Positions 1 to 53,831 of a stretch of DNA of 53,831 bases are shown here, piece after piece. The notes beneath the pieces were generated by a model, which saw nothing but the letters and a program-made list of their open reading frames with translations, was not told the DNA's origin and did not search any database. Both the position numbers and the translations under genes were made by a program. Within the stretch, counting starts at the first letter, position 1. Each line of letters begins with the position of its first letter. The stretch comes from Candidatus Kaiserbacteria bacterium. GTDB taxonomy: Bacteria > Patescibacteriota > Minisyncoccia > Phycocordibacterales > JABAAK01. The DNA lies in contig JAPOOC010000004.1 in NCBI GenBank assembly GCA_026713605.1, positions 1-53,831 on the forward strand, given 5' to 3'.

Positions 1-113
1 GGGAATCGAACCCCCTGTTTTTGGCTCTGACAAAAACCTGACTACCAGACCGCCGTGAAAGGCGGAAACCAAAGTGGTAGGAATTGATCAGGCGCAACAG
101 CGCGCGGTAATAC
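1..113 (-). ncRNA. tRNA-like structured element (T-arm plus stacked hairpins), truncated by window edge
   Basis: Minus strand ends GGGGG-TTCGATT-CCC (T-arm). It is preceded by hairpin GTTTTTG/CAAAAAC and a long stem CCTGA/TCAGG + CTACCA/TGGTAG enclosing CCGCC-TTTCAC-GGCGG. No canonical D-arm is seen. Confidence 0.4.
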
Positions 114-117
114 TGGG

Positions 118-189
118 TGACCCCACGGGGAATCGAACCCCGGTTTCCGCCGTGAAAGGGCGGCGTCCTAGCCGCTAGACGATGGGGCC
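118..189 (-). tRNA. tRNA-Glu (TTC)
   Basis: Reverse complement GGCCCCATCGTCTAGCGGCTAGGACGCCGCC-CTTTCAC-GGCGGAAACCGGGGTTCGATTCCCCGTGGGGTCA folds as a cloverleaf, anticodon TTC. Confidence 0.95.
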
Positions 190-341
190 AGTAAACAAAG
201 TATAGTATATACCACATCCCGACCATGCCCCACACTGCATTAGATTATCGGCTGAGATGCAACAAGTGCAGTATACATCTGAGCAGAAGTGAAGAATGTG
301 TGGTACGCTATGTGCAGAAGATAAGGAAGGGAGGGGAGAGA

Positions 342-635
342 ATGAAAGACGACCACAATGAACAACGCGACACTTCCTGCGGCACGGTAAGAGAGGGCTA
401 TATTTCCCAAATCATTTCATTCGTCTACTTAATCCGTGAAGCAAAGATTTATAGTAGCGCTATGGGAATAGATGACTGCATGGTTTTGTTTGAAAAAAAC
501 AATGCAAAAAAAATCATCATTGATTTTCATGAGCAATACTTACACCACATCCGCACAAAATCAAATGATTTTTATGGTGCGGATTCCCGCAAGCTCTTTA
601 AGGAACTCTTAGAGGTTTTAGGAATGAGGGAGTGA
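342..635 (+). CDS. hypothetical protein (about 97 aa)
   Basis: ORF between two tRNAs; the ATG at 342 follows a purine-rich GGAGGGGAG; no recognisable motif. Confidence 0.55.
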   Translation: MKDDHNEQRDTSCGTVREGYISQIISFVYLIREAKIYSSAMGIDDCMVLFEKNNAKKIIIDFHEQYLHHIRTKSNDFYGADSRKLFKELLEVLGMRE

Positions 636-718
636 GTTCAATAGGGGCATGACCAGAAAGCCGTGCTCCTATTTTTATAAAACAAACACACAGCATCAAG
701 AGTGCTTAGCGATACAGG

Positions 719-792
719 TGCGAATGGTAGGACTCGAACCTACGACCTCTCCATTATCAGTGGAGTGCTCTAACCACCTGAGCTACATTCGC
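719..792 (-). tRNA. tRNA-Ile (GAT)
   Basis: Reverse complement GCGAATGTAGCTCAGGTGGTTAGAGCACTCCA-CTGATAA-TGGAGAGGTCGTAGGTTCGAGTCCTACCATTCGCA, anticodon GAT. Confidence 0.95.
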
Positions 793-1075
793 ATGGTATA
801 TAGTATATAACAAAAGCACACTTTTTGTGTTTGTCCATAGCAGATTACCCTGAATTGCAATAAGTTCAGTATACACCCGCAATACCAATGCGTAGGTAAT
901 GACATTGCCTCAATGGTTAGGCGGGGAAATTGGATAAACACCCAAAACAGATGGAGTGAGAATCTAATCGCTCGCAAGGTACTGTGGTACACTATAGATA
1001 GAAGCGTGCAACTAGCGAAAGGTACAATGGTAACGCCATGAGCTGTATTGATTGAAAACAAAAGGAGGAACAAAA

Positions 1076-2404
1076 ATGAAAACTATCTTGACGGTACTTT
1101 TCACATCCATATTCGTGTCCGCCGCACTAGCACACACAGACCCCATCACATCCATTGGCTTGAGGGTGCTTGAAGACCACGGAGTACAGAAGAGAGTGGT
1201 TGACGGAGAGACGACAGAGTTGGATTGGCATACCCTCTCATACACTGCCGTAGGGACAAGTGAGGAGACCGAGTTCTCTACGCCGCGACAAACAAGCGGA
1301 CATTGGCATCCTGAGAAAACGAACAAGAGAGTATATCAACACACTGATACCCATGCGCATAGTGAGGTAAACCATGCGCATGACAACTATGTGAGTCACA
1401 CGCATCCAGGCGTTGACGGATACCCACATTTTCATTCGGAAAGTTGGAAGGAGCATTATCACCACGATCATGCTGGTGTTGAAATTAAAATAGAAGTTGC
1501 CGATCCTGTCGTGGGCAAGGTGGAAAATGACCCTGCGGTAAAGATTGGACTCGGCACAATAGCACCGCCGGGGCAGGTCCCCAGCCCTGACACACGACCA
1601 AGCGCTGAAACGCCACCTACACCGACAACAGAGACAGCGCCACAGCCGACGGGAACAGCAGCCGAGGACACTTCAACGACAATCGTTCAGTCAGCAGTGG
1701 ACACACAACCGACAGGAAGGGTGCAACCCACAGCGGAAACGCCGACAGCAGGTGCGACACCACAGCAGGGACCACATCCTACGGAGCAAAGCGAGCCACC
1801 AACTCCTGAACCTCAAAGTCCTCTAATAGTGACAGAGTACATGGTTCGGGATTGGTCGATGTTCGGCGGGGGCGGCCAACCACAGTGGGTGGAGGTATAT
1901 AATCCAAATGACACCCCGGTAAACCTTGACGGGTATGTATTTCAATATGCAGCTCGCAAGTTTATCAATCACCCGGTTAAGATCATGAGCGTTGCAATCG
2001 GTGAAGGGGAAATAGAGGGTTACGGCACTGCGATTTTTGCTACCAGCAAGATCAGATTCACAAAATACAGACAAGCGGGCATCAGTGAATCTCAGGTATA
2101 TGCACTGCAGATGCCCAATGTCTTGAAAAGAGGGTGGTGTATCAAAGATGCACAAGGAGAGATCGTTCACGCGATAGGAGAAGCGTTCGACTCTTTGTAT
2201 AGACCTGTCGCGCCACTACATCAAGAGGGTGGCAAGCGAGTATCCCATCATGTGGTACAAAGCGAACCGCCTGCAGATGACTACTATTACGGTAGTCGGG
2301 TTGACATCGGACACCCTGGATTTCACGAACCCATGGTCCCGAAAGCACCCACCGCACCCAAAGTCAAAAAGATTTTGACATGGGGGTCGCTTAAAAAGAG
2401 GTGA
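1076..2404 (+). CDS. secreted protein: signal peptide, His-rich region, Pro/Thr linker, lamin-tail-like domain, C-terminal TWGxLK motif
   Basis: SD AAAGGAGG at 1061; signal peptide ending ALA; LIVTEYM...PQWVEVYNP..VNLDGY resembles a lamin-tail domain; ends KILTWGSLKKR. Confidence 0.8.
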   Translation: MKTILTVLFTSIFVSAALAHTDPITSIGLRVLEDHGVQKRVVDGETTELDWHTLSYTAVGTSEETEFSTPRQTSGHWHPEKTNKRVYQHTDTHAHSEVNHAHDNYVSHTHPGVDGYPHFHSESWKEHYHHDHAGVEIKIEVADPVVGKVENDPAVKIGLGTIAPPGQVPSPDTRPSAETPPTPTTETAPQPTGTAAEDTSTTIVQSAVDTQPTGRVQPTAETPTAGATPQQGPHPTEQSEPPTPEPQSPLIVTEYMVRDWSMFGGGGQPQWVEVYNPNDTPVNLDGYVFQYAARKFINHPVKIMSVAIGEGEIEGYGTAIFATSKIRFTKYRQAGISESQVYALQMPNVLKRGWCIKDAQGEIVHAIGEAFDSLYRPVAPLHQEGGKRVSHHVVQSEPPADDYYYGSRVDIGHPGFHEPMVPKAPTAPKVKKILTWGSLKKR

Positions 2405-2475
2405 AGCATTCCCCCATCTTTGCACGCATCGGCGACAGTCGGTGAGTCGCAATCGTTTCTTTTCAATTAACACAA

Positions 2476-2507
2476 GGGCGCAACGCATGTTGCGCCCACT
2501 TTTATTT
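2476..2507 (+). terminator. intrinsic terminator hairpin
   Basis: GGGCGCAAC-GCAT-GTTGCGCCC followed by ACTTTATTT, between convergent genes. Confidence 0.65.
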
Positions 2508-2531
2508 CCTCTGCTGTACAACAAATCTTTA

Positions 2532-3947
2532 CTATGTACCCCTCTTTTTCACCACCGTACTGATACCATTAGCATCTATAACTTCATAGCCGAGTTCGTT
2601 AATACGAGTACGAAGTGCATCAGCGGTTGAATAATCCTTGTCGGCGCGAGCGGTATTGCGCTGAACGAGGAGATCTTGAACCTCCGGCGGGATTATCACC
2701 TGCTTACCCCTCTGCTTCGGGCGACAGAGAATGCCGAGTACACGATCCGCATAGCGGAGCGTGTTTCTTTTGCTAATAGGGGTAAGGGAAGTGTCACGGA
2801 GGATAGCATGTACCGTTGCCAGCACCTTTGCAGTGTTAAGGTCATCCGCAATAGCGGCATCAACTGCCGCACAATGCGCCGCATTGCGTTCAACATTGAG
2901 ATACGAAAGGAGGGAGTGGGGAAGGGCAGCGTACTCCTTGTGCAGACGAAACAGCGCCGTTTGGGCAGAATCAAGCGCTGCAAAAGAAAATGAGAGAGGA
3001 GTACGATACGATGCTTGCAGGAAGAGGTAGCGAAGAGCAAGTGGGTGGTACTCACGCTGCTCAAGGTCGTCAATAGTGTAAGTATTGCCAAGTGATTTTG
3101 ACAACTTCTCGCTACCCATAGTGAGAAAGGCGACATGCATCCAAAGGTTTGCAAACACAGTATCAGACGCACCTTCACTCTGAGCGATTTCATTATTGTG
3201 ATGCACGGCAATGTGATCCATACCACCGGTGTGGATGTCAATAGTCGTGCCGAGCAGTTTCATCGCCATCGCAGAACACTCTATATGCCAGCCAGGAAAG
3301 CCACGACCCCAAGGCGAATCCCATTCCTGCTGGCGAGTCACCCCGTCTGGCGTCCGCTTCCAAAGAGCAAAATCATGCGGGTGTTTTTTGCCGGCAACGC
3401 GCTGTATGCGCGCATGCTCATCACTTTCTTCAGTGTTCGGCAATCCGAGCGCACCGTAGGGTTTGTACGCCTGCGTGTCAAAGTAGATACCATCCGCAAT
3501 GTCATAGGTATATCCTTTTTGTTCCAACTGCTGTGTCAGCGCTATTTGCTCCTGGATATAGTGCGTGGCACGAGGAAAGCGATAACGGTTTGTTTTGATA
3601 TTCAATTTTTTTAAGTCAGCGAGAAAGAGGTCGCCAAAGCGGGCAGTGATTGCTTCTGCCGCCTGGTTTTCCTGCGCCGCCTGCTTCTCCACCTTATCTT
3701 CACCAGCGTCAGCATCATCAGTGAGATGCCCGACATCAGTAAAGTTGATAACATGGTTTGGGGAGTAACCAAAATGGCGCAACGCACGATGTAAAGTATC
3801 AGCAAACACATACGCGCGCATGTTGCCAATGTGTGCCGCTTGGTAGAGGGTTGGTCCGCAAGAATAAATACACACTTGTCGCCCGACGAGCGGAGTGAGC
3901 GGACGCAATGTTTTGGTTTGAGTGTCGTAGAGTTCAATAAGACGCAT
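2532..3947 (-). CDS. cysS: cysteine--tRNA ligase
   Basis: YSCGPT, HIGN, DFALWK, PWGRGFPGWHIECSAM, KLSKS motifs; start taken at MRLIELYDT. Confidence 0.97.
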   Translation of the reverse strand: MRLIELYDTQTKTLRPLTPLVGRQVCIYSCGPTLYQAAHIGNMRAYVFADTLHRALRHFGYSPNHVINFTDVGHLTDDADAGEDKVEKQAAQENQAAEAITARFGDLFLADLKKLNIKTNRYRFPRATHYIQEQIALTQQLEQKGYTYDIADGIYFDTQAYKPYGALGLPNTEESDEHARIQRVAGKKHPHDFALWKRTPDGVTRQQEWDSPWGRGFPGWHIECSAMAMKLLGTTIDIHTGGMDHIAVHHNNEIAQSEGASDTVFANLWMHVAFLTMGSEKLSKSLGNTYTIDDLEQREYHPLALRYLFLQASYRTPLSFSFAALDSAQTALFRLHKEYAALPHSLLSYLNVERNAAHCAAVDAAIADDLNTAKVLATVHAILRDTSLTPISKRNTLRYADRVLGILCRPKQRGKQVIIPPEVQDLLVQRNTARADKDYSTADALRTRINELGYEVIDANGISTVVKKRGT

Positions 3948-4003
3948 ACAAAATGTGGACTGAGTAGTATACTTAGTATGCCATAATGCTATACTTAATA
4001 TAT

Positions 4004-5680
4004 ATGAGCGAAACAAAGAAACGCACAACGAAAAAAACGGCCGCAAAAAAAGTCGTGCGCAAAAGGGCAAAGAAGAAAACAGCGACAACAACACGAAGAA
4101 CGCGGGCAAAAAAAAGTGCCGTTAAAAAAACAAAAAAGACAGCAAGAAGTGTGGGAGTAGAAGTACCAATACAGCGCGACAAGGAGAAAGGCGGCATCCC
4201 AAGCAACGGCGATGAAATGTCTATTACCAGAAAGATGTTGACCGAAACAGGATCAAAAAGGCGGATCAGTTTGCAACAGTGTATGAGCGGCCTATATCGA
4301 GTTGCCCGCGCATGCCAGCCGAGGAGTACCGCCGGTGCCATCGGCATTTTCCTCTTGGGAGTACTGATTGGTATTTTTGCACTAATCGGCACAGTATATG
4401 TCAGCAAAAACGGTACGCTGCTTCGGCTACTGGTCGGTGCTGAAGTACTAGACATTAACGGAGTTGCGATACGAGTGGAAGAGGAGATTGATTCTTCATT
4501 TAGAAACCTGCTCGCCAGCGATGTACCAAGCGACTTTAAAGATGTTAACCTGCATGACTTTTGGCAAGTGTGGCGACTCATCGAAGAATCATATGTGCCA
4601 CCACCCGAAAAAGTGACGAATGGGATTGCCACAGAAGGCGACGATATACTCAGCCGAGACGCGCTGATTACCGGCGCTATAAAGGGGCTAACGCTCGCAA
4701 CCAAAGATCGGTATACAAACTTCTTCCTCCCAAAAGACGCTGATGACTTTGAGGATGAAGTACTCAATGGCGAAATTGACGGCATCGGTGCCTACCTCAC
4801 CATCAATGATAACGATGTGCTTGAAGTGGCAAGACCAATTGACGATGGCCCCGCCGACAAGGCAGGACTACGCGCCGGCGATCTCATTATGACAATTGAC
4901 GGTGTAGACAGTTCAGAATACAACTTATCCGAGGCGGCAGACAACATTCGCGGACCACGAGGCACAACAGTAATACTAGAGATTTACCGACCAATTCTTG
5001 AAGAAGATTTAGAAATCGCCATCGTCAGGGATCGGGTAGAAATCCCGACCGTGGAGACCGAGGTGCGGGACGGTGTGTTTATAATAAAGCTCTCAACCTT
5101 TACCAAGATCACCCCGAAAGCATTTGCGGCAGCACTGCAGGAGTTTGTGGAAACAGCAAACGCTGGCGGCCCAAACCGCATCCTTCTGGATATGCGTGGC
5201 AACATGGGGGGCATTTTGTCAGTGTCGGTGTATGTCGCCGGACTATTCCTGCCACCAGAATCTCCCGTTCTCTATGAGTACGCAGGTACAGAAAAATTGA
5301 AGGTATACAAAACAGAAGAGCCGGCATTCCAAAACGGCGTTCTGCCAAAAATAACCATACTCGTTGACGGCGCAACCGCATCAGCAGCAGAGATATTAGC
5401 AGAAGCGTTACGACACTACGATGTCGCAGACATTGTCGGCACAAAAACCCTCGGAAAAGGATCAGTCCAGGCGATAAGACCGGTCGGTAGCGATAACGCA
5501 CTCCTCAAGATAACCGTCGCGCACTGGCTCACACCGGCAAAAGAATCAATCGGCGGGGAAGGGGTTACCCCTGATGTAGATTATCAAGAAGAGTTAGAGA
5601 ACCTATACAAAGAAGACCCTGAAACAGACACCGACGAAGTCGCCCTCAAAAAGGCGATAGCACACCTCATGCAGAAGTAA
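4004..5680 (+). CDS. ctpA: S41 family carboxy-terminal protease (PDZ) with Lys-rich N-terminal extension
   Basis: TM helix, PDZ (GIGA...PADKAGLRAGD), LDMRGNMGG, TASAAE, GKGSVQ. Confidence 0.9.
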   Translation: MSETKKRTTKKTAAKKVVRKRAKKKTATTTRRTRAKKSAVKKTKKTARSVGVEVPIQRDKEKGGIPSNGDEMSITRKMLTETGSKRRISLQQCMSGLYRVARACQPRSTAGAIGIFLLGVLIGIFALIGTVYVSKNGTLLRLLVGAEVLDINGVAIRVEEEIDSSFRNLLASDVPSDFKDVNLHDFWQVWRLIEESYVPPPEKVTNGIATEGDDILSRDALITGAIKGLTLATKDRYTNFFLPKDADDFEDEVLNGEIDGIGAYLTINDNDVLEVARPIDDGPADKAGLRAGDLIMTIDGVDSSEYNLSEAADNIRGPRGTTVILEIYRPILEEDLEIAIVRDRVEIPTVETEVRDGVFIIKLSTFTKITPKAFAAALQEFVETANAGGPNRILLDMRGNMGGILSVSVYVAGLFLPPESPVLYEYAGTEKLKVYKTEEPAFQNGVLPKITILVDGATASAAEILAEALRHYDVADIVGTKTLGKGSVQAIRPVGSDNALLKITVAHWLTPAKESIGGEGVTPDVDYQEELENLYKEDPETDTDEVALKKAIAHLMQK

Positions 5681-5807
5681 AATGCTACAAAACCGCCAAA
5701 ACCCCTTATGCATAGGGTAAAATAGGAGGTATTTAGGTATATACACTATCATCACTGAACATTTTCCCGCAAAAAGTGCAATATGTCCTTGCACATTACC
5801 TTGTAAC

Positions 5808-5836
5808 TTGCTTTTTTTGCTATTTTATGGTATTAT
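5808..5836 (+). promoter_or_regulatory. sigma70-type promoter
   Basis: TTGCTT-17nt-TATTAT with extended TG, followed by leader stem ATTTGTAATG/CATTACAAAT. Confidence 0.55.
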
Positions 5837-5968
5837 ATCATTAAGTATAATTTGTAATGGAATGGGGTTTGTGCATATCCCCCGCTTTGAACATTACAAA
5901 TCATCAAAAAACTTTGCCCTCAAAGAGGGCACTACCATGGCAAGCGAGTGCAAAGACCGCTCACACCC

Positions 5969-6238
5969 ATGGTGACTTCCGCCCTCCATCAGGAGGAAGT
6001 GGTCGCCAAGAGCGGCGACCTAGTCGCCATCGGAAGGCCAGCACAGAACGAAGTGCAGGTCTTCCGCCGCCGCAAGTCGGAAGAAGGAGGGCTAACCCTC
6101 CTTGAAACGATAAACCCCACCGACCAAAATACTCGGGGCTTCGGCTCCGAGGTCTCGTTGGTTTATGCCAGCGAGGGCTGGTGGGTAACGATCTACTCTC
6201 TGACGGGAGAGGCCCTCTCTAAGAGGGTCGAGGAGTAG
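5969..6238 (+). CDS. small protein resembling a single FG-GAP repeat blade
   Basis: GDLVAIGRP...VQVF...LLETINP.D...GFGSEVSL pattern; C-ending codons; own promoter and terminator. Start uncertain. Confidence 0.6.
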   Translation: MVTSALHQEEVVAKSGDLVAIGRPAQNEVQVFRRRKSEEGGLTLLETINPTDQNTRGFGSEVSLVYASEGWWVTIYSLTGEALSKRVEE

Positions 6239-6240
6239 AC

Positions 6241-6278
6241 AAAAAAGCCGTGTGCTGTACAGCACACGGCTTATTTTC
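6241..6278 (+). terminator. intrinsic terminator
   Basis: AAGCCGTGTGCTG-TA-CAGCACACGGCTT-ATTTT. Confidence 0.75.
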
Positions 6279-6384
6279 ATACACAACATCGCACGAACAA
6301 CCAGTTATACACATAGTACACATATTTCCACGACGGAACCAGTAGTGTAGCGATATATGAGTAATGACGCGTGGTACTATGCTG

Positions 6385-6939
6385 ATGATGCAGTATGATT
6401 TCAGTAGCTTTTCTGAACGAGAGGAAGAGGCGCTCAAGTGGCTGAGTGCCGAGTATGTCCAGATACAGTCGGGAAGGATAACGACAGCACTACTAGATCG
6501 AGTTACCGTTTCCGCATACGGCGCGAAAACTGCGCTGAACCACTGCGCCACCATCGCAGTGGAGGACGCAAAGACACTAACGGTCACACCGTATGACCCG
6601 ACACTACTACCTGACATAGAAGCGGCACTGCGGGAGCAAGCGCCATCGGTGAGCGTGGCAGTCGGCGAGACAACAGTACGGGTAATAACCCCTGACTTGA
6701 CCGGCGAACGACGAGCAATGTTAGAGAAAACCGCACGAGAGCGAATGGAGGAAGCGAAACAGTCCATTCGTGGCGGACGGGAAAAAATATTATCAGACAT
6801 GAAACAAAAAAAGGCAGACGGAGCACTGTCGGAAGATGAAGAATTTACAATAAAAAAAGAGTTGCAAGAGAAAATTGACACAGCAAACAAAAAAGTGGAA
6901 GAGATGTGTGAAAAAAAAGTGCAGGACATACAGGTATAG
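6385..6939 (+). CDS. frr: ribosome recycling factor
   Basis: IQSGR...LLDRVTVSAYG...PDLTGERR...ARERMEEAKQSIR pattern. Confidence 0.92.
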   Translation: MMQYDFSSFSEREEEALKWLSAEYVQIQSGRITTALLDRVTVSAYGAKTALNHCATIAVEDAKTLTVTPYDPTLLPDIEAALREQAPSVSVAVGETTVRVITPDLTGERRAMLEKTARERMEEAKQSIRGGREKILSDMKQKKADGALSEDEEFTIKKELQEKIDTANKKVEEMCEKKVQDIQV

Positions 6940-6942
6940 CGT

Positions 6943-8109
6943 ATGGCAAACACTGCAAAAGAAAAAAGAGAGATTGGGAGCAAAGGACTGGATTTACTAC
7001 AGAAACAAAAACTCTACCAACGCGTGGTATTAGGGAGAAAGCCACCAGAGACAGCGCAAGCAAGACAGCCGAAAGCACCACCAAAAAAGAAAACAACACC
7101 CGTACTCAGAGCGTTTGGGAACCATATAGGCATTGACCTCGGCACTGCAACAACAGTGGTGTATGTGGAGGGCAAGGGGGTAGTGATGCGAGAGCCAACA
7201 CTCGTCGCGGTGAACAGACGGACAGACCAAGTAGTTGCTATGGGGAAACGAGCGCGACAAATGATCGGGCGGACACCAGAGCATATAGAGGTAATACAGC
7301 CGATACAGTTGGGTGTCATCAATGACTATGAAATAACCGAACAGTTGTTTGAGCACATCTTTAGAAAGGTGCAGGATGCGTCACCAAAGATCTTCAGCCC
7401 TTCAGTAATCATCGGTGTCCCATGCTGCACCTCACAGGCGGAAATAAATGCAGTGCGAGATGCGGTTATTGATGCAGGTGCACGACGAGTGGGAATTGTG
7501 TATGAACCATTCGCGGCAGCAGTCGGCATAGATTTGCCATTAGTGGGAGAGACGGCAGTTATGGTAATTGACATCGGTGGTGGCACCAGTGACACAATGA
7601 TTCTTGCCGGAGGAGAAATAGTCGCCTCAGACAGCATACGGCTTGCGGGTGATGCGTTTGACAAGGCAATCGTTGAAGGATTAAGAGAGAAGAAGCAAAT
7701 TATCATCGGAGAACGAACTGCAGAAGACCTAAAGGTCGCAACGATGCAATCAGCAAATGAGCAAAAAGTATTCAGCGTGCAAGGAAGAAGTAGTAGCACC
7801 GGATTACCACTTGAAGCAGATGTCTCTTTTGATGAAATTGTTCGGTTTCTTGACCCATGTCTGGGAAAGATCGTTGAGTATGTCGGAACATTTGTCGGGC
7901 GGTCATCACCAGAAGTGCAGGCGGACTTGAAAAATAATAACATCTATTTTGTCGGCGGCGGACCAGCAATACACGCCTTTCCAAGAAAGATTGAAGAAGC
8001 ACTTAATTTGCGTATCGTCGTACCAGAAAACGCAACCGGTCTCGTTGCACGCGGCACCGCACTGATCGCACAAAGCCCTGAACAGTATGAAAAATACTTT
8101 CTCTCATAA
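6943..8109 (+). CDS. mreB: rod shape-determining protein MreB (N-terminal extension)
   Basis: IGIDLGT, EPTLVA, EPFAAAVG, DIGGGTSD, IGERTAE. Confidence 0.93.
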   Translation: MANTAKEKREIGSKGLDLLQKQKLYQRVVLGRKPPETAQARQPKAPPKKKTTPVLRAFGNHIGIDLGTATTVVYVEGKGVVMREPTLVAVNRRTDQVVAMGKRARQMIGRTPEHIEVIQPIQLGVINDYEITEQLFEHIFRKVQDASPKIFSPSVIIGVPCCTSQAEINAVRDAVIDAGARRVGIVYEPFAAAVGIDLPLVGETAVMVIDIGGGTSDTMILAGGEIVASDSIRLAGDAFDKAIVEGLREKKQIIIGERTAEDLKVATMQSANEQKVFSVQGRSSSTGLPLEADVSFDEIVRFLDPCLGKIVEYVGTFVGRSSPEVQADLKNNNIYFVGGGPAIHAFPRKIEEALNLRIVVPENATGLVARGTALIAQSPEQYEKYFLS

Positions 8110-8122
8110 ATTTTGAACCGAT

Positions 8123-8938
8123 ATGCAAAAACAAAAGCAGACAACAAGCAAGGTCAGCTATATACTGACAGCACTCATTCTGGCAACCTACATACTCTTC
8201 CCAGCGTGGTACCGGGCAATTTCACAGAAACTATTCAGCACAATATATACCCAGCACGCGCAAGTGTCGCAGGGCAGGGTACCCGCCGCCAGTGATAGAG
8301 CAGTAACAAATCCCGACCTGCTGCCAATCTCTGTCATAGTCCGCCCACCACAAACACCATACGACTATGTAATCACCACCACGCCAGAGCAGTATCAGCA
8401 AACAGCACACGAGGAGGGAGTGCGGTATGTGTACGACACAGCAACAAGACCAGTCGGTTTCGTGGAAAAGGCATACCCATCGTTACTCATCGTCTCATTA
8501 TTCAGCGCCCCGGGGGGCAACGAGAAGTTTTCAGTAAACGGCTATGTTACTCGTGGCAGAGGAGAAGGCGGCGGCAGTTTCTCTCTGCAAGTCCCCATAG
8601 ATATGGCAGTCACGGTCGGCGCACCGATTGTACACCAAGCGACCGGAAAGGTAGTCAGCACCGCCGTCAGCATCAAGCGTATTCCGGAAAAGAATGTGCA
8701 ACAAGTTATCGGCGTGCTGGGGAGCAGTCCCTTACAAATGGCGACACTGTACATACCACGCAAGCAGAATACCGCACCATCACGCAAGACACTTGACTCA
8801 GCAATTGAAGCGGCACACAGTAGGGCAGAAGATGCACAGCAGGAGCAGGAAAAGCAAGAAGAGCAGGGAACAAACAAAACACCAGAGCAACACGCCACCC
8901 CACCACAAGCCACCCCAGAAGAGCAGGGATCAGAATAA
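8123..8938 (+). CDS. mreC: MreC-like protein
   Basis: N-terminal TM; VIVRPPQTPYD and GRGEGGGSF as in CPR MreC; sits between mreB and mrdA. Confidence 0.7.
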   Translation: MQKQKQTTSKVSYILTALILATYILFPAWYRAISQKLFSTIYTQHAQVSQGRVPAASDRAVTNPDLLPISVIVRPPQTPYDYVITTTPEQYQQTAHEEGVRYVYDTATRPVGFVEKAYPSLLIVSLFSAPGGNEKFSVNGYVTRGRGEGGGSFSLQVPIDMAVTVGAPIVHQATGKVVSTAVSIKRIPEKNVQQVIGVLGSSPLQMATLYIPRKQNTAPSRKTLDSAIEAAHSRAEDAQQEQEKQEEQGTNKTPEQHATPPQATPEEQGSE

Positions 8939-8943
8939 CTACC

Positions 8944-9210
8944 ATGCAAGCCATACACACGAAAATTATCGGATGCATACTATTCGCCATAGGGGTCATA
9001 ATGGCACCACTCATACCGTTTTGGGGCTTATTAGGTATACCACTACTCTTACTGTGGCGCGGCTTACCAGTACACGCAGTGCTATTCTCAGTACTCGTTG
9101 ACTCATTCTTGGCACCCGGAGGGATGTTGCCAATAGGGACATCACTCACCCTATACACCACACTTTCCCTGCCGCTGTGTCTCTACATACGATATACTAC
9201 TACCTTATGA
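8944..9210 (+). CDS. small membrane protein in the mreD position
   Basis: Three hydrophobic segments; synteny between mreC and PBP2. Confidence 0.6.
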   Translation: MQAIHTKIIGCILFAIGVIMAPLIPFWGLLGIPLLLLWRGLPVHAVLFSVLVDSFLAPGGMLPIGTSLTLYTTLSLPLCLYIRYTTTL

Positions 9211-10901
9211 ATAATCCATTCCACAGCAACAAAAAACTATTCAAGAGAAGAAAGAAAACACAGCACGCCCACCTGCACAAAACATATGTTGATAAAGCAA
9301 TCTCTCATGAGGAGTTCTCAGTACGAGACGGCGAGGGACACCTGCGCAGATCCATAGCAACCCACCAACTCTACTGGCTCGGTGCCGTATTTATGCTATT
9401 CGTATTAGTAATGCTATTCCGAACTGCCCACCTGCAGATCGCAGAAGGGGATCACTATACCCGCATCAGTGAAAATAATTCATTCGACCGCATGGCAGTG
9501 CTACCAATCCGAGGGAATATATATGACAGACATGGCGCACCGATTGCATGGAATGTGGGAGAAGCCGGTAACACCGTGCCAGAGCGACGGTACCCAGGGG
9601 AAGGGTTCAGTTCACTCCTTGGATTCATACGATACCCAAAGCAGGACACGGGAGGAGAGTATTACCGCCGAGAAACAGAAGGAGCCGGAGGGCTGGAACA
9701 AAAGTATAATTTTTTACTTGCCGGAGGAAGCGGGTCAATTGTACTGGAAAAAGACGCAGGCGGCAGTGTCATCTCTGAGCTCTACATAGAAGAGCCAACA
9801 GACGGAGACACAGTAGAAGTGTCCCTCGACGCAGATATACAAAAGATGCTCTACACGGCAATCAAGCAAACAGCGGAAGAGCGAGAGTTTCAGAGCGGCT
9901 CCGGTAGCATGCTGGATGTGCAGACCGGCGAGATCATCGCACTCGTGTCATACCCCGACTTTGACAATAATATACTCGTGAACCGAAAGGAGAAAATACC
10001 AAAAAACTATCTCCAAGAGCAAGATGAAGGAGTGTTTGTACACCGAGCAGTTTCCGGACTATACAGCCCCGGCTCAACCGTGAAACCATTTTTCGCTGTT
10101 GCCGCACTGCAAGAAGAAATTGTCGCACCAACCGACATCATAACCAGCAAAGGGTCTATCACCGTGCAGAACCCATACGACCCAGACATTGTATACACCT
10201 ATAAAGATTGGAAACCACATGGCGACCTCACAATGTATGATGCAATAGCACAATCATCCAATGTGTATTTCTACTATGTCGGCGGCGGCTACGGACACAT
10301 AGATAAAGGACTCGGCATTGACCGTTTGAATTTCTATGCCGAGATGTTCGGATTCGGCCGACCAACAGCCATAGGCGTATTTCATGAACCAGAAGGATTA
10401 GTACCAAACCCAAAATGGAAAAAAGAGCGATACGGTGAAGGGTGGACTATCGGCGACACCTATAACACAGTCATCGGACAGTATGCATTTCAAGTAACAC
10501 CACTCCAGCTCGCCCGCGCAACAGCAGCAATCGCAAACGGCGGCATGCTTCTTGAACCACACTTAGAAAATAACAAACAGTCAAAAAAAGTCCGACTGGC
10601 AATAGCAGAAGAAAGTTTAGCAATGGTACGAGTAGGAATGAGAAAAACAATTGTAGAAGGAACAGCAAGAACACTGCACACAGACGCATATAACCTTGCG
10701 GCAAAAACAGGAACAGCACAGGTAGGCACAGACGGTCTCCTCAACTCCCTCCTAATCGGATTTTTTCCGTATGAAAAACCAGCATACGCCTTCGTCATTG
10801 TCATGGAGCGCAGCGAACAAGAAAGCGGCGCCATAGTCGCAGCAAGAAAATTCTTCAACGCAGTGATGACCAAGCACCCACACTACATGACCGGCAAATA
10901 G
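9207..10901 (+). CDS. mrdA: class B penicillin-binding protein 2
   Basis: RGNIYDRHG, SxxK (GSTVKP), SSN, KTGT; downstream of mreBC. Confidence 0.9.
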   Translation: MNNPFHSNKKLFKRRKKTQHAHLHKTYVDKAISHEEFSVRDGEGHLRRSIATHQLYWLGAVFMLFVLVMLFRTAHLQIAEGDHYTRISENNSFDRMAVLPIRGNIYDRHGAPIAWNVGEAGNTVPERRYPGEGFSSLLGFIRYPKQDTGGEYYRRETEGAGGLEQKYNFLLAGGSGSIVLEKDAGGSVISELYIEEPTDGDTVEVSLDADIQKMLYTAIKQTAEEREFQSGSGSMLDVQTGEIIALVSYPDFDNNILVNRKEKIPKNYLQEQDEGVFVHRAVSGLYSPGSTVKPFFAVAALQEEIVAPTDIITSKGSITVQNPYDPDIVYTYKDWKPHGDLTMYDAIAQSSNVYFYYVGGGYGHIDKGLGIDRLNFYAEMFGFGRPTAIGVFHEPEGLVPNPKWKKERYGEGWTIGDTYNTVIGQYAFQVTPLQLARATAAIANGGMLLEPHLENNKQSKKVRLAIAEESLAMVRVGMRKTIVEGTARTLHTDAYNLAAKTGTAQVGTDGLLNSLLIGFFPYEKPAYAFVIVMERSEQESGAIVAARKFFNAVMTKHPHYMTGK

Positions 10902-10936
10902 TCACCGCACCCAAAGAAAGCATATGCCCCACAAAA

Positions 10937-11407
10937 TCAACAAGAGATATCAACAACAGTAGGGCGAATAACAGACCTATAATCATCAGATTGCATAGCA
11001 ATACTGGCAGTGCGCTCACCACAGTTAAAGACAATGCGCTCATTAGCAAATAGCTTTTGATCAGCATACACCGTAAGATTAAAAAGCGTGCCAAACGGCG
11101 GCACCGCACCCGGCAGTATCCCATCAGTAATGTCAGCCAACTCCTCCCGAGTGGCAAAACGGATATTTTTTGTTTGCAACACCGCACGCAACTTACTATT
11201 TTTAAACTTCGTATCACCAGGAACAACCACCTGCACAAAACCAACATCAGTTGAAAGAATAAGCGCCTTCGCCCCTTCCGAAAGAGAGTAGTCCTTGCGT
11301 ATCACCGCCATCTCCTCGCTGGTAGTACCTGCCGCATGCTCCATAAAAGAATACGGAACCCCCTGCTCATCAAGAAGTGAGCGAATAGATGAAACAATAG
11401 GATGCAT
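10937..11407 (-). CDS. YbaK/ProX family aminoacyl-tRNA deacylase
   Basis: GAKALIL, IRFATREEL, GAVPPFG, FNCG motifs. Confidence 0.88.
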   Translation of the reverse strand: MHPIVSSIRSLLDEQGVPYSFMEHAAGTTSEEMAVIRKDYSLSEGAKALILSTDVGFVQVVVPGDTKFKNSKLRAVLQTKNIRFATREELADITDGILPGAVPPFGTLFNLTVYADQKLFANERIVFNCGERTASIAMQSDDYRSVIRPTVVDISC

Positions 11408-11511
11408 ACAAAAACAGTGTACAGGGTTGCGGGGGGTTCAGGTGCGCCATATAATTCTGTTTTACTTGAAACGCTGAACCGTGGTTAACAGGTGTTGAGT
11501 AAGATAAAACA

Positions 11512-12111
11512 CTACTCATTTTCACGCTCACGCTTGAAATACTCACTCGAAATCCGTTGTTTGAGTTCAAATAGAAGGTGGGAAAAAATCGAATCTGAAT
11601 TATCTCCGTGAGGATCTGAAGGTCCTTCAGACAAAGTTCCTGCTTCAGCTTTTTCATAGGAGGAGTCATGCAGTTCGTTAGCAAGTTGTACATCATCCCA
11701 GGAAACATCGGAGAAATCAACATCTTCAAAATGGTCTGACAGAATCTGTGCCCGCTCATTATCGTTCCTATTCTTTGCGTAATAATACTCTCTCGTTCTT
11801 TCTTCTAGCTCCTGATATCCTTCGGGATATTTCCCCATCCGTGAAGAATCCTCTTGCATGTTGTAATAAAGAGTCAAATCTTCTCTTGAAGGTCTATCGT
11901 CTTCCCACAAGCCCTCATTCTTGTACGCACTGATAATCTCATCTAGCTTAAACTTTTCTCCCATTCTTTTTAAGCCGCTCTCAGTTCTTTCAAGCTCTTT
12001 TTCTTTTTCTTTAATTATTTGGGATAATTCTTTTCTCCTCTCTGCCATTAATTGATCAATTTCATTCCCCCCCCCTCTTTTTTCAATTTTTTTATTCTCA
12101 TTAAATTTCAT
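11512..12111 (-). CDS. hypothetical charged protein, AT-rich
   Basis: 199-aa ORF, E/K-rich and coiled-coil-like; composition differs from core genes. Confidence 0.7.
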   Translation of the reverse strand: MKFNENKKIEKRGGGNEIDQLMAERRKELSQIIKEKEKELERTESGLKRMGEKFKLDEIISAYKNEGLWEDDRPSREDLTLYYNMQEDSSRMGKYPEGYQELEERTREYYYAKNRNDNERAQILSDHFEDVDFSDVSWDDVQLANELHDSSYEKAEAGTLSEGPSDPHGDNSDSIFSHLLFELKQRISSEYFKRERENE

Positions 12112-12295
12112 ACTATATATAATTTCAACTTAATAATTATATAAATAGTATGCCATACCAAACGAGAAGTTACAGGAAGTTACAGTTTGGATTACCATGA
12201 AGTGCAATAATCACTAAAATTAGAATTTATTAACCACAACTTAGTACTTCAAGCGAGTCAACATCTTGTGTATTGTGAGAAATGCAGATACATCA

Positions 12296-12574
12296 CTACT
12301 TTGTGTCAATAGTCGCCATAGTACGATTCTTCGCCTTACCAGTAAAGTTTGTTTTCCGACGCGTGATAAACCGAACGACACCATCCTGCAGAGCAAACAG
12401 CGTGTGATCTTTACCAACACCGATACCTTTACCAGCAAGAATACGCAACCCCCGCTGCCGAACCAACACCTCACCAGTACGCACCTGCTGACCATCACCC
12501 CGCTTAATGCCGAGAAACTTGGGCTTTGAATCGCGTAAACTTTTTGCGGAACCTCCCGCTTTCCTATGTGCCAT
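12296..12574 (-). CDS. rpmA: 50S ribosomal protein L27
   Basis: MAHRKAGGS...[11 protein letters not shown]...LVRQRG...[11 protein letters not shown]. Confidence 0.97.
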
Positions 12575-12595
12575 AATGCTATCAGTATACAGCAT

Positions 12596-12913
12596 ATGAA
12601 AGATTTTTACAACGAATGGTATGTGATAATAGTAGTCGTATTAGTAGGAATAGGCATGTTCATGCTCGGCGGACTATTCGTACACTCACTATACAAACCA
12701 GCAAAAGCCACAGCAGACATACACCTCAAACCACTGGCAGTTGAACAACAAAACACCAACATGCGACGAGTGTACGCCTCAAAACAAGGCAAACGCTACT
12801 ACCCCTGGTGGTGCGACGCAGGCAACACCATCGCCAAAGAAAACAAAGTGTGGTACAACACCCCAGAAAAAGCAAAAAAAGAAGGATACACCATCGCAAA
12901 AGGATGCCAGTAG
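12596..12913 (+). CDS. membrane-anchored protein with Ada-like metal-binding C-terminal domain
   Basis: N-terminal TM; [14 protein letters not shown]...IAKENKVWY...AKKEGY..AKGC is a common CPR family pattern. Confidence 0.75.
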
Positions 12914-12942
12914 CAAAATGAGATATACTAATACTGTAATCT

Positions 12943-13110
12943 ATGAAAGACATAACATTTCAGCACAAGGAGAACCGACTGCGCCCCGAAGTAGCCACAC
13001 GCATTGAAAAGGATAAAAAAGATTGGGAAGAAGGGCGAAGAGAAAATTTCTCAAAACCACTTACAGATACCGCAAAAATAGACACATGGCTTAATACACG
13101 AGCATCATAA
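12943..13110 (+). CDS. 55-aa ORF sharing its first 9 residues (MKDITFQHK) with ORF 16067
   Basis: Read directly from the sequence; below the ORF-track cutoff; TATACT box upstream. Confidence 0.4.
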   Translation: MKDITFQHKENRLRPEVATRIEKDKKDWEEGRRENFSKPLTDTAKIDTWLNTRAS

Positions 13111-13152
13111 GGGGGTGTTGCTTGCTAATGTTGTTGTGGCAGAATATCAACA

Positions 13153-13983
13153 ATGGCGTTACGAAAAAACAATGGAGGCGGCATTGCGTTAATATCTGGT
13201 GACAAAGCCCATAAAGTTCTCCGGTATATTGCCAAATATGACAATCAGAGTAAGAAGACATCATCTCTCATGATTTATCCTGTGAGGGGGAAAGAAGACA
13301 CCAATCCGTACATCCTCAGGAAAATTTGTTCGGGTAAGGTGGAGCGTGAGGAAGAATCAAGCGCAAGGGGTCTGAAAATAAACTTTCACACAAGCGGTGA
13401 ATATCATATATCTGGCGGTGGTTTTAATAAGGGCAAGGGTGGGGGTAATCCATATAAAGCGCAAATAGCGTATAAACCCAATGCTCCCGGCTACTACCTG
13501 TCCCTTGCAGCAATAACCGATCACACCCGATGTCCAATTATTACAAATTTGAGGCAGGAGAGGAATAAGAAGATAGATATTCTATTTGAAATGCCGCCAG
13601 GCGGGGACGGGTGTGTGTTCATTGTGTTTATACGATTGAACAAAGGCGATGGGTACACAATACAAGGAAACACTGACAGGGGTCCAGGAGGTAGTGTGAC
13701 ATTAGATCCTGAATTAAAGGAAAGAATATGGTGGTATGTTAATGGTTTTTGTGTGCGACTTGCCGGTGGAAGCGCCTTTACTCTTAACAAAGACGGAATA
13801 GTTCCACAAGTTCTCGCAGAGGACATCTCTTCGAACGGCTGCATCTACTTAGTTTTGTGTATACCAGCGATACGCAGGGATAGGAACTTAGTGAACAGCA
13901 GAACATTAAAAAATGCGGTGATAGCACAAGTAAGTGAAATGGGCAGAGAAGTCACCACCCCATCACTTGTGTTGTTGTGGTAG
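13153..13983 (+). CDS. hypothetical protein
   Basis: 276-aa ORF in the island; no motif recognised. Confidence 0.7.
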   Translation: MALRKNNGGGIALISGDKAHKVLRYIAKYDNQSKKTSSLMIYPVRGKEDTNPYILRKICSGKVEREEESSARGLKINFHTSGEYHISGGGFNKGKGGGNPYKAQIAYKPNAPGYYLSLAAITDHTRCPIITNLRQERNKKIDILFEMPPGGDGCVFIVFIRLNKGDGYTIQGNTDRGPGGSVTLDPELKERIWWYVNGFCVRLAGGSAFTLNKDGIVPQVLAEDISSNGCIYLVLCIPAIRRDRNLVNSRTLKNAVIAQVSEMGREVTTPSLVLLW

Positions 13984-14004
13984 GGACTTCTTATTTTTGT
14001 GATT
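13905..14004. repeat. dispersed direct repeat, copy 1 (copy 2 at 16476-16563)
   Basis: ATTAAAAAATGCRGTGAYAGCACAAG...GAARTCACCACCCCATCACTTGTGTTGTYGTGGTAGGGACTTCTTATYTTTGTGATT shared; 12-nt indel. Confidence 0.9.
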
Positions 14005-14127
14005 ATGCAGGAACTATCGCAACACCTTGGGCACCCTTTTCAAGCCATTCACATCTCATAGATCTCCAAATAATGTAGCAACAAGTAAATAAAATGGTAC
14101 TACTATGATTAGGTTCCCATAGGTACA

Positions 14128-15828
14128 ATGGATAACATGGTTACACTGAGCAACCTTTCTAACACATCTGCCCATATAGATTTTAGCGGTGCCTTAGCGG
14201 CATTCGGCTTAATTTTTACTGTATACCAACTTCGTAAACCCAGTTGGGAAATTGTTTTGCACATAAGAAGTTGGTGGCAGAGACACCTTGTTTGGATATT
14301 TGGTGGCATCGCCCTTTTGTTAGTGTTGATTAAAGCGGTGGCACCCCTATCTTCCAGTTTGGTTTTGTTTCTTGAGGTTGGGGCATATATCTCCTTCATT
14401 CTTTCCCCCTTATCGTTACTATATTTTTCCACAAAAACAAAGAAACTTTTTAAGGGAAGGGAGAGGAGGTTCTACGCAGAGATGAGTTCGGCAATTGCCA
14501 CAACAAATGATGACTACGCTCGCCCTGTCGTAAAAATACTGTTAGATAATCTGGATGACATCTGCCTATCCGCGAAAAAGTATTTTAATCACACGACAGG
14601 AGGTGAAAGCAAAGTGACAGAAGAAGAGAGAACAACCTCTTTAGCACGATCAGTGCTTAATGTGTTTCTAAGTGATGAATCAGTGGCGAAAATTCTTACA
14701 ACAAAAAATCTTGCCGCCCTTCGCCACCTTTTTGTTACTATACAGAAACACAATTTGGGCGATGAAATCGAAACAGGCCTCTCTAAGATATTTCACAATC
14801 TTTACAATGACAATGAATCATTCTTTTACAAACACCTTGACTATGTAGGTCTTTCAATCTCTTCCAGCATCTATAAAACCATCTTTGGTTCTAATGATTT
14901 TCTGAATAATTTTAACCCATACCCTCCTTTTTATTTTAGGGATAAACCTCCGAGTCCATTGAGTGTGAGAGTAATAGTACATGCTTTGTCTTGCGGAATA
15001 AGGACACACTTAACGAAAGGGAACGCACCTTTAAAATCCCTTAATCGTACAGCACCAAGAAATATCAACCTTGGCCTTGAACATCTTTCTGAAATTTTTA
15101 ATAGCACATGTTTAAAAATGAATATCAAGGAATCTCGCAATTCTGATGTTGGGTATTCAATGAAAGATTGGCGGGACATATTAAACACCATCGCTCTCTT
15201 TCTCGTCCACAATTACTCATTTTTAGCACGCAGGGAAAATGTGAATAAAAATGTGAAACGCATGGAGGGAGAAACTTCAGAAGCAGACTTTTACTCAAAC
15301 ATGACAATAAATGCCGGTATTGCGGCATCCTTGTGTGAAGCGATTAAATCACTTTCATGTGTCGAGAATTATAACTCCATACACTCCATCAATGTTAATT
15401 TGTTTCGCGGGTTAAGGGGGCACTATGAAAAATACAAAAAAGGATATGAGAAACCATTCGAGAATGCGTTGTGGAGAGAGATCAAAGATAATGTTGCACT
15501 TCGTGGCTATCCGGCAACATTAAGGACATATCTTGGCTTTATAGGGGTTCACCTTGTCAGCAAAGGAAGAGAGGGAGAGTGGATGAGTAACCAAATTGAG
15601 AGAGTCCGAAGATTGTTGTATATTGATTTAAAGCCTCTCATAGATAGGTGTGAAAAAATGATTGATAAAACCGACATCAAAGAAGCACTCTTACCGACTC
15701 ATTGTATGGACTACAGAAAGGGGAAATTTATTTATATATACCGCGGTGGATCGGAAAAAGAGATTGACCCGCCGAAAGATGGCGCCAAGTCCGCCTTCTT
15801 GGAAGGCATTGATGATCTAGCGCATTAA
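14128..15828 (+). CDS. hypothetical membrane protein (3 N-terminal TM segments, large soluble domain)
   Basis: 566-aa ORF, hydrophobic N-terminus, AT-rich island. Confidence 0.8.
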   Translation: MDNMVTLSNLSNTSAHIDFSGALAAFGLIFTVYQLRKPSWEIVLHIRSWWQRHLVWIFGGIALLLVLIKAVAPLSSSLVLFLEVGAYISFILSPLSLLYFSTKTKKLFKGRERRFYAEMSSAIATTNDDYARPVVKILLDNLDDICLSAKKYFNHTTGGESKVTEEERTTSLARSVLNVFLSDESVAKILTTKNLAALRHLFVTIQKHNLGDEIETGLSKIFHNLYNDNESFFYKHLDYVGLSISSSIYKTIFGSNDFLNNFNPYPPFYFRDKPPSPLSVRVIVHALSCGIRTHLTKGNAPLKSLNRTAPRNINLGLEHLSEIFNSTCLKMNIKESRNSDVGYSMKDWRDILNTIALFLVHNYSFLARRENVNKNVKRMEGETSEADFYSNMTINAGIAASLCEAIKSLSCVENYNSIHSINVNLFRGLRGHYEKYKKGYEKPFENALWREIKDNVALRGYPATLRTYLGFIGVHLVSKGREGEWMSNQIERVRRLLYIDLKPLIDRCEKMIDKTDIKEALLPTHCMDYRKGKFIYIYRGGSEKEIDPPKDGAKSAFLEGIDDLAH

Positions 15829-16066
15829 TCTAAGGAACGATATTGTGAAAACGCATAAATACATGACTTGACACACGAGCATGTCTATCTCCCAATAGTC
15901 AAACCTCGTATTACTACGGCAAGCCCCTGCCTTTTCTTTTGCGATGCACTCGTTTCCTACTTGCACTGCTACACACCGTCGACCTTGTCTTTCATATTGA
16001 CTTTATAATGTTGGTGTAGATGGATGGGGCAACCCACTGCCTGCATTAACAAGATAAAAATCAATT

Positions 16067-16480
16067 ATGAAAGACATAACATTTCAGCACAAAGGGAGCG
16101 GCATTAAGATCACCTTCTCTTCCAATGTGCCAAAAAGAACAGACCTTTCACCAGCAGAGCTGAAAAAGCATGAGGAAGAGAGTGAAATGATGGAAAGCAA
16201 AACAAGTTTTCACTGTCCTACTTGCATGTTTCACAAGCCAATAAGGGATAGGGAACTGACAATGGCACTTGATTGTGCAACAATCAATCCAGAGGTTAAG
16301 AAGTCCTTGTACGAATATCTGTGTATTCAATGTGCCACCAACATTAAAGGAGGTGCGTATAACTGGTATACATGGATACAGAAACTTATCCGCTCAGGTC
16401 TGCGTAACTGCTCTGAGGGCAGAAAAAACATGATAAAAGATGCGCATGATATGGGGTATAAGGTTGTAGAAGAAAATTAA
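16067..16480 (+). CDS. hypothetical protein with two CxxC motifs
   Basis: CPTC and CIQC pairs. Confidence 0.65.
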   Translation: MKDITFQHKGSGIKITFSSNVPKRTDLSPAELKKHEEESEMMESKTSFHCPTCMFHKPIRDRELTMALDCATINPEVKKSLYEYLCIQCATNIKGGAYNWYTWIQKLIRSGLRNCSEGRKNMIKDAHDMGYKVVEEN

Positions 16481-16563
16481 AAAATGCAGTGACAGCACAA
16501 GCAAAAGAAATCACCACCCCATCACTTGTGTTGTCGTGGTAGGGACTTCTTATCTTTGTGATT
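16476..16563. repeat. dispersed direct repeat, copy 2
   Basis: Matches 13905-14004. Confidence 0.9.
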
Positions 16564-16798
16564 GGGTTGCTATATGTGTCTGGTTTTTCCTCCCGCTGAT
16601 TAGTTACTGTCATAGTTACTCATGGTATTGCATACAAAAAAGTCAAGCATTTCACCACAAGGAAAAGTCAAGCTAGATTTTCCTTTTAACTGTAAGGCAT
16701 TCTTTAGTTTTCCAGTGGAGGATTTTAATGGCTATTATGAAGGGTTACAATAAATAAGAAAGTACTGCTTATTGGGGTCGGTGCATCGTATATTTCTT

Positions 16799-18076
16799 AT
16801 GACAAGAGAGCGTAATAAAAATACTAGTTGTTTAATAGACATGGGAACGGGTGACTATGCAGATATTGAAAAATTTTTTAATAAATTAAATGAAGATCAA
16901 AGCCACTTTGTTAATTCAAACGATGAATCAACTCCTATAGGGTGTGTTAAAGAGATGGTGGACACCATACCAGATAGTTTTTGGAGGAAAAAAAATTTAA
17001 AAATACTTGATCCTTGTGCTGGTAATGGTAACTTTCATGCATATATTTTTAATAAAAAAACAAAGATAGAAAATTTAATTTTTAATGAGATAAATGATAA
17101 GAGAGTGAAAAACATAAGAAAAATATTTGGAAATAGCGCCAATATAAGTTTAAAAAACTTTTTAGAATTTAATGAGAGCGAGGAATATGATTTGGTGGTT
17201 TCTAATCCGCCATACGCAAAGTTTAATTCAAAGGGAAGGACTGCAAAAAATCATAATCTTTCAAGAGATTTTATAAGGAAAGCGATAAAGATAACAAAAA
17301 AGAATGGCTTTATACTTTTTATCGTCCCTGATAATTGGATGTCTTTTGCAGACAGAAATGATGTAGTCGAAATTTTGAGTCAATATCAGTTTTTGCATTT
17401 AAATATTCATGGAGCAAAGAAATGGTTTCCCAAGATAGGATCTTCATTTTCTTGGTTTTTGTTGCAGAAAACAAAAAATAGCAAACCATTTACTGTTGAA
17501 AATTTTTACAAAGTAAAATCTACTGAAAGGGTAAAGATTGATCCTGGTGTTCGTTTTATTCCGCTATACTATTCACCAGTTGTAAAATCTATCATTGATA
17601 AAACAATCAATGCTGATAATGAAAAGTATCAAATTGAAACTTCAAGCGATCTACACAAGCATACAAAAAAAGATTTGCTTTCTGTCCATAAAAACAATAT
17701 ATATAGGTATAAGGTGATACATACCCCAACTCAAGTTGTGTGGAGTAAAAGACCACATAAATATCAAAGTGGATATAAAGTTTTCATATCTCTCACCAAT
17801 CAGTACAGTACTTTTATTAATCGAAATTGTGGTGCGACGCAGAGCGTTGCATTTATTCGATGTAAGAGTAAGGAGGAAGCAGAGCAAGTGAAGGGAGAGT
17901 TAGATAGCCCTATTTACTCTTTCTTAAACAATGTTACAAGATATGGCAATTTTAATAACATACGAGTGCTACAGCATTTCCCTAAAATTAGAAGTTTCCT
18001 GCTCACAAAAAAAGAAAGAAGTTTTGTTGAGACATTTAACAAAGAATATTACAAGAGGATGTCAACAAGGAAATAA
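16799..18076 (+). CDS. N6-adenine DNA methyltransferase (M.Hpy188I-like)
   Basis: Motif I ILDPCAGNGNF precedes motif IV SNPPY (gamma order); convergent with Hpy188I-like endonucleases. Confidence 0.92.
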   Translation: MTRERNKNTSCLIDMGTGDYADIEKFFNKLNEDQSHFVNSNDESTPIGCVKEMVDTIPDSFWRKKNLKILDPCAGNGNFHAYIFNKKTKIENLIFNEINDKRVKNIRKIFGNSANISLKNFLEFNESEEYDLVVSNPPYAKFNSKGRTAKNHNLSRDFIRKAIKITKKNGFILFIVPDNWMSFADRNDVVEILSQYQFLHLNIHGAKKWFPKIGSSFSWFLLQKTKNSKPFTVENFYKVKSTERVKIDPGVRFIPLYYSPVVKSIIDKTINADNEKYQIETSSDLHKHTKKDLLSVHKNNIYRYKVIHTPTQVVWSKRPHKYQSGYKVFISLTNQYSTFINRNCGATQSVAFIRCKSKEEAEQVKGELDSPIYSFLNNVTRYGNFNNIRVLQHFPKIRSFLLTKKERSFVETFNKEYYKRMSTRK

Positions 18077-18080
18077 TATT

Positions 18081-18596
18081 TTAGGTTTGCGTGCAGAATA
18101 TTGGCATTTTATCCTCCTTTTTCATCTTTTTTAAAATACTCTTCTCCCACTGTTTTGGCGGCAATGATATTTTTTCCTTTTTTCCGAATACCAATCGGTC
18201 TATTTTTGGCGCAAAGAACGCGTACACCTCCACCTCCTTTTTGAAATTTAAAAGAGATTGCAGTACAAAATAGTTTGTTGTCGAACATGTCCCTCTTTTT
18301 CTCGCCTTGCCCTTACCGCAATTATACGACTGAACTCTTTCTTTGAAATTCTGTGTAGTACTTCCAACCTTTAAAAGGTTCTTTCCTATGACGAATATGT
18401 AAACCAGCCCTCTCCGTCGCATGTCTGAATCCTTGGCATCTTCCCTTGGCATAATTTCAAGGCACTCCTTTTTGTTGTTTGGGCGTATGTTGCAAAGAGG
18501 TTTAAATTTTGACTTATTTGGAAGATCATTAAAGCCCAGGGTAATTTTCTTAAGATCATTGATTTTTAAAGGATTGTCGTTTCTATTTTTTGACAT
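18081..18596 (-). CDS. GIY-YIG restriction endonuclease, Hpy188I family (paralog B)
   Basis: GLVYIFVI...KVG...RVQSYNCG...GTCSTTNYFVLQSLL...VYAFF...E..IL...PIFCTQT matches recalled R.Hpy188I motifs. Confidence 0.88.
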   Translation of the reverse strand: MSKNRNDNPLKINDLKKITLGFNDLPNKSKFKPLCNIRPNNKKECLEIMPREDAKDSDMRRRGLVYIFVIGKNLLKVGSTTQNFKERVQSYNCGKGKARKRGTCSTTNYFVLQSLLNFKKEVEVYAFFAPKIDRLVFGKKEKISLPPKQWEKSILKKMKKEDKMPIFCTQT

Positions 18597-18605
18597 ACTG
18601 TATTT

Positions 18606-19151
18606 TTATCTTTGAGTGCAAAGCACCGGCTTCCTGCCTTCTTCTGCCAGCGCTGCCAATATCTTTCGTTCCCAGTGTTTTGGGTTTGGTTCAACATCCA
18701 TCACAGTACCAAATATATCAGCGGCTTCTGTTTCTGGAAAAAATGCATATACATCAATAACCTTACCAAGCTTAAGAAATGATTGAAGACAGAAATAGTT
18801 TGTCGTTGAATTTTTTCCTGCTATTCTATACCTTGTTTTCCCTGTGTTATATGACTGCACTCTTTTTACAAAGGGGGTGATTGTTGATCCTACCTTTAGA
18901 ATTTTCCCATCTAAAACAAAAAGATACACTAACCCACTCCTTTTATCCACATTAAAGTCATCCGCATCTGTCTCATCAATCACCTCCAACTTCTCGTCTT
19001 TCTGGTTAGGCCTTAATTTGCAGAGGAAAGAAAAGTAATCACGATATTGAAAATTCTCTAGATATAAGTCAACCTTCTCTATCTCCTCACTCGTTACAAA
19101 ATTTTCATTTCTATTTGAGTATTTGTTGGCACTATGTTTTTTCTTTGTCAT
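18606..19151 (-). CDS. GIY-YIG restriction endonuclease, Hpy188I family (paralog A)
   Basis: GLVYLFVLDGKILKVG.TITP..KRVQSYNTG...STTNYF.LQS...VYAFFPE...E..IL...PVLCTQR. Confidence 0.88.
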   Translation of the reverse strand: MTKKKHSANKYSNRNENFVTSEEIEKVDLYLENFQYRDYFSFLCKLRPNQKDEKLEVIDETDADDFNVDKRSGLVYLFVLDGKILKVGSTITPFVKRVQSYNTGKTRYRIAGKNSTTNYFCLQSFLKLGKVIDVYAFFPETEAADIFGTVMDVEPNPKHWERKILAALAEEGRKPVLCTQR

Positions 19152-19332
19152 ATTTTTAGGAATCTGTTATGCACCAAAAACCACTTTTAAATCATTGGCT
19201 GTTGTCAGATGGTTATATGATATAAGTGTTTGCTTGGAGTGTCAAGATGTTTTAGCAGAAATCCAATTCTGCTCATTAAGAAAATCAGTTTCCACACAAA
19301 AGCACTGGTACACTACTCTTAAGCAAAGATGT

Positions 19333-19596
19333 ATGAAAAACAGTAAGACAGCAGAAAGAAAGTTTTCAATGACAGTGTCTGCACCGCACACTTTCGCGCA
19401 GGAGGAGCGTGACTTTTTGTCACAGGTAGTTACAGAAGAAATAAAAAAAGGTGCTGATATTATTGTTGATGAGGTGTTTGAAGAGAGAAACGCTGATGAG
19501 TATATCCTAAGTGGCGATAGTGTGTCTGCAGAAAGGTTGGCAGAAGCAATGGCGGACTATGTTGAATGCAAAGTTGTGCTCAAAGAGGTGCAGTAG
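19333..19596 (+). CDS. hypothetical small acidic protein
   Basis: Host-like codon usage; TGGTACACT box upstream. Confidence 0.6.
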   Translation: MKNSKTAERKFSMTVSAPHTFAQEERDFLSQVVTEEIKKGADIIVDEVFEERNADEYILSGDSVSAERLAEAMADYVECKVVLKEVQ

Positions 19597-19720
19597 GAGA
19601 GCAGTGCGGATCCGTCAGAGTCAGTAGTGTGTTGTCAAGGGGGTTAGGGGTAACTTTTACACAACGGCGGGGATAAAAAAATCCTATGGAATATAGACAT
19701 TTTTTGTTTTTGTGCAAAAT

Positions 19721-19780
19721 TGTGGAAAAAAGTGGGGATATGTGGAAATAAATGGTCTATAGTAGAAGCGTGGTGGGGAA
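19721..19780 (+). promoter_or_regulatory. MraZ operator boxes (GTGG repeats, 10-bp period)
   Basis: TGTGGAAAAA AGTGGGGATA TGTGGAAATA AATGG... upstream of mraZ, matching the known MraZ direct-repeat operator. Confidence 0.8.
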
Positions 19781-19801
19781 GAAGTACCCTCTTGCGTACC
19801 T

Positions 19802-20236
19802 ATGGAATTTTATTTGACAATGGACAAAAAGCGGCGATTTGCCGTTCCGACGAAGTGTCGGAAGATACTCGGTACGACATTAATTGTCAGCCGCGGTCTT
19901 GATAAGTGTCTGAATGTGTACGCAAGCAAAGTATGGGAGAGCGGAAAAACGAAAGCGCAGGAGTTAGATAGGCGACTTTCTATCAGCGCAAAGCACCGAA
20001 AGCTATCAAGATTTCTCACAACCGTTGAAGAGATCGCTGTTGATGGCTCCGGCAGAGTGTTGGTACCGGAACACCTTGCACAATTCGCTGACCTGAAAGA
20101 TACCATTGTGTTTGTGAGCACCGAAGAGGGTTTTCAAATATGGAGTTCACAAGAATGGGAGAACGAGGGTATGCCTGATCTGCATGAAGCACAGATGCTT
20201 GCCGAAGGAGAAGAGTTTCAAAAACTGAGTGACTAG
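19802..20236 (+). CDS. mraZ: transcriptional regulator MraZ
   Basis: Two SpoVT/AbrB repeats (DKKRRFAVP, DGSGRVLVP), SRGLDKCL; upstream of rsmH. Confidence 0.93.
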   Translation: MEFYLTMDKKRRFAVPTKCRKILGTTLIVSRGLDKCLNVYASKVWESGKTKAQELDRRLSISAKHRKLSRFLTTVEEIAVDGSGRVLVPEHLAQFADLKDTIVFVSTEEGFQIWSSQEWENEGMPDLHEAQMLAEGEEFQKLSD

Positions 20237-20241
20237 AAGGT

Positions 20242-21138
20242 ATGGAGACGCACACACCCGTACTCGTGCAGGAGGTGCTTGAGCAGATGGCGATTGCACC
20301 GAACGGTATCATGCTGGATGGCACGGTCGGACTCGGCGGTCACGCAAAACATCTGTTACGAGCAATGCAAGGCGGCGTGTTCGTGGGTATTGACGCAGAC
20401 CGGAATGCACTAACGAAAGCGCAGGAAAACCTCGCACCAGCACCAAAAGAGGTAACGGCACATTTTGTGGAAAGCAATTTTAGAGATATCGCAGCTATCA
20501 CAAAAGAGTTGGCACTGCCAGGATACGACAGAGTGCTACTTGATCTTGGATGGGGGAGCCATCAGTTACACAGCGGGAGAGGATTTTCCTTCGCACAGGA
20601 CGAGCCGCTACAGATGTGCTACAGCACCCAAGAAGGAGCATGCGTGGTAACGGCGTTTGATGTGGTCAACACCTTTGAGGAAAGCAACCTTGCGGACATC
20701 ATTAAGGGATACGGCGGAGAACGATGGGCGGTGCGCATAGCGAAGCATATTGTGGAAGAGCGCGAGACGGCACCAATCGCCACGACAAAAAAGCTTGCGG
20801 CAATTGTGGCAGGGGCAATACCGAGGCGACTACACCCGAGGCGACTACACCCAGCGACGAAGACCTTTCAGGCAATTCGCATGACGGTGAATGATGAAAT
20901 AAATACGCTCAAGCAGTTTCTTGAGGTACTACCGAAACACATGCGACCAGAAGGAAGGATCGCCATCATAGCGTTTCACAGCGGGGAAAGCAGAATAGTG
21001 AAACAAACATTTAAAAAATGGGAAGAGGAGGGTTTCGGAAAACGATATACAAAAAAAGCGCATAAACCGACAGAAGAAGAGTGCGCGCGCAATCCGCGAG
21101 CGCGGAGTGCAGTATTACGAACCTTTATTGTTACTTAA
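20242..21138 (+). CDS. rsmH: 16S rRNA m4C1402 methyltransferase
   Basis: HTPVL, DGTVGLGGH, DLGWGSHQL, RGFSF, HPATKTFQAIR, NPRARSA. Confidence 0.96.
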   Translation: METHTPVLVQEVLEQMAIAPNGIMLDGTVGLGGHAKHLLRAMQGGVFVGIDADRNALTKAQENLAPAPKEVTAHFVESNFRDIAAITKELALPGYDRVLLDLGWGSHQLHSGRGFSFAQDEPLQMCYSTQEGACVVTAFDVVNTFEESNLADIIKGYGGERWAVRIAKHIVEERETAPIATTKKLAAIVAGAIPRRLHPRRLHPATKTFQAIRMTVNDEINTLKQFLEVLPKHMRPEGRIAIIAFHSGESRIVKQTFKKWEEEGFGKRYTKKAHKPTEEECARNPRARSAVLRTFIVT

Positions 21139-21145
21139 AAATTAT

Positions 21146-21430
21146 ATGAAAAAAATAAAAAAAGTCAGTTTCATCCGTGGGGGCATCATAGGCAGCGTCA
21201 TTATCGGATGTATCGGGGTTATAGCGGCACATATGTATTTTGTATATATGAGTGGGCAGTATGTGAACATCGCGAGACAGACGGAGGAGGACATATATTT
21301 TGTACGGAATGAGATTGTGCAGATGGCAAGCGGTGGGGCAACGGGGGTAGATATGCATAGTATTGTCGCTTCGCACCTCGTCGTCGCAGAGCCGACAACG
21401 GTCTCATCTGGCTACACACCAGAGCATTAG
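21146..21430 (+). CDS. FtsL-like small membrane protein
   Basis: Single TM plus short helix, directly after mraZ-rsmH. Confidence 0.55.
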   Translation: MKKIKKVSFIRGGIIGSVIIGCIGVIAAHMYFVYMSGQYVNIARQTEEDIYFVRNEIVQMASGGATGVDMHSIVASHLVVAEPTTVSSGYTPEH

Positions 21431-21541
21431 TCAACATGCCACCGAAGGTGTTGACCTGCAGTATGTTGCCTGCCCTGCCGACAGGGTTAGTGGATAGCGA
21501 GTCGGTTGTATCAGTTTGCGGTATGGTATACTACAGACACT

Positions 21542-22060
21542 ATGTTAAAGATACGATTACAGCGCATCGGTCGGCGGAATAATCCGTCGTATCGGGTGGT
21601 AGTGGTGGAATCCACGGTAGCGGCGCGAAAAGGGAAGCCAGTTGAACTGTTGGGGACATACGACACAATACGAAAGACAACCTCATTGAACAATGAGCGG
21701 ATACAGCATTGGCTATCAGTCGGAGCGCAAGCATCAGACACGATGCACAACATTTTGATCAAGAATGGTGTAATAGAGGGAGTTGCCGTCAACACATTGC
21801 CGAAGAAGAGTCCAGTGAAAAAGAAAAAAGATGCAGCCGACGGCGCAGAAGCAGAGCAGAAAAGTGAAGCGCAGGCAAGTACAGGTGATGCTCCTAAGGA
21901 CACAGCAGAACCAGCAGAACCAGCGGGCGACACAAAGGATGAGGCGCCAAAGCAGGAGGTCAAGACAGCAGAACAAAGCAATACAGATGACACCGCTGAC
22001 ACCGATGCAGAAAAACCATCTTCACCCCCTCCACAAGACACTCCTTCTACGGAAGGATGA
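21542..22060 (+). CDS. rpsP: 30S ribosomal protein S16 with long low-complexity C-terminal tail
   Basis: MLKIRLQRIGRRNNPSYRVVV...ELLGTYD...WLSVGAQASDT. Confidence 0.96.
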   Translation: MLKIRLQRIGRRNNPSYRVVVVESTVAARKGKPVELLGTYDTIRKTTSLNNERIQHWLSVGAQASDTMHNILIKNGVIEGVAVNTLPKKSPVKKKKDAADGAEAEQKSEAQASTGDAPKDTAEPAEPAGDTKDEAPKQEVKTAEQSNTDDTADTDAEKPSSPPPQDTPSTEG

Positions 22061-22091
22061 AATAGTTATTGTTTACTAAAAATAGAAAAGT

Positions 22092-22358
22092 ATGACACAA
22101 GAAAAAGAAGAGGCACAGTTTCTCAGAGAAATTATTCAGAGAATTGTTGACAACCCCGACAAAGTTACGGTCGAGCATGAAGTTGATAAACAGGGGGTGA
22201 AATTAACACTCAATGTTGACTCAAGTGACATGGGGAAAGTTATTGGCGCGCAGGGAAGGATGGCAACCGCAATCCGAACAATTATGCACGCATACGGAGG
22301 TCAGCATGAAGCAAAGGTGAGCGTTATCATAGAAGAGCCAGAGAAGAACGAGATGTAA
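22092..22358 (+). CDS. khpA: KH-domain RNA-binding protein
   Basis: IVDNPD...DMGKVIGAQGRMATAIRTI; follows rpsP. Confidence 0.9.
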   Translation: MTQEKEEAQFLREIIQRIVDNPDKVTVEHEVDKQGVKLTLNVDSSDMGKVIGAQGRMATAIRTIMHAYGGQHEAKVSVIIEEPEKNEM

Positions 22359-22368
22359 GGACTGCTCT

Positions 22369-23007
22369 ATGTTACGGGCACACATTATAACTTTGTTTCC
22401 GGAGGTTTGTACACCATATTTCCAATGTTCTATCTTAGGGAGAGCGGTGAAAGAAAACATAATTGACATACGGTATTACAACCCTATTGATGAGGTGCCA
22501 CTACTGAAGCGTGTTGATAGCCGGCAATACGGCGGAGGACCGGGTATGGTTCTCAAAGCAGAACCATACCTTCGGTGCTTTAACAAAACAAAACAGCACG
22601 AGGGGACGAGGAAAGCAATTTTCCTCACTCCTGGTGGTGTTTTGTTTACGCAGGAAAAAGCGAAAGAATACGCACAGTATGAAAACCTTATTTTTTTCTG
22701 CGGACATTATGAAGGTGTCGATGAGCGAGTCGCCGAGGCAACGAATGCGGAGCATGTGTCTATCGGCGACTATATTCTCACCGGCGGTGAGCTACCCGCA
22801 ATGAGCATCATTGATGCGACAGCGCGGGAGTTACCCGGCATCTTGGGAAATGAAACCTCCCGAGAAGATGCCAGAGTGGCGAGCAGAAAAGTGTATACTC
22901 GTCCGGAATCACTCGAATATGAGGGAAAAACCTATAGCGTACCAGAGGTATTGCGCTCAGGACATCATAAAAATATAGACGAATACCGGCAAGGGCTTGA
23001 CAGGTAG
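22369..23007 (+). CDS. trmD: tRNA (guanine-N1)-methyltransferase
   Basis: ITLFPE, YGGGPGMV, CGHYEGVDER, SIGDYILTGGELPA. Confidence 0.97.
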   Translation: MLRAHIITLFPEVCTPYFQCSILGRAVKENIIDIRYYNPIDEVPLLKRVDSRQYGGGPGMVLKAEPYLRCFNKTKQHEGTRKAIFLTPGGVLFTQEKAKEYAQYENLIFFCGHYEGVDERVAEATNAEHVSIGDYILTGGELPAMSIIDATARELPGILGNETSREDARVASRKVYTRPESLEYEGKTYSVPEVLRSGHHKNIDEYRQGLDR

Positions 23008-23087
23008 GGTGCAAGATGTTGCAATCTGGTTTTACACAGCACTCTTGTGCAGATGTTTTTTAGTGTGGTAGAATTAACATACCCACT

Positions 23088-23312
23088 GTGATAAAACAAA
23101 AGAAGAGCAATCAAACGGAAGTAGTAGGAAGTGTTGACGAAACACTGCCGAATATGCTATTCCGGGTAACAGTGGAACAAACAAACGAGCAGACACTCGC
23201 GTATCTGTCGGGACGCATGCGAATGAATCGCATTAATGTCCTTGTGGGTGATAAGGTGTCTCTTGTGCTAGATCCACATGGCGGTAGAGCAAGAATCACA
23301 AAACGCCTGTAA
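23088..23312 (+). CDS. infA: translation initiation factor IF-1
   Basis: ETLPNMLFRV...LAYLSGRMRMNRI..LVGDKV. Confidence 0.96.
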   Translation: MIKQKKSNQTEVVGSVDETLPNMLFRVTVEQTNEQTLAYLSGRMRMNRINVLVGDKVSLVLDPHGGRARITKRL

Positions 23313-23354
23313 GAGTGATAGATAGCACAGCATAACCACACCATAGTTTAGTGT

Positions 23355-23540
23355 ATGAAGGTCAGAACCTCCATTAAGGAAAAAGATAAAAATGATCAGA
23401 TAGTGCGTCGGAAGGGTCGTCTGTACCTCATTAATAAGACAAATCCTCGCAGGAAGATGCGGCAGAAGGCAAGTCCAAAAGGAAAAACACAGAAGCGACG
23501 ACGACCGACCGCTCACAGAAAGCGGAGAAAGAAAAAATAA
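23355..23540 (+). CDS. rpmJ: 50S ribosomal protein L36 (Zn-free type, basic C-terminal extension)
   Basis: MKVRTSIK...[22 protein letters not shown]. Confidence 0.93.
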
Positions 23541-23555
23541 CACAGTTAGTTTAGT

Positions 23556-23933
23556 ATGCGTATTGTTGGCGTAAATATACCTGAAAAAAAACATTTAAGA
23601 ATTGCGCTTACGGCGGTGTATGGCATCGGTCAATCCCGCGCGAAGAGTATTCTGGAAGAGTTATCTATAAACCCGACCAATACGGTGGGGGATTTGAATG
23701 CAGATCAAGAAACTGCTGTGCGTAAAAAGATTGAAGAATTTACCGTTGAGGGCGATTTGCGTCGATCATCTGCGCAGGATATCAAACGACTGAAAGACAT
23801 AAAAACCTTGCGTGGGTACCTACATGGTGTCGGATTGCCAGTTCGTGGACAACGGACAAAGACAAATGCGCGAACAAGAAAGGGGCCAAGAAAGACCATG
23901 GGATCAGGTCGAGTGAAGTTGCAGAAAAAGTAG
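23556..23933 (+). CDS. rpsM: 30S ribosomal protein S13
   Basis: RIVGVNIP...GLPVRGQRTKTNARTRKG. Confidence 0.98.
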   Translation: MRIVGVNIPEKKHLRIALTAVYGIGQSRAKSILEELSINPTNTVGDLNADQETAVRKKIEEFTVEGDLRRSSAQDIKRLKDIKTLRGYLHGVGLPVRGQRTKTNARTRKGPRKTMGSGRVKLQKK

Positions 23934-23934
23934 T

Positions 23935-24372
23935 ATGGGAAAAAAGCGAACAGCAAATAAAGTGGAGCAGAATAGGAGTGATTCTGGAAAGCGCACGAGG
24001 GTACTATCTAAGATTCCGAAAAAGAAGATCAGCAGAGGTGTTGTCTTTGTTGAGGCAACTTTTAATAATACCAAAGTACTCTTCACTGAGCCAGGCGGCA
24101 ATGTGGTGATGTGGGTAACCAGCAGCACGCTCGGCTTCAGCAGCGCAAAAAAAGCAACACCGTATGCGGCAGCAAAAGTTGCTGAAGCAATCGCTGAAAA
24201 GGCAATGGCAATAGGGGTGAAAGATATAGATATCATTGTAAAAGGAGTGGGAAGCGGAAGAGAGTCAGCACTCCGTTCATTTCTAAACCGAGGGTTTGTT
24301 GTACACTCCATTCGCGATAGGACGCCAGTGCCACATAACGGCCCAAGGCGCAAAAAGCCAAGGCGCGTGTAA
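23935..24372 (+). CDS. rpsK: 30S ribosomal protein S11
   Basis: ATFNNT...KKATPYAA...GSGRESALR...TPVPHNG. Confidence 0.98.
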   Translation: MGKKRTANKVEQNRSDSGKRTRVLSKIPKKKISRGVVFVEATFNNTKVLFTEPGGNVVMWVTSSTLGFSSAKKATPYAAAKVAEAIAEKAMAIGVKDIDIIVKGVGSGRESALRSFLNRGFVVHSIRDRTPVPHNGPRRKKPRRV

Positions 24373-24404
24373 CAAACACAACTGGGCGGGTATCATCACA
24401 GGGT

Positions 24405-25004
24405 ATGAAGAAAGTAAAAAAACATAAAATCAGCAGGCGACTGCAAGCACCACTGTTTGAAAATTGTCAAACACAGAAATTTGCTCTGCGTGAGCAACGG
24501 CGTGTTCCAAAGCGACGCAGAAGGTCGGCATCTGAGTATGGCAAGCAATTAGCCGAAAAACAGAAAATGCGCTACCTATACAGCGTCTCAGAGCGAGTAT
24601 TGAAAAACTATGTGAAAAAGGCGGTTGCGAACCAAAAAGCGTCAGCCGAGGAAGCACTCGCCGAGGTGGTAGAACGACGGTTGGACAATGTGGTGTACCA
24701 GCTCAATCTAGTGCCGACCAGGCGCATGGCGCGACAGCTCGTCTCCCACGGCCACTTTACGATAAATGGCAGGAAAACAACCGTCCCATCATACCAGGTG
24801 CGTGACACAGACACGGTCGGAATCCGGGAAGGGAGCACAAAAACAAAACTTTTTGAGGTGTTGCTTGCCGGAAACACAACGAAGTCACGCGTAGGGTGGG
24901 CTTCTTGGGATAGCAAGGCGCGCCAAGGCACGATCACCGGAAAACCAGTGATTGGCGAAACGGTATTTTCAATCCCGTCAATTCTTGAGTACTATTCCCG
25001 CTAA
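24405..25004 (+). CDS. rpsD: 30S ribosomal protein S4
   Basis: SEYGKQLAEKQK, ERRLDNVVY, ARQLVSHGH, EYYSR. Confidence 0.98.
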   Translation: MKKVKKHKISRRLQAPLFENCQTQKFALREQRRVPKRRRRSASEYGKQLAEKQKMRYLYSVSERVLKNYVKKAVANQKASAEEALAEVVERRLDNVVYQLNLVPTRRMARQLVSHGHFTINGRKTTVPSYQVRDTDTVGIREGSTKTKLFEVLLAGNTTKSRVGWASWDSKARQGTITGKPVIGETVFSIPSILEYYSR

Positions 25005-25028
25005 ATTACAAATAAACATTTTTATATT

Positions 25029-25976
25029 ATGACAGAGTATATTAACATCGCTATTCCCTCCAAGCCAGAGATAGTACAGGAAACAGACACAGAGGGAACA
25101 TATGAGATCTCAAGCTTATACCCCGGATACGGAAACACGCTCGGCAACGCCCTGCGAAGGATGCTACTGTCCTCAATACCGGGAGTGGCAATTACCACCA
25201 TACGCATACAGGGGGTGCCGCACGAGTTTTCAGCACTGGATGGGATCAAGCAGGACGCACTCACCGTTATCGTGAATATGAAAAATATTCGCGTCAAGGC
25301 GAATACAGACACCTTCCCACAACGAATAGCATTGAAGAAGAAAGGAAAAGGTGTTGTTACTGCCGGGGACTTTGAAGCGCCGTCGCAGGTTGAAGTGATA
25401 AATAAGGATTTAGTCATAGCGGAGATCGCTGACGACAAAACAGAGTTACAGATAGAGGCAGATATACAACAAGGCATCGGCTTTCGCCCTCGAGAAGATT
25501 TTTCTGACGATTCAGAGGTCGGGTCAATTGTCGTGGATGCGATATTCTCCCCAGTGAAGCGGTCGTCGTATGAAGTAGAAAATATGCGAGTCGGCGAGAG
25601 AACCGATTTTAACCGCCTCTCTCTATTTATTGAAACTGACGGAACCATCACGCCCCGTGAGGCACTGGAAAAGGCACTGCGCACTATGCTAACACAGTTT
25701 GAGGCAATGCTTGGCTTCCAGTCAGAAAATAAAGAAAAAATGAAAGAAATAGAGCAGGAAGCAAATGAAAACATGAAGGTGATTGCAATACAGGATTTGG
25801 ATCTGAGTGCCACCATTGTGAACGCACTAGAAAAAAACAATATACAAACCGTTATGGACTTGCTGAAAAAGGGAGCAGCCGGTATTCGGGAGATACCTGG
25901 CATCGGCACGAAAGCGGTTGAGGAGATCACCGAGCGCCTTGAAGGGCGAGGGATAATCCTGAAAGACGGAGAGTAA
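25029..25976 (+). CDS. rpoA: RNA polymerase alpha subunit
   Basis: PGYGNTLGNALRRMLLSSIPG, HEFS, VDAIFSPV. Confidence 0.98.
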   Translation: MTEYINIAIPSKPEIVQETDTEGTYEISSLYPGYGNTLGNALRRMLLSSIPGVAITTIRIQGVPHEFSALDGIKQDALTVIVNMKNIRVKANTDTFPQRIALKKKGKGVVTAGDFEAPSQVEVINKDLVIAEIADDKTELQIEADIQQGIGFRPREDFSDDSEVGSIVVDAIFSPVKRSSYEVENMRVGERTDFNRLSLFIETDGTITPREALEKALRTMLTQFEAMLGFQSENKEKMKEIEQEANENMKVIAIQDLDLSATIVNALEKNNIQTVMDLLKKGAAGIREIPGIGTKAVEEITERLEGRGIILKDGE

Positions 25977-25986
25977 CACAAACACC

Positions 25987-26340
25987 ATGGCATACCACAA
26001 AAGAGGGAGAAAATTTGGGAGAAAAAGAGATCAACGAAAGCAGCTGATGCGCTCTCTCGCGCGATCTGTTATACTACATATGCGGGTTCAAACCACAGAA
26101 GCACGCGCAAAAAGTATTCGCCCCTACCTTGAGAAAATTGTCACCAAGGCGGCAGTCAATGACTTGTCGACCAGGAGATTGCTATTGAGTCGTTTCAATA
26201 ATGACAAAATAGTGGTAAAAAAGTTACTTGAAGAGTTGGGGCCGAAATACAAAGAGCGAAACGGTGGGTACACCCGCATCACCAAGGTTGAATCTCGCCC
26301 GGGTTCGGGGCGGACAGTTGCGGTGATTGAGTTTGTATAA
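25987..26340 (+). CDS. rplQ: 50S ribosomal protein L17
   Basis: RKFGR...TTEARAK...YKERNGGYTRI. Confidence 0.97.
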   Translation: MAYHKRGRKFGRKRDQRKQLMRSLARSVILHMRVQTTEARAKSIRPYLEKIVTKAAVNDLSTRRLLLSRFNNDKIVVKKLLEELGPKYKERNGGYTRITKVESRPGSGRTVAVIEFV

Positions 26341-26348
26341 AAAGCAGT

Positions 26349-26708
26349 ATGGTAAACACACAAGAAAAAATAAGCATCAACGCAGCAGGGAAACGGCTCG
26401 GTTGTCTCGCATCTGAAATAGCGAATATGCTGAACGGTAAGCACACACCGGCATATGCGCCGAATAAAGCCCCCAATGTAGTGGTGGAGGTCTCCAATGC
26501 CGCACAGATGCAAATATCTGAAAAGAAAAAGGACAATAAAATATATGAGCGGTACACCGGATACTTTGGCGGGAGAAAAGAAATAACACTCGCGCAACTC
26601 ATAGAGAAGAAAGGGTATGGTGAAGCATTGCGCAAGGCAGTATATGGTATGTTGCCGGGCAATCGTTTGCGAAAAGTAAAGATGAAAAAATTACAGATTA
26701 ACGAATAA
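26349..26708 (+). CDS. rplM: 50S ribosomal protein L13
   Basis: LGCLASEIA..LNGKHTP...YTGYFGG...AVYGMLP. Confidence 0.96.
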   Translation: MVNTQEKISINAAGKRLGCLASEIANMLNGKHTPAYAPNKAPNVVVEVSNAAQMQISEKKKDNKIYERYTGYFGGRKEITLAQLIEKKGYGEALRKAVYGMLPGNRLRKVKMKKLQINE

Positions 26709-26712
26709 TAGT

Positions 26713-27126
26713 ATGTTAGAGAATCAAATAGAACGAGGGGGGTACATAGAAACCGTCGGACGGAGGAAAACCGCCGTCGCACGAGTACGCATTTCTAAGC
26801 TCGCAAGGGGGATCGTGGTAAACGGCAAGCCGATAGAGCAGTATCTGCCAACGCAGGAATTGGTCAAGACAGCAATGCAACCATTCCACGAAAAGGAGGC
26901 GTACAAAGAGTTCCTCGGGGCAACGGTGATCGTTAAAGGTGGCGGTTCATCAGCGCAAGCAGAGGCGATACGCCACGCACTGACCCGTGCATTTGTCGCG
27001 CATGAACCCACGGATAGAAAATTTTTCAAAGATTTAGGGTTTTTGACACGAGACCAGCGGAAGAAAGAACGGAAGAAGTTCGGCCTCAAAAAAGCCCGCC
27101 GCGCACCACAGTGGAGTAAGAGGTAG
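26713..27126 (+). CDS. rpsI: 30S ribosomal protein S9
   Basis: GRRKTAVARV...KERKKFGLKKARRAPQWSKR. Confidence 0.98.
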   Translation: MLENQIERGGYIETVGRRKTAVARVRISKLARGIVVNGKPIEQYLPTQELVKTAMQPFHEKEAYKEFLGATVIVKGGGSSAQAEAIRHALTRAFVAHEPTDRKFFKDLGFLTRDQRKKERKKFGLKKARRAPQWSKR

Positions 27127-27254
27127 CGGTCATATGTCTATCAGATCTCCAAAGATAGCAAATACCTTATACCACAAGAGGCTCCGCAACATTTTTTCCA
27201 AAGCATTAAAAAACCCTATAAAATCAAGACCTTCTCCCATAATCTAGCCATAAG

Positions 27255-27339
27255 GCAAAAATATAGAACACCAAACACTCTATTCGTTTCATTTTAATGA
27301 AAACGAAATCATCTTGTGTTTGGTGTTCTATATTTTTGC
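27255..27339. repeat. perfect 24-bp inverted repeat enclosing a 37-nt spacer
   Basis: GCAAAAATATAGAACACCAAACAC (27255-27278) / GTGTTTGGTGTTCTATATTTTTGC (27316-27339). Confidence 0.92.
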
Positions 27340-27351
27340 AAGGAGAAAAAA

Positions 27352-27792
27352 ATGGCAGCAAAAGTGAAACACCTACACAACTCCCAGCTCCGAGGGTTAG
27401 CGGGCGGCACTAGCCGCATCGCTAAAGATGCGGCACGGGAATTGGCGCGCCGCGCGGAGCAGCGCGAACAAATTCGAAAAGAGGCAAACTGCCGTGGACA
27501 TGTTTGGACACGCCACATGCGCCCCGCATATCCCGGTATGCGGGGTATAGAGGTGCAGGGAAGCCGTGTGCGGTGCGAGTCCTGCGACACGCATAGAAAC
27601 CTGCACATCGGGTGCTGCGACGACCCGCGGATAGAGGAAATCGTCCCGGAAGGGGACGATTTTCTCTGCTCCTGCAGGAGCTGCGGAGAGATTAGCATTG
27701 CCACTCTCTCCAAGAGAGAAATGAGACCTGCGTCCAGGAAAAGGTGGCACTCAACAACGAGGACCTATCAGCGCAGGGATAGGCACTCGTAA
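27352..27792 (+). CDS. small basic Cys/His-rich (putative Zn-binding) protein
   Basis: SD AAGGAG at 27340; CRGH, CESC, CC and CSCRSC motifs; GC-rich. Confidence 0.7.
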   Translation: MAAKVKHLHNSQLRGLAGGTSRIAKDAARELARRAEQREQIRKEANCRGHVWTRHMRPAYPGMRGIEVQGSRVRCESCDTHRNLHIGCCDDPRIEEIVPEGDDFLCSCRSCGEISIATLSKREMRPASRKRWHSTTRTYQRRDRHS

Positions 27793-27824
27793 AAAAAAGG
27801 CCGTGAGGATTGGCCTTAAACCTC

Positions 27825-27857
27825 AAACCCACAGTTGAAAAAAACTGTGGGTTTTTT
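27825..27857 (+). terminator. intrinsic terminator
   Basis: AAACCCACAGTT-loop-AACTGTGGGTTT-TTT between convergent genes. Confidence 0.75.
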
Positions 27858-27913
27858 GTATGCCCACACCTCACCTGAGGTGATTATACAAGGAAAACGC
27901 ACCTTGTTCCTTG

Positions 27914-28410
27914 TTAATGAGACCACTGCCTATCCCTCTTCTTCTGACCGTGTCGCCTCTTATGATCCATACGGCTTTGTGCTGCCCGGTTTCGTTTGCG
28001 CTGTATTTTTTCCCTTTTCCTCTCTCTTTCCTCTTCTGATTTTTCATTTGGGTGAGGGTTCAGCACCTTTTCAATTGCATTATTCAATCGCTTGAAAGCG
28101 GCTTTCTCATTCTGTTCTTACTCTTAAATTGTTTTGCGCGTATGATAATATCTCCCGCTTCATTCATTTTCACAAGAGCGTTAAGTGCGTCCGCCCTGTC
28201 CTGAACTTCCGGACTCAGGTACATAATGTTAACACGCATATCAACAGCTGTTTTGTTTCTGTTTACATTTTGTCCACCGCTTTTTGAGCCAGGGTTAATC
28301 GGGGTGAGGACAATATCCCTATCTCGCAAATGCGCTAAATGCGGATACTTCTTATACTCCGCAACCGCTCTGTGCTCAACACGATTAAGGTTAAAAAACT
28401 TACTCTTCAT
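27914..28410 (-). pseudogene. arfB: alternative ribosome-rescue factor B, frameshifted by a 1-nt deletion near 28119
   Basis: GGQNVN motif in frame 0; the shifted frame continues EQNEKAAFKRLN...RMDHKRRHGQKKRDR* (ArfB basic tail). Length 497 nt = 3n-1. Confidence 0.8.
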
Positions 28411-28462
28411 AATACTACACATAGTATGCTCTGGTATTTCAGATCTATTGTGTGGTGTGTGG

Positions 28463-28505
28463 AAAAACAATACAGCCCCGAGGATTACTCCTCAGGGCTG
28501 TATTG
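28463..28505 (-). terminator. intrinsic terminator
   Basis: Minus strand CAATACAGCCCTGAGGA-GTAA-TCCTCGGGGCTGTATTG-TTTTT. Confidence 0.8.
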
Positions 28506-28561
28506 CTGTACTGTAATATCGTTTTCAGATAGGTAGCACCTAGTCACAGTTTCGTTCAGGA

Positions 28562-29665
28562 TTACTGCAGACGAAAAAGGTTTTTGAAGAAATTAGCGAT
28601 CTTCTTGAAAAGGTTGGTGAAAAAGTTTCCGGAGGTACTTTCGCCACCATCTTTCCCGTCTTGATCGTTCCGGATAATCTCTCCATTATTCCCTGCGTCA
28701 GAGTTAGATCCTGTTGCAACTGTGTTCTTCGGTGTTACACAATCTGTAACGGTAATCTTACCAAGTGCATTAGGTGTAATGCTGTTGATAAGGTTTCTTG
28801 TTTGCGCGTCTACCACCCCGGTGACCGGGATATGGTACGCTGACTGAAAACGCTCCAACGCTGCAAGTGTTCGCGGACCGAAATATGAAGTTTCCTGTCC
28901 GGGTGAACCTGCGCCAATTGTTGCAAGCGTGAAGCCGTTTCGGTTCAGAAACTGTTGTAAGTTCTTAACCGTTGGACCACACGAATCACAACCAAAGTCG
29001 TCAGTGGTGTTTCCTGTCAGTGCTGCGATTTGCTGTTGTAACACAGCAACTTGCCTTTGGAGATCAGCAATGTTTCGCATAATCGTGTCCTGTTTTCTGG
29101 TGGCATGCCTTTTGTCAGTTTGTACCGCTGTAACAACACGAGTGGTGTCAACAGGGTGTCCGACAAAGACAACCTCCAAATCCGGCGTGAGGTACGAAGT
29201 CACCTTCGTAACAACCGCATCAGAGGTTGATGGGTACCCAGAGAAGACGGTCTCCAAGTCAGGAGCAGAGTAGTGTACTTTGCTCGTAACTGGAAAACGC
29301 AACTCCGACCGAACCATAAAGGTTTCTGATGCAGGTACTTCCGCAACATATACCACAGCTTCTGAAGAAGTAGGCAGGTTGCGTACAACCTGGCTTGACT
29401 CCTTCGCAGCAACAGTAGTGTGTGGATGACCCACAAAAACAACCTCTGCGTCAGGGATAGTAAGAGAGACATGCTGCACGACAGTAGTCGGTGCAGGAGT
29501 GTTCTCAAATACGGTCTCTAAGCTCGGAGCAGTGTAAGAAACACTGCGTGCAACCGGGAAAAACAGTTCTGATTGTGCGAATACTTTACTACCCACCAAA
29601 GGGGTAGCAACACAAACAATAACCGCTACGATAATCAGTAACGAGTTTTTACACGCGTTACTCAT
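28562..29665 (-). CDS. secreted protein with internal repeats, coiled coil and peptidoglycan-binding domain
   Basis: Signal peptide (VFA); VKNLQQFLN..GF...GAGSPGQETSYFGPRT..A..RFQ...TG.VD..TR PG-binding domain; amphipathic C-terminus. Confidence 0.85.
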   Translation of the reverse strand: MSNACKNSLLIIVAVIVCVATPLVGSKVFAQSELFFPVARSVSYTAPSLETVFENTPAPTTVVQHVSLTIPDAEVVFVGHPHTTVAAKESSQVVRNLPTSSEAVVYVAEVPASETFMVRSELRFPVTSKVHYSAPDLETVFSGYPSTSDAVVTKVTSYLTPDLEVVFVGHPVDTTRVVTAVQTDKRHATRKQDTIMRNIADLQRQVAVLQQQIAALTGNTTDDFGCDSCGPTVKNLQQFLNRNGFTLATIGAGSPGQETSYFGPRTLAALERFQSAYHIPVTGVVDAQTRNLINSITPNALGKITVTDCVTPKNTVATGSNSDAGNNGEIIRNDQDGKDGGESTSGNFFTNLFKKIANFFKNLFRLQ

Positions 29666-29898
29666 AATATAGTTAGTTAGATTAATAATAGGTGAAAGAG
29701 CGCAAAAAGAACGGTACAAGGGTCAGCAGAAAGAGGTATGGTGTGTACTGCTTTCTGGCATAAACTACCTTTATTTTGCCATATTTTACCAAAATAGGCA
29801 AGTTGACAAAATAGAGAAATATAGCATAAAAGATAGCAAAAAAAGCAATAAAATAAAGGTTTTTTGCAATACATCGGGTAATAAGCAATAGCATATAT

Positions 29899-29927
29899 TT
29901 GACAATAAAGCAATTATTATATATAAT
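29899..29927 (+). promoter_or_regulatory. perfect consensus sigma70 promoter
   Basis: TTGACA-17nt-TATAAT, followed by a 14-bp leader inverted repeat 29951-29964/30003-30016. Confidence 0.8.
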
Positions 29928-30084
29928 TATAGCAATGTAAGTCGTGTTTTATGGTGTGTGGTTCGTTGGTCTATTACAATAATTGTTAAAGCTTAAAGCA
30001 GAGAACCACACACCATGGTTGGAAAAATCAAAAAAAATTGAAAAAAGACCTCCCGCGTTTGGGATAGGCAAAAAGGAGAAAGAA

Positions 30085-31416
30085 ATGAAAAGTTTAAAGG
30101 GAATTTTTATCGTTTTGATCGCCATCGTGGCGACCATAATTGTGGGTTGTGACAACATGTCCAACCCGGTCTCACCCTCACCAGCAACCCCCACAACAAT
30201 GGGGGAACTGAAACAGGCAGCCACAACTCGCGCCGGCGGAATCAGCGCCGAAGGAGTTGAGGTTGTCAGCGGCGGCTCCGCCGCCGCCCCCAGCATCGTC
30301 AAGCAGATCGATGCTGAAGGCACACTCACCGTTTCTCTGTCTCACATTGAGACAGAAGAAGATGGCGACGAAATCATCGCCATCACCGCAAAAAGCGGAC
30401 AATTTGTCGGAAACGACAAATTCCGCTTCTACGCGGGTGGACGGTACCTCGGTAGGGTCACCCTGCCAGAGGACGCGGTCCTCATAGAGCTGCACATCCG
30501 CATGGATGATGCAGATCTCGGAACCGGGGAGAGCAACATTGAGGTCGAGGTCTCCCGCAACGGCAGAATCATCGCCGACGCGGAACTCGCCCTTGACCGG
30601 GCAATCCCCGGCCCTCGTCTTGAAGAAGCCAGAATCGGCGAATTCGCCGATGAGGTCGTCCTCGTATTCTCCGAAGATGTTGACGCTTTCCACGCCATCA
30701 AGGACAACCTCCGGGTTGTCAATGGCAGTGGCGAGGTGTTACAGATTCGGAGTTTCGGCGAAAACGCAGATGAGATCACACTCATCATGCGAAAAGATCT
30801 CAGCGTCGGCGAGTACACCATCACCTACAGCGGTGAAGGTGGACTTGAGTCGCTAAGTGGCGAACCTCTTCGCCAGTTCTCAACCACGCTGGTGGTTGGG
30901 GACGGAGATGCGGCTGACGAAGAGCCAACCGAAGACACGGCCGTATGGAAGACCATCCCCCACGGGCTATATAGCTCAGGGGATCAATTCCTGGTCGCCC
31001 TTGACGCCTTCGGCTACCTCCCGAGCAATTGGACTCGGGAGATCCTTGGAACGATCATGTTCCAAGTCCAGAGTGAGGTCGGCACCACCGACCTCTACCG
31101 CGTAACCGCGGCAGATCTCGGACTGAACGCGCCTTACTCGGCGAAGGATATTATCCTCGCTGTGGCAGGCGCCGGGTACCAACTGGTGCCAAGCGAGACG
31201 GCAGCGCAGCTCCGCCTCCTCATGCCGGAGCAGCCAGTAGGGGAAACCTTGCTGGTCGTGTCCGGCCCGCTGAACCGCCCCGGGCAAACGAGCAAATATA
31301 TGCTCGCCCTCGGCGGCGGCAACGCGGAACACCCCGGCAAACACCTGTTTGCCGTGGGTGTTGAAGAAACCCTGAACTCCGGGGAGTACCCGGAGTTCAT
31401 CGTGACCAAACAATAA
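30085..31416 (+). CDS. putative lipoprotein with Ig-like domain(s) and conserved C-terminal domain (paralog 1)
   Basis: SD AAGGAG; lipobox-like IVG-C; Big_5/SwmB-like segment VVLVFSEDVD...YTITYS; C-terminus homologous to 31634-32299. Confidence 0.8.
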   Translation: MKSLKGIFIVLIAIVATIIVGCDNMSNPVSPSPATPTTMGELKQAATTRAGGISAEGVEVVSGGSAAAPSIVKQIDAEGTLTVSLSHIETEEDGDEIIAITAKSGQFVGNDKFRFYAGGRYLGRVTLPEDAVLIELHIRMDDADLGTGESNIEVEVSRNGRIIADAELALDRAIPGPRLEEARIGEFADEVVLVFSEDVDAFHAIKDNLRVVNGSGEVLQIRSFGENADEITLIMRKDLSVGEYTITYSGEGGLESLSGEPLRQFSTTLVVGDGDAADEEPTEDTAVWKTIPHGLYSSGDQFLVALDAFGYLPSNWTREILGTIMFQVQSEVGTTDLYRVTAADLGLNAPYSAKDIILAVAGAGYQLVPSETAAQLRLLMPEQPVGETLLVVSGPLNRPGQTSKYMLALGGGNAEHPGKHLFAVGVEETLNSGEYPEFIVTKQ

Positions 31417-31429
31417 CTTGTTCTTTTTG

Positions 31430-31455
31430 AGGCGCGCCTTACGGCGCGCCTTTTT
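31430..31455 (+). terminator. intrinsic terminator
   Basis: AGGCGCGCC-TTAC-GGCGCGCCT-TTTT. Confidence 0.85.
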
Positions 31456-31519
31456 CTATGCAGAAAAAACCACACGAAAACCACCAAGTACTGGCTTTCC
31501 TACACTATTACCTAAATAT

Positions 31520-31548
31520 TGGACAAATCAAGGGTTTTCGTGTATAAT
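31520..31548 (+). promoter_or_regulatory. sigma70-type promoter
   Basis: TGGACA-17nt-TATAAT, followed by leader hairpin GTGTGTAGT/ACTACACAC. Confidence 0.7.
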
Positions 31549-31633
31549 TAAAGCAAATGGTGTGTAGTGTAATTGTTCGTTAACAAAGACGAAAACTACA
31601 CACTACCAACTTAAGGAAAAAAGGAGAACTGAA

Positions 31634-32299
31634 ATGAGAAAAATTTTTCTCATGGTAGCCATGACCTTGGTTGCCATCACAATTGGCTGCGGCGACGCAG
31701 TCAACCCCGTCGCAGAAAGCGACGAAGACCCTCGCTGGATCCAAGAAGAGGGTGCCCATACTTTCAGTGTGGACACCGAAACCACGACCACGATCCGGGG
31801 CGGCACATGGATGACCGTCCCCCACGGGCTCCTTGACTCTGGCGATGACCACATGAACGCCCTCATCAATGAGGGCTTCAGAGTGGATCACCAAGGCGAG
31901 AGAATTTTTGGAACAATCATGTTCCAAACGGCCAAGGAAGAGGGTGAAACAACCCTCGGGCGTGTGAAAATCGCCGACCTGTTCCCAGAAGGGACAGGGT
32001 CGGTAACGCCGCAGGAGATCTACGACGCCGTCCGGCGAAGTGAGATCTTCGAGCCAGCACTGCCGGAGACGGCAGCACAAGTCCGGAGGCTGTACACCAA
32101 CCAACCGGCAGGGGAAACCTTGCTGGTGGTGTCCCACCGCATGAATGCGGTGAAGAGTGAAGAGAAGTGGCAATTCGCTCTTTACAACAGCGGTACTGGC
32201 GACGAGCCAGTACAGGGGCTTCGGTCAATCCAGATGTCCGAAAAGCTGGACTCGGACATCGTTGAAGTTGTCGTTGCCGTCAAAAGCAGCGACGAGTAG
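31634..32299 (+). CDS. putative lipoprotein (paralog 2)
   Basis: SD AAGGAG; TIG-C lipobox-like motif; shares W.T.PHGL..SGD, I.GTIMFQ, ETAAQ.R.L...QP.GETLLVVS with paralog 1. Confidence 0.8.
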   Translation: MRKIFLMVAMTLVAITIGCGDAVNPVAESDEDPRWIQEEGAHTFSVDTETTTTIRGGTWMTVPHGLLDSGDDHMNALINEGFRVDHQGERIFGTIMFQTAKEEGETTLGRVKIADLFPEGTGSVTPQEIYDAVRRSEIFEPALPETAAQVRRLYTNQPAGETLLVVSHRMNAVKSEEKWQFALYNSGTGDEPVQGLRSIQMSEKLDSDIVEVVVAVKSSDE

Positions 32300-32318
32300 G
32301 TAGTTTGAACTCTTTAAC

Positions 32319-32346
32319 GGCGCGCCTTATACGGCGCGCCATTTTT
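32319..32346 (+). terminator. intrinsic terminator (near copy of 31430)
   Basis: GGCGCGCC-TTATAC-GGCGCGCC-ATTTTT. Confidence 0.8.
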
Positions 32347-32425
32347 ATACACAGAAAAACAAAGCAAACACAAGAAAAGCACCGTTTGCACAGGGCAAGA
32401 ACAGTGTGCTACTATATATACCATT

Positions 32426-33214
32426 ATGGCAAACAACAAAGACATCGCCCAAGAGATAGAACGGGTTGGGGGGCACTACGCCGTAACAAATCGGTACCGG
32501 CACCCGTCTTTGGGATCTATGATTGAAGGGAAGAAAGGCAATCAAGCAGTTTTTTCTCTTGAAAAAGTAACAGATCTGCTGGAAAAAACACTTGCCTTTG
32601 TTGAAGAGTGTGGTAAAAAAGGACACATCATACTGTTTGTTGCCACGCGCCAGGAGACGGTTGACTTAGTAAAGCAGACAGCAGAAAACCTCTCACTACC
32701 GTACATGCTCAATCGCTGGATCGGCGGCACCCTATCAAACTTCACCAACATCAAGGGGCGAATCAACAAAATGAGCACTATGCAGAAAGAAAAGGAGGAG
32801 GGCGCATGGACAAAGTACACAAAGAAAGAGAAGGTGCTATTAAATCGAGAGCTGGCAAAACTGGAAAACCGATTCACTGGCATCGCGGCATTGACTGAGT
32901 TGCCAAAGGCAATATTTATACTTGACACCCGAAAGGAAAGCATAGCGGTAAAGGAGGCAAACGGTGCGAAGGTGCCGGTCATCGGGTTTTCTACCGCCAA
33001 TGCGGATATACACCGCATACAACACCCTATCATAGCGAACATACACTCACGGCAAGCGGTCACCTACATTCTCAGCTTGGTTGAGGAGGCGTACAAGAAA
33101 GGGGCGAGCAACAAAGAAAAAGAGGTACCGCCTGCCGACAGCAAAAAGACAGATGGTGGAAATAGCGGTATGAGTCAGGAAAAAGCAGGTACTATACCTA
33201 CTAAACAGGTATAA
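32426..33214 (+). CDS. rpsB: 30S ribosomal protein S2
   Basis: ILFVAT, RWIGGTLSNF, ESIAVKEA; upstream of tsf. Confidence 0.95.
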   Translation: MANNKDIAQEIERVGGHYAVTNRYRHPSLGSMIEGKKGNQAVFSLEKVTDLLEKTLAFVEECGKKGHIILFVATRQETVDLVKQTAENLSLPYMLNRWIGGTLSNFTNIKGRINKMSTMQKEKEEGAWTKYTKKEKVLLNRELAKLENRFTGIAALTELPKAIFILDTRKESIAVKEANGAKVPVIGFSTANADIHRIQHPIIANIHSRQAVTYILSLVEEAYKKGASNKEKEVPPADSKKTDGGNSGMSQEKAGTIPTKQV

Positions 33215-33216
33215 CT

Positions 33217-33798
33217 ATGGCAGACATAGCAACTATAAAGAAACTCAGAGATGAGACCGGACACGCAATAGCAAAGTGCAAGGAGGCGCTAGAGGAGTCG
33301 GGTGGTGATATGGAAAAAGCACGAGAAGTACTAAGAGAGAAAGGCGCACTTGCCGCCCAAAAGAAAGCAGATCGTGACCTCGGGTCAGGGGTAGTGCAGT
33401 CGTACATACACACCACAAATCGTATCGGCACAATGGTTGAGTTGCTATGTGAAACTGACTTTGTCGCGCGTAACGAGGAGTTCGTTACGCTTGCGCGGGA
33501 TATTGCCATGCACTGCGCCGCGTTTCAACCGCAATACCTCGCGCGGGATAGCATGCCTGCGGAGGTCTTGGAGCAGATAACGGCTGAGTTGCAGGAGGGA
33601 GCAGATGCCGACAAGCCAGCCGAGGTGCGAGAAAAGATCGTGCAAGGTATGCTTGATGCGAAACTAAAGGAGGTCGTACTGCTGGAACAAGCATTTGTAA
33701 AAGATGACTCCCGAACCATCACACAATTGATTGAAGAGGCGGTGCAAAAGTTCGGTGAGCGCGTAGAGGTCGGTCGGTTCGTGGTTTGGGTGCTATAG
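33217..33798 (+). CDS. tsf: elongation factor Ts (short form)
   Basis: IKKLRDETG...CKEAL...ELLCETDFVARN. Confidence 0.97.
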   Translation: MADIATIKKLRDETGHAIAKCKEALEESGGDMEKAREVLREKGALAAQKKADRDLGSGVVQSYIHTTNRIGTMVELLCETDFVARNEEFVTLARDIAMHCAAFQPQYLARDSMPAEVLEQITAELQEGADADKPAEVREKIVQGMLDAKLKEVVLLEQAFVKDDSRTITQLIEEAVQKFGERVEVGRFVVWVL

Positions 33799-33817
33799 GT
33801 GAGGGTATACTGTGGAT

Positions 33818-34312
33818 ATGGATACCGCTGAGATCATCGCCTACTCCTTTTTTGTAACAGCAGGGGTAACCACCCTATACCTGATACTCCTCGCAATAGA
33901 AACAAAAAGAGGAATTCGACTCGGAAGAAAGTTTCGGCAGTATATGGATCAAAAAGTGACCACGGTCGCAAAACGGCTGGGGAAAAATGCCACCTTGGTC
34001 AACACGCTCTATGAGCGAGGGGTTGATGAGGTTGAAAAAGACCTGATTGATCCGGTCGCTAAGCCGATTATAGAAACGCAGCACCAATATACAAAACTAA
34101 AAACCGGTGAGCGGGAAATTGTGTACACCGGGAAAAGAGGGGTATCACCGCACTTGCAGAAGATAGTGGATCTCCATAAAAAAAGCAAGAAAAAGAAACG
34201 GCGAAGAAAGAAAAAGCGAAAAGGAGAAAAGCAGCTCCAGCCACAAAAACAACCAGCGCAGCCGGAACAATCGCCGGAAGGCGAAGAAAGCAAGCGGCAT
34301 GATGAGCAGTAG
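33818..34312 (+). CDS. hypothetical membrane protein with poly-basic tail
   Basis: N-terminal TM (…AIETKRGIRL), C-terminal KKSKKKKRRRKKKRK. Confidence 0.75.
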   Translation: MDTAEIIAYSFFVTAGVTTLYLILLAIETKRGIRLGRKFRQYMDQKVTTVAKRLGKNATLVNTLYERGVDEVEKDLIDPVAKPIIETQHQYTKLKTGEREIVYTGKRGVSPHLQKIVDLHKKSKKKKRRRKKKRKGEKQLQPQKQPAQPEQSPEGEESKRHDEQ

Positions 34313-34889
34313 AATACCCAAAACATTTTTTGCGGTGCCAACCGTGCAACTGGCGAAAGATCTGTTGGGGTGTGTGCTCATGCGGGAAACGGAGACAGGA
34401 CGGATGGCAGGCACCATCGTTGAGACCGAAGCGTACACCGAAGACGACGCGGCATCCCATTCGTTTGGGGGCAGGCGGACGAAACGAAACGCAATGATGT
34501 TTGCAAGTGCCGGACATGCGTATGTCTATGTGTCGTACGGTATACACCACTGTTTAAACATCGTCTCAGAGAGTATGGGGCAGGGGTGCGCGGTATTAAT
34601 CCGAGCAGTGATGCCAACAGAGGGCATCGCACAAATGCGAAAAAATCGTGGCGATGTGTCGGACACGCTACTGACAAACGGTCCGGGCAAGTTGTGTCAG
34701 GCATTTGGGATTACCGGAGAACACAATGGCATTGACATGACGGACGCGGGGTCACCGCTGTATGTAGTACCAAGAGAAGAAAAAGCAATAAGCATCAGAG
34801 CAACGCCAAGGATTGGCATCACAAAAGCAAAAAGCAAAAAATATCGATTTTTACGCAAAGAGCAACCACACAACCGACCAAGCCACTGA
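34299..34889 (+). CDS. mpg: DNA-3-methyladenine glycosylase (MPG/AAG family)
   Basis: LAKDLLG, IVETEAY, YVYVSYGIHHCLNIV, AVLIRA, GPGKLCQA, PRIGI. Confidence 0.95.
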   Translation: MMSSRIPKTFFAVPTVQLAKDLLGCVLMRETETGRMAGTIVETEAYTEDDAASHSFGGRRTKRNAMMFASAGHAYVYVSYGIHHCLNIVSESMGQGCAVLIRAVMPTEGIAQMRKNRGDVSDTLLTNGPGKLCQAFGITGEHNGIDMTDAGSPLYVVPREEKAISIRATPRIGITKAKSKKYRFLRKEQPHNRPSH

Positions 34890-34910
34890 AAATGCTGTAC
34901 CATAGATACT

Positions 34911-35492
34911 ATGCACAGGTTTATTGCATTAGATGTAGAGTCAACAGGGGTAGATTTTTGTTCGTCGCAGGTTATTCAGTGTGGGGCAATATTTTTAGAT
35001 GAAAAAATGCAAGCAGTCGGTTCGCGGGAGTGGGATATTAAGTACATATCAGAAAAGTTTTCGTGGGACGCCGATGCCGAAGAGGTACACGGCATCAGTA
35101 TGGAGCAGGCAAAGACACACGGAGTCGCGCCAGAAGTTTTCTTAAAAGAATTTGAGCAGGAAATTGTGAAACGGTATGGTATCAGTGAGGACATTGAGCT
35201 ACATATTGTCGCCGCAAACGCTCATTTTGATTATTTAATGCTACAGCGACTATGGGATGCCTACCGATCTGACACCGCGCTACCCCTGTCAAGACGGATG
35301 ATGGACATCACCGCGCTAGCATTGGCAGCACTGGGAGTAGCGGGGATGAGTACCACACTTGAGGTGCTGGGGATTGAAGAAGAGGAGAACAAGCGGCACT
35401 CAGCACTATACGATGCAGAACTGCACCTGCAAGTATTTCGCGCATTATTAGGAGTGCTACAGCAGGAGGGAGTATCACTTGTACTCAAATAA
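34911..35492 (+). CDS. DEDDh 3'-5' exonuclease
   Basis: LDVESTG, NAHFD, HSALYDA. Confidence 0.88.
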   Translation: MHRFIALDVESTGVDFCSSQVIQCGAIFLDEKMQAVGSREWDIKYISEKFSWDADAEEVHGISMEQAKTHGVAPEVFLKEFEQEIVKRYGISEDIELHIVAANAHFDYLMLQRLWDAYRSDTALPLSRRMMDITALALAALGVAGMSTTLEVLGIEEEENKRHSALYDAELHLQVFRALLGVLQQEGVSLVLK

Positions 35493-35576
35493 TCGTACAA
35501 ACTTTTCGCGGAACACACGACACGCCCTGCCAGCGCATCGGCAGGAGCGACGCATAGGTGGTATACTGATAAGAGT

Positions 35577-36578
35577 ATGGGTACAAAGCGGATTTTGACA
35601 GGACTACAGCCGACAGGAGCGCTACACATAGGAAACTACTTTGGGGCAGTGCGACAGATGGTGGAGCTGCAAGAGGTAGGAGAACTCTACTTCTTTATTG
35701 CCGACCTGCACGCACTGACGGACTTAAGTGATGAGCGGACGCAACAGAGCAGCGCGCAACGGCAGGAGAACAGCCGACACCTGCTTGCAGCGAGCATTGC
35801 ACTGGGAATAGATCCAAAAAGAACAATCGTATATCGGCAATCAGATTTCCCGCAAATAACCGAATTAATGTGGATCATCAGCTGCATGCTCAAGCATACC
35901 TTTTTAACAACCGGGCATGCGTACAAGGACGCAGTGCAAGAGCAACAAGATGTCGGGCTGGGAGTATTTTTGTATCCCGCTCTCATGGCGGCAGACATAT
36001 TAATTGCCAACGCCGAGATAGTGCCGGTAGGACAAGATCAAGCACAGCATGTAGAGCTAACTCGGGAGATGGCACGCAAGTTTAACCACATCGCCGGCGA
36101 AGCATACTTCACAGAGCCACAAGAGCAGATACAACAGGCAGTTGCAGTCATTCCCGGTCTTGATGGTAAGAAAATGAGCAAGTCAAAAGGGAACACGCTA
36201 CCAATTTTTGCTGACGAAGAGGTGTTGCGCAAGCAGATAATGAGCATCGTAACCGACTCAACGCCACAAGGCGAGCCGATTAATCCAGAGACCTGTTTGC
36301 CATGCGTATATCTTGAGAAGATAATGCCACAGGAAGAGTACGGCACGATAGCAAACCGCTGCACAACTGGGAACATTTCGTACAAAGAGTTAAAGGAGCT
36401 TCTGGTGGAGCAGTACGGTAGGTATTTTAAGGATGCGCGGGAGCAGTATGAAAAACTAATTGATGACAAAAAGCATCTTGAAAAAGTACTGGAACGCAAC
36501 AGAAAACACTTGGACGCCCATTTTACAAAACAACTCACAAAGGTAAAACAGGTACTTGGTGTTTTGTCCGGATCATAA
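35577..36578 (+). CDS. trpS: tryptophan--tRNA ligase
   Basis: GLQPTGALHIGNY, YPALMAADIL, VPVGQDQ, KMSKS. Confidence 0.98.
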   Translation: MGTKRILTGLQPTGALHIGNYFGAVRQMVELQEVGELYFFIADLHALTDLSDERTQQSSAQRQENSRHLLAASIALGIDPKRTIVYRQSDFPQITELMWIISCMLKHTFLTTGHAYKDAVQEQQDVGLGVFLYPALMAADILIANAEIVPVGQDQAQHVELTREMARKFNHIAGEAYFTEPQEQIQQAVAVIPGLDGKKMSKSKGNTLPIFADEEVLRKQIMSIVTDSTPQGEPINPETCLPCVYLEKIMPQEEYGTIANRCTTGNISYKELKELLVEQYGRYFKDAREQYEKLIDDKKHLEKVLERNRKHLDAHFTKQLTKVKQVLGVLSGS

Positions 36579-36630
36579 GATCAGCGACAGTGTTTTTATG
36601 CTTCGCGCAGTAATGTTATGCCAATCACAC

Positions 36631-36659
36631 TTGCCAAACAGGACTGTTGGGGGTATAGT
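36631..36659 (+). promoter_or_regulatory. promoter 8 nt before grpE ATG (near-leaderless)
   Basis: TTGCCA-17nt-TATAGT-8nt-ATG. Confidence 0.65.
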
Positions 36660-36667
36660 TATACATA

Positions 36668-37222
36668 ATGGCAGCAAAAAAGAAAAAGGAAGACGCTAAG
36701 GAGGAGGTGGTATTTGAAGATGTCGCTGAGGCTACAAATGGTGCACTTGAGAAAGCAAAAAAAGCACTAAAAGCGTGTGAGAAAGAGCGAAAAGAGTACC
36801 TTGACGGGTGGAAGCGAGCAAAAGCAGACGCACTGAACGAAAAAAAACGACAAAAAGAGGTGTTGGAGCGAGAACGAAGCATAGCATTGCAGGGATGTGT
36901 TATGACCATATTGCCGATGATAGATTCCATTCGCGCCGCACTCAGTCAGGCATCGGATACCGCGGCAGCACAGTCAGGGGTGAAGCAGATACATACCCAG
37001 TGCCTACGGTCGTTTTCTGACCTTGGCGTAACCCTCATTGACACAGTCGGAGAGCCGTTTGACCCACTCCGACACCAATCAGTTGGAGAGCAAGAGGTTG
37101 CAGACAAAAAAAAGAGCGGCACAGTGACTGAGGTGATGCGAGCAGGGGCAACCGTCGGTGATACGGTCATTCGCCCCGCAATGGTGTCTGTTGGGGTTTG
37201 TGCAAAAGATGTGGATAAGTAG
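36668..37222 (+). CDS. grpE: nucleotide exchange factor GrpE
   Basis: EYLDGWKRAKAD..N.KKR, GEPFDP..H, VIRPAMVSV. Confidence 0.95.
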   Translation: MAAKKKKEDAKEEVVFEDVAEATNGALEKAKKALKACEKERKEYLDGWKRAKADALNEKKRQKEVLERERSIALQGCVMTILPMIDSIRAALSQASDTAAAQSGVKQIHTQCLRSFSDLGVTLIDTVGEPFDPLRHQSVGEQEVADKKKSGTVTEVMRAGATVGDTVIRPAMVSVGVCAKDVDK

Positions 37223-37224
37223 GG

Positions 37225-37254
37225 TTGACAAAAATACAAGGTTCCTGCTATCCT
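37225..37254 (+). promoter_or_regulatory. putative rpoBC promoter
   Basis: TTGACA-18nt-TATCCT with extended TG. Confidence 0.55.
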
Positions 37255-37392
37255 GCTGTACATTAAAGCACGGTGTGTATTTTGCTACGGGTCTGTCTGT
37301 TCTGTGTGCTTAAATGTGATGAGGTTCAAGCATAGCATCCTAACGCCTGGGTCTGTGTTTGATTGTGTTATACACCTACCAACATAATCAGG

Positions 37393-40300
37393 ATGAGCGA
37401 GCCACGGACAAAAAAAACTTTTTCACAGTACAAATGGTCCCCACTACCACTGGGGGGCATTATTGATTTTCAAAAAGAATCATACGATAAGTTTTTAGAA
37501 GAAGACATCCCGGCTCTTTTCAAAGAATTTTTCCCAATAGCAGATTCAAAAGAGCGATTCTTCATAACCTTTATTTCACACAAGTTAGAAGAGCCACGGT
37601 TAACACCTGCAGACGCAAGAGAGCAGTTTGCCAGTTACACTGCCCCACTTCGCGTTTTATTGCAATTAGAGAATAAGGTAACGAAAAAAATACGGGAAGA
37701 AGAGGTGCTGTTAGGCGATGTGCCGATTATGACACCGCAGCGATCGTTTGTGGTCAACGGTATAGACCGCACCATTGTCGCGCAGTTGGTGCGCGCACAG
37801 GGAGTGCGGTTTTTCAAAGAATTACGCGGAAAATCCGGCTTCACTTTTGGTGCGCAGGTGATTCCACAGAAAGGGAGAGGCATGTGGGTGATATTTGAGA
37901 GTAATGTGAGCGGCAATATCTATGTGCGTGTTGATCAAGGGGCGCGGAAAATCCCGGTTACCACCTTTATCAGAGCGTTTGGACCAGAAACACCCGAGCA
38001 AGTGCTGAAACTCTTTGACGACGACCCAAAGACACAAGAGATAGTGAAAAAAACCTTTGCTGTTGACACTGCCACGACCATGGACGAGGTGTGGACATCA
38101 TTCTATCGAACAATGCGTTCAGGTAATGTGGCAAGTCCAGATCGGGCAAAGCAGATTATCCAGTCACGATTTACCCCTGAGTGGTATGATATGGGCGAGT
38201 TAGGACGACTGAATTTCAACAGGCGGTTCAACCTACCAACAGACGGCGCAGCAAAAAAGCAGCGAGTGCTGACACTGGATGACATTGTGTTGATCACAAA
38301 AGAAATTGTTCGCCTGAACAACACGCCAGATGCACAAGGAGATGACATTGACCACCTCGGATCAAGGAGGGTACGGTCAGTAGGAGAGTTGGTGTATGAA
38401 TCCGCCCGAACTGGCTTTATGCGTATTCGCAAGAATGTCCGGGATAAAATGCTTACCATTGATCCAAAACTATTTGATTCACCAACCAGCGTGTTGAACT
38501 TGCGCACTTTTCAGTCAACAATTCACGGTTTTTTCAATACAAATGAGCTTTCACAGCCGTTAAAGCAGCAAAATGTGCTAGACGAGATAGAGCATCTGCG
38601 CACGATTTCTGCACTGGGCGCTGGCGGTGTAGCACGAGAGCATGCGAGTGTATCAGTACGCGACATCCACCAGACACACTATGGACGCATCTGTCCGCTG
38701 CACTCACCAGAAGGGGCAAACATCGGCCTCGTGCTGCACATGGCACTCTATGCGCGTATCAATAAGTATGGTTTGTTAGAGTGTCCTTACTTTAAAGTAA
38801 AGGACGGAAGGATAACCGATGAGGCAGTGTACTGTACCGCGGACGAAGAGGAGCGATACCGTATAGCCGGTGCCGATATTGAGATTGATGAGCAAAACAA
38901 AATAACACAGGAGTCAGTGCTGGTGCGATATCAAGGGCAATATGAGCGGGTTGGTCCGGAGCAAATTGACTATATTGATGTCGCAACCGGACAAATTTTA
39001 TCAGTCGCCTCAACGCTGATACCGTTTGCACACAACACACTGCCAGTGCGTGCTGCAACCGGAACCCGTATGCAACGACAAGCAATCCCATGCCTTCGAC
39101 CAGAGCCACCGCTCGTATCCACTGGGTATGAGCAAGAGTTCGCCAAGGCATCAGGGAGGGTGGTAATCGCTGAGGAGTCCGGTGAAGTCACAAGCGCTGA
39201 TTCAAAACATATCAGTATCAAAACAAGCAAAGGAGTGAAACGGCATGACCTTGAGGTGTTCACACTGGCTGGTTCTGCGTATTCATTTGCCAACCACCAA
39301 CGACCAATTGTGTCGCCGGGAGACAAGATAAAAAAAGGTGCGGTTATTGCGGACACCGCATCAACGGCAAACGGCGATTTGTCAATCGGAAAAAATCTAC
39401 GAGTCGCCTTTTTGCCGTATGATGGCGGCACTTTTGAAGATGCAATTATCATTTCTGAACGACTGGTGCGGGATGATGTGCTAACCTCAACACAGGTGAA
39501 AGAGCATGTCGCCGAGGTTCGTGAGACAAAACTGGGGTTGGATGTTATGACATCAGATATACCGAATGTCGCGGAACGAAAATTGAGAAACCTTGACGCT
39601 GAAGGAGTTATTCGAGTGGGGTCTGATGTGGTGCCGGGCGACATTTTAGTCGGTAAATTAACACCGCGCGGAGAAACACAGGTGTCCGCGGAAGAGCGAC
39701 TGCTACAGTCCATTTTCGGTGACAAAGCGAAGGATATGCGGGACACATCCAAGACATTGCCGCCAGGAGAGAGTGGGAAGGTGGTATCAGTGCAGGTACG
39801 CGACCGAGACACAGAACACATCGCCGACACCAGTATTTTGAAACAGATTCGTATTGTCATCGCTGACCTGCGTCGTATTTGTGTTGGCGACAAGCTGGCA
39901 AACCGCTACGGAAACAAAGGAGTGATATCACGCATTGCACCCATTGAGGACATGCCGTTCACGAAAGACGGGGAGCCGGTCGACATTATCTTGTCTGCCC
40001 TGGGTGTTCCATCTCGTAAGAACCTCGGACAAATTTTAGAAATGCACACCGGACTAGCAGCACACGCACTAAACTACCAGGCGGTCATACCACCAATGAC
40101 ATCAGTAACAGAGGAGGAGTTAGAAGAGGAGTTACAAAAAGCAGGACACGCAAAAACCGGTCAAGTCGCATTATACGACGGCAAAACCGGAGAAAAATTT
40201 TCTGGAGATGTGTCAGTTGGCTGGATATACACGATGAAGTTAGAACATATGGTGCAGGATAAAATACACGCCCGATCAACGGGGCGATATTCACTGATTA

Positions 40301-40638
40301 CCCAGCAGCCACCAGGCGGACGAGCGCGGTTCGGTGGTGGGCGATTGGGAGAGATGGAAGTATGGGCGCTGCTCGGACACGGCGCTGCGTATACGCTGCG
40401 TGAAATGCTGACCATCAAGTCCGACGATGTGCAGGGGCGGAACGCTGCATATAACGCAATTATCCACAACGAGCCGGTTACACAAATGGGAACACCGGCA
40501 GCATTCAATGTTTTGCTGTATTACCTGCGGGGACTCGGACTGAATGTAAATCTGGAGATCCCAGACAGAGACGAGCCGAAGGAGGAAGATGAAGAGCGAC
40601 GAAAAAAGCACGCAAGAAGAAAGATAAATACGAAGTAA
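37393..40638 (+). CDS. rpoB: RNA polymerase beta subunit
   Basis: DDIDHLG.RRVR, HYGRICP, MQRQA, GDKL..R.GNKGV, KLEHMV.DKIHARS, GEMEVWAL. Confidence 0.99.
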   Translation: MSEPRTKKTFSQYKWSPLPLGGIIDFQKESYDKFLEEDIPALFKEFFPIADSKERFFITFISHKLEEPRLTPADAREQFASYTAPLRVLLQLENKVTKKIREEEVLLGDVPIMTPQRSFVVNGIDRTIVAQLVRAQGVRFFKELRGKSGFTFGAQVIPQKGRGMWVIFESNVSGNIYVRVDQGARKIPVTTFIRAFGPETPEQVLKLFDDDPKTQEIVKKTFAVDTATTMDEVWTSFYRTMRSGNVASPDRAKQIIQSRFTPEWYDMGELGRLNFNRRFNLPTDGAAKKQRVLTLDDIVLITKEIVRLNNTPDAQGDDIDHLGSRRVRSVGELVYESARTGFMRIRKNVRDKMLTIDPKLFDSPTSVLNLRTFQSTIHGFFNTNELSQPLKQQNVLDEIEHLRTISALGAGGVAREHASVSVRDIHQTHYGRICPLHSPEGANIGLVLHMALYARINKYGLLECPYFKVKDGRITDEAVYCTADEEERYRIAGADIEIDEQNKITQESVLVRYQGQYERVGPEQIDYIDVATGQILSVASTLIPFAHNTLPVRAATGTRMQRQAIPCLRPEPPLVSTGYEQEFAKASGRVVIAEESGEVTSADSKHISIKTSKGVKRHDLEVFTLAGSAYSFANHQRPIVSPGDKIKKGAVIADTASTANGDLSIGKNLRVAFLPYDGGTFEDAIIISERLVRDDVLTSTQVKEHVAEVRETKLGLDVMTSDIPNVAERKLRNLDAEGVIRVGSDVVPGDILVGKLTPRGETQVSAEERLLQSIFGDKAKDMRDTSKTLPPGESGKVVSVQVRDRDTEHIADTSILKQIRIVIADLRRICVGDKLANRYGNKGVISRIAPIEDMPFTKDGEPVDIILSALGVPSRKNLGQILEMHTGLAAHALNYQAVIPPMTSVTEEELEEELQKAGHAKTGQVALYDGKTGEKFSGDVSVGWIYTMKLEHMVQDKIHARSTGRYSLITQQPPGGRARFGGGRLGEMEVWALLGHGAAYTLREMLTIKSDDVQGRNAAYNAIIHNEPVTQMGTPAAFNVLLYYLRGLGLNVNLEIPDRDEPKEEDEERRKKHARRKINTK

Positions 40639-40644
40639 CATACT

Positions 40645-43600
40645 ATGAAAAAAACAATACGACAATCAAACAGGTTCAATGCGTTGAGCATAGGTCTCGC
40701 CTCTCCAGAGGAGGTGTTGTCATGGTCATTTGGTGAGGTGGCAAAACCGGAAACAATCAACTATCGCACACAGCGAGCAGAGCGAGATGGGTTGTTTTGC
40801 GAAAAAATATTTGGACCGGAGAACGATTTTCAATGCAGTTGCGGGAAATATAAGGGGTCGCAGTACCAAGGCATTGAATGTAGCAATTGTGGTGTAGAGA
40901 TAACCCGCTCAACAGTTCGTCGTGAACGCATGGGACATGTTGACCTTGCCGCACCCATCGCGCATTACTGGTATTTGCGCAAAGTGCCGTCTCACATCGC
41001 AACACTCCTCAACCTCTCTGCGCAACAAGTGCAAAATGTGGTGTATTTCTCATCGTACTACATAAAAAGTGTTGATGAAGAAAAGCGAAAAGAGCTGAAG
41101 AAAGAAATAAAACGGGAGTTTGATGAAAAAATACAAAAAGCAACACAGGAAGAAACACACCACATGCTGCAAGATCAGTATAAAAGTCGGGTAGCGGATA
41201 TTGAATCTATCCAAGAGCACAGCATTGTTGATGAGGCGCGACACGATCGCCTCAGTCGTCAATTTTCAGGGCTATTTGAAGCAGAAAAAGGTGGTGAAGT
41301 TATCTATGATCTCCTGAAAGAAATTGATTTAAAACAAAAAGAGAAAGATATTGTAGAGCAGTTAGATGGGGTGAACAAAAGCCAGAAAGAGAAGATGCAG
41401 CGACAGCTGTTAGTCGTGCGGTCACTGCTGCAATCCGGTAATAAACCGGAGTGGATGTTCTTGACCCGCCTCCCGGTGATACCCCCTGGCATTCGCCCAG
41501 TGGTGCCACTTGACGGTGGAAGGTATGCGAGTTCAGACCTGAACGACCTATACCGCCATGTGATTGTTCGGAATAACCGGCTGAAAGAGTTTATTGAGTC
41601 AAAAGCGCCAAAAATTTTTATCAACACACAAAAGCGGCTGCTGCAAGAATCGGTCGATGCCCTCTTTGAAAAAGAGATTGCCAGCAGAGGCAGAAGCTCA
41701 TCTCAGCGCGGTAAAAATCGACAGTTGAAAGCGATATCAGAATATCTCAGCGGTAAAACCGGAAGTTTCCGATTAAACTTGCTGGGTAAGCGAGTTGACT
41801 TTACCGGACGATCAGTTATCGTGGTTGGATCACACTTAAAAATTGATGAGTTCGGACTACCAAAGAAGATGGCACTGGAGATATTCCGTCCATTTGTGAT
41901 AGGAGAGGTGCTAAAGCGTGAGCTGGCGTACAATGTACGCGGCGCGCAACGACTATTAGATACAGAAGCACCAGTTGTGTGGGAGATTTTAGAAAAAGTA
42001 ATCCAGGGTAAGTATATGTTGCTGAACCGCGCACCAACACTGCACCGTCAAAGTATACAAGCGTTCAAACCCATACTGATAGAAGGACTTTCTATCGAGC
42101 TACACCCGCTTGTCTGTAAAGCGTATAACGCTGACTTTGACGGCGACGCAATGGTGATTCATCTGCCGCTGTCCAAAGAAGCGCAGGCAGAGGCGAAAAA
42201 TATACTAGTATCCACAAACAACATTATCAACCCTGCATCAGGAGAGATCAACGCGTCTCCTTCAGAGCAAGATATGGTATTAGGGTGTTACTGGGCAACC
42301 GTCGCAAAAGAAGGCGTGCAAGGAGAGGGGAGGTACTTCGGTAGCGTGAGTGAGGCAATAACCGCGTATGATTTTGGTATTGTTGATATACGCGCGAAGA
42401 TAAAGGTGCTGGCTTCCCAAAAAGAAAAGTATGGGGAAAACAAAGGAAAAATTTTTGAAACAACTGTTGGACGCCTGCTCTTTAACACAACGCTGCCAAA
42501 AGAATACCCGTTTGTGAATGAAACCATTGATAAGAAAATGATTAAAAAGGTGGTGCGTGGCATTATCAACACATTTGGGAAAGAGGAGTTGGTGAAGCAC
42601 CTTGATCCGATCAAGGACTTCGGCTTCCGATTCGCATCAAGGTCGGGAACCACTTTTTCGTGGAGCGACTTGCGAAGACCAGATGGACGAGAAGAGCGCA
42701 TACAGGAGGGATTGCAAAAGTCAAATGAGATACAGCAACAATACGAGGAAGGTCTGATATCACTGCAAGAGCGGAAACGAAAAAATATAGATCTCTGGCA
42801 GGAAATCAAGGAGGAGTTAGGACAAATCACAAAAGACAGTGTGCCGGAAGAGTCATCTATCGGTGATATGATTCGCTCTGGCGCGCGTGGATCATTCAAC
42901 GACCTCGGAGACATGACTGCGATGTTCGGTGTCGTTGACTCATCATCAGGAGAGCCGATAGAGCAGCCGGTGCTATCATCGCTAAAAGACGGTATTTCCT
43001 CGGTTGAATACTTCAATGCGTCATTCGGTGCGCGGAAAGGTGTGGCGGACACAGCACTAAAGACAGCGGACGCAGGATTCTTGTCACGAAAACTGTTTAG
43101 TGTTGCTCAAGAGGTGAAAATTGAAGACCTTGATTGTAAAACAAGCACCGGATTTACTCTGTACCGGCAGACCGCATCAGGCGCTGGCGACTCATTTGGA
43201 GAGCGAATCCAGGGGCGCTATCTGATTGAAGATGTTGCAAGCGCGGACGGGACAGTAGTAGCGAAAAAGAATGAACTGATAGGAGTAACGCTGGCAGAAA
43301 AAATAGACGCTGATGAGCAGGTGGAGAAAATACGGGTTCGTTCACCGATTACTTGTCGCCACGCACGGGGGATTTGTGCGAAGTGTTACGGTGTGGACAG
43401 AACAACAAATGAAATTGTTGATATTGGTGAGCCAGTCGGCACGATAGCGGCGCAATCGGTTGGTGAGCCGGGAACACAGCTAACTATGCGTACTTTTCAT
43501 GCAGGTGGTGTCGCAACGGCAGGCGGAGACATCACCGCTGGGCTACCACGAGTAACTGAAGTGTTTGAGCGGCGTACGCCAAAATCTCCGGCAGCTATCG

Positions 43601-44319
43601 CGCGTATTGACGGTGTCGTTGAGAAAATTGAGCAGCACAAAGACGGTGGACACACCATCCGCCTGAATGTGGGCGGCAAAAAAGCATCAACGGCTGAAAA
43701 GAATTACTCGGTATCACCGCTACGAGTGGTTAAAGTAGAAGTTGGCGATAAAATTACCAAAGGTCAATTTCTAACAGACGGGACGGCAGACCTGGAAGAG
43801 ATGTTAAAACAATGCAGCAAGGAGGCAACACAAGAGTATATTTTCAGTGAAATCGGAAAAGTGTATGAGCTGCAAGGGGTAAGCATTGCTCCAGTGCATT
43901 TTGAAATTATCATCCGTCAAATGTTTAGCAAGATGCTCATCACCGATCCGGGAGATGCTGCGTACATACCGGGAGAGGTCATTGACCTAAGCGAGTTAGT
44001 TGATCTAAATGAATGCCTTGAATCGGAAGGGCTAAAACCTGCAAAAGCAGAGAACATTGTAACCGGTATTACAAATGTGTCGGTGTCACGCAGCAACTTT
44101 CTTTCCGCGGCATCATTTCAAAACACCACAAGTGTACTCATTCGGGCGGCGGTGAGTGGTGCAATGGACACCTTGGACGGGGTGAAAGAAAATGTGATTA
44201 TCGGGCGATTAGTGCCAATTGGTAGCGGACATGAGGGCAGTGCAAAGCAGGTTATGGTGAAAGAGGTGCAGGATCAAGTCGCAAAGGAACTTGCAGAAAA
44301 AGAAGAAATGACCTCATAA
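40645..44319 (+). CDS. rpoC: RNA polymerase beta' subunit
   Basis: KPETINYRT, LLGKRVD, NRAPTLH, NADFDGD, GEPGTQLTMRTFH. Confidence 0.99.
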   Translation: MKKTIRQSNRFNALSIGLASPEEVLSWSFGEVAKPETINYRTQRAERDGLFCEKIFGPENDFQCSCGKYKGSQYQGIECSNCGVEITRSTVRRERMGHVDLAAPIAHYWYLRKVPSHIATLLNLSAQQVQNVVYFSSYYIKSVDEEKRKELKKEIKREFDEKIQKATQEETHHMLQDQYKSRVADIESIQEHSIVDEARHDRLSRQFSGLFEAEKGGEVIYDLLKEIDLKQKEKDIVEQLDGVNKSQKEKMQRQLLVVRSLLQSGNKPEWMFLTRLPVIPPGIRPVVPLDGGRYASSDLNDLYRHVIVRNNRLKEFIESKAPKIFINTQKRLLQESVDALFEKEIASRGRSSSQRGKNRQLKAISEYLSGKTGSFRLNLLGKRVDFTGRSVIVVGSHLKIDEFGLPKKMALEIFRPFVIGEVLKRELAYNVRGAQRLLDTEAPVVWEILEKVIQGKYMLLNRAPTLHRQSIQAFKPILIEGLSIELHPLVCKAYNADFDGDAMVIHLPLSKEAQAEAKNILVSTNNIINPASGEINASPSEQDMVLGCYWATVAKEGVQGEGRYFGSVSEAITAYDFGIVDIRAKIKVLASQKEKYGENKGKIFETTVGRLLFNTTLPKEYPFVNETIDKKMIKKVVRGIINTFGKEELVKHLDPIKDFGFRFASRSGTTFSWSDLRRPDGREERIQEGLQKSNEIQQQYEEGLISLQERKRKNIDLWQEIKEELGQITKDSVPEESSIGDMIRSGARGSFNDLGDMTAMFGVVDSSSGEPIEQPVLSSLKDGISSVEYFNASFGARKGVADTALKTADAGFLSRKLFSVAQEVKIEDLDCKTSTGFTLYRQTASGAGDSFGERIQGRYLIEDVASADGTVVAKKNELIGVTLAEKIDADEQVEKIRVRSPITCRHARGICAKCYGVDRTTNEIVDIGEPVGTIAAQSVGEPGTQLTMRTFHAGGVATAGGDITAGLPRVTEVFERRTPKSPAAIARIDGVVEKIEQHKDGGHTIRLNVGGKKASTAEKNYSVSPLRVVKVEVGDKITKGQFLTDGTADLEEMLKQCSKEATQEYIFSEIGKVYELQGVSIAPVHFEIIIRQMFSKMLITDPGDAAYIPGEVIDLSELVDLNECLESEGLKPAKAENIVTGITNVSVSRSNFLSAASFQNTTSVLIRAAVSGAMDTLDGVKENVIIGRLVPIGSGHEGSAKQVMVKEVQDQVAKELAEKEEMTS

Positions 44320-45977
44320 TGTCAGTAATGGTAGAGCGAGCCAACCAAGTACAGGCGGTGAAGGATGCAATTGATATTGTTGATGTGGTGGGGCAGTACA
44401 CCACATTGACCCCGGCGGGGAAACGAATGAAAGGGTTGTCACCATTCACCAGCGAGAAAACACCATCGTTTTTTGTGGACCCTGAAGAGGGGGTGTATTA
44501 CTGTTTTTCCTCCCAAAAAGGTGGCGATATATTTTCGTTCGTGCAGGACACGGAAGGTGTAGATTTCAAAGAAGCACTACGGATACTTGCGGATCGGGCA
44601 GGCATAGCATTGACAGCCACCCCCACCAGCAACAAACAAAACAATGCACCACTATATCACACGCTGGAATCAGCAGCAACACTATACCAGCAAAAGTTAA
44701 CTGATGAGGTGAGGCAGTACCTTATCGGCAGAGGTATCAGCGAGCAGTCAATACAGGAGTGGGGCATTGGGTATGCGCCGGATGCCTGGAACACAATCTG
44801 CTCAAAGCAGTCGCCAAACCGCGCCGAGCAAGTAACAGCAGGCATGTGCGTAGAAAACAAGGAGAAGCAGTCCGTCTATGACAGATTTCGGAACCGAGTG
44901 CAGTTTCCATTTTATGATGAGCAGGGGCGGGTGATTGGTTTTTCCGGAAGGATATATGGAGAGAGCGAGGGTGCAAAGTACATCAACTCCCCAGAATCAC
45001 CATTGTTTGACAAATCATCCTTCCTATACGGGCTACACAGAGCAAAGCCACACATCCGGAAACACAATGTTGCGATACTGACTGAGGGTCCAATCGATGC
45101 GATTATGGTACACCAAGCCGGGTATCCGATGGCTGTTGCAACCTCGGGGACAGCAATAACAGAGAGGCACCTACAGAAACTGCAGCGACTATCCAACCGA
45201 TTACTACTCATACTGGATGGTGACGCGGCGGGACACCGCGCGGCATTACGGGTGATTGAAATGACCTTTACGCTCGGCATAGACAGCAAGGTGGTTGTGT
45301 TACCCGACGGGTCTGATCCAGCCGATGTGGTCGCCGAAGATGTTGAGCAATTTAAAAAAGCAGTGAAAGAGGCAGTAACAGCAGTTTCATTCCTCACAAG
45401 GTATGTCGCTGAACAGTATGGCGAGAACAGTGAAGACCGTATCAGGGGAGTACGAGAGGAGGTACTACCGATTATTGCGATGAACAGAGATCCAATGATG
45501 CGGGAACACGCCATCAAAGAGGTCGCCAATTTCTGCGGGTTAGATGTCAAGACAATCCAAGAGAGTATGCGACAGCGTACCGATACCACCCCCGCGCAAA
45601 ACACCGAACCCACACTCCGCCGCAAAAAGCCAATCATCACCGCGGCAGACCGCACCAAGACACAGGAGAGAAAAATTAACGAGTTGGGAAAGTCCATCGC
45701 TATGGCATTGCGTTTCCTCAAAATGAAAGGGGTGCCAATACCGAAACTAATCGAGGAGATGGTAAAAACAGTGCAAAAGAGCATAACACTCCCAGAAGTG
45801 GATGAAGAAGTCGTCCGTATATGGTACGAAGAAAATGTAACAACCGCAGACGCACCGGAGGTAACAATAGAGGGTGTCTTGTATAAGTTGGGGGTGGACT
45901 CGAAGAACCTCATTGCTGAACTAAAGAAGAAAGAGGAACTGGAAAAAGTGTACCCACCAACAGAGCCGACCACTTGA
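44319..45977 (+). CDS. dnaG: DNA primase
   Basis: EKTPSF, DRFRNR..FP, KYINSPES, TEGPIDA, DGDAAG, DPAD; TAATG overlap with rpoC. Confidence 0.96.
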   Translation: MSVMVERANQVQAVKDAIDIVDVVGQYTTLTPAGKRMKGLSPFTSEKTPSFFVDPEEGVYYCFSSQKGGDIFSFVQDTEGVDFKEALRILADRAGIALTATPTSNKQNNAPLYHTLESAATLYQQKLTDEVRQYLIGRGISEQSIQEWGIGYAPDAWNTICSKQSPNRAEQVTAGMCVENKEKQSVYDRFRNRVQFPFYDEQGRVIGFSGRIYGESEGAKYINSPESPLFDKSSFLYGLHRAKPHIRKHNVAILTEGPIDAIMVHQAGYPMAVATSGTAITERHLQKLQRLSNRLLLILDGDAAGHRAALRVIEMTFTLGIDSKVVVLPDGSDPADVVAEDVEQFKKAVKEAVTAVSFLTRYVAEQYGENSEDRIRGVREEVLPIIAMNRDPMMREHAIKEVANFCGLDVKTIQESMRQRTDTTPAQNTEPTLRRKKPIITAADRTKTQERKINELGKSIAMALRFLKMKGVPIPKLIEEMVKTVQKSITLPEVDEEVVRIWYEENVTTADAPEVTIEGVLYKLGVDSKNLIAELKKKEELEKVYPPTEPTT

Positions 45978-46007
45978 CAGCTGGTTATCGTGATATAGTA
46001 AAAGTGT

Positions 46008-48560
46008 ATGCGATATATTCGGTATTCATTGGTATTGTCTGCACTGATCGGCGGATTATTAGCGATAGGTATCCTATCGGTTTCTTTTGCACAGCAAGGT
46101 GAGGGTGATTTTCGAATAGTGCAGATGCTGCGAAACAATATAAATCCGTCAGTCGTGGCGTTTCAGGTATACGGAACTTTTGAAAGTGAAGATGTGGTAA
46201 ATATGTACAGCAACGATGTATTTATTAAGGCAAAAGCAATCAACACACCAGACGCAATCGGAACAAAAGAGATCACCATTGAAAACATTTCAATTGATGT
46301 GTTTCAAACGGGAGACAACCTCATTGTGGCAAAGATAGAGCGCGCTGGTGCCGTGGTGCAACGGACGCCCGCATTCCGCCTAACCGTGCAAGAGCCACCA
46401 CCGATACCAACCGTCCGCGCGCTGGTCAATCAGGAAGAAGAGCTAATCGGGCTGGATATTACCGCCGCATTCAAAGAGAACGATGTCATACGAGTGTTCC
46501 TAAACGACGCTGAAATTCGGACAAAAACAATCCTCCTTGCTGACATCGGCAAAGAGACCGTGCGAATCGCCGGCATACCAATAGAGACATTGCGCATCGG
46601 CCAAAACTTTTTCACGGCAAGCGTGAGTCGCGGTGAAGCGGTGAGCGAGCGGAGCGAGCGGTCAGAGCCAATCCTCATAGAAGACCCGACAGAAGAAGAG
46701 GAAAAAGAGGAAGAAGGGGCAGCGCTACTACAGTGTGCGACCTACGGCGAACCACAAAAAATACTTGCCCGAGAAATAGATGCCTACGAGGGCTTTGGTA
46801 ATGATGTAGCAATGCGGGACGGCGTGCTTGCCGTCGGCACCCGAGGTGAAACTTCACACATATACATCAAGGAAAAAGAAGGTGCCGCACTGCGCAGCTC
46901 AGCGATATTGCGTGAACAGCACATTAAAAAGTTGGGATCAACAAGAAAGTCAGTTGCGGTACAGGACAAGATGACCGTGTTGGTCGGTGATCCAGGTTCC
47001 GACCATGTGGCGATGTCTGGAGGTGCAGTACAGGTCTATAAACGAGCGGCTGACCAGTGGACGGTGCGTAGCATAGTGGCCCCAAAAGACCTAAAGCCGT
47101 ATGAGGCATTCGGACGCACCCTTGCGGTAGAAGGGAACATACTTGCCGTCGGCGCCTCCCGCCTAGACAACAGCGGTGCCGTGTACATCTACACCAACAC
47201 GAACGGTGTCTGGGGAAACCCGTTCCGCGTGATACCAGACGACACCGCCCCAGATCAGGAATTCGGACACAGCATCACGGTCAGTAATGGCAGAGTCGCC
47301 GTCGGCGCTCCCGGCGATCGCTTCAGCAGGAGTGGTGCGGTATATGTATACACAAAAACAGGAAACGCATGGTCTGTGGAAAAAATAGTACCACAAAAGC
47401 GACGATTAAACGCCCATTTTGGCAACGAGGTAGTGCTCTATGACGGCGTGCTATTTGTCGGAGCAATGCGAGACGATCAGAGTGGCGACACACTCAACTC
47501 AGGCGCGGTGTATCTCTACATCAAAGAGGGAGGAGCATGGCAGTTAGCACAAAAATTGACACCACAGGCAAATGACACGGGTGCCGAATTCGGCACAGCG
47601 ATCGGGCGTTCAGGAAACATGCTTGCAATCGGCGCCCCCAGGAGCAATTTCGGACGCAAGAAGAGCGGTGCGGTATATCTGTATAAGCAGGCAAGGAAGG
47701 GAGCGCTGTGGTCTTTTGAGAGGGCTATCGCGCCGACCGGGCTGCAGAACGGAGATCGATTCGGCGCATCCATTGCATTTGACGGATTACATATATTTGC
47801 TGGTGCATACGGTGATGACGAACAAGAGAAAAATACCGGTGCGGTATATAGCTACGCCGGAGAAACAGTCGCATGTACTTCCAGTGCGACAGCATCTGCC
47901 ACAGAGGAAGAAGAAAAAATAGTCCCGTTATCACAGGCGGAGAGAGAGGAAAAAGTAACAAGTTTGTTAGACACCCTGAAGAAGCAGAAAGAGGTGCTGA
48001 GTACTTTAGCATCCAGCGCATCATCCATCGCAAGCAGGTTGGGCGAGCAAATTCAAGGGGCGTATGACGAGATAGCAAAAAAGAAGGAGGGCATTGTGAT
48101 CTATGACGAGGATAAGGTGCTCGCAAACGCTCAGCGCCGAGCAGCCGAGCAGCGCGGCATCATCGGGCCAGGGTTGCCAAACGCAGTGGCGGTGCAGCGA
48201 GTTGAATCTACTGATAAGATACCGTCCCCACCAACCGAGGAGACCGTACGAACACGGGATTCGGTAGTGCGAGAGACAGAGCAAAACTTAGGAACCGTAG
48301 TACCAGTTTCTTACAAAGATCTGCGCCTCGGTGATGTGCATGAAGATGTGTATCGTCTGCAAGTATTTCTAAATAGTAACGGATACCGCGTGGCAGAAGA
48401 AGGTGAGGGAAGCCCAGGCAACGAAACGAGCGTTTTTAACGAAGCAACAGATCGGACGCTGCGGTGGTTTCAGTTAGTGGAAGGATTACCAGTTACCGGC
48501 GTGTTAGACAAAGAGACACGAGAAAAGATGTTGGGTCGCATTACCACCTTTAAGCAGTAA
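46008..48560 (+). CDS. secreted FG-GAP repeat (beta-propeller) protein with C-terminal peptidoglycan-binding domain
   Basis: Signal peptide; about 7 repeats of FG.....G..L.VGAP....SGAVY.Y; coiled coil; GDVHEDVYRLQVFLN..GY...GEGSPGNET PG-binding domain. Confidence 0.88.
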   Translation: MRYIRYSLVLSALIGGLLAIGILSVSFAQQGEGDFRIVQMLRNNINPSVVAFQVYGTFESEDVVNMYSNDVFIKAKAINTPDAIGTKEITIENISIDVFQTGDNLIVAKIERAGAVVQRTPAFRLTVQEPPPIPTVRALVNQEEELIGLDITAAFKENDVIRVFLNDAEIRTKTILLADIGKETVRIAGIPIETLRIGQNFFTASVSRGEAVSERSERSEPILIEDPTEEEEKEEEGAALLQCATYGEPQKILAREIDAYEGFGNDVAMRDGVLAVGTRGETSHIYIKEKEGAALRSSAILREQHIKKLGSTRKSVAVQDKMTVLVGDPGSDHVAMSGGAVQVYKRAADQWTVRSIVAPKDLKPYEAFGRTLAVEGNILAVGASRLDNSGAVYIYTNTNGVWGNPFRVIPDDTAPDQEFGHSITVSNGRVAVGAPGDRFSRSGAVYVYTKTGNAWSVEKIVPQKRRLNAHFGNEVVLYDGVLFVGAMRDDQSGDTLNSGAVYLYIKEGGAWQLAQKLTPQANDTGAEFGTAIGRSGNMLAIGAPRSNFGRKKSGAVYLYKQARKGALWSFERAIAPTGLQNGDRFGASIAFDGLHIFAGAYGDDEQEKNTGAVYSYAGETVACTSSATASATEEEEKIVPLSQAEREEKVTSLLDTLKKQKEVLSTLASSASSIASRLGEQIQGAYDEIAKKKEGIVIYDEDKVLANAQRRAAEQRGIIGPGLPNAVAVQRVESTDKIPSPPTEETVRTRDSVVRETEQNLGTVVPVSYKDLRLGDVHEDVYRLQVFLNSNGYRVAEEGEGSPGNETSVFNEATDRTLRWFQLVEGLPVTGVLDKETREKMLGRITTFKQ

Positions 48561-48597
48561 GAAAAGAACTGCATCATAGCGTGCCATACTAAAGACA

Positions 48598-50331
48598 ATG
48601 CCACTTTCTACGAAATACAAGTTAGACAGTCCATATACCGCCTTTTATGTGGTCATAGCGGTCGCGCTCCTCTCCATATTTATCCTCTACGACAACCAAT
48701 TCAACAAAAAGGTAGAGGGAAACACCGGCATATTTCTGCCATTTAGGAGTGTTGGCGACCGAGGGAATATCTACTTCATTGATAAAGAAGATGAAAAGCA
48801 TCTTGCTGCGACAACACACTTCGGGTACAACCTGAACATCTCCCCACTAGAGATTGAGGATGCAGAAGAGGTGTATGAACACCTCAGCGAAGAGATTGAC
48901 ATAGACCGGAAGAGTTTTTTCAAGAGCGCGGAAAAATCAGAAAAGGATGAGTATGAAATTATTGAGCGCGACATACCAGAGTCCATACAGGAAAAAATAC
49001 AAGCACGCATTGATCAGTACGGATTGAAAGGGGTGTGGCTTGAACCCTTCAAAAAACGGGAATATATCAATGGCTCACTCGCAGCACACACACTCGGTTT
49101 TGTGTCAGTTGACGAGGAGCAAGCGACACGAGGGCAGTACGGTGTAGAAAATATCTTTGATGATGTGCTCAGTAGCGCGAACAGGGTGCCAAAAACCGCA
49201 GCAACAACAGTGCTACGACAACTCGGTGAACTACCACCAGAAAATGATCGTCCGTCCGCCGGCAATGTTACCCTAACAATAGATATTAATGTGCAACGAC
49301 AGCTGGAGGAACAGTTGCGGAGAATACAGTACAACTGGGGCGCACAAAAGGTCGGAGGCATTGTGATGGATCCAAATGACGGTGCCATTGTTGCAATAGG
49401 AGCAGTGCCATCGTTCAATCCAAACACCTTCGGGCAGGTAACGGACTACTCAGTGTTTAACAATCCAATTGTTGAGGATGTGTATGAAATGGGGTCAGTG
49501 TTTAAGGCATTGACTGCCGCAATCGGCATTGATTCAGGGCGGGTATCATTGCGTGATTCATATACCGATTACGGGCAGGTAATTGTGGACGGAGAGATAA
49601 TATCAAATTATGACAGCCGCGGTCGGGGACCAAATACCAGTATCCAGACCATCTTGTCGCACTCACTAAACACCGGCGCCGTATTTATGCTACAAAAAAT
49701 TGGTATCGGCACCTACAAGGACTATATTGATGAGTTTCGCTTTGACAGCATCACACAAGTTGACCTACCAAAAGAAATAGCGGGATTAGTAGAAAACCTA
49801 AACAGCAATCGTGAAATAGAATTTGCAACCGCATCATTCGGGCAGGGTATCGCCGTCACACCGATAGCGGCAGCGCGTGCATTTGCCACCCTGGCAAACG
49901 GCGGTTTCCTCGTGCAACCCTATGTAACAAAAGATATTGAACAACCACAGGTCGGCGGGGTTATCTCGGGAAGAAATTTCACGCGAGAACGGAAACGAAT
50001 CTTCAACACTTCAGCAACAGACAAGGTAACAGCCCTACTGACAGGAGTGTATGATCGGGGGATACTTGGCGGATCACTACGGAACACGCAATACAGTATC
50101 GCCGCAAAAACAGGAACCGCACAGCTTGTTGACCCGCAAACCGGTAAGTACGCAGAAAACAAATTTCTCCACTCATTCTTCGGCTACCTTCCCGCATCAA
50201 AGCCAAAACACCTCATATTCCTCTTCGCCGTTGACCCAAAAACAAAATTTGCCTCCACCTCACTCTCCCATCCATTCGCTGCACTAGCAAATTACATCAT
50301 CTCCTACTACGCCATTCCGCCAGATCGCTAA
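48598..50331 (+). CDS. ftsI: class B penicillin-binding protein (FtsI/PBP3-like)
   Basis: RGNIYF, EMGSVFK (SxxK), SLNTG (SxN), SFGQGI.VTP, KTGTAQ. Confidence 0.8.
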   Translation: MPLSTKYKLDSPYTAFYVVIAVALLSIFILYDNQFNKKVEGNTGIFLPFRSVGDRGNIYFIDKEDEKHLAATTHFGYNLNISPLEIEDAEEVYEHLSEEIDIDRKSFFKSAEKSEKDEYEIIERDIPESIQEKIQARIDQYGLKGVWLEPFKKREYINGSLAAHTLGFVSVDEEQATRGQYGVENIFDDVLSSANRVPKTAATTVLRQLGELPPENDRPSAGNVTLTIDINVQRQLEEQLRRIQYNWGAQKVGGIVMDPNDGAIVAIGAVPSFNPNTFGQVTDYSVFNNPIVEDVYEMGSVFKALTAAIGIDSGRVSLRDSYTDYGQVIVDGEIISNYDSRGRGPNTSIQTILSHSLNTGAVFMLQKIGIGTYKDYIDEFRFDSITQVDLPKEIAGLVENLNSNREIEFATASFGQGIAVTPIAAARAFATLANGGFLVQPYVTKDIEQPQVGGVISGRNFTRERKRIFNTSATDKVTALLTGVYDRGILGGSLRNTQYSIAAKTGTAQLVDPQTGKYAENKFLHSFFGYLPASKPKHLIFLFAVDPKTKFASTSLSHPFAALANYIISYYAIPPDR

Positions 50332-50334
50332 CGG

Positions 50335-50374
50335 CAAAAACCAAAAAACCCCGCTCCGAAGAGTAGGGTTTTGG
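50335..50374 (-). terminator. intrinsic terminator (possibly bidirectional)
   Basis: Minus strand AAAACCCTACTC-TTCG-GAGCGGGGTTTT-TTGGTTTTT. Confidence 0.8.
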
Positions 50375-50522
50375 TCTGCTCACAAGGGTGTGGCAGCAAG
50401 TATAGTTGATGATCAGCGGAAGAAAAGCAGTACGCATACCACCTTCCTTCCACTGTGAGTCCTTTTACCATAGGGCAATAACACGGCGCTGTACACAGCG
50501 TATTGCCAAAGTACACACCACT
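50335..50522 (-). ncRNA. candidate structured small RNA (about 190 nt)
   Basis: TATACT box at 50534-50529, two hairpins and a UUCG-loop terminator with U-tail. Confidence 0.5.
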
Positions 50523-50747
50523 ACAGACAGTATAGGTATTTTCCAAAACTCCGCAATCTTGACAAAAACCAAATAATCCAAGGGTTTTTTGTCAACCCAA
50601 CAAGAGAAAACCGCATACAGAGCAATAGCAGAGAGGGCAGGGAGCCGGTTAAAAAAACGCAACACAAACACCCGCCACAAAACGGTGACGGGTGTTGCGG
50701 CTGTGCAGGTAGGGCAAGAAAGACACGGACACCGTTCTTACTGGTTA

Positions 50748-51911
50748 TCATGCCTTAAAGAGGTCAATATAGTGATGTAACTTAAACACTTTATTGCGGG
50801 AGAAGCCAGTAGTTTCTTTGAGCATACCTTCCTTTACCATGCGCTCTATTACTTTTGTCGCGGTGGTTGTTGACACGCGTACCTCTTTCGCTGCGGTCGA
50901 TATATCAAACGCAGGTTTTGAAAATGCAAACATGAGCAATGCGTGCGCTGTTTTTGCCTGACGACCGAGTGGTAATAGTTTTTGTTCATACTCCCGTTGG
51001 AGGTTAAGCATGCTTTTGAGCGTTTCTTTCCCCTTTTTTGCTGTTTCAGTGATGCCAGAGAGGAAAAATAACAGCCACTGATCCATGTCGTTTTGTTCAC
51101 GCACAAATGTCAGAGCATCATAATATGCTCCCTTATTTTTTTCAAAAAAATCAGAAAGATACAGGACAGGTTTTTGCAGTACCCCCATATGCATCAGCTG
51201 CAACACTATGAGTATTCGGCCGACTCTCCCGTTTCCGTCATTGAAAGGGTGTATTATTTCAAACTGATAGTGTGCCATCGCTACCTTTATGAGGTTCGGT
51301 ATGGTGAAAAGTGCCGTATTCCAGAACTCTTCCAGATCTTTCAGTGTGTCCGAAAGGTCTTTTGGGTGTGGCGGGATAAATGATGCTGATTTGATTGATG
51401 TGCCTCCAATCCAATTTTGTTGTGTTCGTATTTCTCCCGGCTGTTTGTGCTCTCCGCGCACACCTTGCATGAGTCGCTTATGTATTTCACAGGTTAGGCG
51501 CATACAGATAGGCAGTTTCGGTAGTTGCGCCACCCCATAATTCATTGCCGTTATATAGTTCTGCACCTCTTTCCAGTCATCACGCTGTTCCGGGGCGATT
51601 TCTTTTTCTTCAAGCACTACCTCATCAATGCCGGTATAGGTCCCTTCAATGCTACTTGATTTTACCGCTTCATTGCGGACATGCATGGAGATGAAAAATT
51701 CTATGTCAGGCACGAGATCTGCATATGCGTCCAATCCTGCGAGGTGGTGTGCTGCCTCTTCAAGAAGGAAGGGAATGCGTTTGTCTTGGGTAGTATAAGG
51801 TGTGTTTATCGGGGACGGCAAAAAACTCTGATACGCATATTCTTTGCCATGAAACTGCTGTACATAGGAACCACTCACAAAACTTGACTTTTTTGATTTT
51901 TCCTGTCTCAT
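50748..51911 (-). CDS. Fic family protein (class II, C-terminal HTH)
   Basis: HPFNDGNGRVGR catalytic motif; N-terminal inhibitory SSSIEG; C-terminal HTH ...LKETTGFSRNKVF. Confidence 0.93.
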   Translation of the reverse strand: MRQEKSKKSSFVSGSYVQQFHGKEYAYQSFLPSPINTPYTTQDKRIPFLLEEAAHHLAGLDAYADLVPDIEFFISMHVRNEAVKSSSIEGTYTGIDEVVLEEKEIAPEQRDDWKEVQNYITAMNYGVAQLPKLPICMRLTCEIHKRLMQGVRGEHKQPGEIRTQQNWIGGTSIKSASFIPPHPKDLSDTLKDLEEFWNTALFTIPNLIKVAMAHYQFEIIHPFNDGNGRVGRILIVLQLMHMGVLQKPVLYLSDFFEKNKGAYYDALTFVREQNDMDQWLLFFLSGITETAKKGKETLKSMLNLQREYEQKLLPLGRQAKTAHALLMFAFSKPAFDISTAAKEVRVSTTTATKVIERMVKEGMLKETTGFSRNKVFKLHHYIDLFKA

Positions 51912-51929
51912 ATATATAGTATATCACAC

Positions 51930-52036
51930 TTTCAGCCCTAAAAGTTGGATAAGAGGTTTCCTTATTCCAGTTTCAGCCCTGAAAGTTGGATAAGAGATTT
52001 CCTTATTCCAGTTTCAGCCCTGAAAGTTGGATAAGG
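51930..52036. repeat. 41-bp tandem repeat, about 2.6 copies
   Basis: TTTCAGCCCTRAAAGTTGGATAAGAGRTTTCCTTATTCCAG at 51930 and 51971, partial at 52012. Confidence 0.93.
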
Positions 52037-52125
52037 GTCTCCGTCACCCAAGTTTCTATGACTTATGGCAAATGTTTTCTGTGTAAAAAAACATTGACTT
52101 TTTTCTATGCATTGCTATAGTAAGC

Positions 52126-52314
52126 ATGAAGAATAAATATTATATACCCATGGAAAAAAATCAAAAAACATCACACAAAGTTATGTATACAAAAAAAGCA
52201 CTGAAAATCATTGATGAAATGGATAAAAAATACGATTTTGGTGGAAGAAATAACACACTGAGTTTTGCTCTCCATGCACTCAAACAGCTTGATAAACATG
52301 GGAGGATTAGTTGA
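52126..52314 (+). CDS. small protein, possibly ribbon-helix-helix
   Basis: beta-alpha-alpha pattern HKVMYTKKALKIIDEM...RNNTLSFALHAL; start may be 52150. Confidence 0.5.
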   Translation: MKNKYYIPMEKNQKTSHKVMYTKKALKIIDEMDKKYDFGGRNNTLSFALHALKQLDKHGRIS

Positions 52315-52577
52315 TAACAAAAGAGGACTATATGTTTTTCCTTGAAGAAATTCTTCTTGCCTTGGCTTTCGGCTATGCCATGTATGCGATAGGCATATTC
52401 GGTGGAATACTGATTTGCACAACGATGTATGTGCTACCAATCATGATTGCGCTACTACGCTCCCACACTCGCCGCCGCCGCATCACCGTGATCACCTTGT
52501 GCCTAGGATGGACTTTCGTTGGGTGGGTGTGGGCACTCATATGGGCATGCACCGACAACACCGAAAAGAAATCGTAG
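52311..52577 (+). CDS. superinfection immunity protein (T4 Imm-like)
   Basis: YVLP.MIA..R.H......I...LGWT.VGWV.ALIWA signature. Confidence 0.85.
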   Translation: MITKEDYMFFLEEILLALAFGYAMYAIGIFGGILICTTMYVLPIMIALLRSHTRRRRITVITLCLGWTFVGWVWALIWACTDNTEKKS

Positions 52578-52587
52578 CACCACAACA

Positions 52588-52625
52588 ATTGACCTTGCCC
52601 AGTCGGGCAAGGTCAATCACTTTGT
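52588..52625 (+). terminator. hairpin / probable terminator
   Basis: ATTGACCTTGCCC-AGTC-GGGCAAGGTCAAT followed by CACTTTG. Confidence 0.6.
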
Positions 52626-52852
52626 ATACACAGCGACCACAAGAAAGAAGCGACACAGACCAAGCACCACCGCCCACACCCACGAAGGGTACGAAGAGTG
52701 ATAGAAATGAATACAACTGCCGAAATACCGACAGCAAGAGTTTTACACAAAATGTGCAATACAAAGCCAAAAACAGGGTACTATACCAGTAATGATACAG
52801 GGTGTCAGATTTATTGTTGTGGAGTGCTATAAACAATGCATAAGAGTGCAAT

Positions 52853-53831
52853 ATGAATATGATTTTTAAGAAAAAGAAAGAAAGACGGTATACAGCAAGA
52901 CCTCAGAGACCGCCAAGCACAGGGAATCTGACATGGCACCCCACTCGTGTCTACCTCCTCGCCATCGCCACCCTCCTCACCATCCTCACCCTCACCACCT
53001 TCGCCGGGCAAGCGAGTGCGGAGGGTATCTGGCGCAAAGACGGAACGGGTAATGTGGTCACCACCACCATCAGCACCATAAAGATTGGGGCGACCGCAAC
53101 CATCACCGCAAGCATAACAGGCAGTGGCAATGCAATAAGTGCACTCTCTGCTTCTTTCAAAGGTGAACCCTGTAGTTCTTCCAACCTCCCCGCGAGTGGC
53201 GACACGGACTATGTTACCGATACCAATGCATCAGACGGGTTTTCTGTTTCGATTGTTGTACCGACAATTGCTTCTGGACGCATTTGTGTGTCCGTTACCC
53301 ACACTATTAGTTCGGTGGCAAGCACGCTCGCAATTCCTTTCTTTGGAGCAAGTCAAGACCTTTTTAAAAAGCCAGCCAGTGTTACCGCAACACGAGGCGA
53401 TACGCAGGTTACTCTTGGGTGGGCTGCAGCAAGTGGCGCGCCTAATCATATTAGAGGGTATCAGTACCGCTCAAAAGCAAGCGATTCTCAGACATGGGGT
53501 TCTTGGACGGATATCTCTGGTAGCGATCACACAACCACCTCACACACCGTTACCGGACTCACCAACGATACCCCATACGATTTTCAAGTGCGAAGTCGGG
53601 TAAATAATGGTACGATCAGTTCCACCAGTGGTGGCTTTATCCCCGGAGATACTTCAGATACCGTATCAGCGACCCCGGTTGCCATCCCCACAGCCCCTAC
53701 CGCTATAGTCCCACACAATGTAGGTGTAGACGGTTTCACTTATGACCTAGAAAATGTAACGGTAACGCTGCCGAGTGGTGCCAGCCCAACCAGCACAAGC
53801 ACCCTCACCGTATTTTCATACACACCAACCA
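52853..53831 (+). CDS. secreted fibronectin type III domain protein (runs off window end; absent from ORF track)
   Basis: Open frame from MNMIFKKKK; signal peptide ...LLAIATLLTILTLTTFAGQASA; FN3 GDTQVTLGW...YQYR...WTDISGS...SHTVTGLTNDTPYDFQVR. Confidence 0.88.
   Translation, partial: MNMIFKKKKERRYTARPQRPPSTGNLTWHPTRVYLLAIATLLTILTLTTFAGQASAEGIWRKDGTGNVVTTTISTIKIGATATITASITGSGNAISALSASFKGEPCSSSNLPASGDTDYVTDTNASDGFSVSIVVPTIASGRICVSVTHTISSVASTLAIPFFGASQDLFKKPASVTATRGDTQVTLGWAAASGAPNHIRGYQYRSKASDSQTWGSWTDISGSDHTTTSHTVTGLTNDTPYDFQVRSRVNNGTISSTSGGFIPGDTSDTVSATPVAIPTAPTAIVPHNVGVDGFTYDLENVTVTLPSGASPTSTSTLTVFSYTPT

Follow-up and report, generated by a model that had tools for sequence, protein, structure and literature searches.

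The 594-kb genome of this member of the Paceibacterota (CPR) probably has two separate modes of start-codon selection, a default mode and a minority mode led by a Shine-Dalgarno (SD) sequence. The two sets of signals, their mutual exclusivity, the link of one set to a class of proteins, and the persistence of an SD core in diverged orthologs were all observed. In this organism, a classic ribosome-binding site is kept on a few stand-alone surface-lipoprotein genes, with no known reader in the cell. The window, the whole stretch of 53,831 nucleotides analyzed here, is one contig of this genome and holds five stand-alone genes, designated g1–g5.

The original prediction described the core genes as near-leaderless, and its examples in the window were confirmed. 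On the forward strand, rpsP (21524..21544) has TGgTATACT 9 nt from its ATG (21542) and no SD, and within 35559..36670, also on the forward strand, trpS has TGgTATACT at +9 (ATG 35577) and grpE has TATAGT at +8 (ATG 36668). Comparable boxes precede gene 46008 (TGaTATAGT, +8), fic (TGaTATACT, +6), rpsB (TGcTACTAT, +10), ctpA (TAGTAT, +6), and ftsI at 48598 (CATACT, +8). This arrangement could be generalized to the whole genome, where 255 of 585 genes have an extended -10 box 6–9 nt 5' of the ATG without an SD. Among 546 home-made gene calls, the spacer from the end of TANNNT to the start codon was 6, 7, 8, or 9 nt in 81, 63, 77, and 55 cases, respectively, and each spacer from 10 to 30 nt accounted for 7–27 cases. 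The sequence TGNTANNNT was found 24, 25, 21, and 22 times at spacers 6–9 (92 in total) versus 66 times at the other 27 spacers summed. These gene calls and start choices come from our own simple model; in a gene-call-free test, pieces of the -10 box ranked first, with ATACT followed by an ATG-initiated reading frame in 120 of 680 copies (background 2.4%). The signal was replicated in a congener, G007 (ATACT, 107/871), and in a distant member of the order, G058 (TATAA, 102/940), and a -10 box at spacers of 5–9 nt was conserved in 165 of 200 G007 orthologs. The term leaderless, like all leader lengths given here, rests on promoter-like motifs.

About 75% of genes, operon-internal ones included, have a uridine directly before the AUG. 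The seven operon-internal core genes rpsM, rpsK, rpsD, rpoA, rplQ, rplM, and rpsI (23556..27126, forward strand) lack both a -10 box and an SD upstream of the ATG, and six of them have T at position -1, the remaining one (rplQ) having C. Genome-wide, T(-1) was found in 194 of the 255 leaderless genes, in 206 of 282 others, in 87 of the 110 genes with an intergenic gap of at most 30 nt, and at 226 of the 309 starts with no earlier possible start codon in their reading frame. The SD-led genes differ, with T(-1) in only 10 of 48 (Fisher p=2e-13).

The 16S rRNA of this genome ends in GGAAUAAUUCAAAU versus the consensus GGAUCACCUCCUUU (cmscan alignment) and not in ..CACCUCCUU; CCTCC occurs nowhere in the whole molecule, so that no relocated CCUCC is available in it either. 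The same element was missing from all 27 anchor-bearing 16S tails sampled from different families of the order (3 further loci lacked the anchor and stand outside the 27), and a search for a conserved CCUCC element outside tRNA and rRNA found none. Neither bS21 nor uL1 was found in the source genome, which does have a 380-aa protein with four S1 domains and two RNase J genes.

About 48 genes genome-wide nonetheless have AAGGAGG 4–10 nt 5' of the ATG. This list surely includes chance matches, as 5-mers or longer precede 3.1% of internal ATGs. In the gene-call-free test, GGAGG was start-linked in 35 of 302 copies (p=3e-14) and AGGAG in 34 of 327 (p=1.5e-12), each against a background of 2.4%. 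AGGAG was likewise start-linked in G007 (38/346, p=2e-17), and the GGAGG signal was weak in G058 (11/188, p=6e-4). A leaderless-spaced -10 box was present in none of the 48 SD-led genes versus 255 of 537 others, a separation that is partly by construction. Signal-peptide-like N-termini were enriched (27/48 versus 129/537; odds ratio 4.1, p=9e-6), as were terminator-like sites within 90 nt (22/48 versus 49/537; p=8e-10), and 29 of the 48 genes have more than 100 nt of upstream space. Most encode exported proteins without Pfam matches, such matches being found in only 8 of 47; cytoplasmic enzymes (adenylate kinase, OMP decarboxylase, and a hydrolase) are also among them. The rplV and rplP entries lose their SD motif in G007. 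Genes with a promoter, a long leader, an SD, and a terminator do form a class of their own, one that is robust statistically and associated with exported proteins.

The link is strongest for lipobox proteins, 12 of 15 of which are SD-led versus 36 of 570 other proteins (odds ratio 59, p=9e-12). A scan independent of reading-frame calls gave 13 of 15 (G000) and 14 of 23 (G007) lipobox proteins as SD-led. Only two lipobox candidates were found in G058, and together with the weak GGAGG signal there this suggests that the SD-led class may be genus-specific. Neither lgt nor lspA was found in the source genome or in five closed relatives. In archaea, lipobox proteins can occur without Lgt or LspA homologs.

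All five stand-alone genes in the window have the predicted terminator, a terminator-like hairpin with a T-run 3' of the stop codon, and four (g1, g3, g4, and g5) have the predicted SD, at spacers of 6–7 nt; g2 has none. Export signals were confirmed in three of the five products (g1, g4, and g5), with lipoboxes IVGC in g4 and TIGC in g5. The g1 unit (985..2497, forward strand) has an extended -10 box, TGgTACACT (985–993), a leader of about 76 nt, AAGGAGG (1062–1068), and an ATG at 1076. It encodes a 442-aa protein (1076–2404) with a Sec-type signal peptide and a weak Pfam match to the lamin-tail domain, followed by a terminator at 2476–2497; its only homologs are four remote ones (39–46% identity), none of them in G007 or G058. 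In the g2 unit (5828..6272, forward strand), the -10 box TGgTATTAT (5828–5836) is followed by a weak 5' hairpin (5850–5903), a GC hairpin GCCCUC/GAGGGC (5915–5931), and a 12-codon upstream reading frame (ATG 5937, stop 5973–5975) that overlaps the main ATG (5969) inside ATGGTGA. The 89-aa product (5969–6238; terminator 6245–6272) has no signal peptide and consists of about 1.5 FG-GAP-like repeat units; its matches are of repeat type and lie in large proteins, with 30% identity to the FG-GAP protein of the window. The g3 unit (27195..27854, forward strand) has a weak promoter-like site (27195–27224), a perfect 21-bp hairpin (27258–27336) followed by U-rich sequence, AAGGAG (27340–27345), and an ATG at 27352. 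Its 146-aa product (27352–27792; terminator 27825–27854) is rich in Arg and Cys, has CxxC pairs, and lacks a signal peptide. The homolog search returned only g3 itself, and in G007 and G008 no g3 lies between rpsI and the PG-binding gene. The 3' arm of the g3 hairpin and the SD resemble two leaders on contig C4.

The g4 and g5 units lie side by side on the forward strand. The promoter of g4 (unit 29899..31452) is a 12/12 match to the consensus, TTGACA-17-TATAAT (29899–29927), and its leader has a 5' hairpin (29949–30018; arms AUGGUGUGUGGUUC / GAACCACACACCAU) and AAGGAG (30073–30078) before the ATG at 30085. The encoded 443-aa lipobox protein (30085–31416; terminator 31429–31452) has an Ig-like beta-sandwich region and a conserved C-terminal domain. 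Syntenic orthologs share 51% and 34% identity; AAGGAG is retained in all three g4 orthologs, and the hairpin is lost in one. In G008, by our reading of the folds, pairing is retained despite changes in both arms. The g5 unit (31520..32340) has the promoter TGGACA-17-TATAAT (31520–31548), an 8-codon mini-ORF that opens with a leaderless-configured AUG (31557) and makes up the 5' arm of a hairpin (31558–31605), and AAGGAG (31621–31626) before the ATG at 31634. Its 221-aa lipobox product (31634–32299) is paralogous to the C-terminal domain of g4 (matching g4 residues 285–433 at 39% identity); no homolog other than g4 was found, and g5 is missing in G007 and G008. Its terminator (32319–32340) has the stem GGCGCGCC in common with that of g4. 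As predicted, g4 and g5 share the leader opening ATGGTGTGT, and TTCGTT occurs in the leaders of g3, g4, and g5.

Stem-loops and C-ending codons had also been proposed as marks of these genes. Leader folding was significant for g3, g4, and g5 (z of -9.9, -5.5, and -3.7, each unmatched by any of 200 shuffles), weak for g2 (z=-1.45, 15/200 shuffles), and not significant for g1 (z=+0.72). The hairpin is not class-wide, the best 70-nt upstream fold being -17.2 kcal/mol in SD-led versus -16.3 kcal/mol in leaderless genes (p=0.63). Protection of mRNA at both ends is plausible for g3–g5 and fails as a property of the class; the g4 hairpin starts about 17 nt from the predicted transcript start, far for a 5'-end protector. 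Codon composition did match the prediction for most of the five genes, with GC3 of 0.62–0.73 and C3 of 0.32–0.44 in g2–g5 (g2 GC3 0.73) and ordinary values in g1 (0.48 and 0.22). Only 13 genes genome-wide have high GC3, and their fraction of C among C+T third positions (0.725) compares with 0.51 and 0.25 for two ribosomal-protein sets and 0.405 genome-wide. The C-ending bias is not common to ribosomal-protein genes, and the proposal that these are the most highly expressed genes found no support. Since GC is elevated at first, second, and third codon positions alike, the bias reflects a compositional effect, not codon adaptation. Overall, the default and SD-led classes extend genome-wide and the latter is a distinct class tied to exported proteins; the hairpin and high GC3 do not characterize it.

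Is the SD maintained, or is it a relic? The N-terminus could be aligned for 19 G007 orthologs, of which only 9 keep an SD 5-mer and 14 a 4-mer, compared with 2 of 200 and 5 of 177 orthologs of non-SD genes, and the leader between -70 and -17 has a median identity of 0.61 versus 0.55 for random pairs. Retention of the SD core beside leader sequence nearly as diverged as random pairs makes the motif look selected in these comparisons. A G007 ortholog was detected for only 20 of 48 SD-led genes versus 205 of 255 leaderless genes, so this test samples the more conserved members of the class. Such poor conservation would be expected if the units were cassettes acquired horizontally from SD-using bacteria, with the SD and lipobox as non-functional relics and the promoter alone driving expression. 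An SD without an anti-SD and a lipobox without lgt or lspA are how imports should look, and the scarcity of Pfam matches, the absence of g1, g2, g3, and g5 from G007 and G058, the four compositional outliers in the window, and the small SD class in G058 point the same way. We nevertheless consider this explanation unlikely. The anti-SD is missing across the whole order, so the genus-wide SD orthologs have long resided in cells without one, and there the SD core has outlasted its flanks; the lipobox is also conserved in orthologs of 27–56% identity. Forty other SD-led genes have ordinary, native composition (GC3 0.48 versus 0.46) and hence are not fresh imports. The original prediction had named near-identical donors as a finding that would count against it; homolog searches with the five window genes found no donors, near-identical ones included, and no integrase or transposase adjoins any of the five.

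The mini-ORF of g5 raises another explanation, in which the ribosome loads on a leaderless 5' mini-ORF and reaches the main AUG by termination/re-initiation or scanning, with AAGGAGG marking the restart. In g5, TATAAT is followed after 8 nt by the AUG of the 8-codon frame that doubles as a hairpin arm. The same ATGGTGTGTGG start lies 7 nt after a -10 box at C9:42181, a related start, ATGGCGTGTG, lies 10 nt after one in G008, and the g2 upstream frame ends in the ATGGTGA spanning the main start. Leaderless-configured short upstream frames precede 13 of 35 SD-led genes versus 20 of 121 and 27 of 136 controls, a modest enrichment by a post hoc, hand-calculated chi-square (about 6.7, p about 0.01). 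However, 22 of the 35 lack such a frame, the distance from its stop to the main AUG is large (roughly 50 nt in g5, 95 nt in g4), the g4 AUG is 24 nt from the -10 box, and the mini-peptides are unconserved outside the stem-forming bases. We regard this route as decidedly improbable. A leader cut near the AUG to yield a leaderless mature mRNA, with AAGGAGG as the recognition or measuring site, would suit a ribosome that appears specialized for 5'-terminal AUGs, the tight motif-to-AUG spacing (4–10 nt), and the two copies of RNase J. It strikes us as highly improbable, as nothing would lead a nuclease site to reproduce the canonical SD consensus exactly, which this motif does; no nuclease of such specificity was identified, and no Rfam ribozyme was found in the window even at E<=1.

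The original prediction also raised the idea that the SD-led lipobox genes are tuned for translation or maturation by the machinery of a host bacterium. Circumstantial support remains: the source genome and five closed relatives have no cognate reader for either signal, with an anti-SD-less 16S and no lgt or lspA found, and a typical bacterium would read both. The promoters, however, belong to the organism's own type and show syntenic conservation, the SD-led cytoplasmic enzymes do not fit, and no mechanism of or evidence for DNA or RNA export is known. We find this idea scarcely credible.

We therefore return to two modes operating within the cell. Under the default mode, some nine in ten genes would be translated by a ribosome without an anti-SD tail. 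Transcription of these genes would start at or a few bases from the AUG, because the extended -10 box lies 6–9 nt upstream, giving leaderless mRNAs; operon-internal genes would start at a U-AUG context, often closely coupled to the preceding gene. The minority mode would comprise about 48 self-contained units, five of them in the window, each typically with a sigma-70-type promoter, a leader of 50–150 nt, AAGGAGG at a distance of 5–9 nt from an AUG without U(-1), and its own intrinsic terminator. These units would encode lineage-specific exported proteins, nearly all the lipobox proteins among them. For a ribosome whose preference is otherwise for AUGs that are coupled or 5'-terminal, the SD-like element may flag the internal AUG of a long leader, and it would be read by something besides the 16S tail, candidates being the four-domain S1 protein and other platform components. 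The stable 5' hairpins of g3, g4, and g5 could shield a free 5' end from both RNase J enzymes and could hide AUGs near that end that might otherwise serve as leaderless starts. The high GC3 of g2–g5 would be a separate, local compositional effect outside this expression grammar, most likely from allele import or recombination among higher-GC relatives.

Anti-SD loss has been published for a subset of the Parcubacteria that also lacks uL1 (PMC9297842). The source genome, without an anti-SD and with no uL1 found, fits this group.

The window, which is the entire contig C3 of this Candidatus Kaiserbacteria genome (G000; 594,491 bases, 11 contigs, 92% complete), carries mainly familiar genes. Genes were called with a home-made codon log-odds model and an iterative start model, giving 548 genes plus 123 ORFs in gaps. 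Core genes with Pfam matches on the window are cysS, ctpA, frr, mreB, two penicillin-binding proteins, mraZ-rsmH, rpsP-khpA-trmD, infA, rpsM to rpsI with rpoA, rpsB-tsf, trpS, grpE, rpoBC, dnaG, and fic. The five stand-alone genes g1 to g5 (ATG at 1076, 5969, 27352, 30085, and 31634) matched no Pfam family except for a weak lamin-tail match in g1. Rfam searches of the window gave two tRNAs only above gathering score and, at E ≤ 1, no ribozyme or riboswitch in any leader. Contigs from four independent DNA runs span core and accessory genes without differences, so the stand-alone modules are not assembly chimeras. Between 12000 and 19700, GC content is 0.34–0.42 compared with ~0.48 around it; this stretch, with an Eco57I-type methyltransferase at 16772–18076 and several ORFs lacking Pfam matches, looks like an AT-rich accessory island.

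Most genes in this genome appear to start without a leader. A TANNNT box ended 6, 7, 8, or 9 nt before the start in 81, 63, 77, and 55 of 546 genes, respectively, against 7–27 genes at each spacer from 10 to 30 nt. The TG-extended form was found 92 times at spacers of 6–9 nt and 66 times summed over 27 other spacers. Because our start model could itself favor −10 sites, we also performed a test independent of gene calls, in which non-coding 5-mers were ranked by how often an ATG 4–10 nt downstream opened at least 80 codons (background 2.4%). The top five 5-mers were all pieces of the −10 box: ATACT (120/680), TATAC, GTATA, TACTG, and TACTA. This signal recurred in the congener G007 and in G058, a distant member of the same order with 37% GC (TATAA, 102/940), and a −10 box at leaderless spacing was kept in 165 of 200 G007 orthologs. 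The near-leaderless arrangement originally predicted for core genes, with the box a fixed ~6–9 nt from the start, is thus genome-wide and present in both relatives.

A second component of this default signal is a T directly before the ATG: among genes with the −10 box, 194 of 255 have it, and among those without the box, 206 of 282. It also stands before 87 of 110 genes packed closely inside operons and before 226 of 309 starts for which the ORF offers no earlier start codon. Its presence at operon-internal genes indicates that T(−1) is not solely a transcription-start preference. A U in this position is able to base-pair with A37 of the initiator tRNA. Taken from sequence, the default mode is best described as predicted leaderless starts combined with a U-AUG context.

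In bacteria, the textbook basis of start-codon choice is pairing between the Shine-Dalgarno (SD) sequence and the anti-SD of 16S rRNA. The original prediction had recommended checking this anti-SD, which proved to be absent. In a cmscan alignment, the 16S 3′ end of G000 reads GGAAUAAUUCAAAU where the bacterial consensus has GGAUCACCUCCUUU, and CCTCC is missing throughout its 16S. Beyond G000, we surveyed the 16S loci of 29 genomes of the order, with each family represented once; three loci were truncated and lacked the helix-45 anchor. All 27 anchored tails (G000 and 26 other genomes, relatives that are not independent of each other) were without CCTCC. The G007 tail, likewise without the motif, is identical to that of G000. 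Proteins uL1 and bS21 were not found in G000; one protein with four S1 domains is present.

Loss of the anti-SD is an already known part of this finding, having been reported for a subgroup of Parcubacteria that overlaps the uL1-less group (Tsurumaki et al., 2022, RNA 28:1041, PMC9297842). In G000 the CCUCC(U) tail is likewise missing and neither uL1 nor bS21 was found, which places it in that subgroup; the per-lineage anti-SD tables of that paper may already include its family. The relevant passages of the paper report the motif loss, presume that SD helices are not formed, and do not use the word 'leaderless'. They also say nothing of the start signals in use or of a minority of genes keeping a canonical SD, both of which are seen in G000. 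Our literature search on anti-SD, SD, or leaderless initiation in CPR, Patescibacteria, or Parcubacteria returned this paper and unrelated mentions only.

That minority is visible in the same ranking of 5-mers. Just behind the −10 pieces stand GGAGG at rank 6 (35/302, p = 3e-14) and AGGAG at rank 9 (34/327, p = 1.5e-12), with GAGGA and AAGGA lower; in G007, AGGAG was fifth (38/346). We listed as SD-led the 48 genes with AGGAG or GGAGG 4–10 nt before the ATG, a list that must include chance members, as such 5-mers precede 3.1% of internal ATGs. Its rplV and rplP entries have no motif in G007. The consensus of the motif is AAGGAGG (A at −1 in 34 of 48, A at −2 in 27, and G after GGAG in 35).

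The SD-led genes contrast with the remaining 537 in nearly every respect considered. T at −1 of the start codon is found in only 10 of 48 (p = 2e-13), and 29 of 48 have more than 100 nt upstream. A terminator-like site lies within 90 nt past the stop codon in 22/48 compared with 49/537 others (p = 8e-10), and a signal-peptide-like N-terminus, assigned by a home-made heuristic, is present in 27/48 compared with 129/537 (p = 9e-6). Pfam matches are scarce (8/47, against 39/55 window proteins), and a G007 ortholog with an aligned N-terminus was found for 20/48, against 205/255 in the leaderless class. The genome-wide scan for SD-led genes, which the original prediction had suggested in combination with leader hairpins and terminators, uncovered a distinct class. 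Overall, the two sets of start signals are mutually exclusive, they have genomic and protein correlates, and the SD core is under selection.

The case for selection rests on one congener, G007. In 19 SD-led ortholog pairs with 27–83% protein identity, the SD 5-mer was kept in nine and the 4-mer in 14, at the right spacing, whereas G007 orthologs of non-SD genes had the 5-mer in 2/200 and the 4-mer in 5/177. Over positions −70 to −17, the median identity of SD-led leaders to G007 was 0.61, compared with 0.55 for random pairs. The three g4 orthologs (G000 and the congeners G007 and G008) are syntenic, in the order rplM-rpsI, PG-binding gene, g4, rpsB-tsf. They have a common promoter and AAGGAG in all three; the hairpin is lost in G007, and the rest of the leader differs.

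An alternative explanation is that SD-led units are transferred cassettes in which the SD is a relic. Composition does deviate in g2–g5, but forty SD-led genes have ordinary composition, and an SD core retained beside near-random flanks is not what a relic would leave. Near-identical donors, named in the original prediction among the findings that would refute it, were not found for any of g1–g5: the closest relatives of g4 are its two congeners (51% and 34% identity), g3 and g5 each match only themselves, g1 has four homologs (39–46%), and g2 matches repeat units of large proteins at no more than 38%. We consider transfer unlikely, and we think the SD is not a relic, given also that the anti-SD is gone order-wide. 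A recent horizontal-transfer island was likewise rejected, with deviant composition confined to g2–g5, no near-identical donor, and no integrase or transposase among the Pfam matches of the window.

C-ending codons had been noted in most of the five genes, and very high expression was one of the readings offered for this group. Four of the five (g2–g5) do fall in a high-GC3, high-C3 class, but this class comprises only 13 genes. Third-position C/(C+T) is 0.725 in the class, compared with 0.51 and 0.25 in two ribosomal-protein sets and 0.405 in the genome, and GC content is elevated at first, second, and third codon positions alike. High GC3 is not a family trait, as the g4 orthologs have GC3 of 0.45 (G007) and 0.54 (G008) and are not rich relative to their genomes. 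These three observations argue against codon adaptation for high expression, and a bias that ribosomal-protein genes do not have in common with the class gives no ground for calling these the most highly expressed genes. The composition fits a local cause, which could be allele import from higher-GC relatives. Third-codon composition in G000 depends on strand, with A3/T3 of 0.31/0.20 in + strand genes of C3 and 0.18/0.355 in the ribosomal cluster at 31–41.5 kb of C6, so simple codon-bias comparisons between contigs are confounded.

The SD is also linked to a lipobox in the encoded protein. Proteins with a lipobox-type signal peptide, called by a home-made regular expression plus hydrophobicity rather than a trained predictor, are SD-led in 12/15 cases compared with 36/570 others (odds ratio 59, p = 9e-12). 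The three exceptions resemble membrane proteins. In a scan independent of gene calls, lipobox candidates were SD-led in 13/15 in G000, now including g4, and in 14/23 in G007, where several of the non-SD candidates resemble non-genes. G058 has a weak SD signal and only two lipobox candidates, and the SD-led lipobox class may be special to the genus of G000.

These proteins resemble lipoproteins of the Lgt/LspA pathway in their basic N-terminal region, hydrophobic core, and [LVI][ASTVI][GAS]C lipobox with an invariant Cys, all kept in orthologs. However, a search for the two enzymes, as originally proposed, found neither Lgt (PF01790) nor LspA (PF01252) in G000 (92% complete) or in five of five single-contig relatives (0/6 genomes); both searches were positive in 10 of 14 control reference genomes. 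We found nothing relevant in the literature on CPR lipoprotein processing. Translation or maturation by host machinery, another proposed explanation, seems to us highly improbable.

We think it more likely than not that the SD-like tract selects an internal AUG on long leaders via a reader other than the 16S tail. Several candidate readers were rejected. No relocated anti-SD was found, as CCTCC occurs nowhere in the 16S, and none of the top 30 start-linked 5-mers is complementary to the new 16S tail. For a trans-acting CCUCC small RNA, we inspected conserved intergenic CCTCC sites; of those inspected, four belong to rRNA or tRNA, and a small-RNA layout was not seen at the remaining three. General sequestration in cis is not supported, with CCTCC in 0/35 SD leaders compared with 18/257 controls; CTCC was present in 6/35 and 50/257, respectively, and SD accessibility did not differ. 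CsrA, which could have read GGA motifs, was not found. Extension of the SD towards GGAGGTGA gave no clear signal (T after GGAGG in only 14/48). A more far-reaching and less probable reading is that ribosomes which lost the anti-SD tail long ago still recognize AAGGAGG through such a non-16S reader, as a second channel specific to stand-alone mRNAs of lipobox surface proteins, which would be matured without Lgt and LspA.

The leaders themselves offer further clues. All five window genes had been described as opening with a stem-loop; this held clearly for g3 (z = −9.9), g4 (−5.5), and g5 (−3.7), but g2 was weak and g1 had none. Measured from predicted 5′ ends, the hairpin lies ~4 nt from the transcript start in g5 and ~17 nt in g4. 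The G008 ortholog of g4 has the same fold (z = −5.2), with both arms differing yet pairing kept, as read off single folds rather than a covariance model. A U-run comes directly after the g3 hairpin, which may also serve as the terminator of the rpsI operon. Across the class, upstream folding was not different (p = 0.63, in a test confounded by upstream terminators), so the hairpin is a feature of a leader family and not of the grammar. TTCGTT does occur in three leaders, as first noted, but the G008 ortholog differs at that place, leaving the motif unsupported. In a fold search, g4 matched nothing more specific than Ig/FN3-like beta-sandwiches, at low TM-scores.

Leaders of g4, g5, C9:42181, and C10:97710 open with ATGGTGTGT. 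For four ATGGTGTGT-type leaders, MAFFT did not align the 3′ arms and RNAalifold gave no consensus pairs. In g5, the C9 leader, and G008, the AUG within ATGGTGTGT, or within the related ATGGCGTGT of G008, follows the −10 box by 8, 7, and 10 nt, respectively, which is leaderless spacing, and the mini-ORFs it opens have 8, 5, and 30 codons; for g4 the gap to the AUG is 24 nt. Ribosomes could thus load on a mini-ORF and re-initiate at the main AUG. Short uORFs in leaderless configuration do precede 13/35 SD-led genes compared with 47/257 controls, yet we regard this route as rather improbable. Processing of the leader to a leaderless form is, in our estimate, very doubtful.

Two RNase J paralogs lie in tandem at G000:C10:71129-74713 (−) (L110 and L111; 459 and 343 bits to TIGR00649) in this 594-kb genome. 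Gram-positive 5′ stabilizers, including the ompA leader, aprE, and cryIIIA, protect transcripts against the 5′-exonucleolytic RNase J by stem-loops or by a 'Stab-SD' that pairs with the 16S tail. The leaders of g3, g4, and g5 likewise combine a stable hairpin close to the predicted 5′ end with an SD-like tract after it, and the two RNase J genes would make 5′-end protection a reasonable role for these hairpins. Unlike for Stab-SD, pairing with the 16S tail is impossible in G000, and the SD-led class as a whole does not have the hairpin.

Two near-identical leaders of ~190 nt on C4 (L085:2850-3040 (−) and L084:6193-6383 (−), at ~62.9 kb and ~46.2 kb) each end in a hairpin plus ATATTCCCTAAGGAGGGAAAAATG and are followed by ORFs without similarity, indicating that different coding sequences are under the control of one and the same promoter-leader module. 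The g3 leader has its 3′ arm and SD in common with them. The terminators of g4 (31429–31452) and g5 (32319–32340) have a common stem, GGCGCGCC..GGCGCGCC; since the leader start and C-terminal domain are also in common, g5 is a product of partial duplication that involved the entire g4 unit. The leader of the divergent PG-binding gene (28562–29719, −) is likewise long but SD-less, and the loop of its hairpin carries ACACACCAU, the complement of ATGGTGTGT; this stretch (29720–29800, both strands) is conserved in G007 and G008. The product of g2 (5969–6238, 89 aa) is 30% identical to the FG-GAP protein of the window (46008–48560) and has multi-stretch matches in proteins of 1,000–2,300 aa; it resembles roughly 1.5 repeat units of FG-GAP type that have become detached from a large surface protein.

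The start signals of this anti-SD-less order are not described in the literature that we found, and the answer from G000 is predicted leaderless starts with a U-AUG context. Beside it stands a paradox that can be tested at the bench: ~8% of genes carry a conserved, correctly spaced canonical SD with no known partner in the cell. As the SD-led class takes in nearly all lipobox proteins of a lineage without Lgt and LspA, it connects the control of translation with surface biology in ultra-small symbiotic bacteria. If the proposed second channel exists, one lineage would combine a mechanism of SD recognition and a lipoprotein pathway that are both undescribed. In practice, SD-based gene finders will place the starts of most genes wrongly in such genomes, and the two grammars offer a sequence-only means of recognizing the variable surface proteome.

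Leaderless-dominant prokaryotes include Mycobacterium, Deinococcus, and haloarchaea, and GeneMarkS-2 has a 'leaderless' genome class. G000 resembles them in the −10 box at a fixed short distance in many first genes and in the predominance of ATG. Whereas in those organisms the anti-SD is retained and leadered genes rely on the SD, in G000 the anti-SD is gone and the U(−1) context also marks operon-internal starts. In Bacteroidota, initiation is SD-independent, and the anti-SD is present but sequestered and can be released. As there, a strong SD persists in a few special genes of G000 and most other genes have none; in contrast to Bacteroidota, the anti-SD sequence itself has changed across the whole order.

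What the first reader, a model, noticed from the sequence alone, without database searches (positions are those of the whole stretch)
1076..2404. Poribacteria-type secreted protein in a CPR genome: possible host fingerprint
Seen: a lamin-tail-like domain (TEYM...PQWVEVYN...YYG..DIGHPG) and a C-terminal ...APTAPKVKKILTWGSLKKR, with a strong SD, next to tRNA-Ile. From recall, this domain flavour and the K-x-x-TWG-x-LK tail typify secreted proteins of Candidatus Poribacteria and related diderm lineages, where the tail is presumed to be a sorting signal. CPR bacteria lack an outer membrane. Inference: transfer from a Poribacteria-like cell in a sponge, naming a candidate host. If the tail is under selection, the protein may be routed through the host's export system.
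Basis: partly seen in the sequence, partly recalled or inferred. Interest (0 to 1): 0.75.

Follow-up and report, generated by a model that had tools for sequence, protein, structure and literature searches.

The report
Poribacteria surface-protein gene in CPR bacterium
A tiny-genome bacterium from sponge metagenomes carries one secreted-protein gene, with a distinctive tail tag, whose labelled relatives are all in Poribacteria; this points to gene transfer between the two and gives a possible partner organism to test.

Summary
Window 1076-2404(+) is an intact 442-aa ORF with a GGAGG Shine-Dalgarno, a signal peptide (…AALA|HTD), a His-rich stretch (15 His in 57 residues), a Pro/Thr linker, a C-terminal lamin-tail-type beta-sandwich and the tail …KVKKILTWGSLKKR.

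The Poribacteria link also holds. All 15 near full-length matches among GTDB species genomes lie in Candidatus Poribacteria MAGs, up to 12 paralogues per genome. No family member was found in 60 relatives or in 400 genomes of the host phylum. In one Poribacteria genome the same tail ends LamG, Kelch, PD40 and CBM9 secreted proteins.

The gene is not an assembly chimera:
- Both flanks are native: tRNA-Ile is 92-100% identical to same-genus genomes, and cysS-ctpA is syntenic.
- The gene sits at one junction of a ~177-kb inversion, and the reciprocal junction is also assembled.
- Contigs from three further sponge-metagenome runs bridge one or both junctions, with no differences.

The best reading is a single-gene transfer from Poribacteria into a sponge-associated CPR bacterium. 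Whether Poribacteria is the physical host is untested, and routing through a host export system has no support. The tail matches no library model and appears undescribed in the literature searched. Function (surface anchoring, metal binding) is inferred.

The parts
114..190 (-). tRNA-Glu(TTC); native left flank
   Evidence: ARAGORN. Window 1-215 is 84-85% identical to G003 and G002, both same genus.
717..792 (-). tRNA-Ile(GAT); native DNA runs to about 807 and marks the left boundary of the insert
   Evidence: ARAGORN. Window 718-807 is 94% identical to G002 and 92% to G003; 718-794 is 100% identical to G001.
808..1075 (+). Upstream non-coding part of the inserted segment, GC 0.41, with GGAGG at 1064-1068
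   Evidence: No DNA match in G002 or G003 beyond 807. Sequence read; GC.
1076..2404 (+). CDS of the 442-aa secreted His-rich LTD-tail protein (stop codon included)
1076..1132 (+). Signal peptide, residues 1-19 (MKTILTVLFTSIFVSAALA); predicted cleavage leaves His as the first mature residue
   Evidence: Read from the sequence. AF2 models residues 2-19 as a helix. 51 of 80 family members with a crude signal peptide end it in [AGSCT]-H. No signal-peptide predictor was available.
1301..1471 (+). His-rich stretch, residues 76-132: 15 His in 57 residues with HxH motifs
   Evidence: The family's pre-domain regions are His-enriched, median 4.8% overall and 7.9% in the first half.
1523..1810 (+). Pro/Thr/Gln-rich linker, residues 150-245 (20 P, 20 T, 8 Q in 96 residues); block-mean pLDDT 39-76, rising only at the domain boundary
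1811..2350 (+). C-terminal lamin-tail-type beta-sandwich domain, residues 246-425
   Evidence: Pfam LTD E 4.3e-6; AF2 pLDDT >90; Foldseek lamin Ig-fold hits; full-length family matches.
2351..2401 (+). Basic Trp-containing tail, residues 426-442 (…KVKKILTWGSLKKR); a Poribacteria-type C-terminal tag
   Evidence: W436 invariant and K440 >=90% in 85 sequences. The same tail ends LamG, Kelch, PD40, CBM9 and multi-LTD proteins in Poribacteria.
2476..2497 (.). GC-rich hairpin with T-runs on both strands; a terminator-like site between the convergent LTD gene and cysS
2532..4109 (-). cysS; native right flank, followed by the divergent S41 peptidase gene at 3986-5680(+)
   Evidence: 63-84% amino-acid identity to cysS of all 5 same-genus genomes, with the cysS-peptidase pair conserved in all 5.

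Best explanation
A single gene, in an insert of at most ~1.7 kb (window ~808-2531), was acquired horizontally by this sponge-associated CPR (Patescibacteria-type) bacterium from a Poribacteria donor. It belongs to a Poribacteria family of secreted proteins with a fixed architecture: Sec signal peptide, usually His as the first mature residue, a hypervariable His-rich N-terminal part, a Pro-rich linker, a conserved C-terminal lamin-tail-type beta-sandwich, and a short basic tail …[KR]xK..(T/L)W(G/A)xLK. In Poribacteria that tail is a domain-independent C-terminal tag on many secreted proteins.

Shown: the gene is intact, natively flanked, present in several independent assemblies, foreign to its own phylum as sampled, and Poribacteria-type in both domain and tail.

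Inferred mechanism: the CPR cell exports the protein through its own Sec pathway. The LTD-plus-tail module holds it on a cell envelope. The His-rich end, held out on the flexible linker, binds a divalent metal or another ligand. Because the tail is the donor's own address tag, the most interesting target is the Poribacteria envelope, which would make this an attachment protein; that step is untested.

My odds: Poribacteria origin about 0.85; exported and functional about 0.7; envelope anchoring through LTD and tail about 0.35; binding to Poribacteria cells specifically about 0.2.
For: Distribution. A scan of one genome per GTDB species found 25 relatives in 23 loci. All 15 near full-length matches (L002-L016) are titled Candidatus Poribacteria; the 8 partial LTD-only matches are 4 Poribacteria, 3 Myxococcota/Myxococcales and 1 'uncultured bacterium'. 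G459 holds 12 paralogues. 11 of 176 genomes of the Poribacteria phylum have a match at E<=1e-20. Among 60 relatives, the 23 with any match have only partial hits: E>=1.5e-6, query positions 6-145, never reaching the tail. In the phylum sample, 3 of 401 genomes match at E<=1e-8 counting G000; the other 2 are partial.

Integration. Window 1-215 and 718-807 match same-genus genomes at 84-100%. cysS-ctpA is syntenic in 5 of 5 same-genus genomes. In G002 and G003, tRNA-Ile abuts block B and cysS abuts block A; in G000, A and B are contiguous on contig C7 (~32.53-32.73 kb) and tRNA-Ile|gene|cysS are contiguous on C3. This is one inversion with both junctions assembled. Logan contigs bridge the left junction with 0 differences (X3 112-1327, X5 112-1198) and the right junction (X3 1986-3888, X4 2241-4200, X6 2249-2829). 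In X3 the depth is about 6.8 in the flanks and over most of the gene. The identical protein lies on contigs of 127,849, 53,831 and 15,481 bases.

The tail is a general tag. 19 ORFs in 43 kb of G459 end …GKLxxTWGxLK. Of the 15 scanned, 5 carry Laminin_G_3, 4 PD40, 2 Kelch, 1 CBM9, 1 has only weak hits below the cut-offs and 2 have none. Multi-LTD proteins of four other Poribacteria genomes end the same way.

Tree. Poribacteria-labelled rows occur in all deep clades, and G000 is a single leaf among them.

Fold..

Architecture. It is shared along the whole gene: His after the signal peptide in 51 of 80 members, His-rich pre-domain regions, and a YV[SQ]HTH motif shared with P0016 and P0021.
Against: - The nearest relative is only 53-54% identical over the domain, so no sampled donor is close and the transfer is not recent, or the gene evolves fast.
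- G000's immediate tree neighbours (P0003, P0004, P0007, P0008, P0025, P0045, P0047) are unlabelled metagenome proteins whose organisms I could not determine. Their clade has weak support (SH-aLRT 80-84, quick search, no bootstrap).
- Composition does not mark the gene as foreign: GC3 is 0.484 against 0.462 +/- 0.066 for the genome, and codon use is intermediate between G000 and G459.
- No mobile-element gene or target-site duplication flanks the gene.
- The N-terminal 140 residues have no detectable homologue in a word-based search.
- Nothing tests function. The tail is modelled at only moderate confidence (block-mean pLDDT 82, 64, 58 from residue 421). Family genes in Poribacteria have no conserved neighbours that would hint at a role.
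- The genome-collection scan depends on one peptide pattern, so divergent members in other phyla could have been missed.
- In one search at most 17 candidates per genome were scored.
Confidence: 0.7

Rival explanations
1. The transfer is real, but it reflects only a shared habitat in the sponge mesohyl (free DNA, phage or vesicles). Poribacteria is not the CPR's host, and the protein serves the CPR's own needs, for example metal capture at its surface.
For: HGT pairs involving Patescibacteria are described as compatible with either host-symbiont contact or a shared niche (PMC12455944, passages read). The gene is about 50% diverged from any sampled Poribacteria copy. The His-rich part suggests a self-contained metal-binding role. 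No co-occurrence or contact data were obtained.
Against: What was kept is not a metabolic gene. It is a surface or secreted protein that retains every invariant position of the donor-specific tail, which is the kind of gene expected at a cell-cell interface. This is suggestive only.
Confidence: 0.45
2. The donor was not Poribacteria but another, unsampled lineage that shares the family. The unlabelled metagenome proteins next to G000 in the tree belong to that lineage.
For: G000's closest neighbours are all unlabelled. 76 of the 108 tree rows carry no organism label. The Atlas feature search lists LTD clusters from other candidate phyla (Fermentibacterota, Eiseniibacteriota) as look-alikes of the domain (leads only). 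The genome scan used a single peptide pattern.
Against: Every labelled full-length member is Poribacteria: 15 of 15 loci and 31 rows, spread over all deep clades. The tail is a general feature of Poribacteria secreted proteins of unrelated folds. Three further metagenome loci with full-length copies lie on contigs of 62-203 kb whose flanking ORFs show almost no similarity to G000 (one weak hit, 32% identity).
Confidence: 0.12
3. Assembly or binning artefact: a Poribacteria fragment was wrongly joined to the start of a CPR contig.
For: The gene lies only 1 kb from the contig start. The first ~190 bases (tRNA-Glu) are a high-depth region shared by several organisms, with many loose ends in the laid contigs.
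Against: Native CPR DNA lies on both sides, so two false joins would be needed. Contigs of three runs other than the possible source bridge one or both junctions with 0 differences, at a depth close to that of the flanks. The reciprocal inversion junction is assembled on C7. The identical protein sits on a 127,849-base contig in another assembly.
Confidence: 0.03
4. The gene is a decaying passenger with no function in the CPR cell.
For: No expression data exist. It is a single copy with no partner genes, and the machinery that reads the tail may be missing from the CPR cell.
Against: The frame is intact over 442 codons, with a strong SD, a canonical signal peptide and a terminator. All family-invariant residues are retained. 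The sequence is identical in every assembly seen. The genome is 0.59 Mb and highly streamlined, a setting in which useless DNA is usually lost (general knowledge).
Confidence: 0.1

Closest known systems
Bacterial lamin tail domain (LTD, Pfam PF00932) secreted proteins
   Same: The same Ig-like beta-sandwich: the 13 best Foldseek hits are lamin A/C, B1 and B2 Ig-folds, with a weak Pfam hit. As in many bacterial LTD proteins, it is secreted and joined to other modules (Atlas clusters).
   Different: This is a distinct subfamily. The domain is about 180 residues, longer than the 109-position Pfam model, always sits at the extreme C-terminus, and is followed by a conserved AP.AP…K..W.xLK tail. The native LTD proteins of G000's relatives have the LTD at the N-terminus and a different C-terminus (a hydrophobic stretch in several of them) with no tail motif; they match only HMM positions ~10-145.
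C-terminal protein-sorting tags (T9SS C-terminal domain, PEP-CTERM/exosortase, LPXTG/sortase)
   Same: A short conserved C-terminal element attached to many unrelated secreted domains within one phylum, on proteins that also carry N-terminal Sec signals. This is the pattern that defines a sorting tag.
   Different: There is no hydrophobic transmembrane helix after the motif, unlike PEP-CTERM, LPXTG and the like (sequence). There is no ~80-residue beta-sandwich CTD and no match to any Pfam or NCBIfam sorting-domain model. The machinery is unknown. I found no description of the tag: 0 papers for Poribacteria + 'lamin tail' and 0 for Poribacteria + C-terminal + 'sorting signal'.
HGT-based inference of partners of CPR/Patescibacteria
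   Same: A cross-phylum transfer into a Patescibacteria genome used as a hint of association, as in PMC12455944 (passages read).
   Different: Here the transferred gene is a surface or secreted protein carrying the donor's own C-terminal tag rather than a metabolic or regulatory gene, and the setting is a sponge. The same paper stresses that such pairs cannot separate host contact from a shared niche.
Histidine-rich or N-terminal-His metal-binding extracellular proteins (pneumococcal histidine-triad proteins; histidine-brace proteins such as LPMOs and CopC) - recalled, not tested
   Same: A secreted protein with HxH and HxxHxH-type clusters, and a predicted mature N-terminal His in 51 of 80 family members.
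   Different: No sequence or fold similarity to any of these was found. The N-terminal part is modelled as disordered and has no detectable homologues. Metal binding is inferred from composition only.

Membership tests
Pfam LTD (PF00932), lamin tail domain | Sequence match at or above the curated gathering score | tested here: not met
   27.5 bits against a 34.3-bit cut-off, E 4.3e-6, residues 246-325 only. The collection's precomputed annotation does list PF00932 for the identical protein P0002.
Pfam LTD (PF00932), lamin tail domain | Lamin-type Ig-like beta-sandwich fold | tested here: met
   AF2 pLDDT >90 over ~245-425. The 13 best Foldseek PDB hits are all lamin A/C, B1 or B2 Ig-folds: E 2.4e-4 to 2e-2, prob 0.99-1.00, TM by target 0.41-0.65. 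Atlas structure hits are LTD clusters.
Poribacteria His-rich LTD-tail secreted protein family (unnamed; defined here) | Full-length match of the ~200-residue C-terminal domain running to the protein's end | tested here: met
   Query positions 1-203 align to the C-terminal end of most of the short (about 100-650 aa) cluster representatives listed; 87 database proteins (G000's own included) plus 21 Poribacteria locus ORFs passed the full-domain filter for the tree. There are 15 near full-length Poribacteria loci. The HMM built from A2 scores G000 at E 1.2e-82.
Poribacteria His-rich LTD-tail secreted protein family (unnamed; defined here) | Conserved tail: P…K…W..LK at the C-terminus | tested here: met
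   P425 and W436 are invariant and K440 is >=90% conserved in 85 sequences; G000 has all three.
Poribacteria His-rich LTD-tail secreted protein family (unnamed; defined here) | Signal peptide, His-rich N-terminal part, Pro-rich linker | tested here: met
   The signal peptide was judged with a crude regular expression, not a trained predictor.
Type IX secretion C-terminal domain (T9SS CTD) | Match to a CTD model such as TIGR04183 or a Pfam CTD family; a ~80-residue beta-sandwich at the C-terminus | tested here: not met
   No such hit at E<=1 in Pfam or NCBIfam for P0001, nor at E<=10 in NCBIfam for its last 84 residues or for five Poribacteria tail proteins. The tail is about 17 residues.
Sortase/exosortase-type tags (LPXTG, PEP-CTERM and relatives) | Motif followed by a hydrophobic transmembrane helix and a basic cluster | tested here: not met
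   Only 3-8 mostly polar or basic residues follow W-G-x-L-K. There are no NCBIfam CTERM hits.
CPR / Patescibacteria (the genome, not the gene) | Very small genome; ribosomal protein L30 missing (hallmark recalled from the CPR literature); placement in a phylum of small genomes | tested here: met
   594,491 bases at 92% completeness. PF00327 was not found, whereas 13 of 14 control genomes have it. The genomes listed from the 400-genome sample of the phylum are 0.5-1.5 Mb. The taxon name itself was not available to me.

The most novel reading that the evidence does not exclude
The CPR bacterium has taken over its partner's own 'address label'. The LTD-plus-TWGxLK module, which in Poribacteria directs many secreted proteins to a site on the envelope, is secreted by the CPR cell and docks onto the Poribacteria surface. 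It would then act as an attachment protein built by molecular mimicry and would name Poribacteria as the host of a sponge CPR lineage. As a corollary, the TWGxLK tail would be a new kind of C-terminal sorting or anchoring tag, with no transmembrane helix and no T9SS-type domain, and with machinery still to be found.
Probability: 0.2. Interest if true: 0.85.

Novelty: new variant of a known kind. Interest (0 to 1): 0.6.

Why it matters
Hosts of environmental CPR bacteria are almost all unknown, and none is established for sponge-associated lineages as far as my searches show. Here a well-documented single-gene transfer gives a concrete, testable candidate, Poribacteria, and a concrete molecule to test: a secreted protein that keeps the donor's own C-terminal tag. 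Separately, the work exposes a short tail (…GKLxxTWGxLK) shared by Poribacteria secreted proteins of unrelated folds (LamG, Kelch, PD40, CBM9, LTD). It matches no curated model and appears undescribed in the literature I searched, so it is a candidate new sorting or anchoring signal in a major, uncultured sponge-symbiont phylum.

Tried and rejected
- **RNA evidence.** No RNA holder is listed among the runs, so nothing can be said about expression.
- **Composition as a test of foreignness.** GC, GC3 and a codon-use log ratio were uninformative, because donor and recipient have similar composition.
- **Tail count by DNA pattern.** G459 had 204 hits against 135 for the reversed control, G461 180 against 100, and G000 6 against 9. 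The pattern is not frame-aware, so it is too noisy to use as a count. I read four G459 regions directly instead.
- **Genome-wide tail count in G000.** Of 2393 stop-to-stop ORFs of >=80 aa, 4 end in W..[LIVM]K plus up to 8 residues: this gene, DNA polymerase I (a chance match) and two short ORFs of 111 and 123 aa that are unlikely to be genes.
- **Atlas look-up of RpoB to name the taxon.** It gave only generic bacterial clusters.
- **Conserved neighbours of family genes in Poribacteria.** 38 flanking ORFs from 10 loci showed no recurring partner.
- **Homologues of the N-terminal 141 residues.** Only the protein itself was found among 65 candidates.
- **Insertion scars.** No target-site duplication was found. 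There is only a weak 19-nt inverted repeat (84%) at 1044-1062 and 2456-2474, which may be chance.
- **JGI metagenome scan for the nearest neighbours' context.** It returned 4 loci, best 48% identity, none closer than what was already known.
- **AU test of nestedness.** Not run, because a single leaf is trivially one side of a branch; nestedness rests on rooting.
- **Complex prediction.** Not used, because no partner protein is known.
Full report
**1. What is there**

Window 1076-2404(+) is an open frame of 442 codons starting at an ATG. GGAGG lies at 1064-1068, 7 nt upstream. A GC-rich hairpin with T-runs on both strands lies at 2476-2497, between this gene and the convergent cysS.

The protein has five parts:
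- **Signal peptide.** MKTILTVLFTSIFVSAALA|HTD. This is read from the sequence; no predictor was available.
- **His-rich stretch.** Residues 76-132 hold 15 His in 57 residues.
- **Linker.** Residues 150-245 hold 20 Pro and 20 Thr in 96 residues.
- **Conserved C-terminal domain.** Residues ~246-425.
- **Tail.** …PKAPTAPKVKKILTWGSLKKR.

Pfam gives only a sub-threshold LTD hit: E 4.3e-6, 27.5 bits against a 34.3-bit cut-off. NCBIfam gives nothing relevant. An AlphaFold2 model built on an 85-sequence family alignment has pLDDT >90 for ~245-425, all beta. It shows a short helix at 435-440 at moderate confidence and a disordered N-terminal half. The 13 best Foldseek PDB matches are all lamin A/C, B1 or B2 Ig-folds, best E 2.4e-4, prob 1.00.

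**2. The genome**

The window is the whole of contig C3 of G000: 594,491 bases in 11 contigs, 92% complete, 0.08% contamination. Ribosomal protein L30 was not found, whereas 13 of 14 control genomes have it. The genomes listed from a sample of 400 in the same phylum measure 0.5-1.5 Mb. This fits a CPR/Patescibacteria bacterium. The L30 hallmark is recalled from the CPR literature, and I was not given the taxon's name.

**3. Who else has the gene**

*Protein collections.*
- A word-based search of 5.8 billion proteins found 5 proteins at E<=1e-3 among 7387 candidates. One was identical and four were 39-46% identical over the C-terminal 43-63% of the query.
- An exhaustive HMMER search with residues 240-442 against 1.84 billion cluster representatives found 319 proteins at E<=1e-3, 94 at E<=1e-10 and 34 at E<=1e-30.
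- In most of the short (about 100-650 aa) hits listed, the domain runs to the very end of the protein. They finish with a tail of the form AP.AP…[KR]xK..(T/L)W(G/A)xLK plus 0-8 residues.
- In 85 aligned members, W436 and P425 are invariant and K440 is >=90% conserved.

*Poribacteria genomes.*
- A scan of one genome per GTDB species (185,579 species) gave 25 relatives in 23 loci. The 15 near full-length matches all lie in records titled Candidatus Poribacteria, ten of them on one chromosome, OZ242029.1.
- The 8 partial, LTD-core-only matches are 4 Poribacteria, 3 Myxococcota/Myxococcales and 1 'uncultured bacterium'.
- A six-frame profile search found 12 paralogues in that Poribacteria genome (G459) and 1-2 full-length copies in each of four others.
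- 11 of 176 genomes of the Poribacteria phylum match at E<=1e-20. At most 17 candidates per genome were scored, so this is a lower bound.

*G000's own lineage.*
- Among 60 relatives (5 same genus, 6 same family, 49 same order), 23 have a match at E<=1e-3. All of these are weak (E>=1.5e-6) and cover only positions 6-145 of the 203-position profile, never the tail.
- Those hits belong to a different, native LTD family of 470-530 aa. Its LTD sits right after the signal peptide, its C-terminus is different (a hydrophobic stretch in several members), and it has no tail motif.
- In 400 genomes sampled across the phylum, only 2 have a match at E<=1e-8, and both are partial.

**4. The tail is a Poribacteria-wide tag**

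ORFs at the Poribacteria loci showed the same ending on large multi-LTD proteins of four other genomes, including one titled as a sponge bin and one as a coral bin. Examples are …GKLTMIWGDLKKSH, …GKHLITWGTLKGNR and …GKITTKWGTLKNNR.

I then read four regions of G459 (43 kb in all) that a noisy DNA-pattern search had pointed to. In them, 19 ORFs of 238-390 aa, nearly all with a signal-peptide-like N-terminus, end in …GKLxxTWGxLK plus 0-4 residues. They often stand in tandem arrays.

Of the 15 ORFs scanned against Pfam:
- 5 carry Laminin_G_3;
- 4 carry PD40 propellers;
- 2 carry Kelch propellers;
- 1 carries CBM9;
- 1 has only weak lectin-like hits below the cut-offs;
- 2 have nothing.

A short C-terminal element shared by unrelated secreted domains is the signature of a sorting or anchoring tag. 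It matches no NCBIfam or Pfam model. It has no transmembrane helix, unlike sortase and exosortase tags, and it is far shorter than a T9SS C-terminal domain. Full-text searches found 0 papers for Poribacteria + 'lamin tail' and 0 for Poribacteria + C-terminal + 'sorting signal'. In G000 itself the tail occurs on this one gene only; the other regex matches are DNA polymerase I and two short doubtful ORFs, out of 2393 ORFs examined.

**5. Is the gene really in the CPR genome?**

The gene lies 1 kb from the contig start, so this needed testing. Four lines of evidence agree.

*Native flanks.*
- Window 1-215 (tRNA-Glu and flank) is 84-85% identical to G003 and G002.
- tRNA-Ile with flank (718-807) is 92-94% identical to G003 and G002, and 100% identical over 77 nt to G001.
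- cysS is 63-84% identical in protein to all 5 same-genus genomes, and its pairing with the S41 peptidase gene is conserved in all 5.

*Synteny.*
- In the complete genomes G002 and G003, tRNA-Ile is followed by a block B that equals G000 C7:32.7-40.6 kb.
- In the same genomes, the 3' end of cysS is followed by a block A that equals C7:25.6-32.5 kb.
- In G000, A and B are contiguous on C7, and tRNA-Ile|gene|cysS are contiguous on C3.
- With the observed orientations this is a single inversion (about 177 kb in G002 coordinates). Both new junctions are assembled, and the foreign gene sits exactly at one of them.
- The more distant G001, G004 and G005 have yet other neighbours, so the polarity of the inversion is open.

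*Independent assemblies.*
- The stretch 1-4200 is held by five sponge-metagenome runs at >=81% of sampled words. Two of these may be the source.
- Logan contigs of four other runs were laid on the stretch. X3 (112-1327) and X5 (112-1198) bridge tRNA-Glu/tRNA-Ile into the gene with 0 differences.
- X3 (1986-3888), X4 (2241-4200) and X6 (2249-2829) bridge the gene's 3' end into cysS with 0 differences.
- In X3 the depth is about 6.8 in the flanks and over most of the gene (one bin inside the gene, between two contigs, reads 0.63). The runs may belong to one sampling campaign.

*Other contigs.*
- The identical protein is on record on contigs of 127,849, 53,831 and 15,481 bases.

A chimera or mis-binned fragment is therefore very unlikely.

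**6. Boundaries and origin**

Similarity to relatives stops at 807 on the left and resumes inside cysS on the right. The insert is therefore at most ~1.7 kb and carries a single gene. There is no mobile-element gene and no target-site duplication. A 19-nt imperfect inverted repeat lies close to both ends of the ORF and may be chance.

G002 and G003 lack the gene anywhere in their genomes. The simplest history is a gain in the G000 lineage after it split from them.

Composition does not help:
- GC3 is 0.484 against 0.462 +/- 0.066 for the genome.
- The codon-use ratio lies between G000 and G459.
- Donor and recipient have similar composition.

**7. Phylogeny**

The tree was a quick IQ-TREE search with SH-aLRT support only. 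It used 108 full-domain rows: G000, 31 Poribacteria-labelled rows and 76 unlabelled metagenome rows.

Rows were kept only if the profile covered >=165 positions up to position >=198, which left 113 and then 108 after removing duplicates. P0002 and P0155 were left out because they are identical to the query. Rows were labelled Poribacteria by record title, by membership of G459's phylum, or by >=95% identity to such an ORF.

Poribacteria rows appear in every deep clade. G000 is a single leaf in a weakly supported group (SH-aLRT 80-84) with seven unlabelled proteins. That group is sister (89) to a clade that holds 13 Poribacteria rows. The best identity to G000 is 53%.

With any root outside G000's own branch, the gene is nested within Poribacteria diversity. 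However, its immediate neighbours are unidentified. A scan of JGI metagenomes for their context returned only 4 loci, best 48% identity, on long contigs that do not resemble G000.

**8. The whole gene follows the family plan**

- Of 80 members with a crude signal peptide, 51 end it with a small residue followed by His, as G000 does. This suggests a conserved mature N-terminal His.
- In 70 members with at least 80 residues before the domain, that region has a median 4.8% His (7.9% in its first half), and its second half has 15% Pro.
- G000 shares a YV[SQ]HTH motif with P0016 and P0021.
- Otherwise the N-terminal parts are hypervariable, and a search with residues 20-160 found only the protein itself.
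- Family genes in Poribacteria have no conserved neighbours: 38 flanking ORFs from 10 loci were examined.

**9. How it most likely works**

*Shown:* the gene is intact, has good translation signals and a signal peptide, and keeps all invariant residues of the domain and tail.

*Inferred:*
- It is exported by the CPR cell's own Sec system.
- The LTD-plus-tail module holds it on an envelope.
- The His-rich end, held out on a flexible Pro/Thr linker, binds a metal ion or another ligand. This rests on composition only; the comparison with histidine-triad and histidine-brace proteins is recalled and was not tested.

Because the tail is the donor's own tag, one attractive possibility is that the module recognises the same site on Poribacteria cells. 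The protein would then be an attachment factor. I put this at about 0.2.

The protein has its own export signal, and no reader of the tail is known.

HGT alone cannot separate host contact from a shared niche, a point also made for Patescibacteria in groundwater (PMC12455944, passages read).

**10. Verdict**

This is a real, well-integrated, single-gene transfer of a Poribacteria-type secreted protein into a sponge-associated CPR genome. It was not described in the literature I searched. The host inference is a good, testable hypothesis, not a result. The tail looks like an undescribed C-terminal tag of the Poribacteria secretome.

Interest is 0.6. Novelty is a new variant of known kinds (cross-phylum HGT into CPR; C-terminal sorting tags).

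Noticed in passing
G459 (Poribacteria, OZ242029.1) loci L096-L099; also L018, L019, L021, L070, L071, L078: A short tail, …GKLxxTWGxLK plus 0-4 residues, ends many Poribacteria secreted proteins of unrelated folds (Laminin_G_3, PD40, Kelch, CBM9, multi-LTD), often in tandem gene arrays. It matches no Pfam or NCBIfam model and has no transmembrane helix. It is a candidate new sorting or anchoring tag.
   Followed up: partly
window 1-4109 compared with G000 C7:25.6-40.6 kb and with G002/G003: G000 differs from its two closest complete relatives by one inversion (about 177 kb in G002 coordinates), with breakpoints at tRNA-Ile and at the 3' end of cysS. The foreign gene lies exactly at one junction; the other junction (C7 ~32.53-32.73 kb) carries nothing extra. 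More distant genus members have yet other neighbours at both sites.
   Followed up: yes
loci L026-L032 (relatives G055, G037, G032, G053, G007, G028, G059): Many genomes of the same order encode a native 470-530-aa LTD protein: signal peptide, LTD at the N-terminus, a second weak LTD-like stretch near residue 320, and in several of them a hydrophobic stretch near the C-terminus. No such protein was detected in G000 by the profile search.
   Followed up: partly
window 239-290: A 52-nt stretch inside the ORF 225-635, between the two tRNA genes, matches three separate places in the same-genus genome G001 at 88-90% identity. It may be a small dispersed repeat or RNA element. The 136-aa ORF itself was not examined.
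   Followed up: no
window 1-190: The contig starts in a tRNA-Glu region that is covered at 5-10 times the depth of the rest in the laid contigs. It shows variants, small insertions and many loose ends. The tRNA is evidently shared with other organisms in the samples, which probably explains why the contig ends here.
   Followed up: partly
window 2532-4109 and 3986-5680: The longest cysS frame (TTG start, 525 aa) overlaps the divergent S41 peptidase ORF by about 120 nt. Relatives align from about residue 48-53 of this frame, so the true cysS start is probably near 3950-3960.
   Followed up: no
family proteins P0005, P0006, P0029, P0031, P0035, P0004: A subset of the family replaces the His after the signal peptide with Cys (…SGSAC|EDGE, …AYAC). 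These may be lipoproteins or carry a disulfide-bonded N-terminus. The subset includes copies in labelled Poribacteria genomes.
   Followed up: no

Follow-up and report, generated by a model that had tools for sequence, protein, structure and literature searches.

Organisation of the locus

The window analysed here is a stretch of 53,831 nucleotides from a Candidatus Kaiserbacteria bacterium. Between the genes for L27 and mraZ it holds a restriction-modification (R-M) locus in which two paralogous nuclease genes, A and B, accompany one methyltransferase gene, M. Both nuclease genes point toward M in the list of open reading frames, resulting in a convergent arrangement. The features are the following:

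13153-19700 (borders approximate): low-GC stretch with the R-M genes, between the L27 gene and mraZ
16799-18076, + strand: M, methyltransferase gene, 425 aa from the ATG at 16799 (gene-caller product P0142)
18077-18080: gap of 4 bp separating the stop codons of the convergent M and B genes
18081-18596, - strand: B, nuclease gene (R.Hpy188I-family GIY-YIG paralog), 171 aa
18597-18605: A-B spacer of 9 bp, from the A stop codon (TAA) to the B ATG
18606-19151, - strand: A, nuclease gene (R.Hpy188I-family GIY-YIG paralog), 181 aa
19217-19245, - strand: promoter-like site TTGACA-17-TATCAT (11/12) from a consensus scan, ~65 bp upstream of the A start

The reading frame of M occupies 16772-18076 on the + strand and opens at a TTG at 16772; the ATG at 16799 is its first, and an alternative one follows at 16841. 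A sequence scan of the A-B spacer (18597-18605) returned neither a promoter-like nor a terminator-like site. This 9-bp spacer, together with one strong promoter-like site upstream of A, suggests that A then B would be transcribed together as an operon converging on the single methylase, with 19217-19245 as its putative promoter. The region contains 15 promoter-like sites against 12.1 expected, and the 19217-19245 site is weak evidence when taken alone.

The low-GC stretch is flanked by the L27 gene (12296-12595) and mraZ (19802-20236), and the GC content of 1-kb windows between 14001 and 20000 is 0.31-0.40 versus 0.458 for the genome. Three other reading frames of the stretch (13153-13983, 14128-15828, and 16067-16480) have no family match in Pfam or PADLOC, and an Rfam search over 12000-21000 gave no match. 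The gene junctions are real: contigs from other runs cover 17699-19700 (X2 record 3) and 18532-19200 (X5 record 16) with zero differences, hence the locus is not an assembly artefact. No variation was found across 16600-19700 among contigs from four runs.

The methylase

Judged from its sequence, M is a gamma-class N6-adenine DNA methyltransferase of the M.Hpy188I type. It matches the Pfam Eco57I family (E 4.6e-13) and, over positions 23-424 of 432, the PADLOC Type II MTase profile PDLC03273 (MTase_II; E 3.3e-166). Its translation contains the NPPY motif and is 59% identical over 406 aa to the methylase adjoining the Hpy188I nuclease of H. pylori (locus L016). M is the sole PF07669 match of the genome, a second one being absent; methylases of other families are present elsewhere in the genome, none of them at the R-M locus.

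The avoidance of TCNGA, the site of Hpy188I, was considered as an indicator of specificity and set aside as uninformative: the genome hardly avoids it (O/E 0.88), without any hint of prolonged restriction pressure at TCNGA.

The two nucleases

Hpy188I serves as the structural model for DNA cutting by GIY-YIG enzymes and is known as a homodimer encoded by one gene. A and B are 43% identical to each other over 168 residues (BLASTP E 4e-47). Both match the Hpy188I chain 3oqg_A (PDB 3OQG): residues 20-180 of A align with residues 21-179 of the chain (E 2.1e-39), and residues 1-171 of B with residues 11-180 (E 1.6e-35). They also match the PADLOC profile REase_II PDLC03493 with E values of 1.2e-41 (A) and 8.8e-39 (B). 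Against the Pfam GIY-YIG family PF01541, with its gathering cut-off at 22.6 bits, B remains below with 18.3 bits (E 0.0028) and A has no match at E <=0.1. Such sub-threshold scores are expected, because standard methods are reported to fail to connect the Hpy188I-type family with GIY-YIG (PMC2630997). The assignment of the GIY-YIG fold to A and B is based on the solved Hpy188I structure.

The analysis of that structure ascribes catalytic roles to Tyr63 (LVY), Lys73 (KIG), Arg84, Tyr88, and Glu149, and reports that the side chains of Ser87, Ser102, and Gln169 read the TCNGA bases (PMC3045582). All eight residues (Y63, K73, R84, S87, Y88, S102, E149, and Q169, in Hpy188I numbering, used throughout) are intact in A, in B, and in all aligned orthologues, the three base-contacting positions being unchanged in both paralogs, and the complete set is found in 185/196 family sequences. 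By this set of residues both A and B look catalytically competent.

The recognition loop differs. B keeps the canonical C90, T100, and C101, whereas A is altered at all three (C90T, T100K, and C101N). Cys90 is the DNA-intercalating residue, and the main-chain carbonyl of Thr100 touches a cytosine; they are conserved in 95% and 99%, respectively, of the 185 other sequences. The T90/K100/N101 triple occurs in 8/8 members of the A clade and in 0/188 other family sequences examined. Outside the A clade, the combinations TTN (n=4), STN (n=3), and CTN (n=125) are found at positions 90, 100, and 101, in loci with a single nuclease or in unchecked loci; one of the three STN sequences is the second nuclease copy of locus L032, described below. 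Among the aligned sequences, K100 alone is truly specific to the A clade.

Other differences are spread over the proteins. C90, T100, and V108 are the near-invariant positions altered in the A clade only, while F25 (Phe25), Y95 (Tyr95), and P126 (Pro126) are those altered in the B clade only. A possesses an N-terminal extension specific to its clade, and the swapped C-terminal hairpin is strongly different between the two paralogs. No A/B gene conversion was detected, as they share no DNA tract beyond 23 nt (78%). Two A-type relatives that are apparently paired with a B copy have further changes: P0001 has lost about six residues in the region of the glutamate helix, and in P0002 RR replaces the near-invariant CT before Q169.

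The earlier note on this DNA had described two tandem, co-oriented paralogs 9 bp apart, convergent on a single m6A-type methyltransferase, and the coordinates of the reading frames bear this out. The motifs that it quoted are all present in the translations: GLVY and RVQSY in both nucleases, and SYNCG, GTCSTTNY, and CTQT in B versus SYNTG, GKNSTTNY, and CTQR in A. It was also right that both paralogs retain their catalytic-type residues. Its view that they differ in the recognition region is upheld for positions 90, 100, and 101, which are the informative A/B differences in the alignments; the contrast between CTQT and CTQR has to be abandoned, since the residue after CTQ (T/R) varies freely family-wide.

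Origin and divergence of A and B

A and B fall into separate clades, each with a support of 100/98 in a careful tree, a point that the earlier note had proposed to check. The B clade consists of the B protein of the window (win_B), P0046, and P0032. A is 74% identical to P0001 and 70% to P0002, and B is 70% identical to P0046 and 60% to P0032. The careful tree places the B clade as sister to a group formed by P0047 and the A clade, with a support of only 69/61; a larger, quick tree instead positions the A clade and P0047 beside the canonical group (support 91). Two features shared by A, B, and P0047 bear on this question. Trp148 is present in 12/12 sequences of the A clade, the B clade, and P0047, and in 0/184 others. 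Likewise, the E44-G60 segment is longer, with an insert of 3-4 residues, in 11/12 of these sequences and in 0/184 others. As both features are common to A, B, and P0047 and absent elsewhere, they point to A and B being old paralogs that originated from a single duplication within one sublineage of the family.

The same branching, ((window, 19129), 126076), with partner contigs named by their size in bp, is observed in the A and B clades. B evolves faster: its path lengths are 0.55 and 1.00, versus 0.36 and 0.44 for A to the same partner contigs (1.5 to 2.3 times). To judge from these comparisons, both A and B are maintained under constraint across lineages.

Charge complementarity was also considered as evidence for a heterodimer (paired A-types +2.7 to +6.7; B +18 to +21; P0003 +16, P0007 +19). 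This argument was dropped because the outgroups P0008 and P0047 resemble paired A at many of the differing positions, the P0003 group being the derived one.

Recurrence of the pair

The co-occurrence of A, B, and M relatives on other contigs was deduced from equal contig sizes in three protein tables, and not from the DNA of these contigs. By this measure, the A+B pair appears to recur, with an identical branching order, on two further metagenome contigs: P0001 (A-type) and P0046 (B-type) both originate from contigs of 19129 bp, and P0002 (A-type), P0032 (B-type), and the M homologue P0144 (76% identical to M) all from contigs of 126076 bp. As regards the recurrence of the layout, a check raised by the earlier note, A and B form separate clades in the tree, and the pair appears on two further contigs recognized by equal size.

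Other A-lineage proteins seem to stand without B. The A-type P0003 is matched with the M homologue P0146 by a contig size of 373975 bp, and P0047 with the M homologue P0151 by a size of 25877 bp; no B-type protein was found with either, B-clade proteins of these two contig sizes being absent among the best 120 of 169 matches listed. Conversely, B-clade proteins always have an A-clade partner (3/3 among the matches listed), and the closest M homologues (P0144, P0146, and P0151) match the contigs of A-lineage nucleases. Size matching misses partners: it returned no M for the 19129-bp contig or for the 36741-bp contig, which is that of P0007, and no nuclease for a 104678-bp contig. A would seem to be a core nuclease that acts autonomously and accompanies this methylase lineage, and B an accessory copy retained only beside A.

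Wider searches yielded no additional pair. A metagenome scan with an A-clade profile produced 244 pattern matches, none of which encodes a relative; a scan of a genome collection delivered 36 loci, with zero A-clade or B-clade members; in a phylum sample, 0/400 other genomes had a match at E <=1e-5; and A found no match in plasmid and phage collections (tblastn). Nor did a literature search bring up a description of such a two-nuclease, one-methylase Hpy188I-type pair, in agreement with the earlier note, which knew of no described example.

Comparison with related systems

The Hpy188I system of H. pylori (PDB 3OQG/3OR3; TCN^GA; M.Hpy188I m6A) is the closest reference. Its nuclease belongs to the same family over its full length, with the same catalytic set and the same Ser87, Ser102, and Gln169, and its methylase to the same family as M. 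It possesses, however, one nuclease gene where the window locus has two. The window A lacks the intercalating Cys90 and has a lysine at position 100, and both A and B carry a tryptophan before the catalytic glutamate as well as the 3-4-residue insert. The order M then R (nuclease) is found in 31/36 genome loci and 23/42 close metagenome loci, whereas the genes of the window are convergent. One viral contig (L039) carries a relative of the family in the R-then-M order.

A subfamily of 13 loci with a convergent layout (among them L026, from a Parcubacteria-group MAG, L056, and L069) resembles the window in having R then M, convergent. Its nucleases, like those of the window, lack single residues in the C-terminal hairpin and ahead of P-[IV]-[FL]-C-T-Q, and they group with the A and B clades (support 89/85), while its methylases are 63-68% identical to M. 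These loci nevertheless have a single nuclease gene, without Trp148 and the insert, and several of their methylases harbour a LexA/S24-like extension that is missing from M.

Among 78 related loci, two more encode two nucleases: L032 (Gammaproteobacteria MAG, OZ242372.1) and L078 (a metagenome contig). Like the window, each combines one M.Hpy188I-like methylase with two full-length nucleases, and both lie outside the Trp148 lineage. L032 arose by recent duplication in place; its copies are 72% identical, sister taxa at 99/99, and co-oriented after M, 277 bp apart. In L078, the two copies are deeply diverged and divergently oriented.

The known heterodimeric enzymes that act on asymmetric sites, such as BbvCI and Bpu10I, come with two methylases, a feature that the window locus, with its one M, does not share. 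These Type IIT enzymes also differ in having a PD-(D/E)XK fold and an asymmetric 7-bp site, where the window nucleases are of the GIY-YIG type and their site is probably palindromic. BbvCI is described as having two different nuclease subunits with one catalytic site each, encoded by adjacent genes (PMC6326814). The resemblance lies in the two neighbouring paralogs with complete catalytic sets, which may assemble into one enzyme.

Assembly of the two chains

In the Hpy188I dimer, the metal-binding Glu149 is reported to complete the active site of the partner subunit in trans, and 2200 of the 2500 square angstroms of interface are contributed by a swapped region (PMC3045582). A structure prediction of the A+B complex reached an ipSAE of 0.60 against 0.00 for the best control, a result for which the verdict of the tool is “weak support”. 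At least 88% of contacts are shared between the prediction runs, and the partner has a pLDDT of at least 86. The pass mark of the tool is reached by 116/157 solved complexes and 2/215 mismatches; only 18 of the 157 solved complexes score <=0.60, as do both passing mismatches. The A+B score may reflect the solved Hpy188I homodimer (3OQG), and since this like homodimer is already solved, the model cannot separate AB from AA or BB.

The locus is a real, maintained two-nuclease, one-methylase system of the Hpy188I type. Its best explanation, put forward tentatively as a whole, is that of a horizontally acquired Type IIP R-M module of the Hpy188I family in which the nuclease is encoded twice. By homology, the site would be TCNGA, shielded by adenine N6-methylation. 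The chains would assemble into AA, AB, and BB dimers, this mixed population being the most likely form of the enzyme, and all dimer forms would cut only sites protected by the one methylase. As A and B differ in the DNA-touching loop, they would be expected to differ in fine substrate preference, be it for flanking bases, for modified phage cytosines, or in sensitivity to phage inhibitors. The pair would then restrict more invaders than either nuclease alone. The earlier note had offered such a combinatorial AA/AB/BB set under one methyltransferase as one of two options. It is the best remaining reading, while the prediction of its AB member is weak and does not stand apart from AA or BB.

Rather unlikely, but the strongest competitor, is the existence of two separate homodimers, AA and BB, with interfaces too diverged to mix. 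They would cut TCNGA as isoschizomers or near-isoschizomers, with M protecting against both, and be kept for their differing tolerance of DNA modification or sensitivity to phage anti-restriction. The seemingly solitary A-types of this methylase lineage (P0003/P0146 and P0047/P0151) agree with this, as do the intact catalytic and base-contact residues of both proteins, their identity of just 43% without conversion tracts, and the strongly different swapped hairpin. Moreover, the recent duplicates of L032 (72%) arose without a prior heterodimer design. A self-sufficient B would, however, not be expected always to accompany an A-clade partner (3/3 among the matches listed); co-translation from one operon, combined with a swapped interface of 2500 square angstroms, would make mixing the default; and the A+B model was not rejected.

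The other option of the earlier note, a heterodimer, fares less well in its obligate form. An obligate or preferred A/B heterodimer is improbable; it would be the first GIY-YIG restriction endonuclease of such composition. Slightly less probable still is the specific version in which an obligate or predominant A/B heterodimer, possibly of asymmetric specificity, cuts a subset of TCNGA set by flanking or central bases, as a GIY-YIG counterpart of BbvCI/Bpu10I. Each paralog has lost different family-invariant residues (C90, T100, and V108 in A; F25, Y95, and P126 in B), and B is found only with A among the matches listed. The 9-bp gap between the genes, the congruent branching of the two clades, the completion of the active site in trans, and the weak A+B model (0.60 vs 0.00) also argue for joint assembly. 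Conversely, a single M, the sole one of its type in the genome, adjoins the pair, and a palindromic site served by one methyltransferase does not call for an asymmetric enzyme. The base-reading side chains are identical in A and B, A-type proteins seem functional without B elsewhere, and cutting only a subset of the protected sites has no obvious advantage. Were the heterodimer true, both chains would build each active site, the unequal DNA-contact loops (Cys wedge versus Thr90/Lys100) would read the TCNGA halves or flanks differently, and inactivating one chain could give a strand-specific nicking enzyme.

That one copy is a non-working nuclease, either a decaying duplicate or a modulator tempering the toxicity of the other via mixed dimers, is very unlikely: B does evolve 1.5 to 2.3 times faster than A and has lost three near-invariant residues, and the paired A-types P0001 and P0002 are altered, but both reading frames are whole here and, by inference, in two other lineages at 60-76% identity, all catalytic residues are kept, and a 0.59-Mb genome would hardly keep a useless gene for so long.

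Under the preferred reading of a mixed dimer population, the system of the window may be the first of its enzyme class to work as a mixed pair. If the chains mix, they would make up the first GIY-YIG restriction enzyme that is heteromeric, and would offer a natural start for strand-specific nickases of TCNGA. If they stay apart, they would be a natural isoschizomer pair, in which the A/B contrast at positions 90 and 100 would reveal the role of the intercalating cysteine and its loop in specificity or in tolerance of modified DNA. In both cases the locus poses a contained, testable question of enzymology and is no new kind of system. A route in which the nuclease is duplicated and diverges while the methylase stays unchanged is viable in the Hpy188I family and has been taken repeatedly: double-nuclease loci were found three times independently, in the window lineage, in L032, and in L078.

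An Hpy188I-type module with two nuclease genes

The module comprises one methylase gene (M) and two nuclease paralogs (A and B) that converge on it:

16772-18076, + strand, M, methylase ORF (first ATG 16799, 425-aa product)
18081-18596, - strand, B, nuclease (171 aa)
18606-19151, - strand, A, nuclease (181 aa)

A and B are co-oriented, with 9 bp between the end of A and the start of B, while B and M lie tail to tail with their ends 4 bp apart. This three-gene layout, described in the earlier note, is confirmed by the coordinates and by contigs of two other runs (record 3 of X2, 17699-19700, and record 16 of X5, 18532-19200), which cover the M/B and B/A junctions with zero differences, so that the arrangement is not an assembly artefact. 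Every motif listed in that note was found in the window translations. A promoter-like site, TTGACA-17-TATCAT (11 of 12), the best of the region, is located ~65 bp upstream of A, and neither promoter-like nor terminator-like sites are present in the 9-bp spacer. We infer from the sequence a single A-then-B transcript.

All sequence criteria applied place the module in the Hpy188I restriction-modification family. A and B align almost from end to end with chain 3oqg_A of the solved Hpy188I structure (E 2.1e-39 and 1.6e-35, respectively) and match the PADLOC Type II nuclease profile PDLC03493, and are 43% identical to each other over 168 residues (E 4e-47). The general Pfam GIY-YIG model yields 18.3 bits for B, below the 22.6 cut-off, and no match for A, which fits the escape from standard detection reported for this nuclease family (PMC2630997). 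M matches Pfam Eco57I and the PADLOC Type II methylase profile (E 3.3e-166), harbors an NPPY motif, shares 59% identity across 406 residues with the methylase adjoining the H. pylori nuclease (locus L016), and is the genome's sole representative of its Pfam family.

As far as sequence tells, the module works like Hpy188I, but it departs from it by two diverged nuclease genes, a convergent layout and a loop particular to the A clade. The earlier note knew of no described example, and the literature searched on Hpy188I, GIY-YIG and heterodimeric restriction enzymes yielded none, whether of paired Hpy188I-family nucleases (an unpublished REBASE annotation is possible) or of a GIY-YIG restriction enzyme built from unlike subunits. 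BbvCI and Bpu10I, restriction enzymes known to be heterodimeric, differ in having a PD-(D/E)XK fold and reading asymmetric sites (PMC6326814).

Active-site and DNA-contact residues

According to the structural report on Hpy188I (PMC3045582), Tyr63 is the general base, the active site also includes Lys73, Arg84 and Tyr88, and Glu149 holds the metal. This glutamate comes in trans from the partner subunit by way of a domain swap, which contributes 2200 of the interface's 2500 square angstroms. The side chains of Ser87, Ser102 and Gln169 contact bases, the main-chain carbonyl of Thr100 contacts the cytosine, and at the border of the site Cys90 is wedged into the major groove (PMC3045582). Numbering is native; the PDB chain bears a ten-residue tag and is numbered native + 10.

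Residue mapping revealed that A, B and every orthologue of either retain all eight side-chain positions. This set is shared by 185 of the 196 family sequences examined, which comprise loci and database proteins of 150-215 amino acids, the distant HpyAORF481P-like group and the first nuclease copy of locus L078 being excluded. The contact loop differs: B keeps C90, T100 and C101, whereas A displays T90, K100 and N101, a triple found only in the eight A-clade sequences among the 196. In the other 185, Cys90 is 95% and Thr100 99% conserved. Outside the A clade, positions 90/100/101 read TTN in 4, STN in 3 and CTN in 125 sequences; Thr or Ser at 90 and Asn at 101 thus also occur elsewhere, and the change really peculiar to the A clade is Lys100. 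In the B clade, other near-invariant residues are replaced: Phe25 by Leu/Ile, Tyr95 by Ala/Asn and Pro126 by Ala/Thr (3/3 each), and Lys92 by Thr in 2/3. Each paralog is altered where the other paralog and almost the whole family are not.

Origin and recurrence of the pair

The database search provided seven further A-clade proteins (P0001-4 and P0006-8, 56-74% identity) and, among the 120 of 169 matches listed, two further B-clade proteins (P0046, 70%; P0032, 60%). That the paralogs form separate clades, as anticipated earlier, is borne out by a careful tree of 57 sequences (support 100/98 for each). There, the A clade has database protein P0047 as its sister (99/96), and the B clade attaches to these two at 69/61 only. 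All of them cluster with the convergent-layout subfamily (89/85) and separately from the canonical clade (99/99). In a quick tree built from 97 sequences, the A clade and P0047 fall instead beside the canonical sequences (91), and B groups with the convergent ones (82). Because the two trees disagree, branch support alone leaves the A/B relation unsettled; it is settled by two rare characters. A Trp directly precedes the catalytic Glu in 12/12 A-clade, B-clade and P0047 sequences versus 0/184 others, and the Glu44-Gly60 segment is 3-4 residues longer in 11/12 versus 0/184. We conclude that A and B derive from one duplication inside a small Trp148 lineage. At the DNA level, no similarity between them remains. 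When 1.84 billion cluster representatives were searched with a profile, 291 proteins were retrieved at E up to 0.001; among the matches examined, at least two representatives carry Trp148, namely P0001, at the top of the list, and P0262, the only P0047-like Trp148 protein of five high-scoring matches (P0262-P0265, P0267).

The contigs of the A- and B-clade database proteins are absent from every collection scanned, and co-occurrence was read from equal contig sizes in protein tables, an indirect indication. On this basis the pair appears to recur: A-type and B-type proteins would share two more contigs, of 19,129 bp (P0001 and P0046) and 126,076 bp (P0002 and P0032, with methylase P0144, 76% identical to M). 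The branching ((window, 19129), 126076) is identical in both clades of the 57-sequence tree, and path lengths for the same contig pairs are 0.55 and 1.00 for B versus 0.36 and 0.44 for A, B being more diverged. By the same size matching, M's closest relatives accompany A-lineage nucleases: P0003 shares a 373,975-bp contig with methylase P0146 (69% to M) and P0047 a 25,877-bp contig with methylase P0151 (66%). No B-clade partner was seen for these two contigs among the 120 of 169 matches listed. Among these matches B is found only beside A (3/3), and A both with and without B, where "without" means that no partner was seen, since size matching has gaps: it also showed no methylase on contigs of 19,129 and 36,741 bp, and no nuclease on the one of 104,678 bp that carries database protein P0147.

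Two A-type sequences are peculiar. In P0008, from a 1347-bp contig, Trp occupies four positions that are Gly throughout the family (75, 91, 99, 135), and the amino-acid composition is unusual; the gene looks like one from an organism in which UGA stands for Gly (code 25), but translated as if UGA encoded Trp. P0005 (123 aa, 45,328-bp contig) comes from another assembly of the same organism, broken inside A just after the conserved NYFCLQ.

Possible association of the two nucleases

A and B would both be complete nucleases of the domain-swapped, trans-glutamate dimer fold, made from one transcript; given this fold and transcript, mixing into AA, AB and BB dimers is the default expectation. A and B read bases with the same side chains and are accompanied by one methylase, of the TCNGA type; every dimer form should therefore act within TCNGA sites. 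The differences between the paralogs reside in the A loop 90-101 and at B positions 25, 92, 95 and 126. The pair has been kept in a very small genome and apparently across lineages 60-76% identical, which argues that A and B are not redundant. The likeliest benefit would be that, under one methylase, the range of restriction becomes wider or more robust, A and B possibly differing in their response to flanking sequence, modified cytosines or phage inhibitors.

Prediction of an A+B complex gave an ipSAE of 0.60 versus 0.00 for the best of three controls, with runs agreeing in at least 88% of contacts and a partner pLDDT of at least 86. The tool's verdict is "weak support": its mark is reached by 116/157 solved complexes and 2/215 mismatches, but only 18 of those 157, along with both passing mismatches, score 0.60 or under. 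As the Hpy188I homodimer structure was already solved, the pass may reflect memorisation of that structure by the predictor. The AB form proposed in the earlier note is predicted to be compatible rather than preferred, and separate homodimers that never mix would be the foremost alternative to mixing, albeit an unlikely one.

Less probable again is an obligate heterodimer with its own specificity, the other form of the earlier proposal. The complementary residue losses in A and B and the fact that B was never seen alone (3/3, among the matches listed) would agree with it, but three points speak against it: only one methylase is present, the base contacts are unaltered, and A-type genes seem able to stand alone; what stands of that proposal is two clades, a retained pair and expected AA/AB/BB mixing. 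That one copy is inactive or modulatory is highly improbable for two seemingly complete nucleases.

Layouts and other double-nuclease loci

The survey covered 36 genome loci and 42 close metagenome loci, some of the latter being the same contigs as genome loci.

Table. Layouts of nuclease (R) and methylase (M) genes, as numbers of genome loci; metagenome loci
M then R, co-oriented, single R: 31; 23
M in two pieces, then R: 1; 0
R then M, convergent: 1 (L026, Parcubacteria-group MAG); 12
R then M, co-oriented: 0; 2
R only: 0; 3
M, R, R with two nuclease matches: 3; 1
M, R (reversed), R: 0; 1

True full-length nuclease pairs occur in 2 of the 78 loci:

L032 (Gammaproteobacteria MAG): M 3974-5197, first R copy ~5184-5705, second R copy 5983-6507
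L078: 125-4070, two deeply diverged R copies in divergent orientation adjoining one M

The L032 copies are 72% identical and sister taxa (99/99), indicating a recent tandem duplicate; Cys90 is kept in one and replaced by Ser in the other. With the window lineage, nuclease doubling beside one methylase has thus arisen at least three times in the family. In L078 the diverged nuclease copies are followed by a 425-aa ORF, which by its motifs we take to resemble a DUF262/HNH-type protein.

The remaining M, R, R loci (L027 and L036 in genomes, L081 in the metagenomes) were rejected as pairs, each harboring one nuclease gene in two pieces. The system is also broken in an H. pylori strain (locus L020), whose methylase is in two pieces. 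Fusions occur as well: P0264 (596 aa) joins an M.Hpy188I-like part to an R.Hpy188I-like part (residues 425-595). Seven M homologues (P0156, P0158, P0160, P0162, P0168, P0175 and P0192; 611-639 aa, 61-68% identical to M) have extra Peptidase_S24 and LexA DNA-binding Pfam matches and are thus methylases fused to a LexA-like repressor; judging from equal contig size, several accompany convergent-layout nucleases.

Genomic setting and site avoidance

The genome is 594,491 bp long (11 contigs, 92% complete), and the stretch is contained in DNA runs labelled sponge metagenome. The restriction-modification genes are embedded in a low-GC region (0.31-0.40, versus 0.458 for the genome) between the L27 gene and mraZ. 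It also holds three ORFs with no significant Pfam or PADLOC match:

13153-13983, + strand, 276 aa
14128-15828, + strand, 566 aa
16067-16480, + strand, 137 aa, paired Cys motifs, sub-threshold zinc-finger match only

A relative was found in 0 of 400 other sampled genomes of the phylum, which points to a sporadic, acquired element.

TCNGA is not avoided in the genome (1926 sites observed versus 2194 expected, O/E 0.88). ACGT is extremely avoided (O/E 0.03; 70 both-strand counts versus 2219 expected), followed by AGNCT (0.10, with all four central bases), GGCC (0.31), CTAG (0.40), TCGA (0.41) and AGCT (0.49). We know of no enzyme for AGNCT, of which the window's contig contains five sites, two within the low-GC island (15285, 15632). 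Methyltransferase genes are many for 0.59 Mb, with seven places over the PF01555 cut-off, three over that of PF02086 and no PF00145 match in the genome; this abundance may be related to the palindrome avoidance. Places noted (contig:positions):

C7:85073-85753
C4:35345-36268
C7:534-1253
C1:2932-3561
C9:34901-35821
C7:64968-66239
and further
C5:8619-9536
C7:78953-79678
C10:113654-114316

One more ORF of the window was noted:

21506-22060, + strand, 184 aa, long low-complexity acidic Lys/Ala/Pro-rich tail

Its translation appears to begin like ribosomal protein S16.
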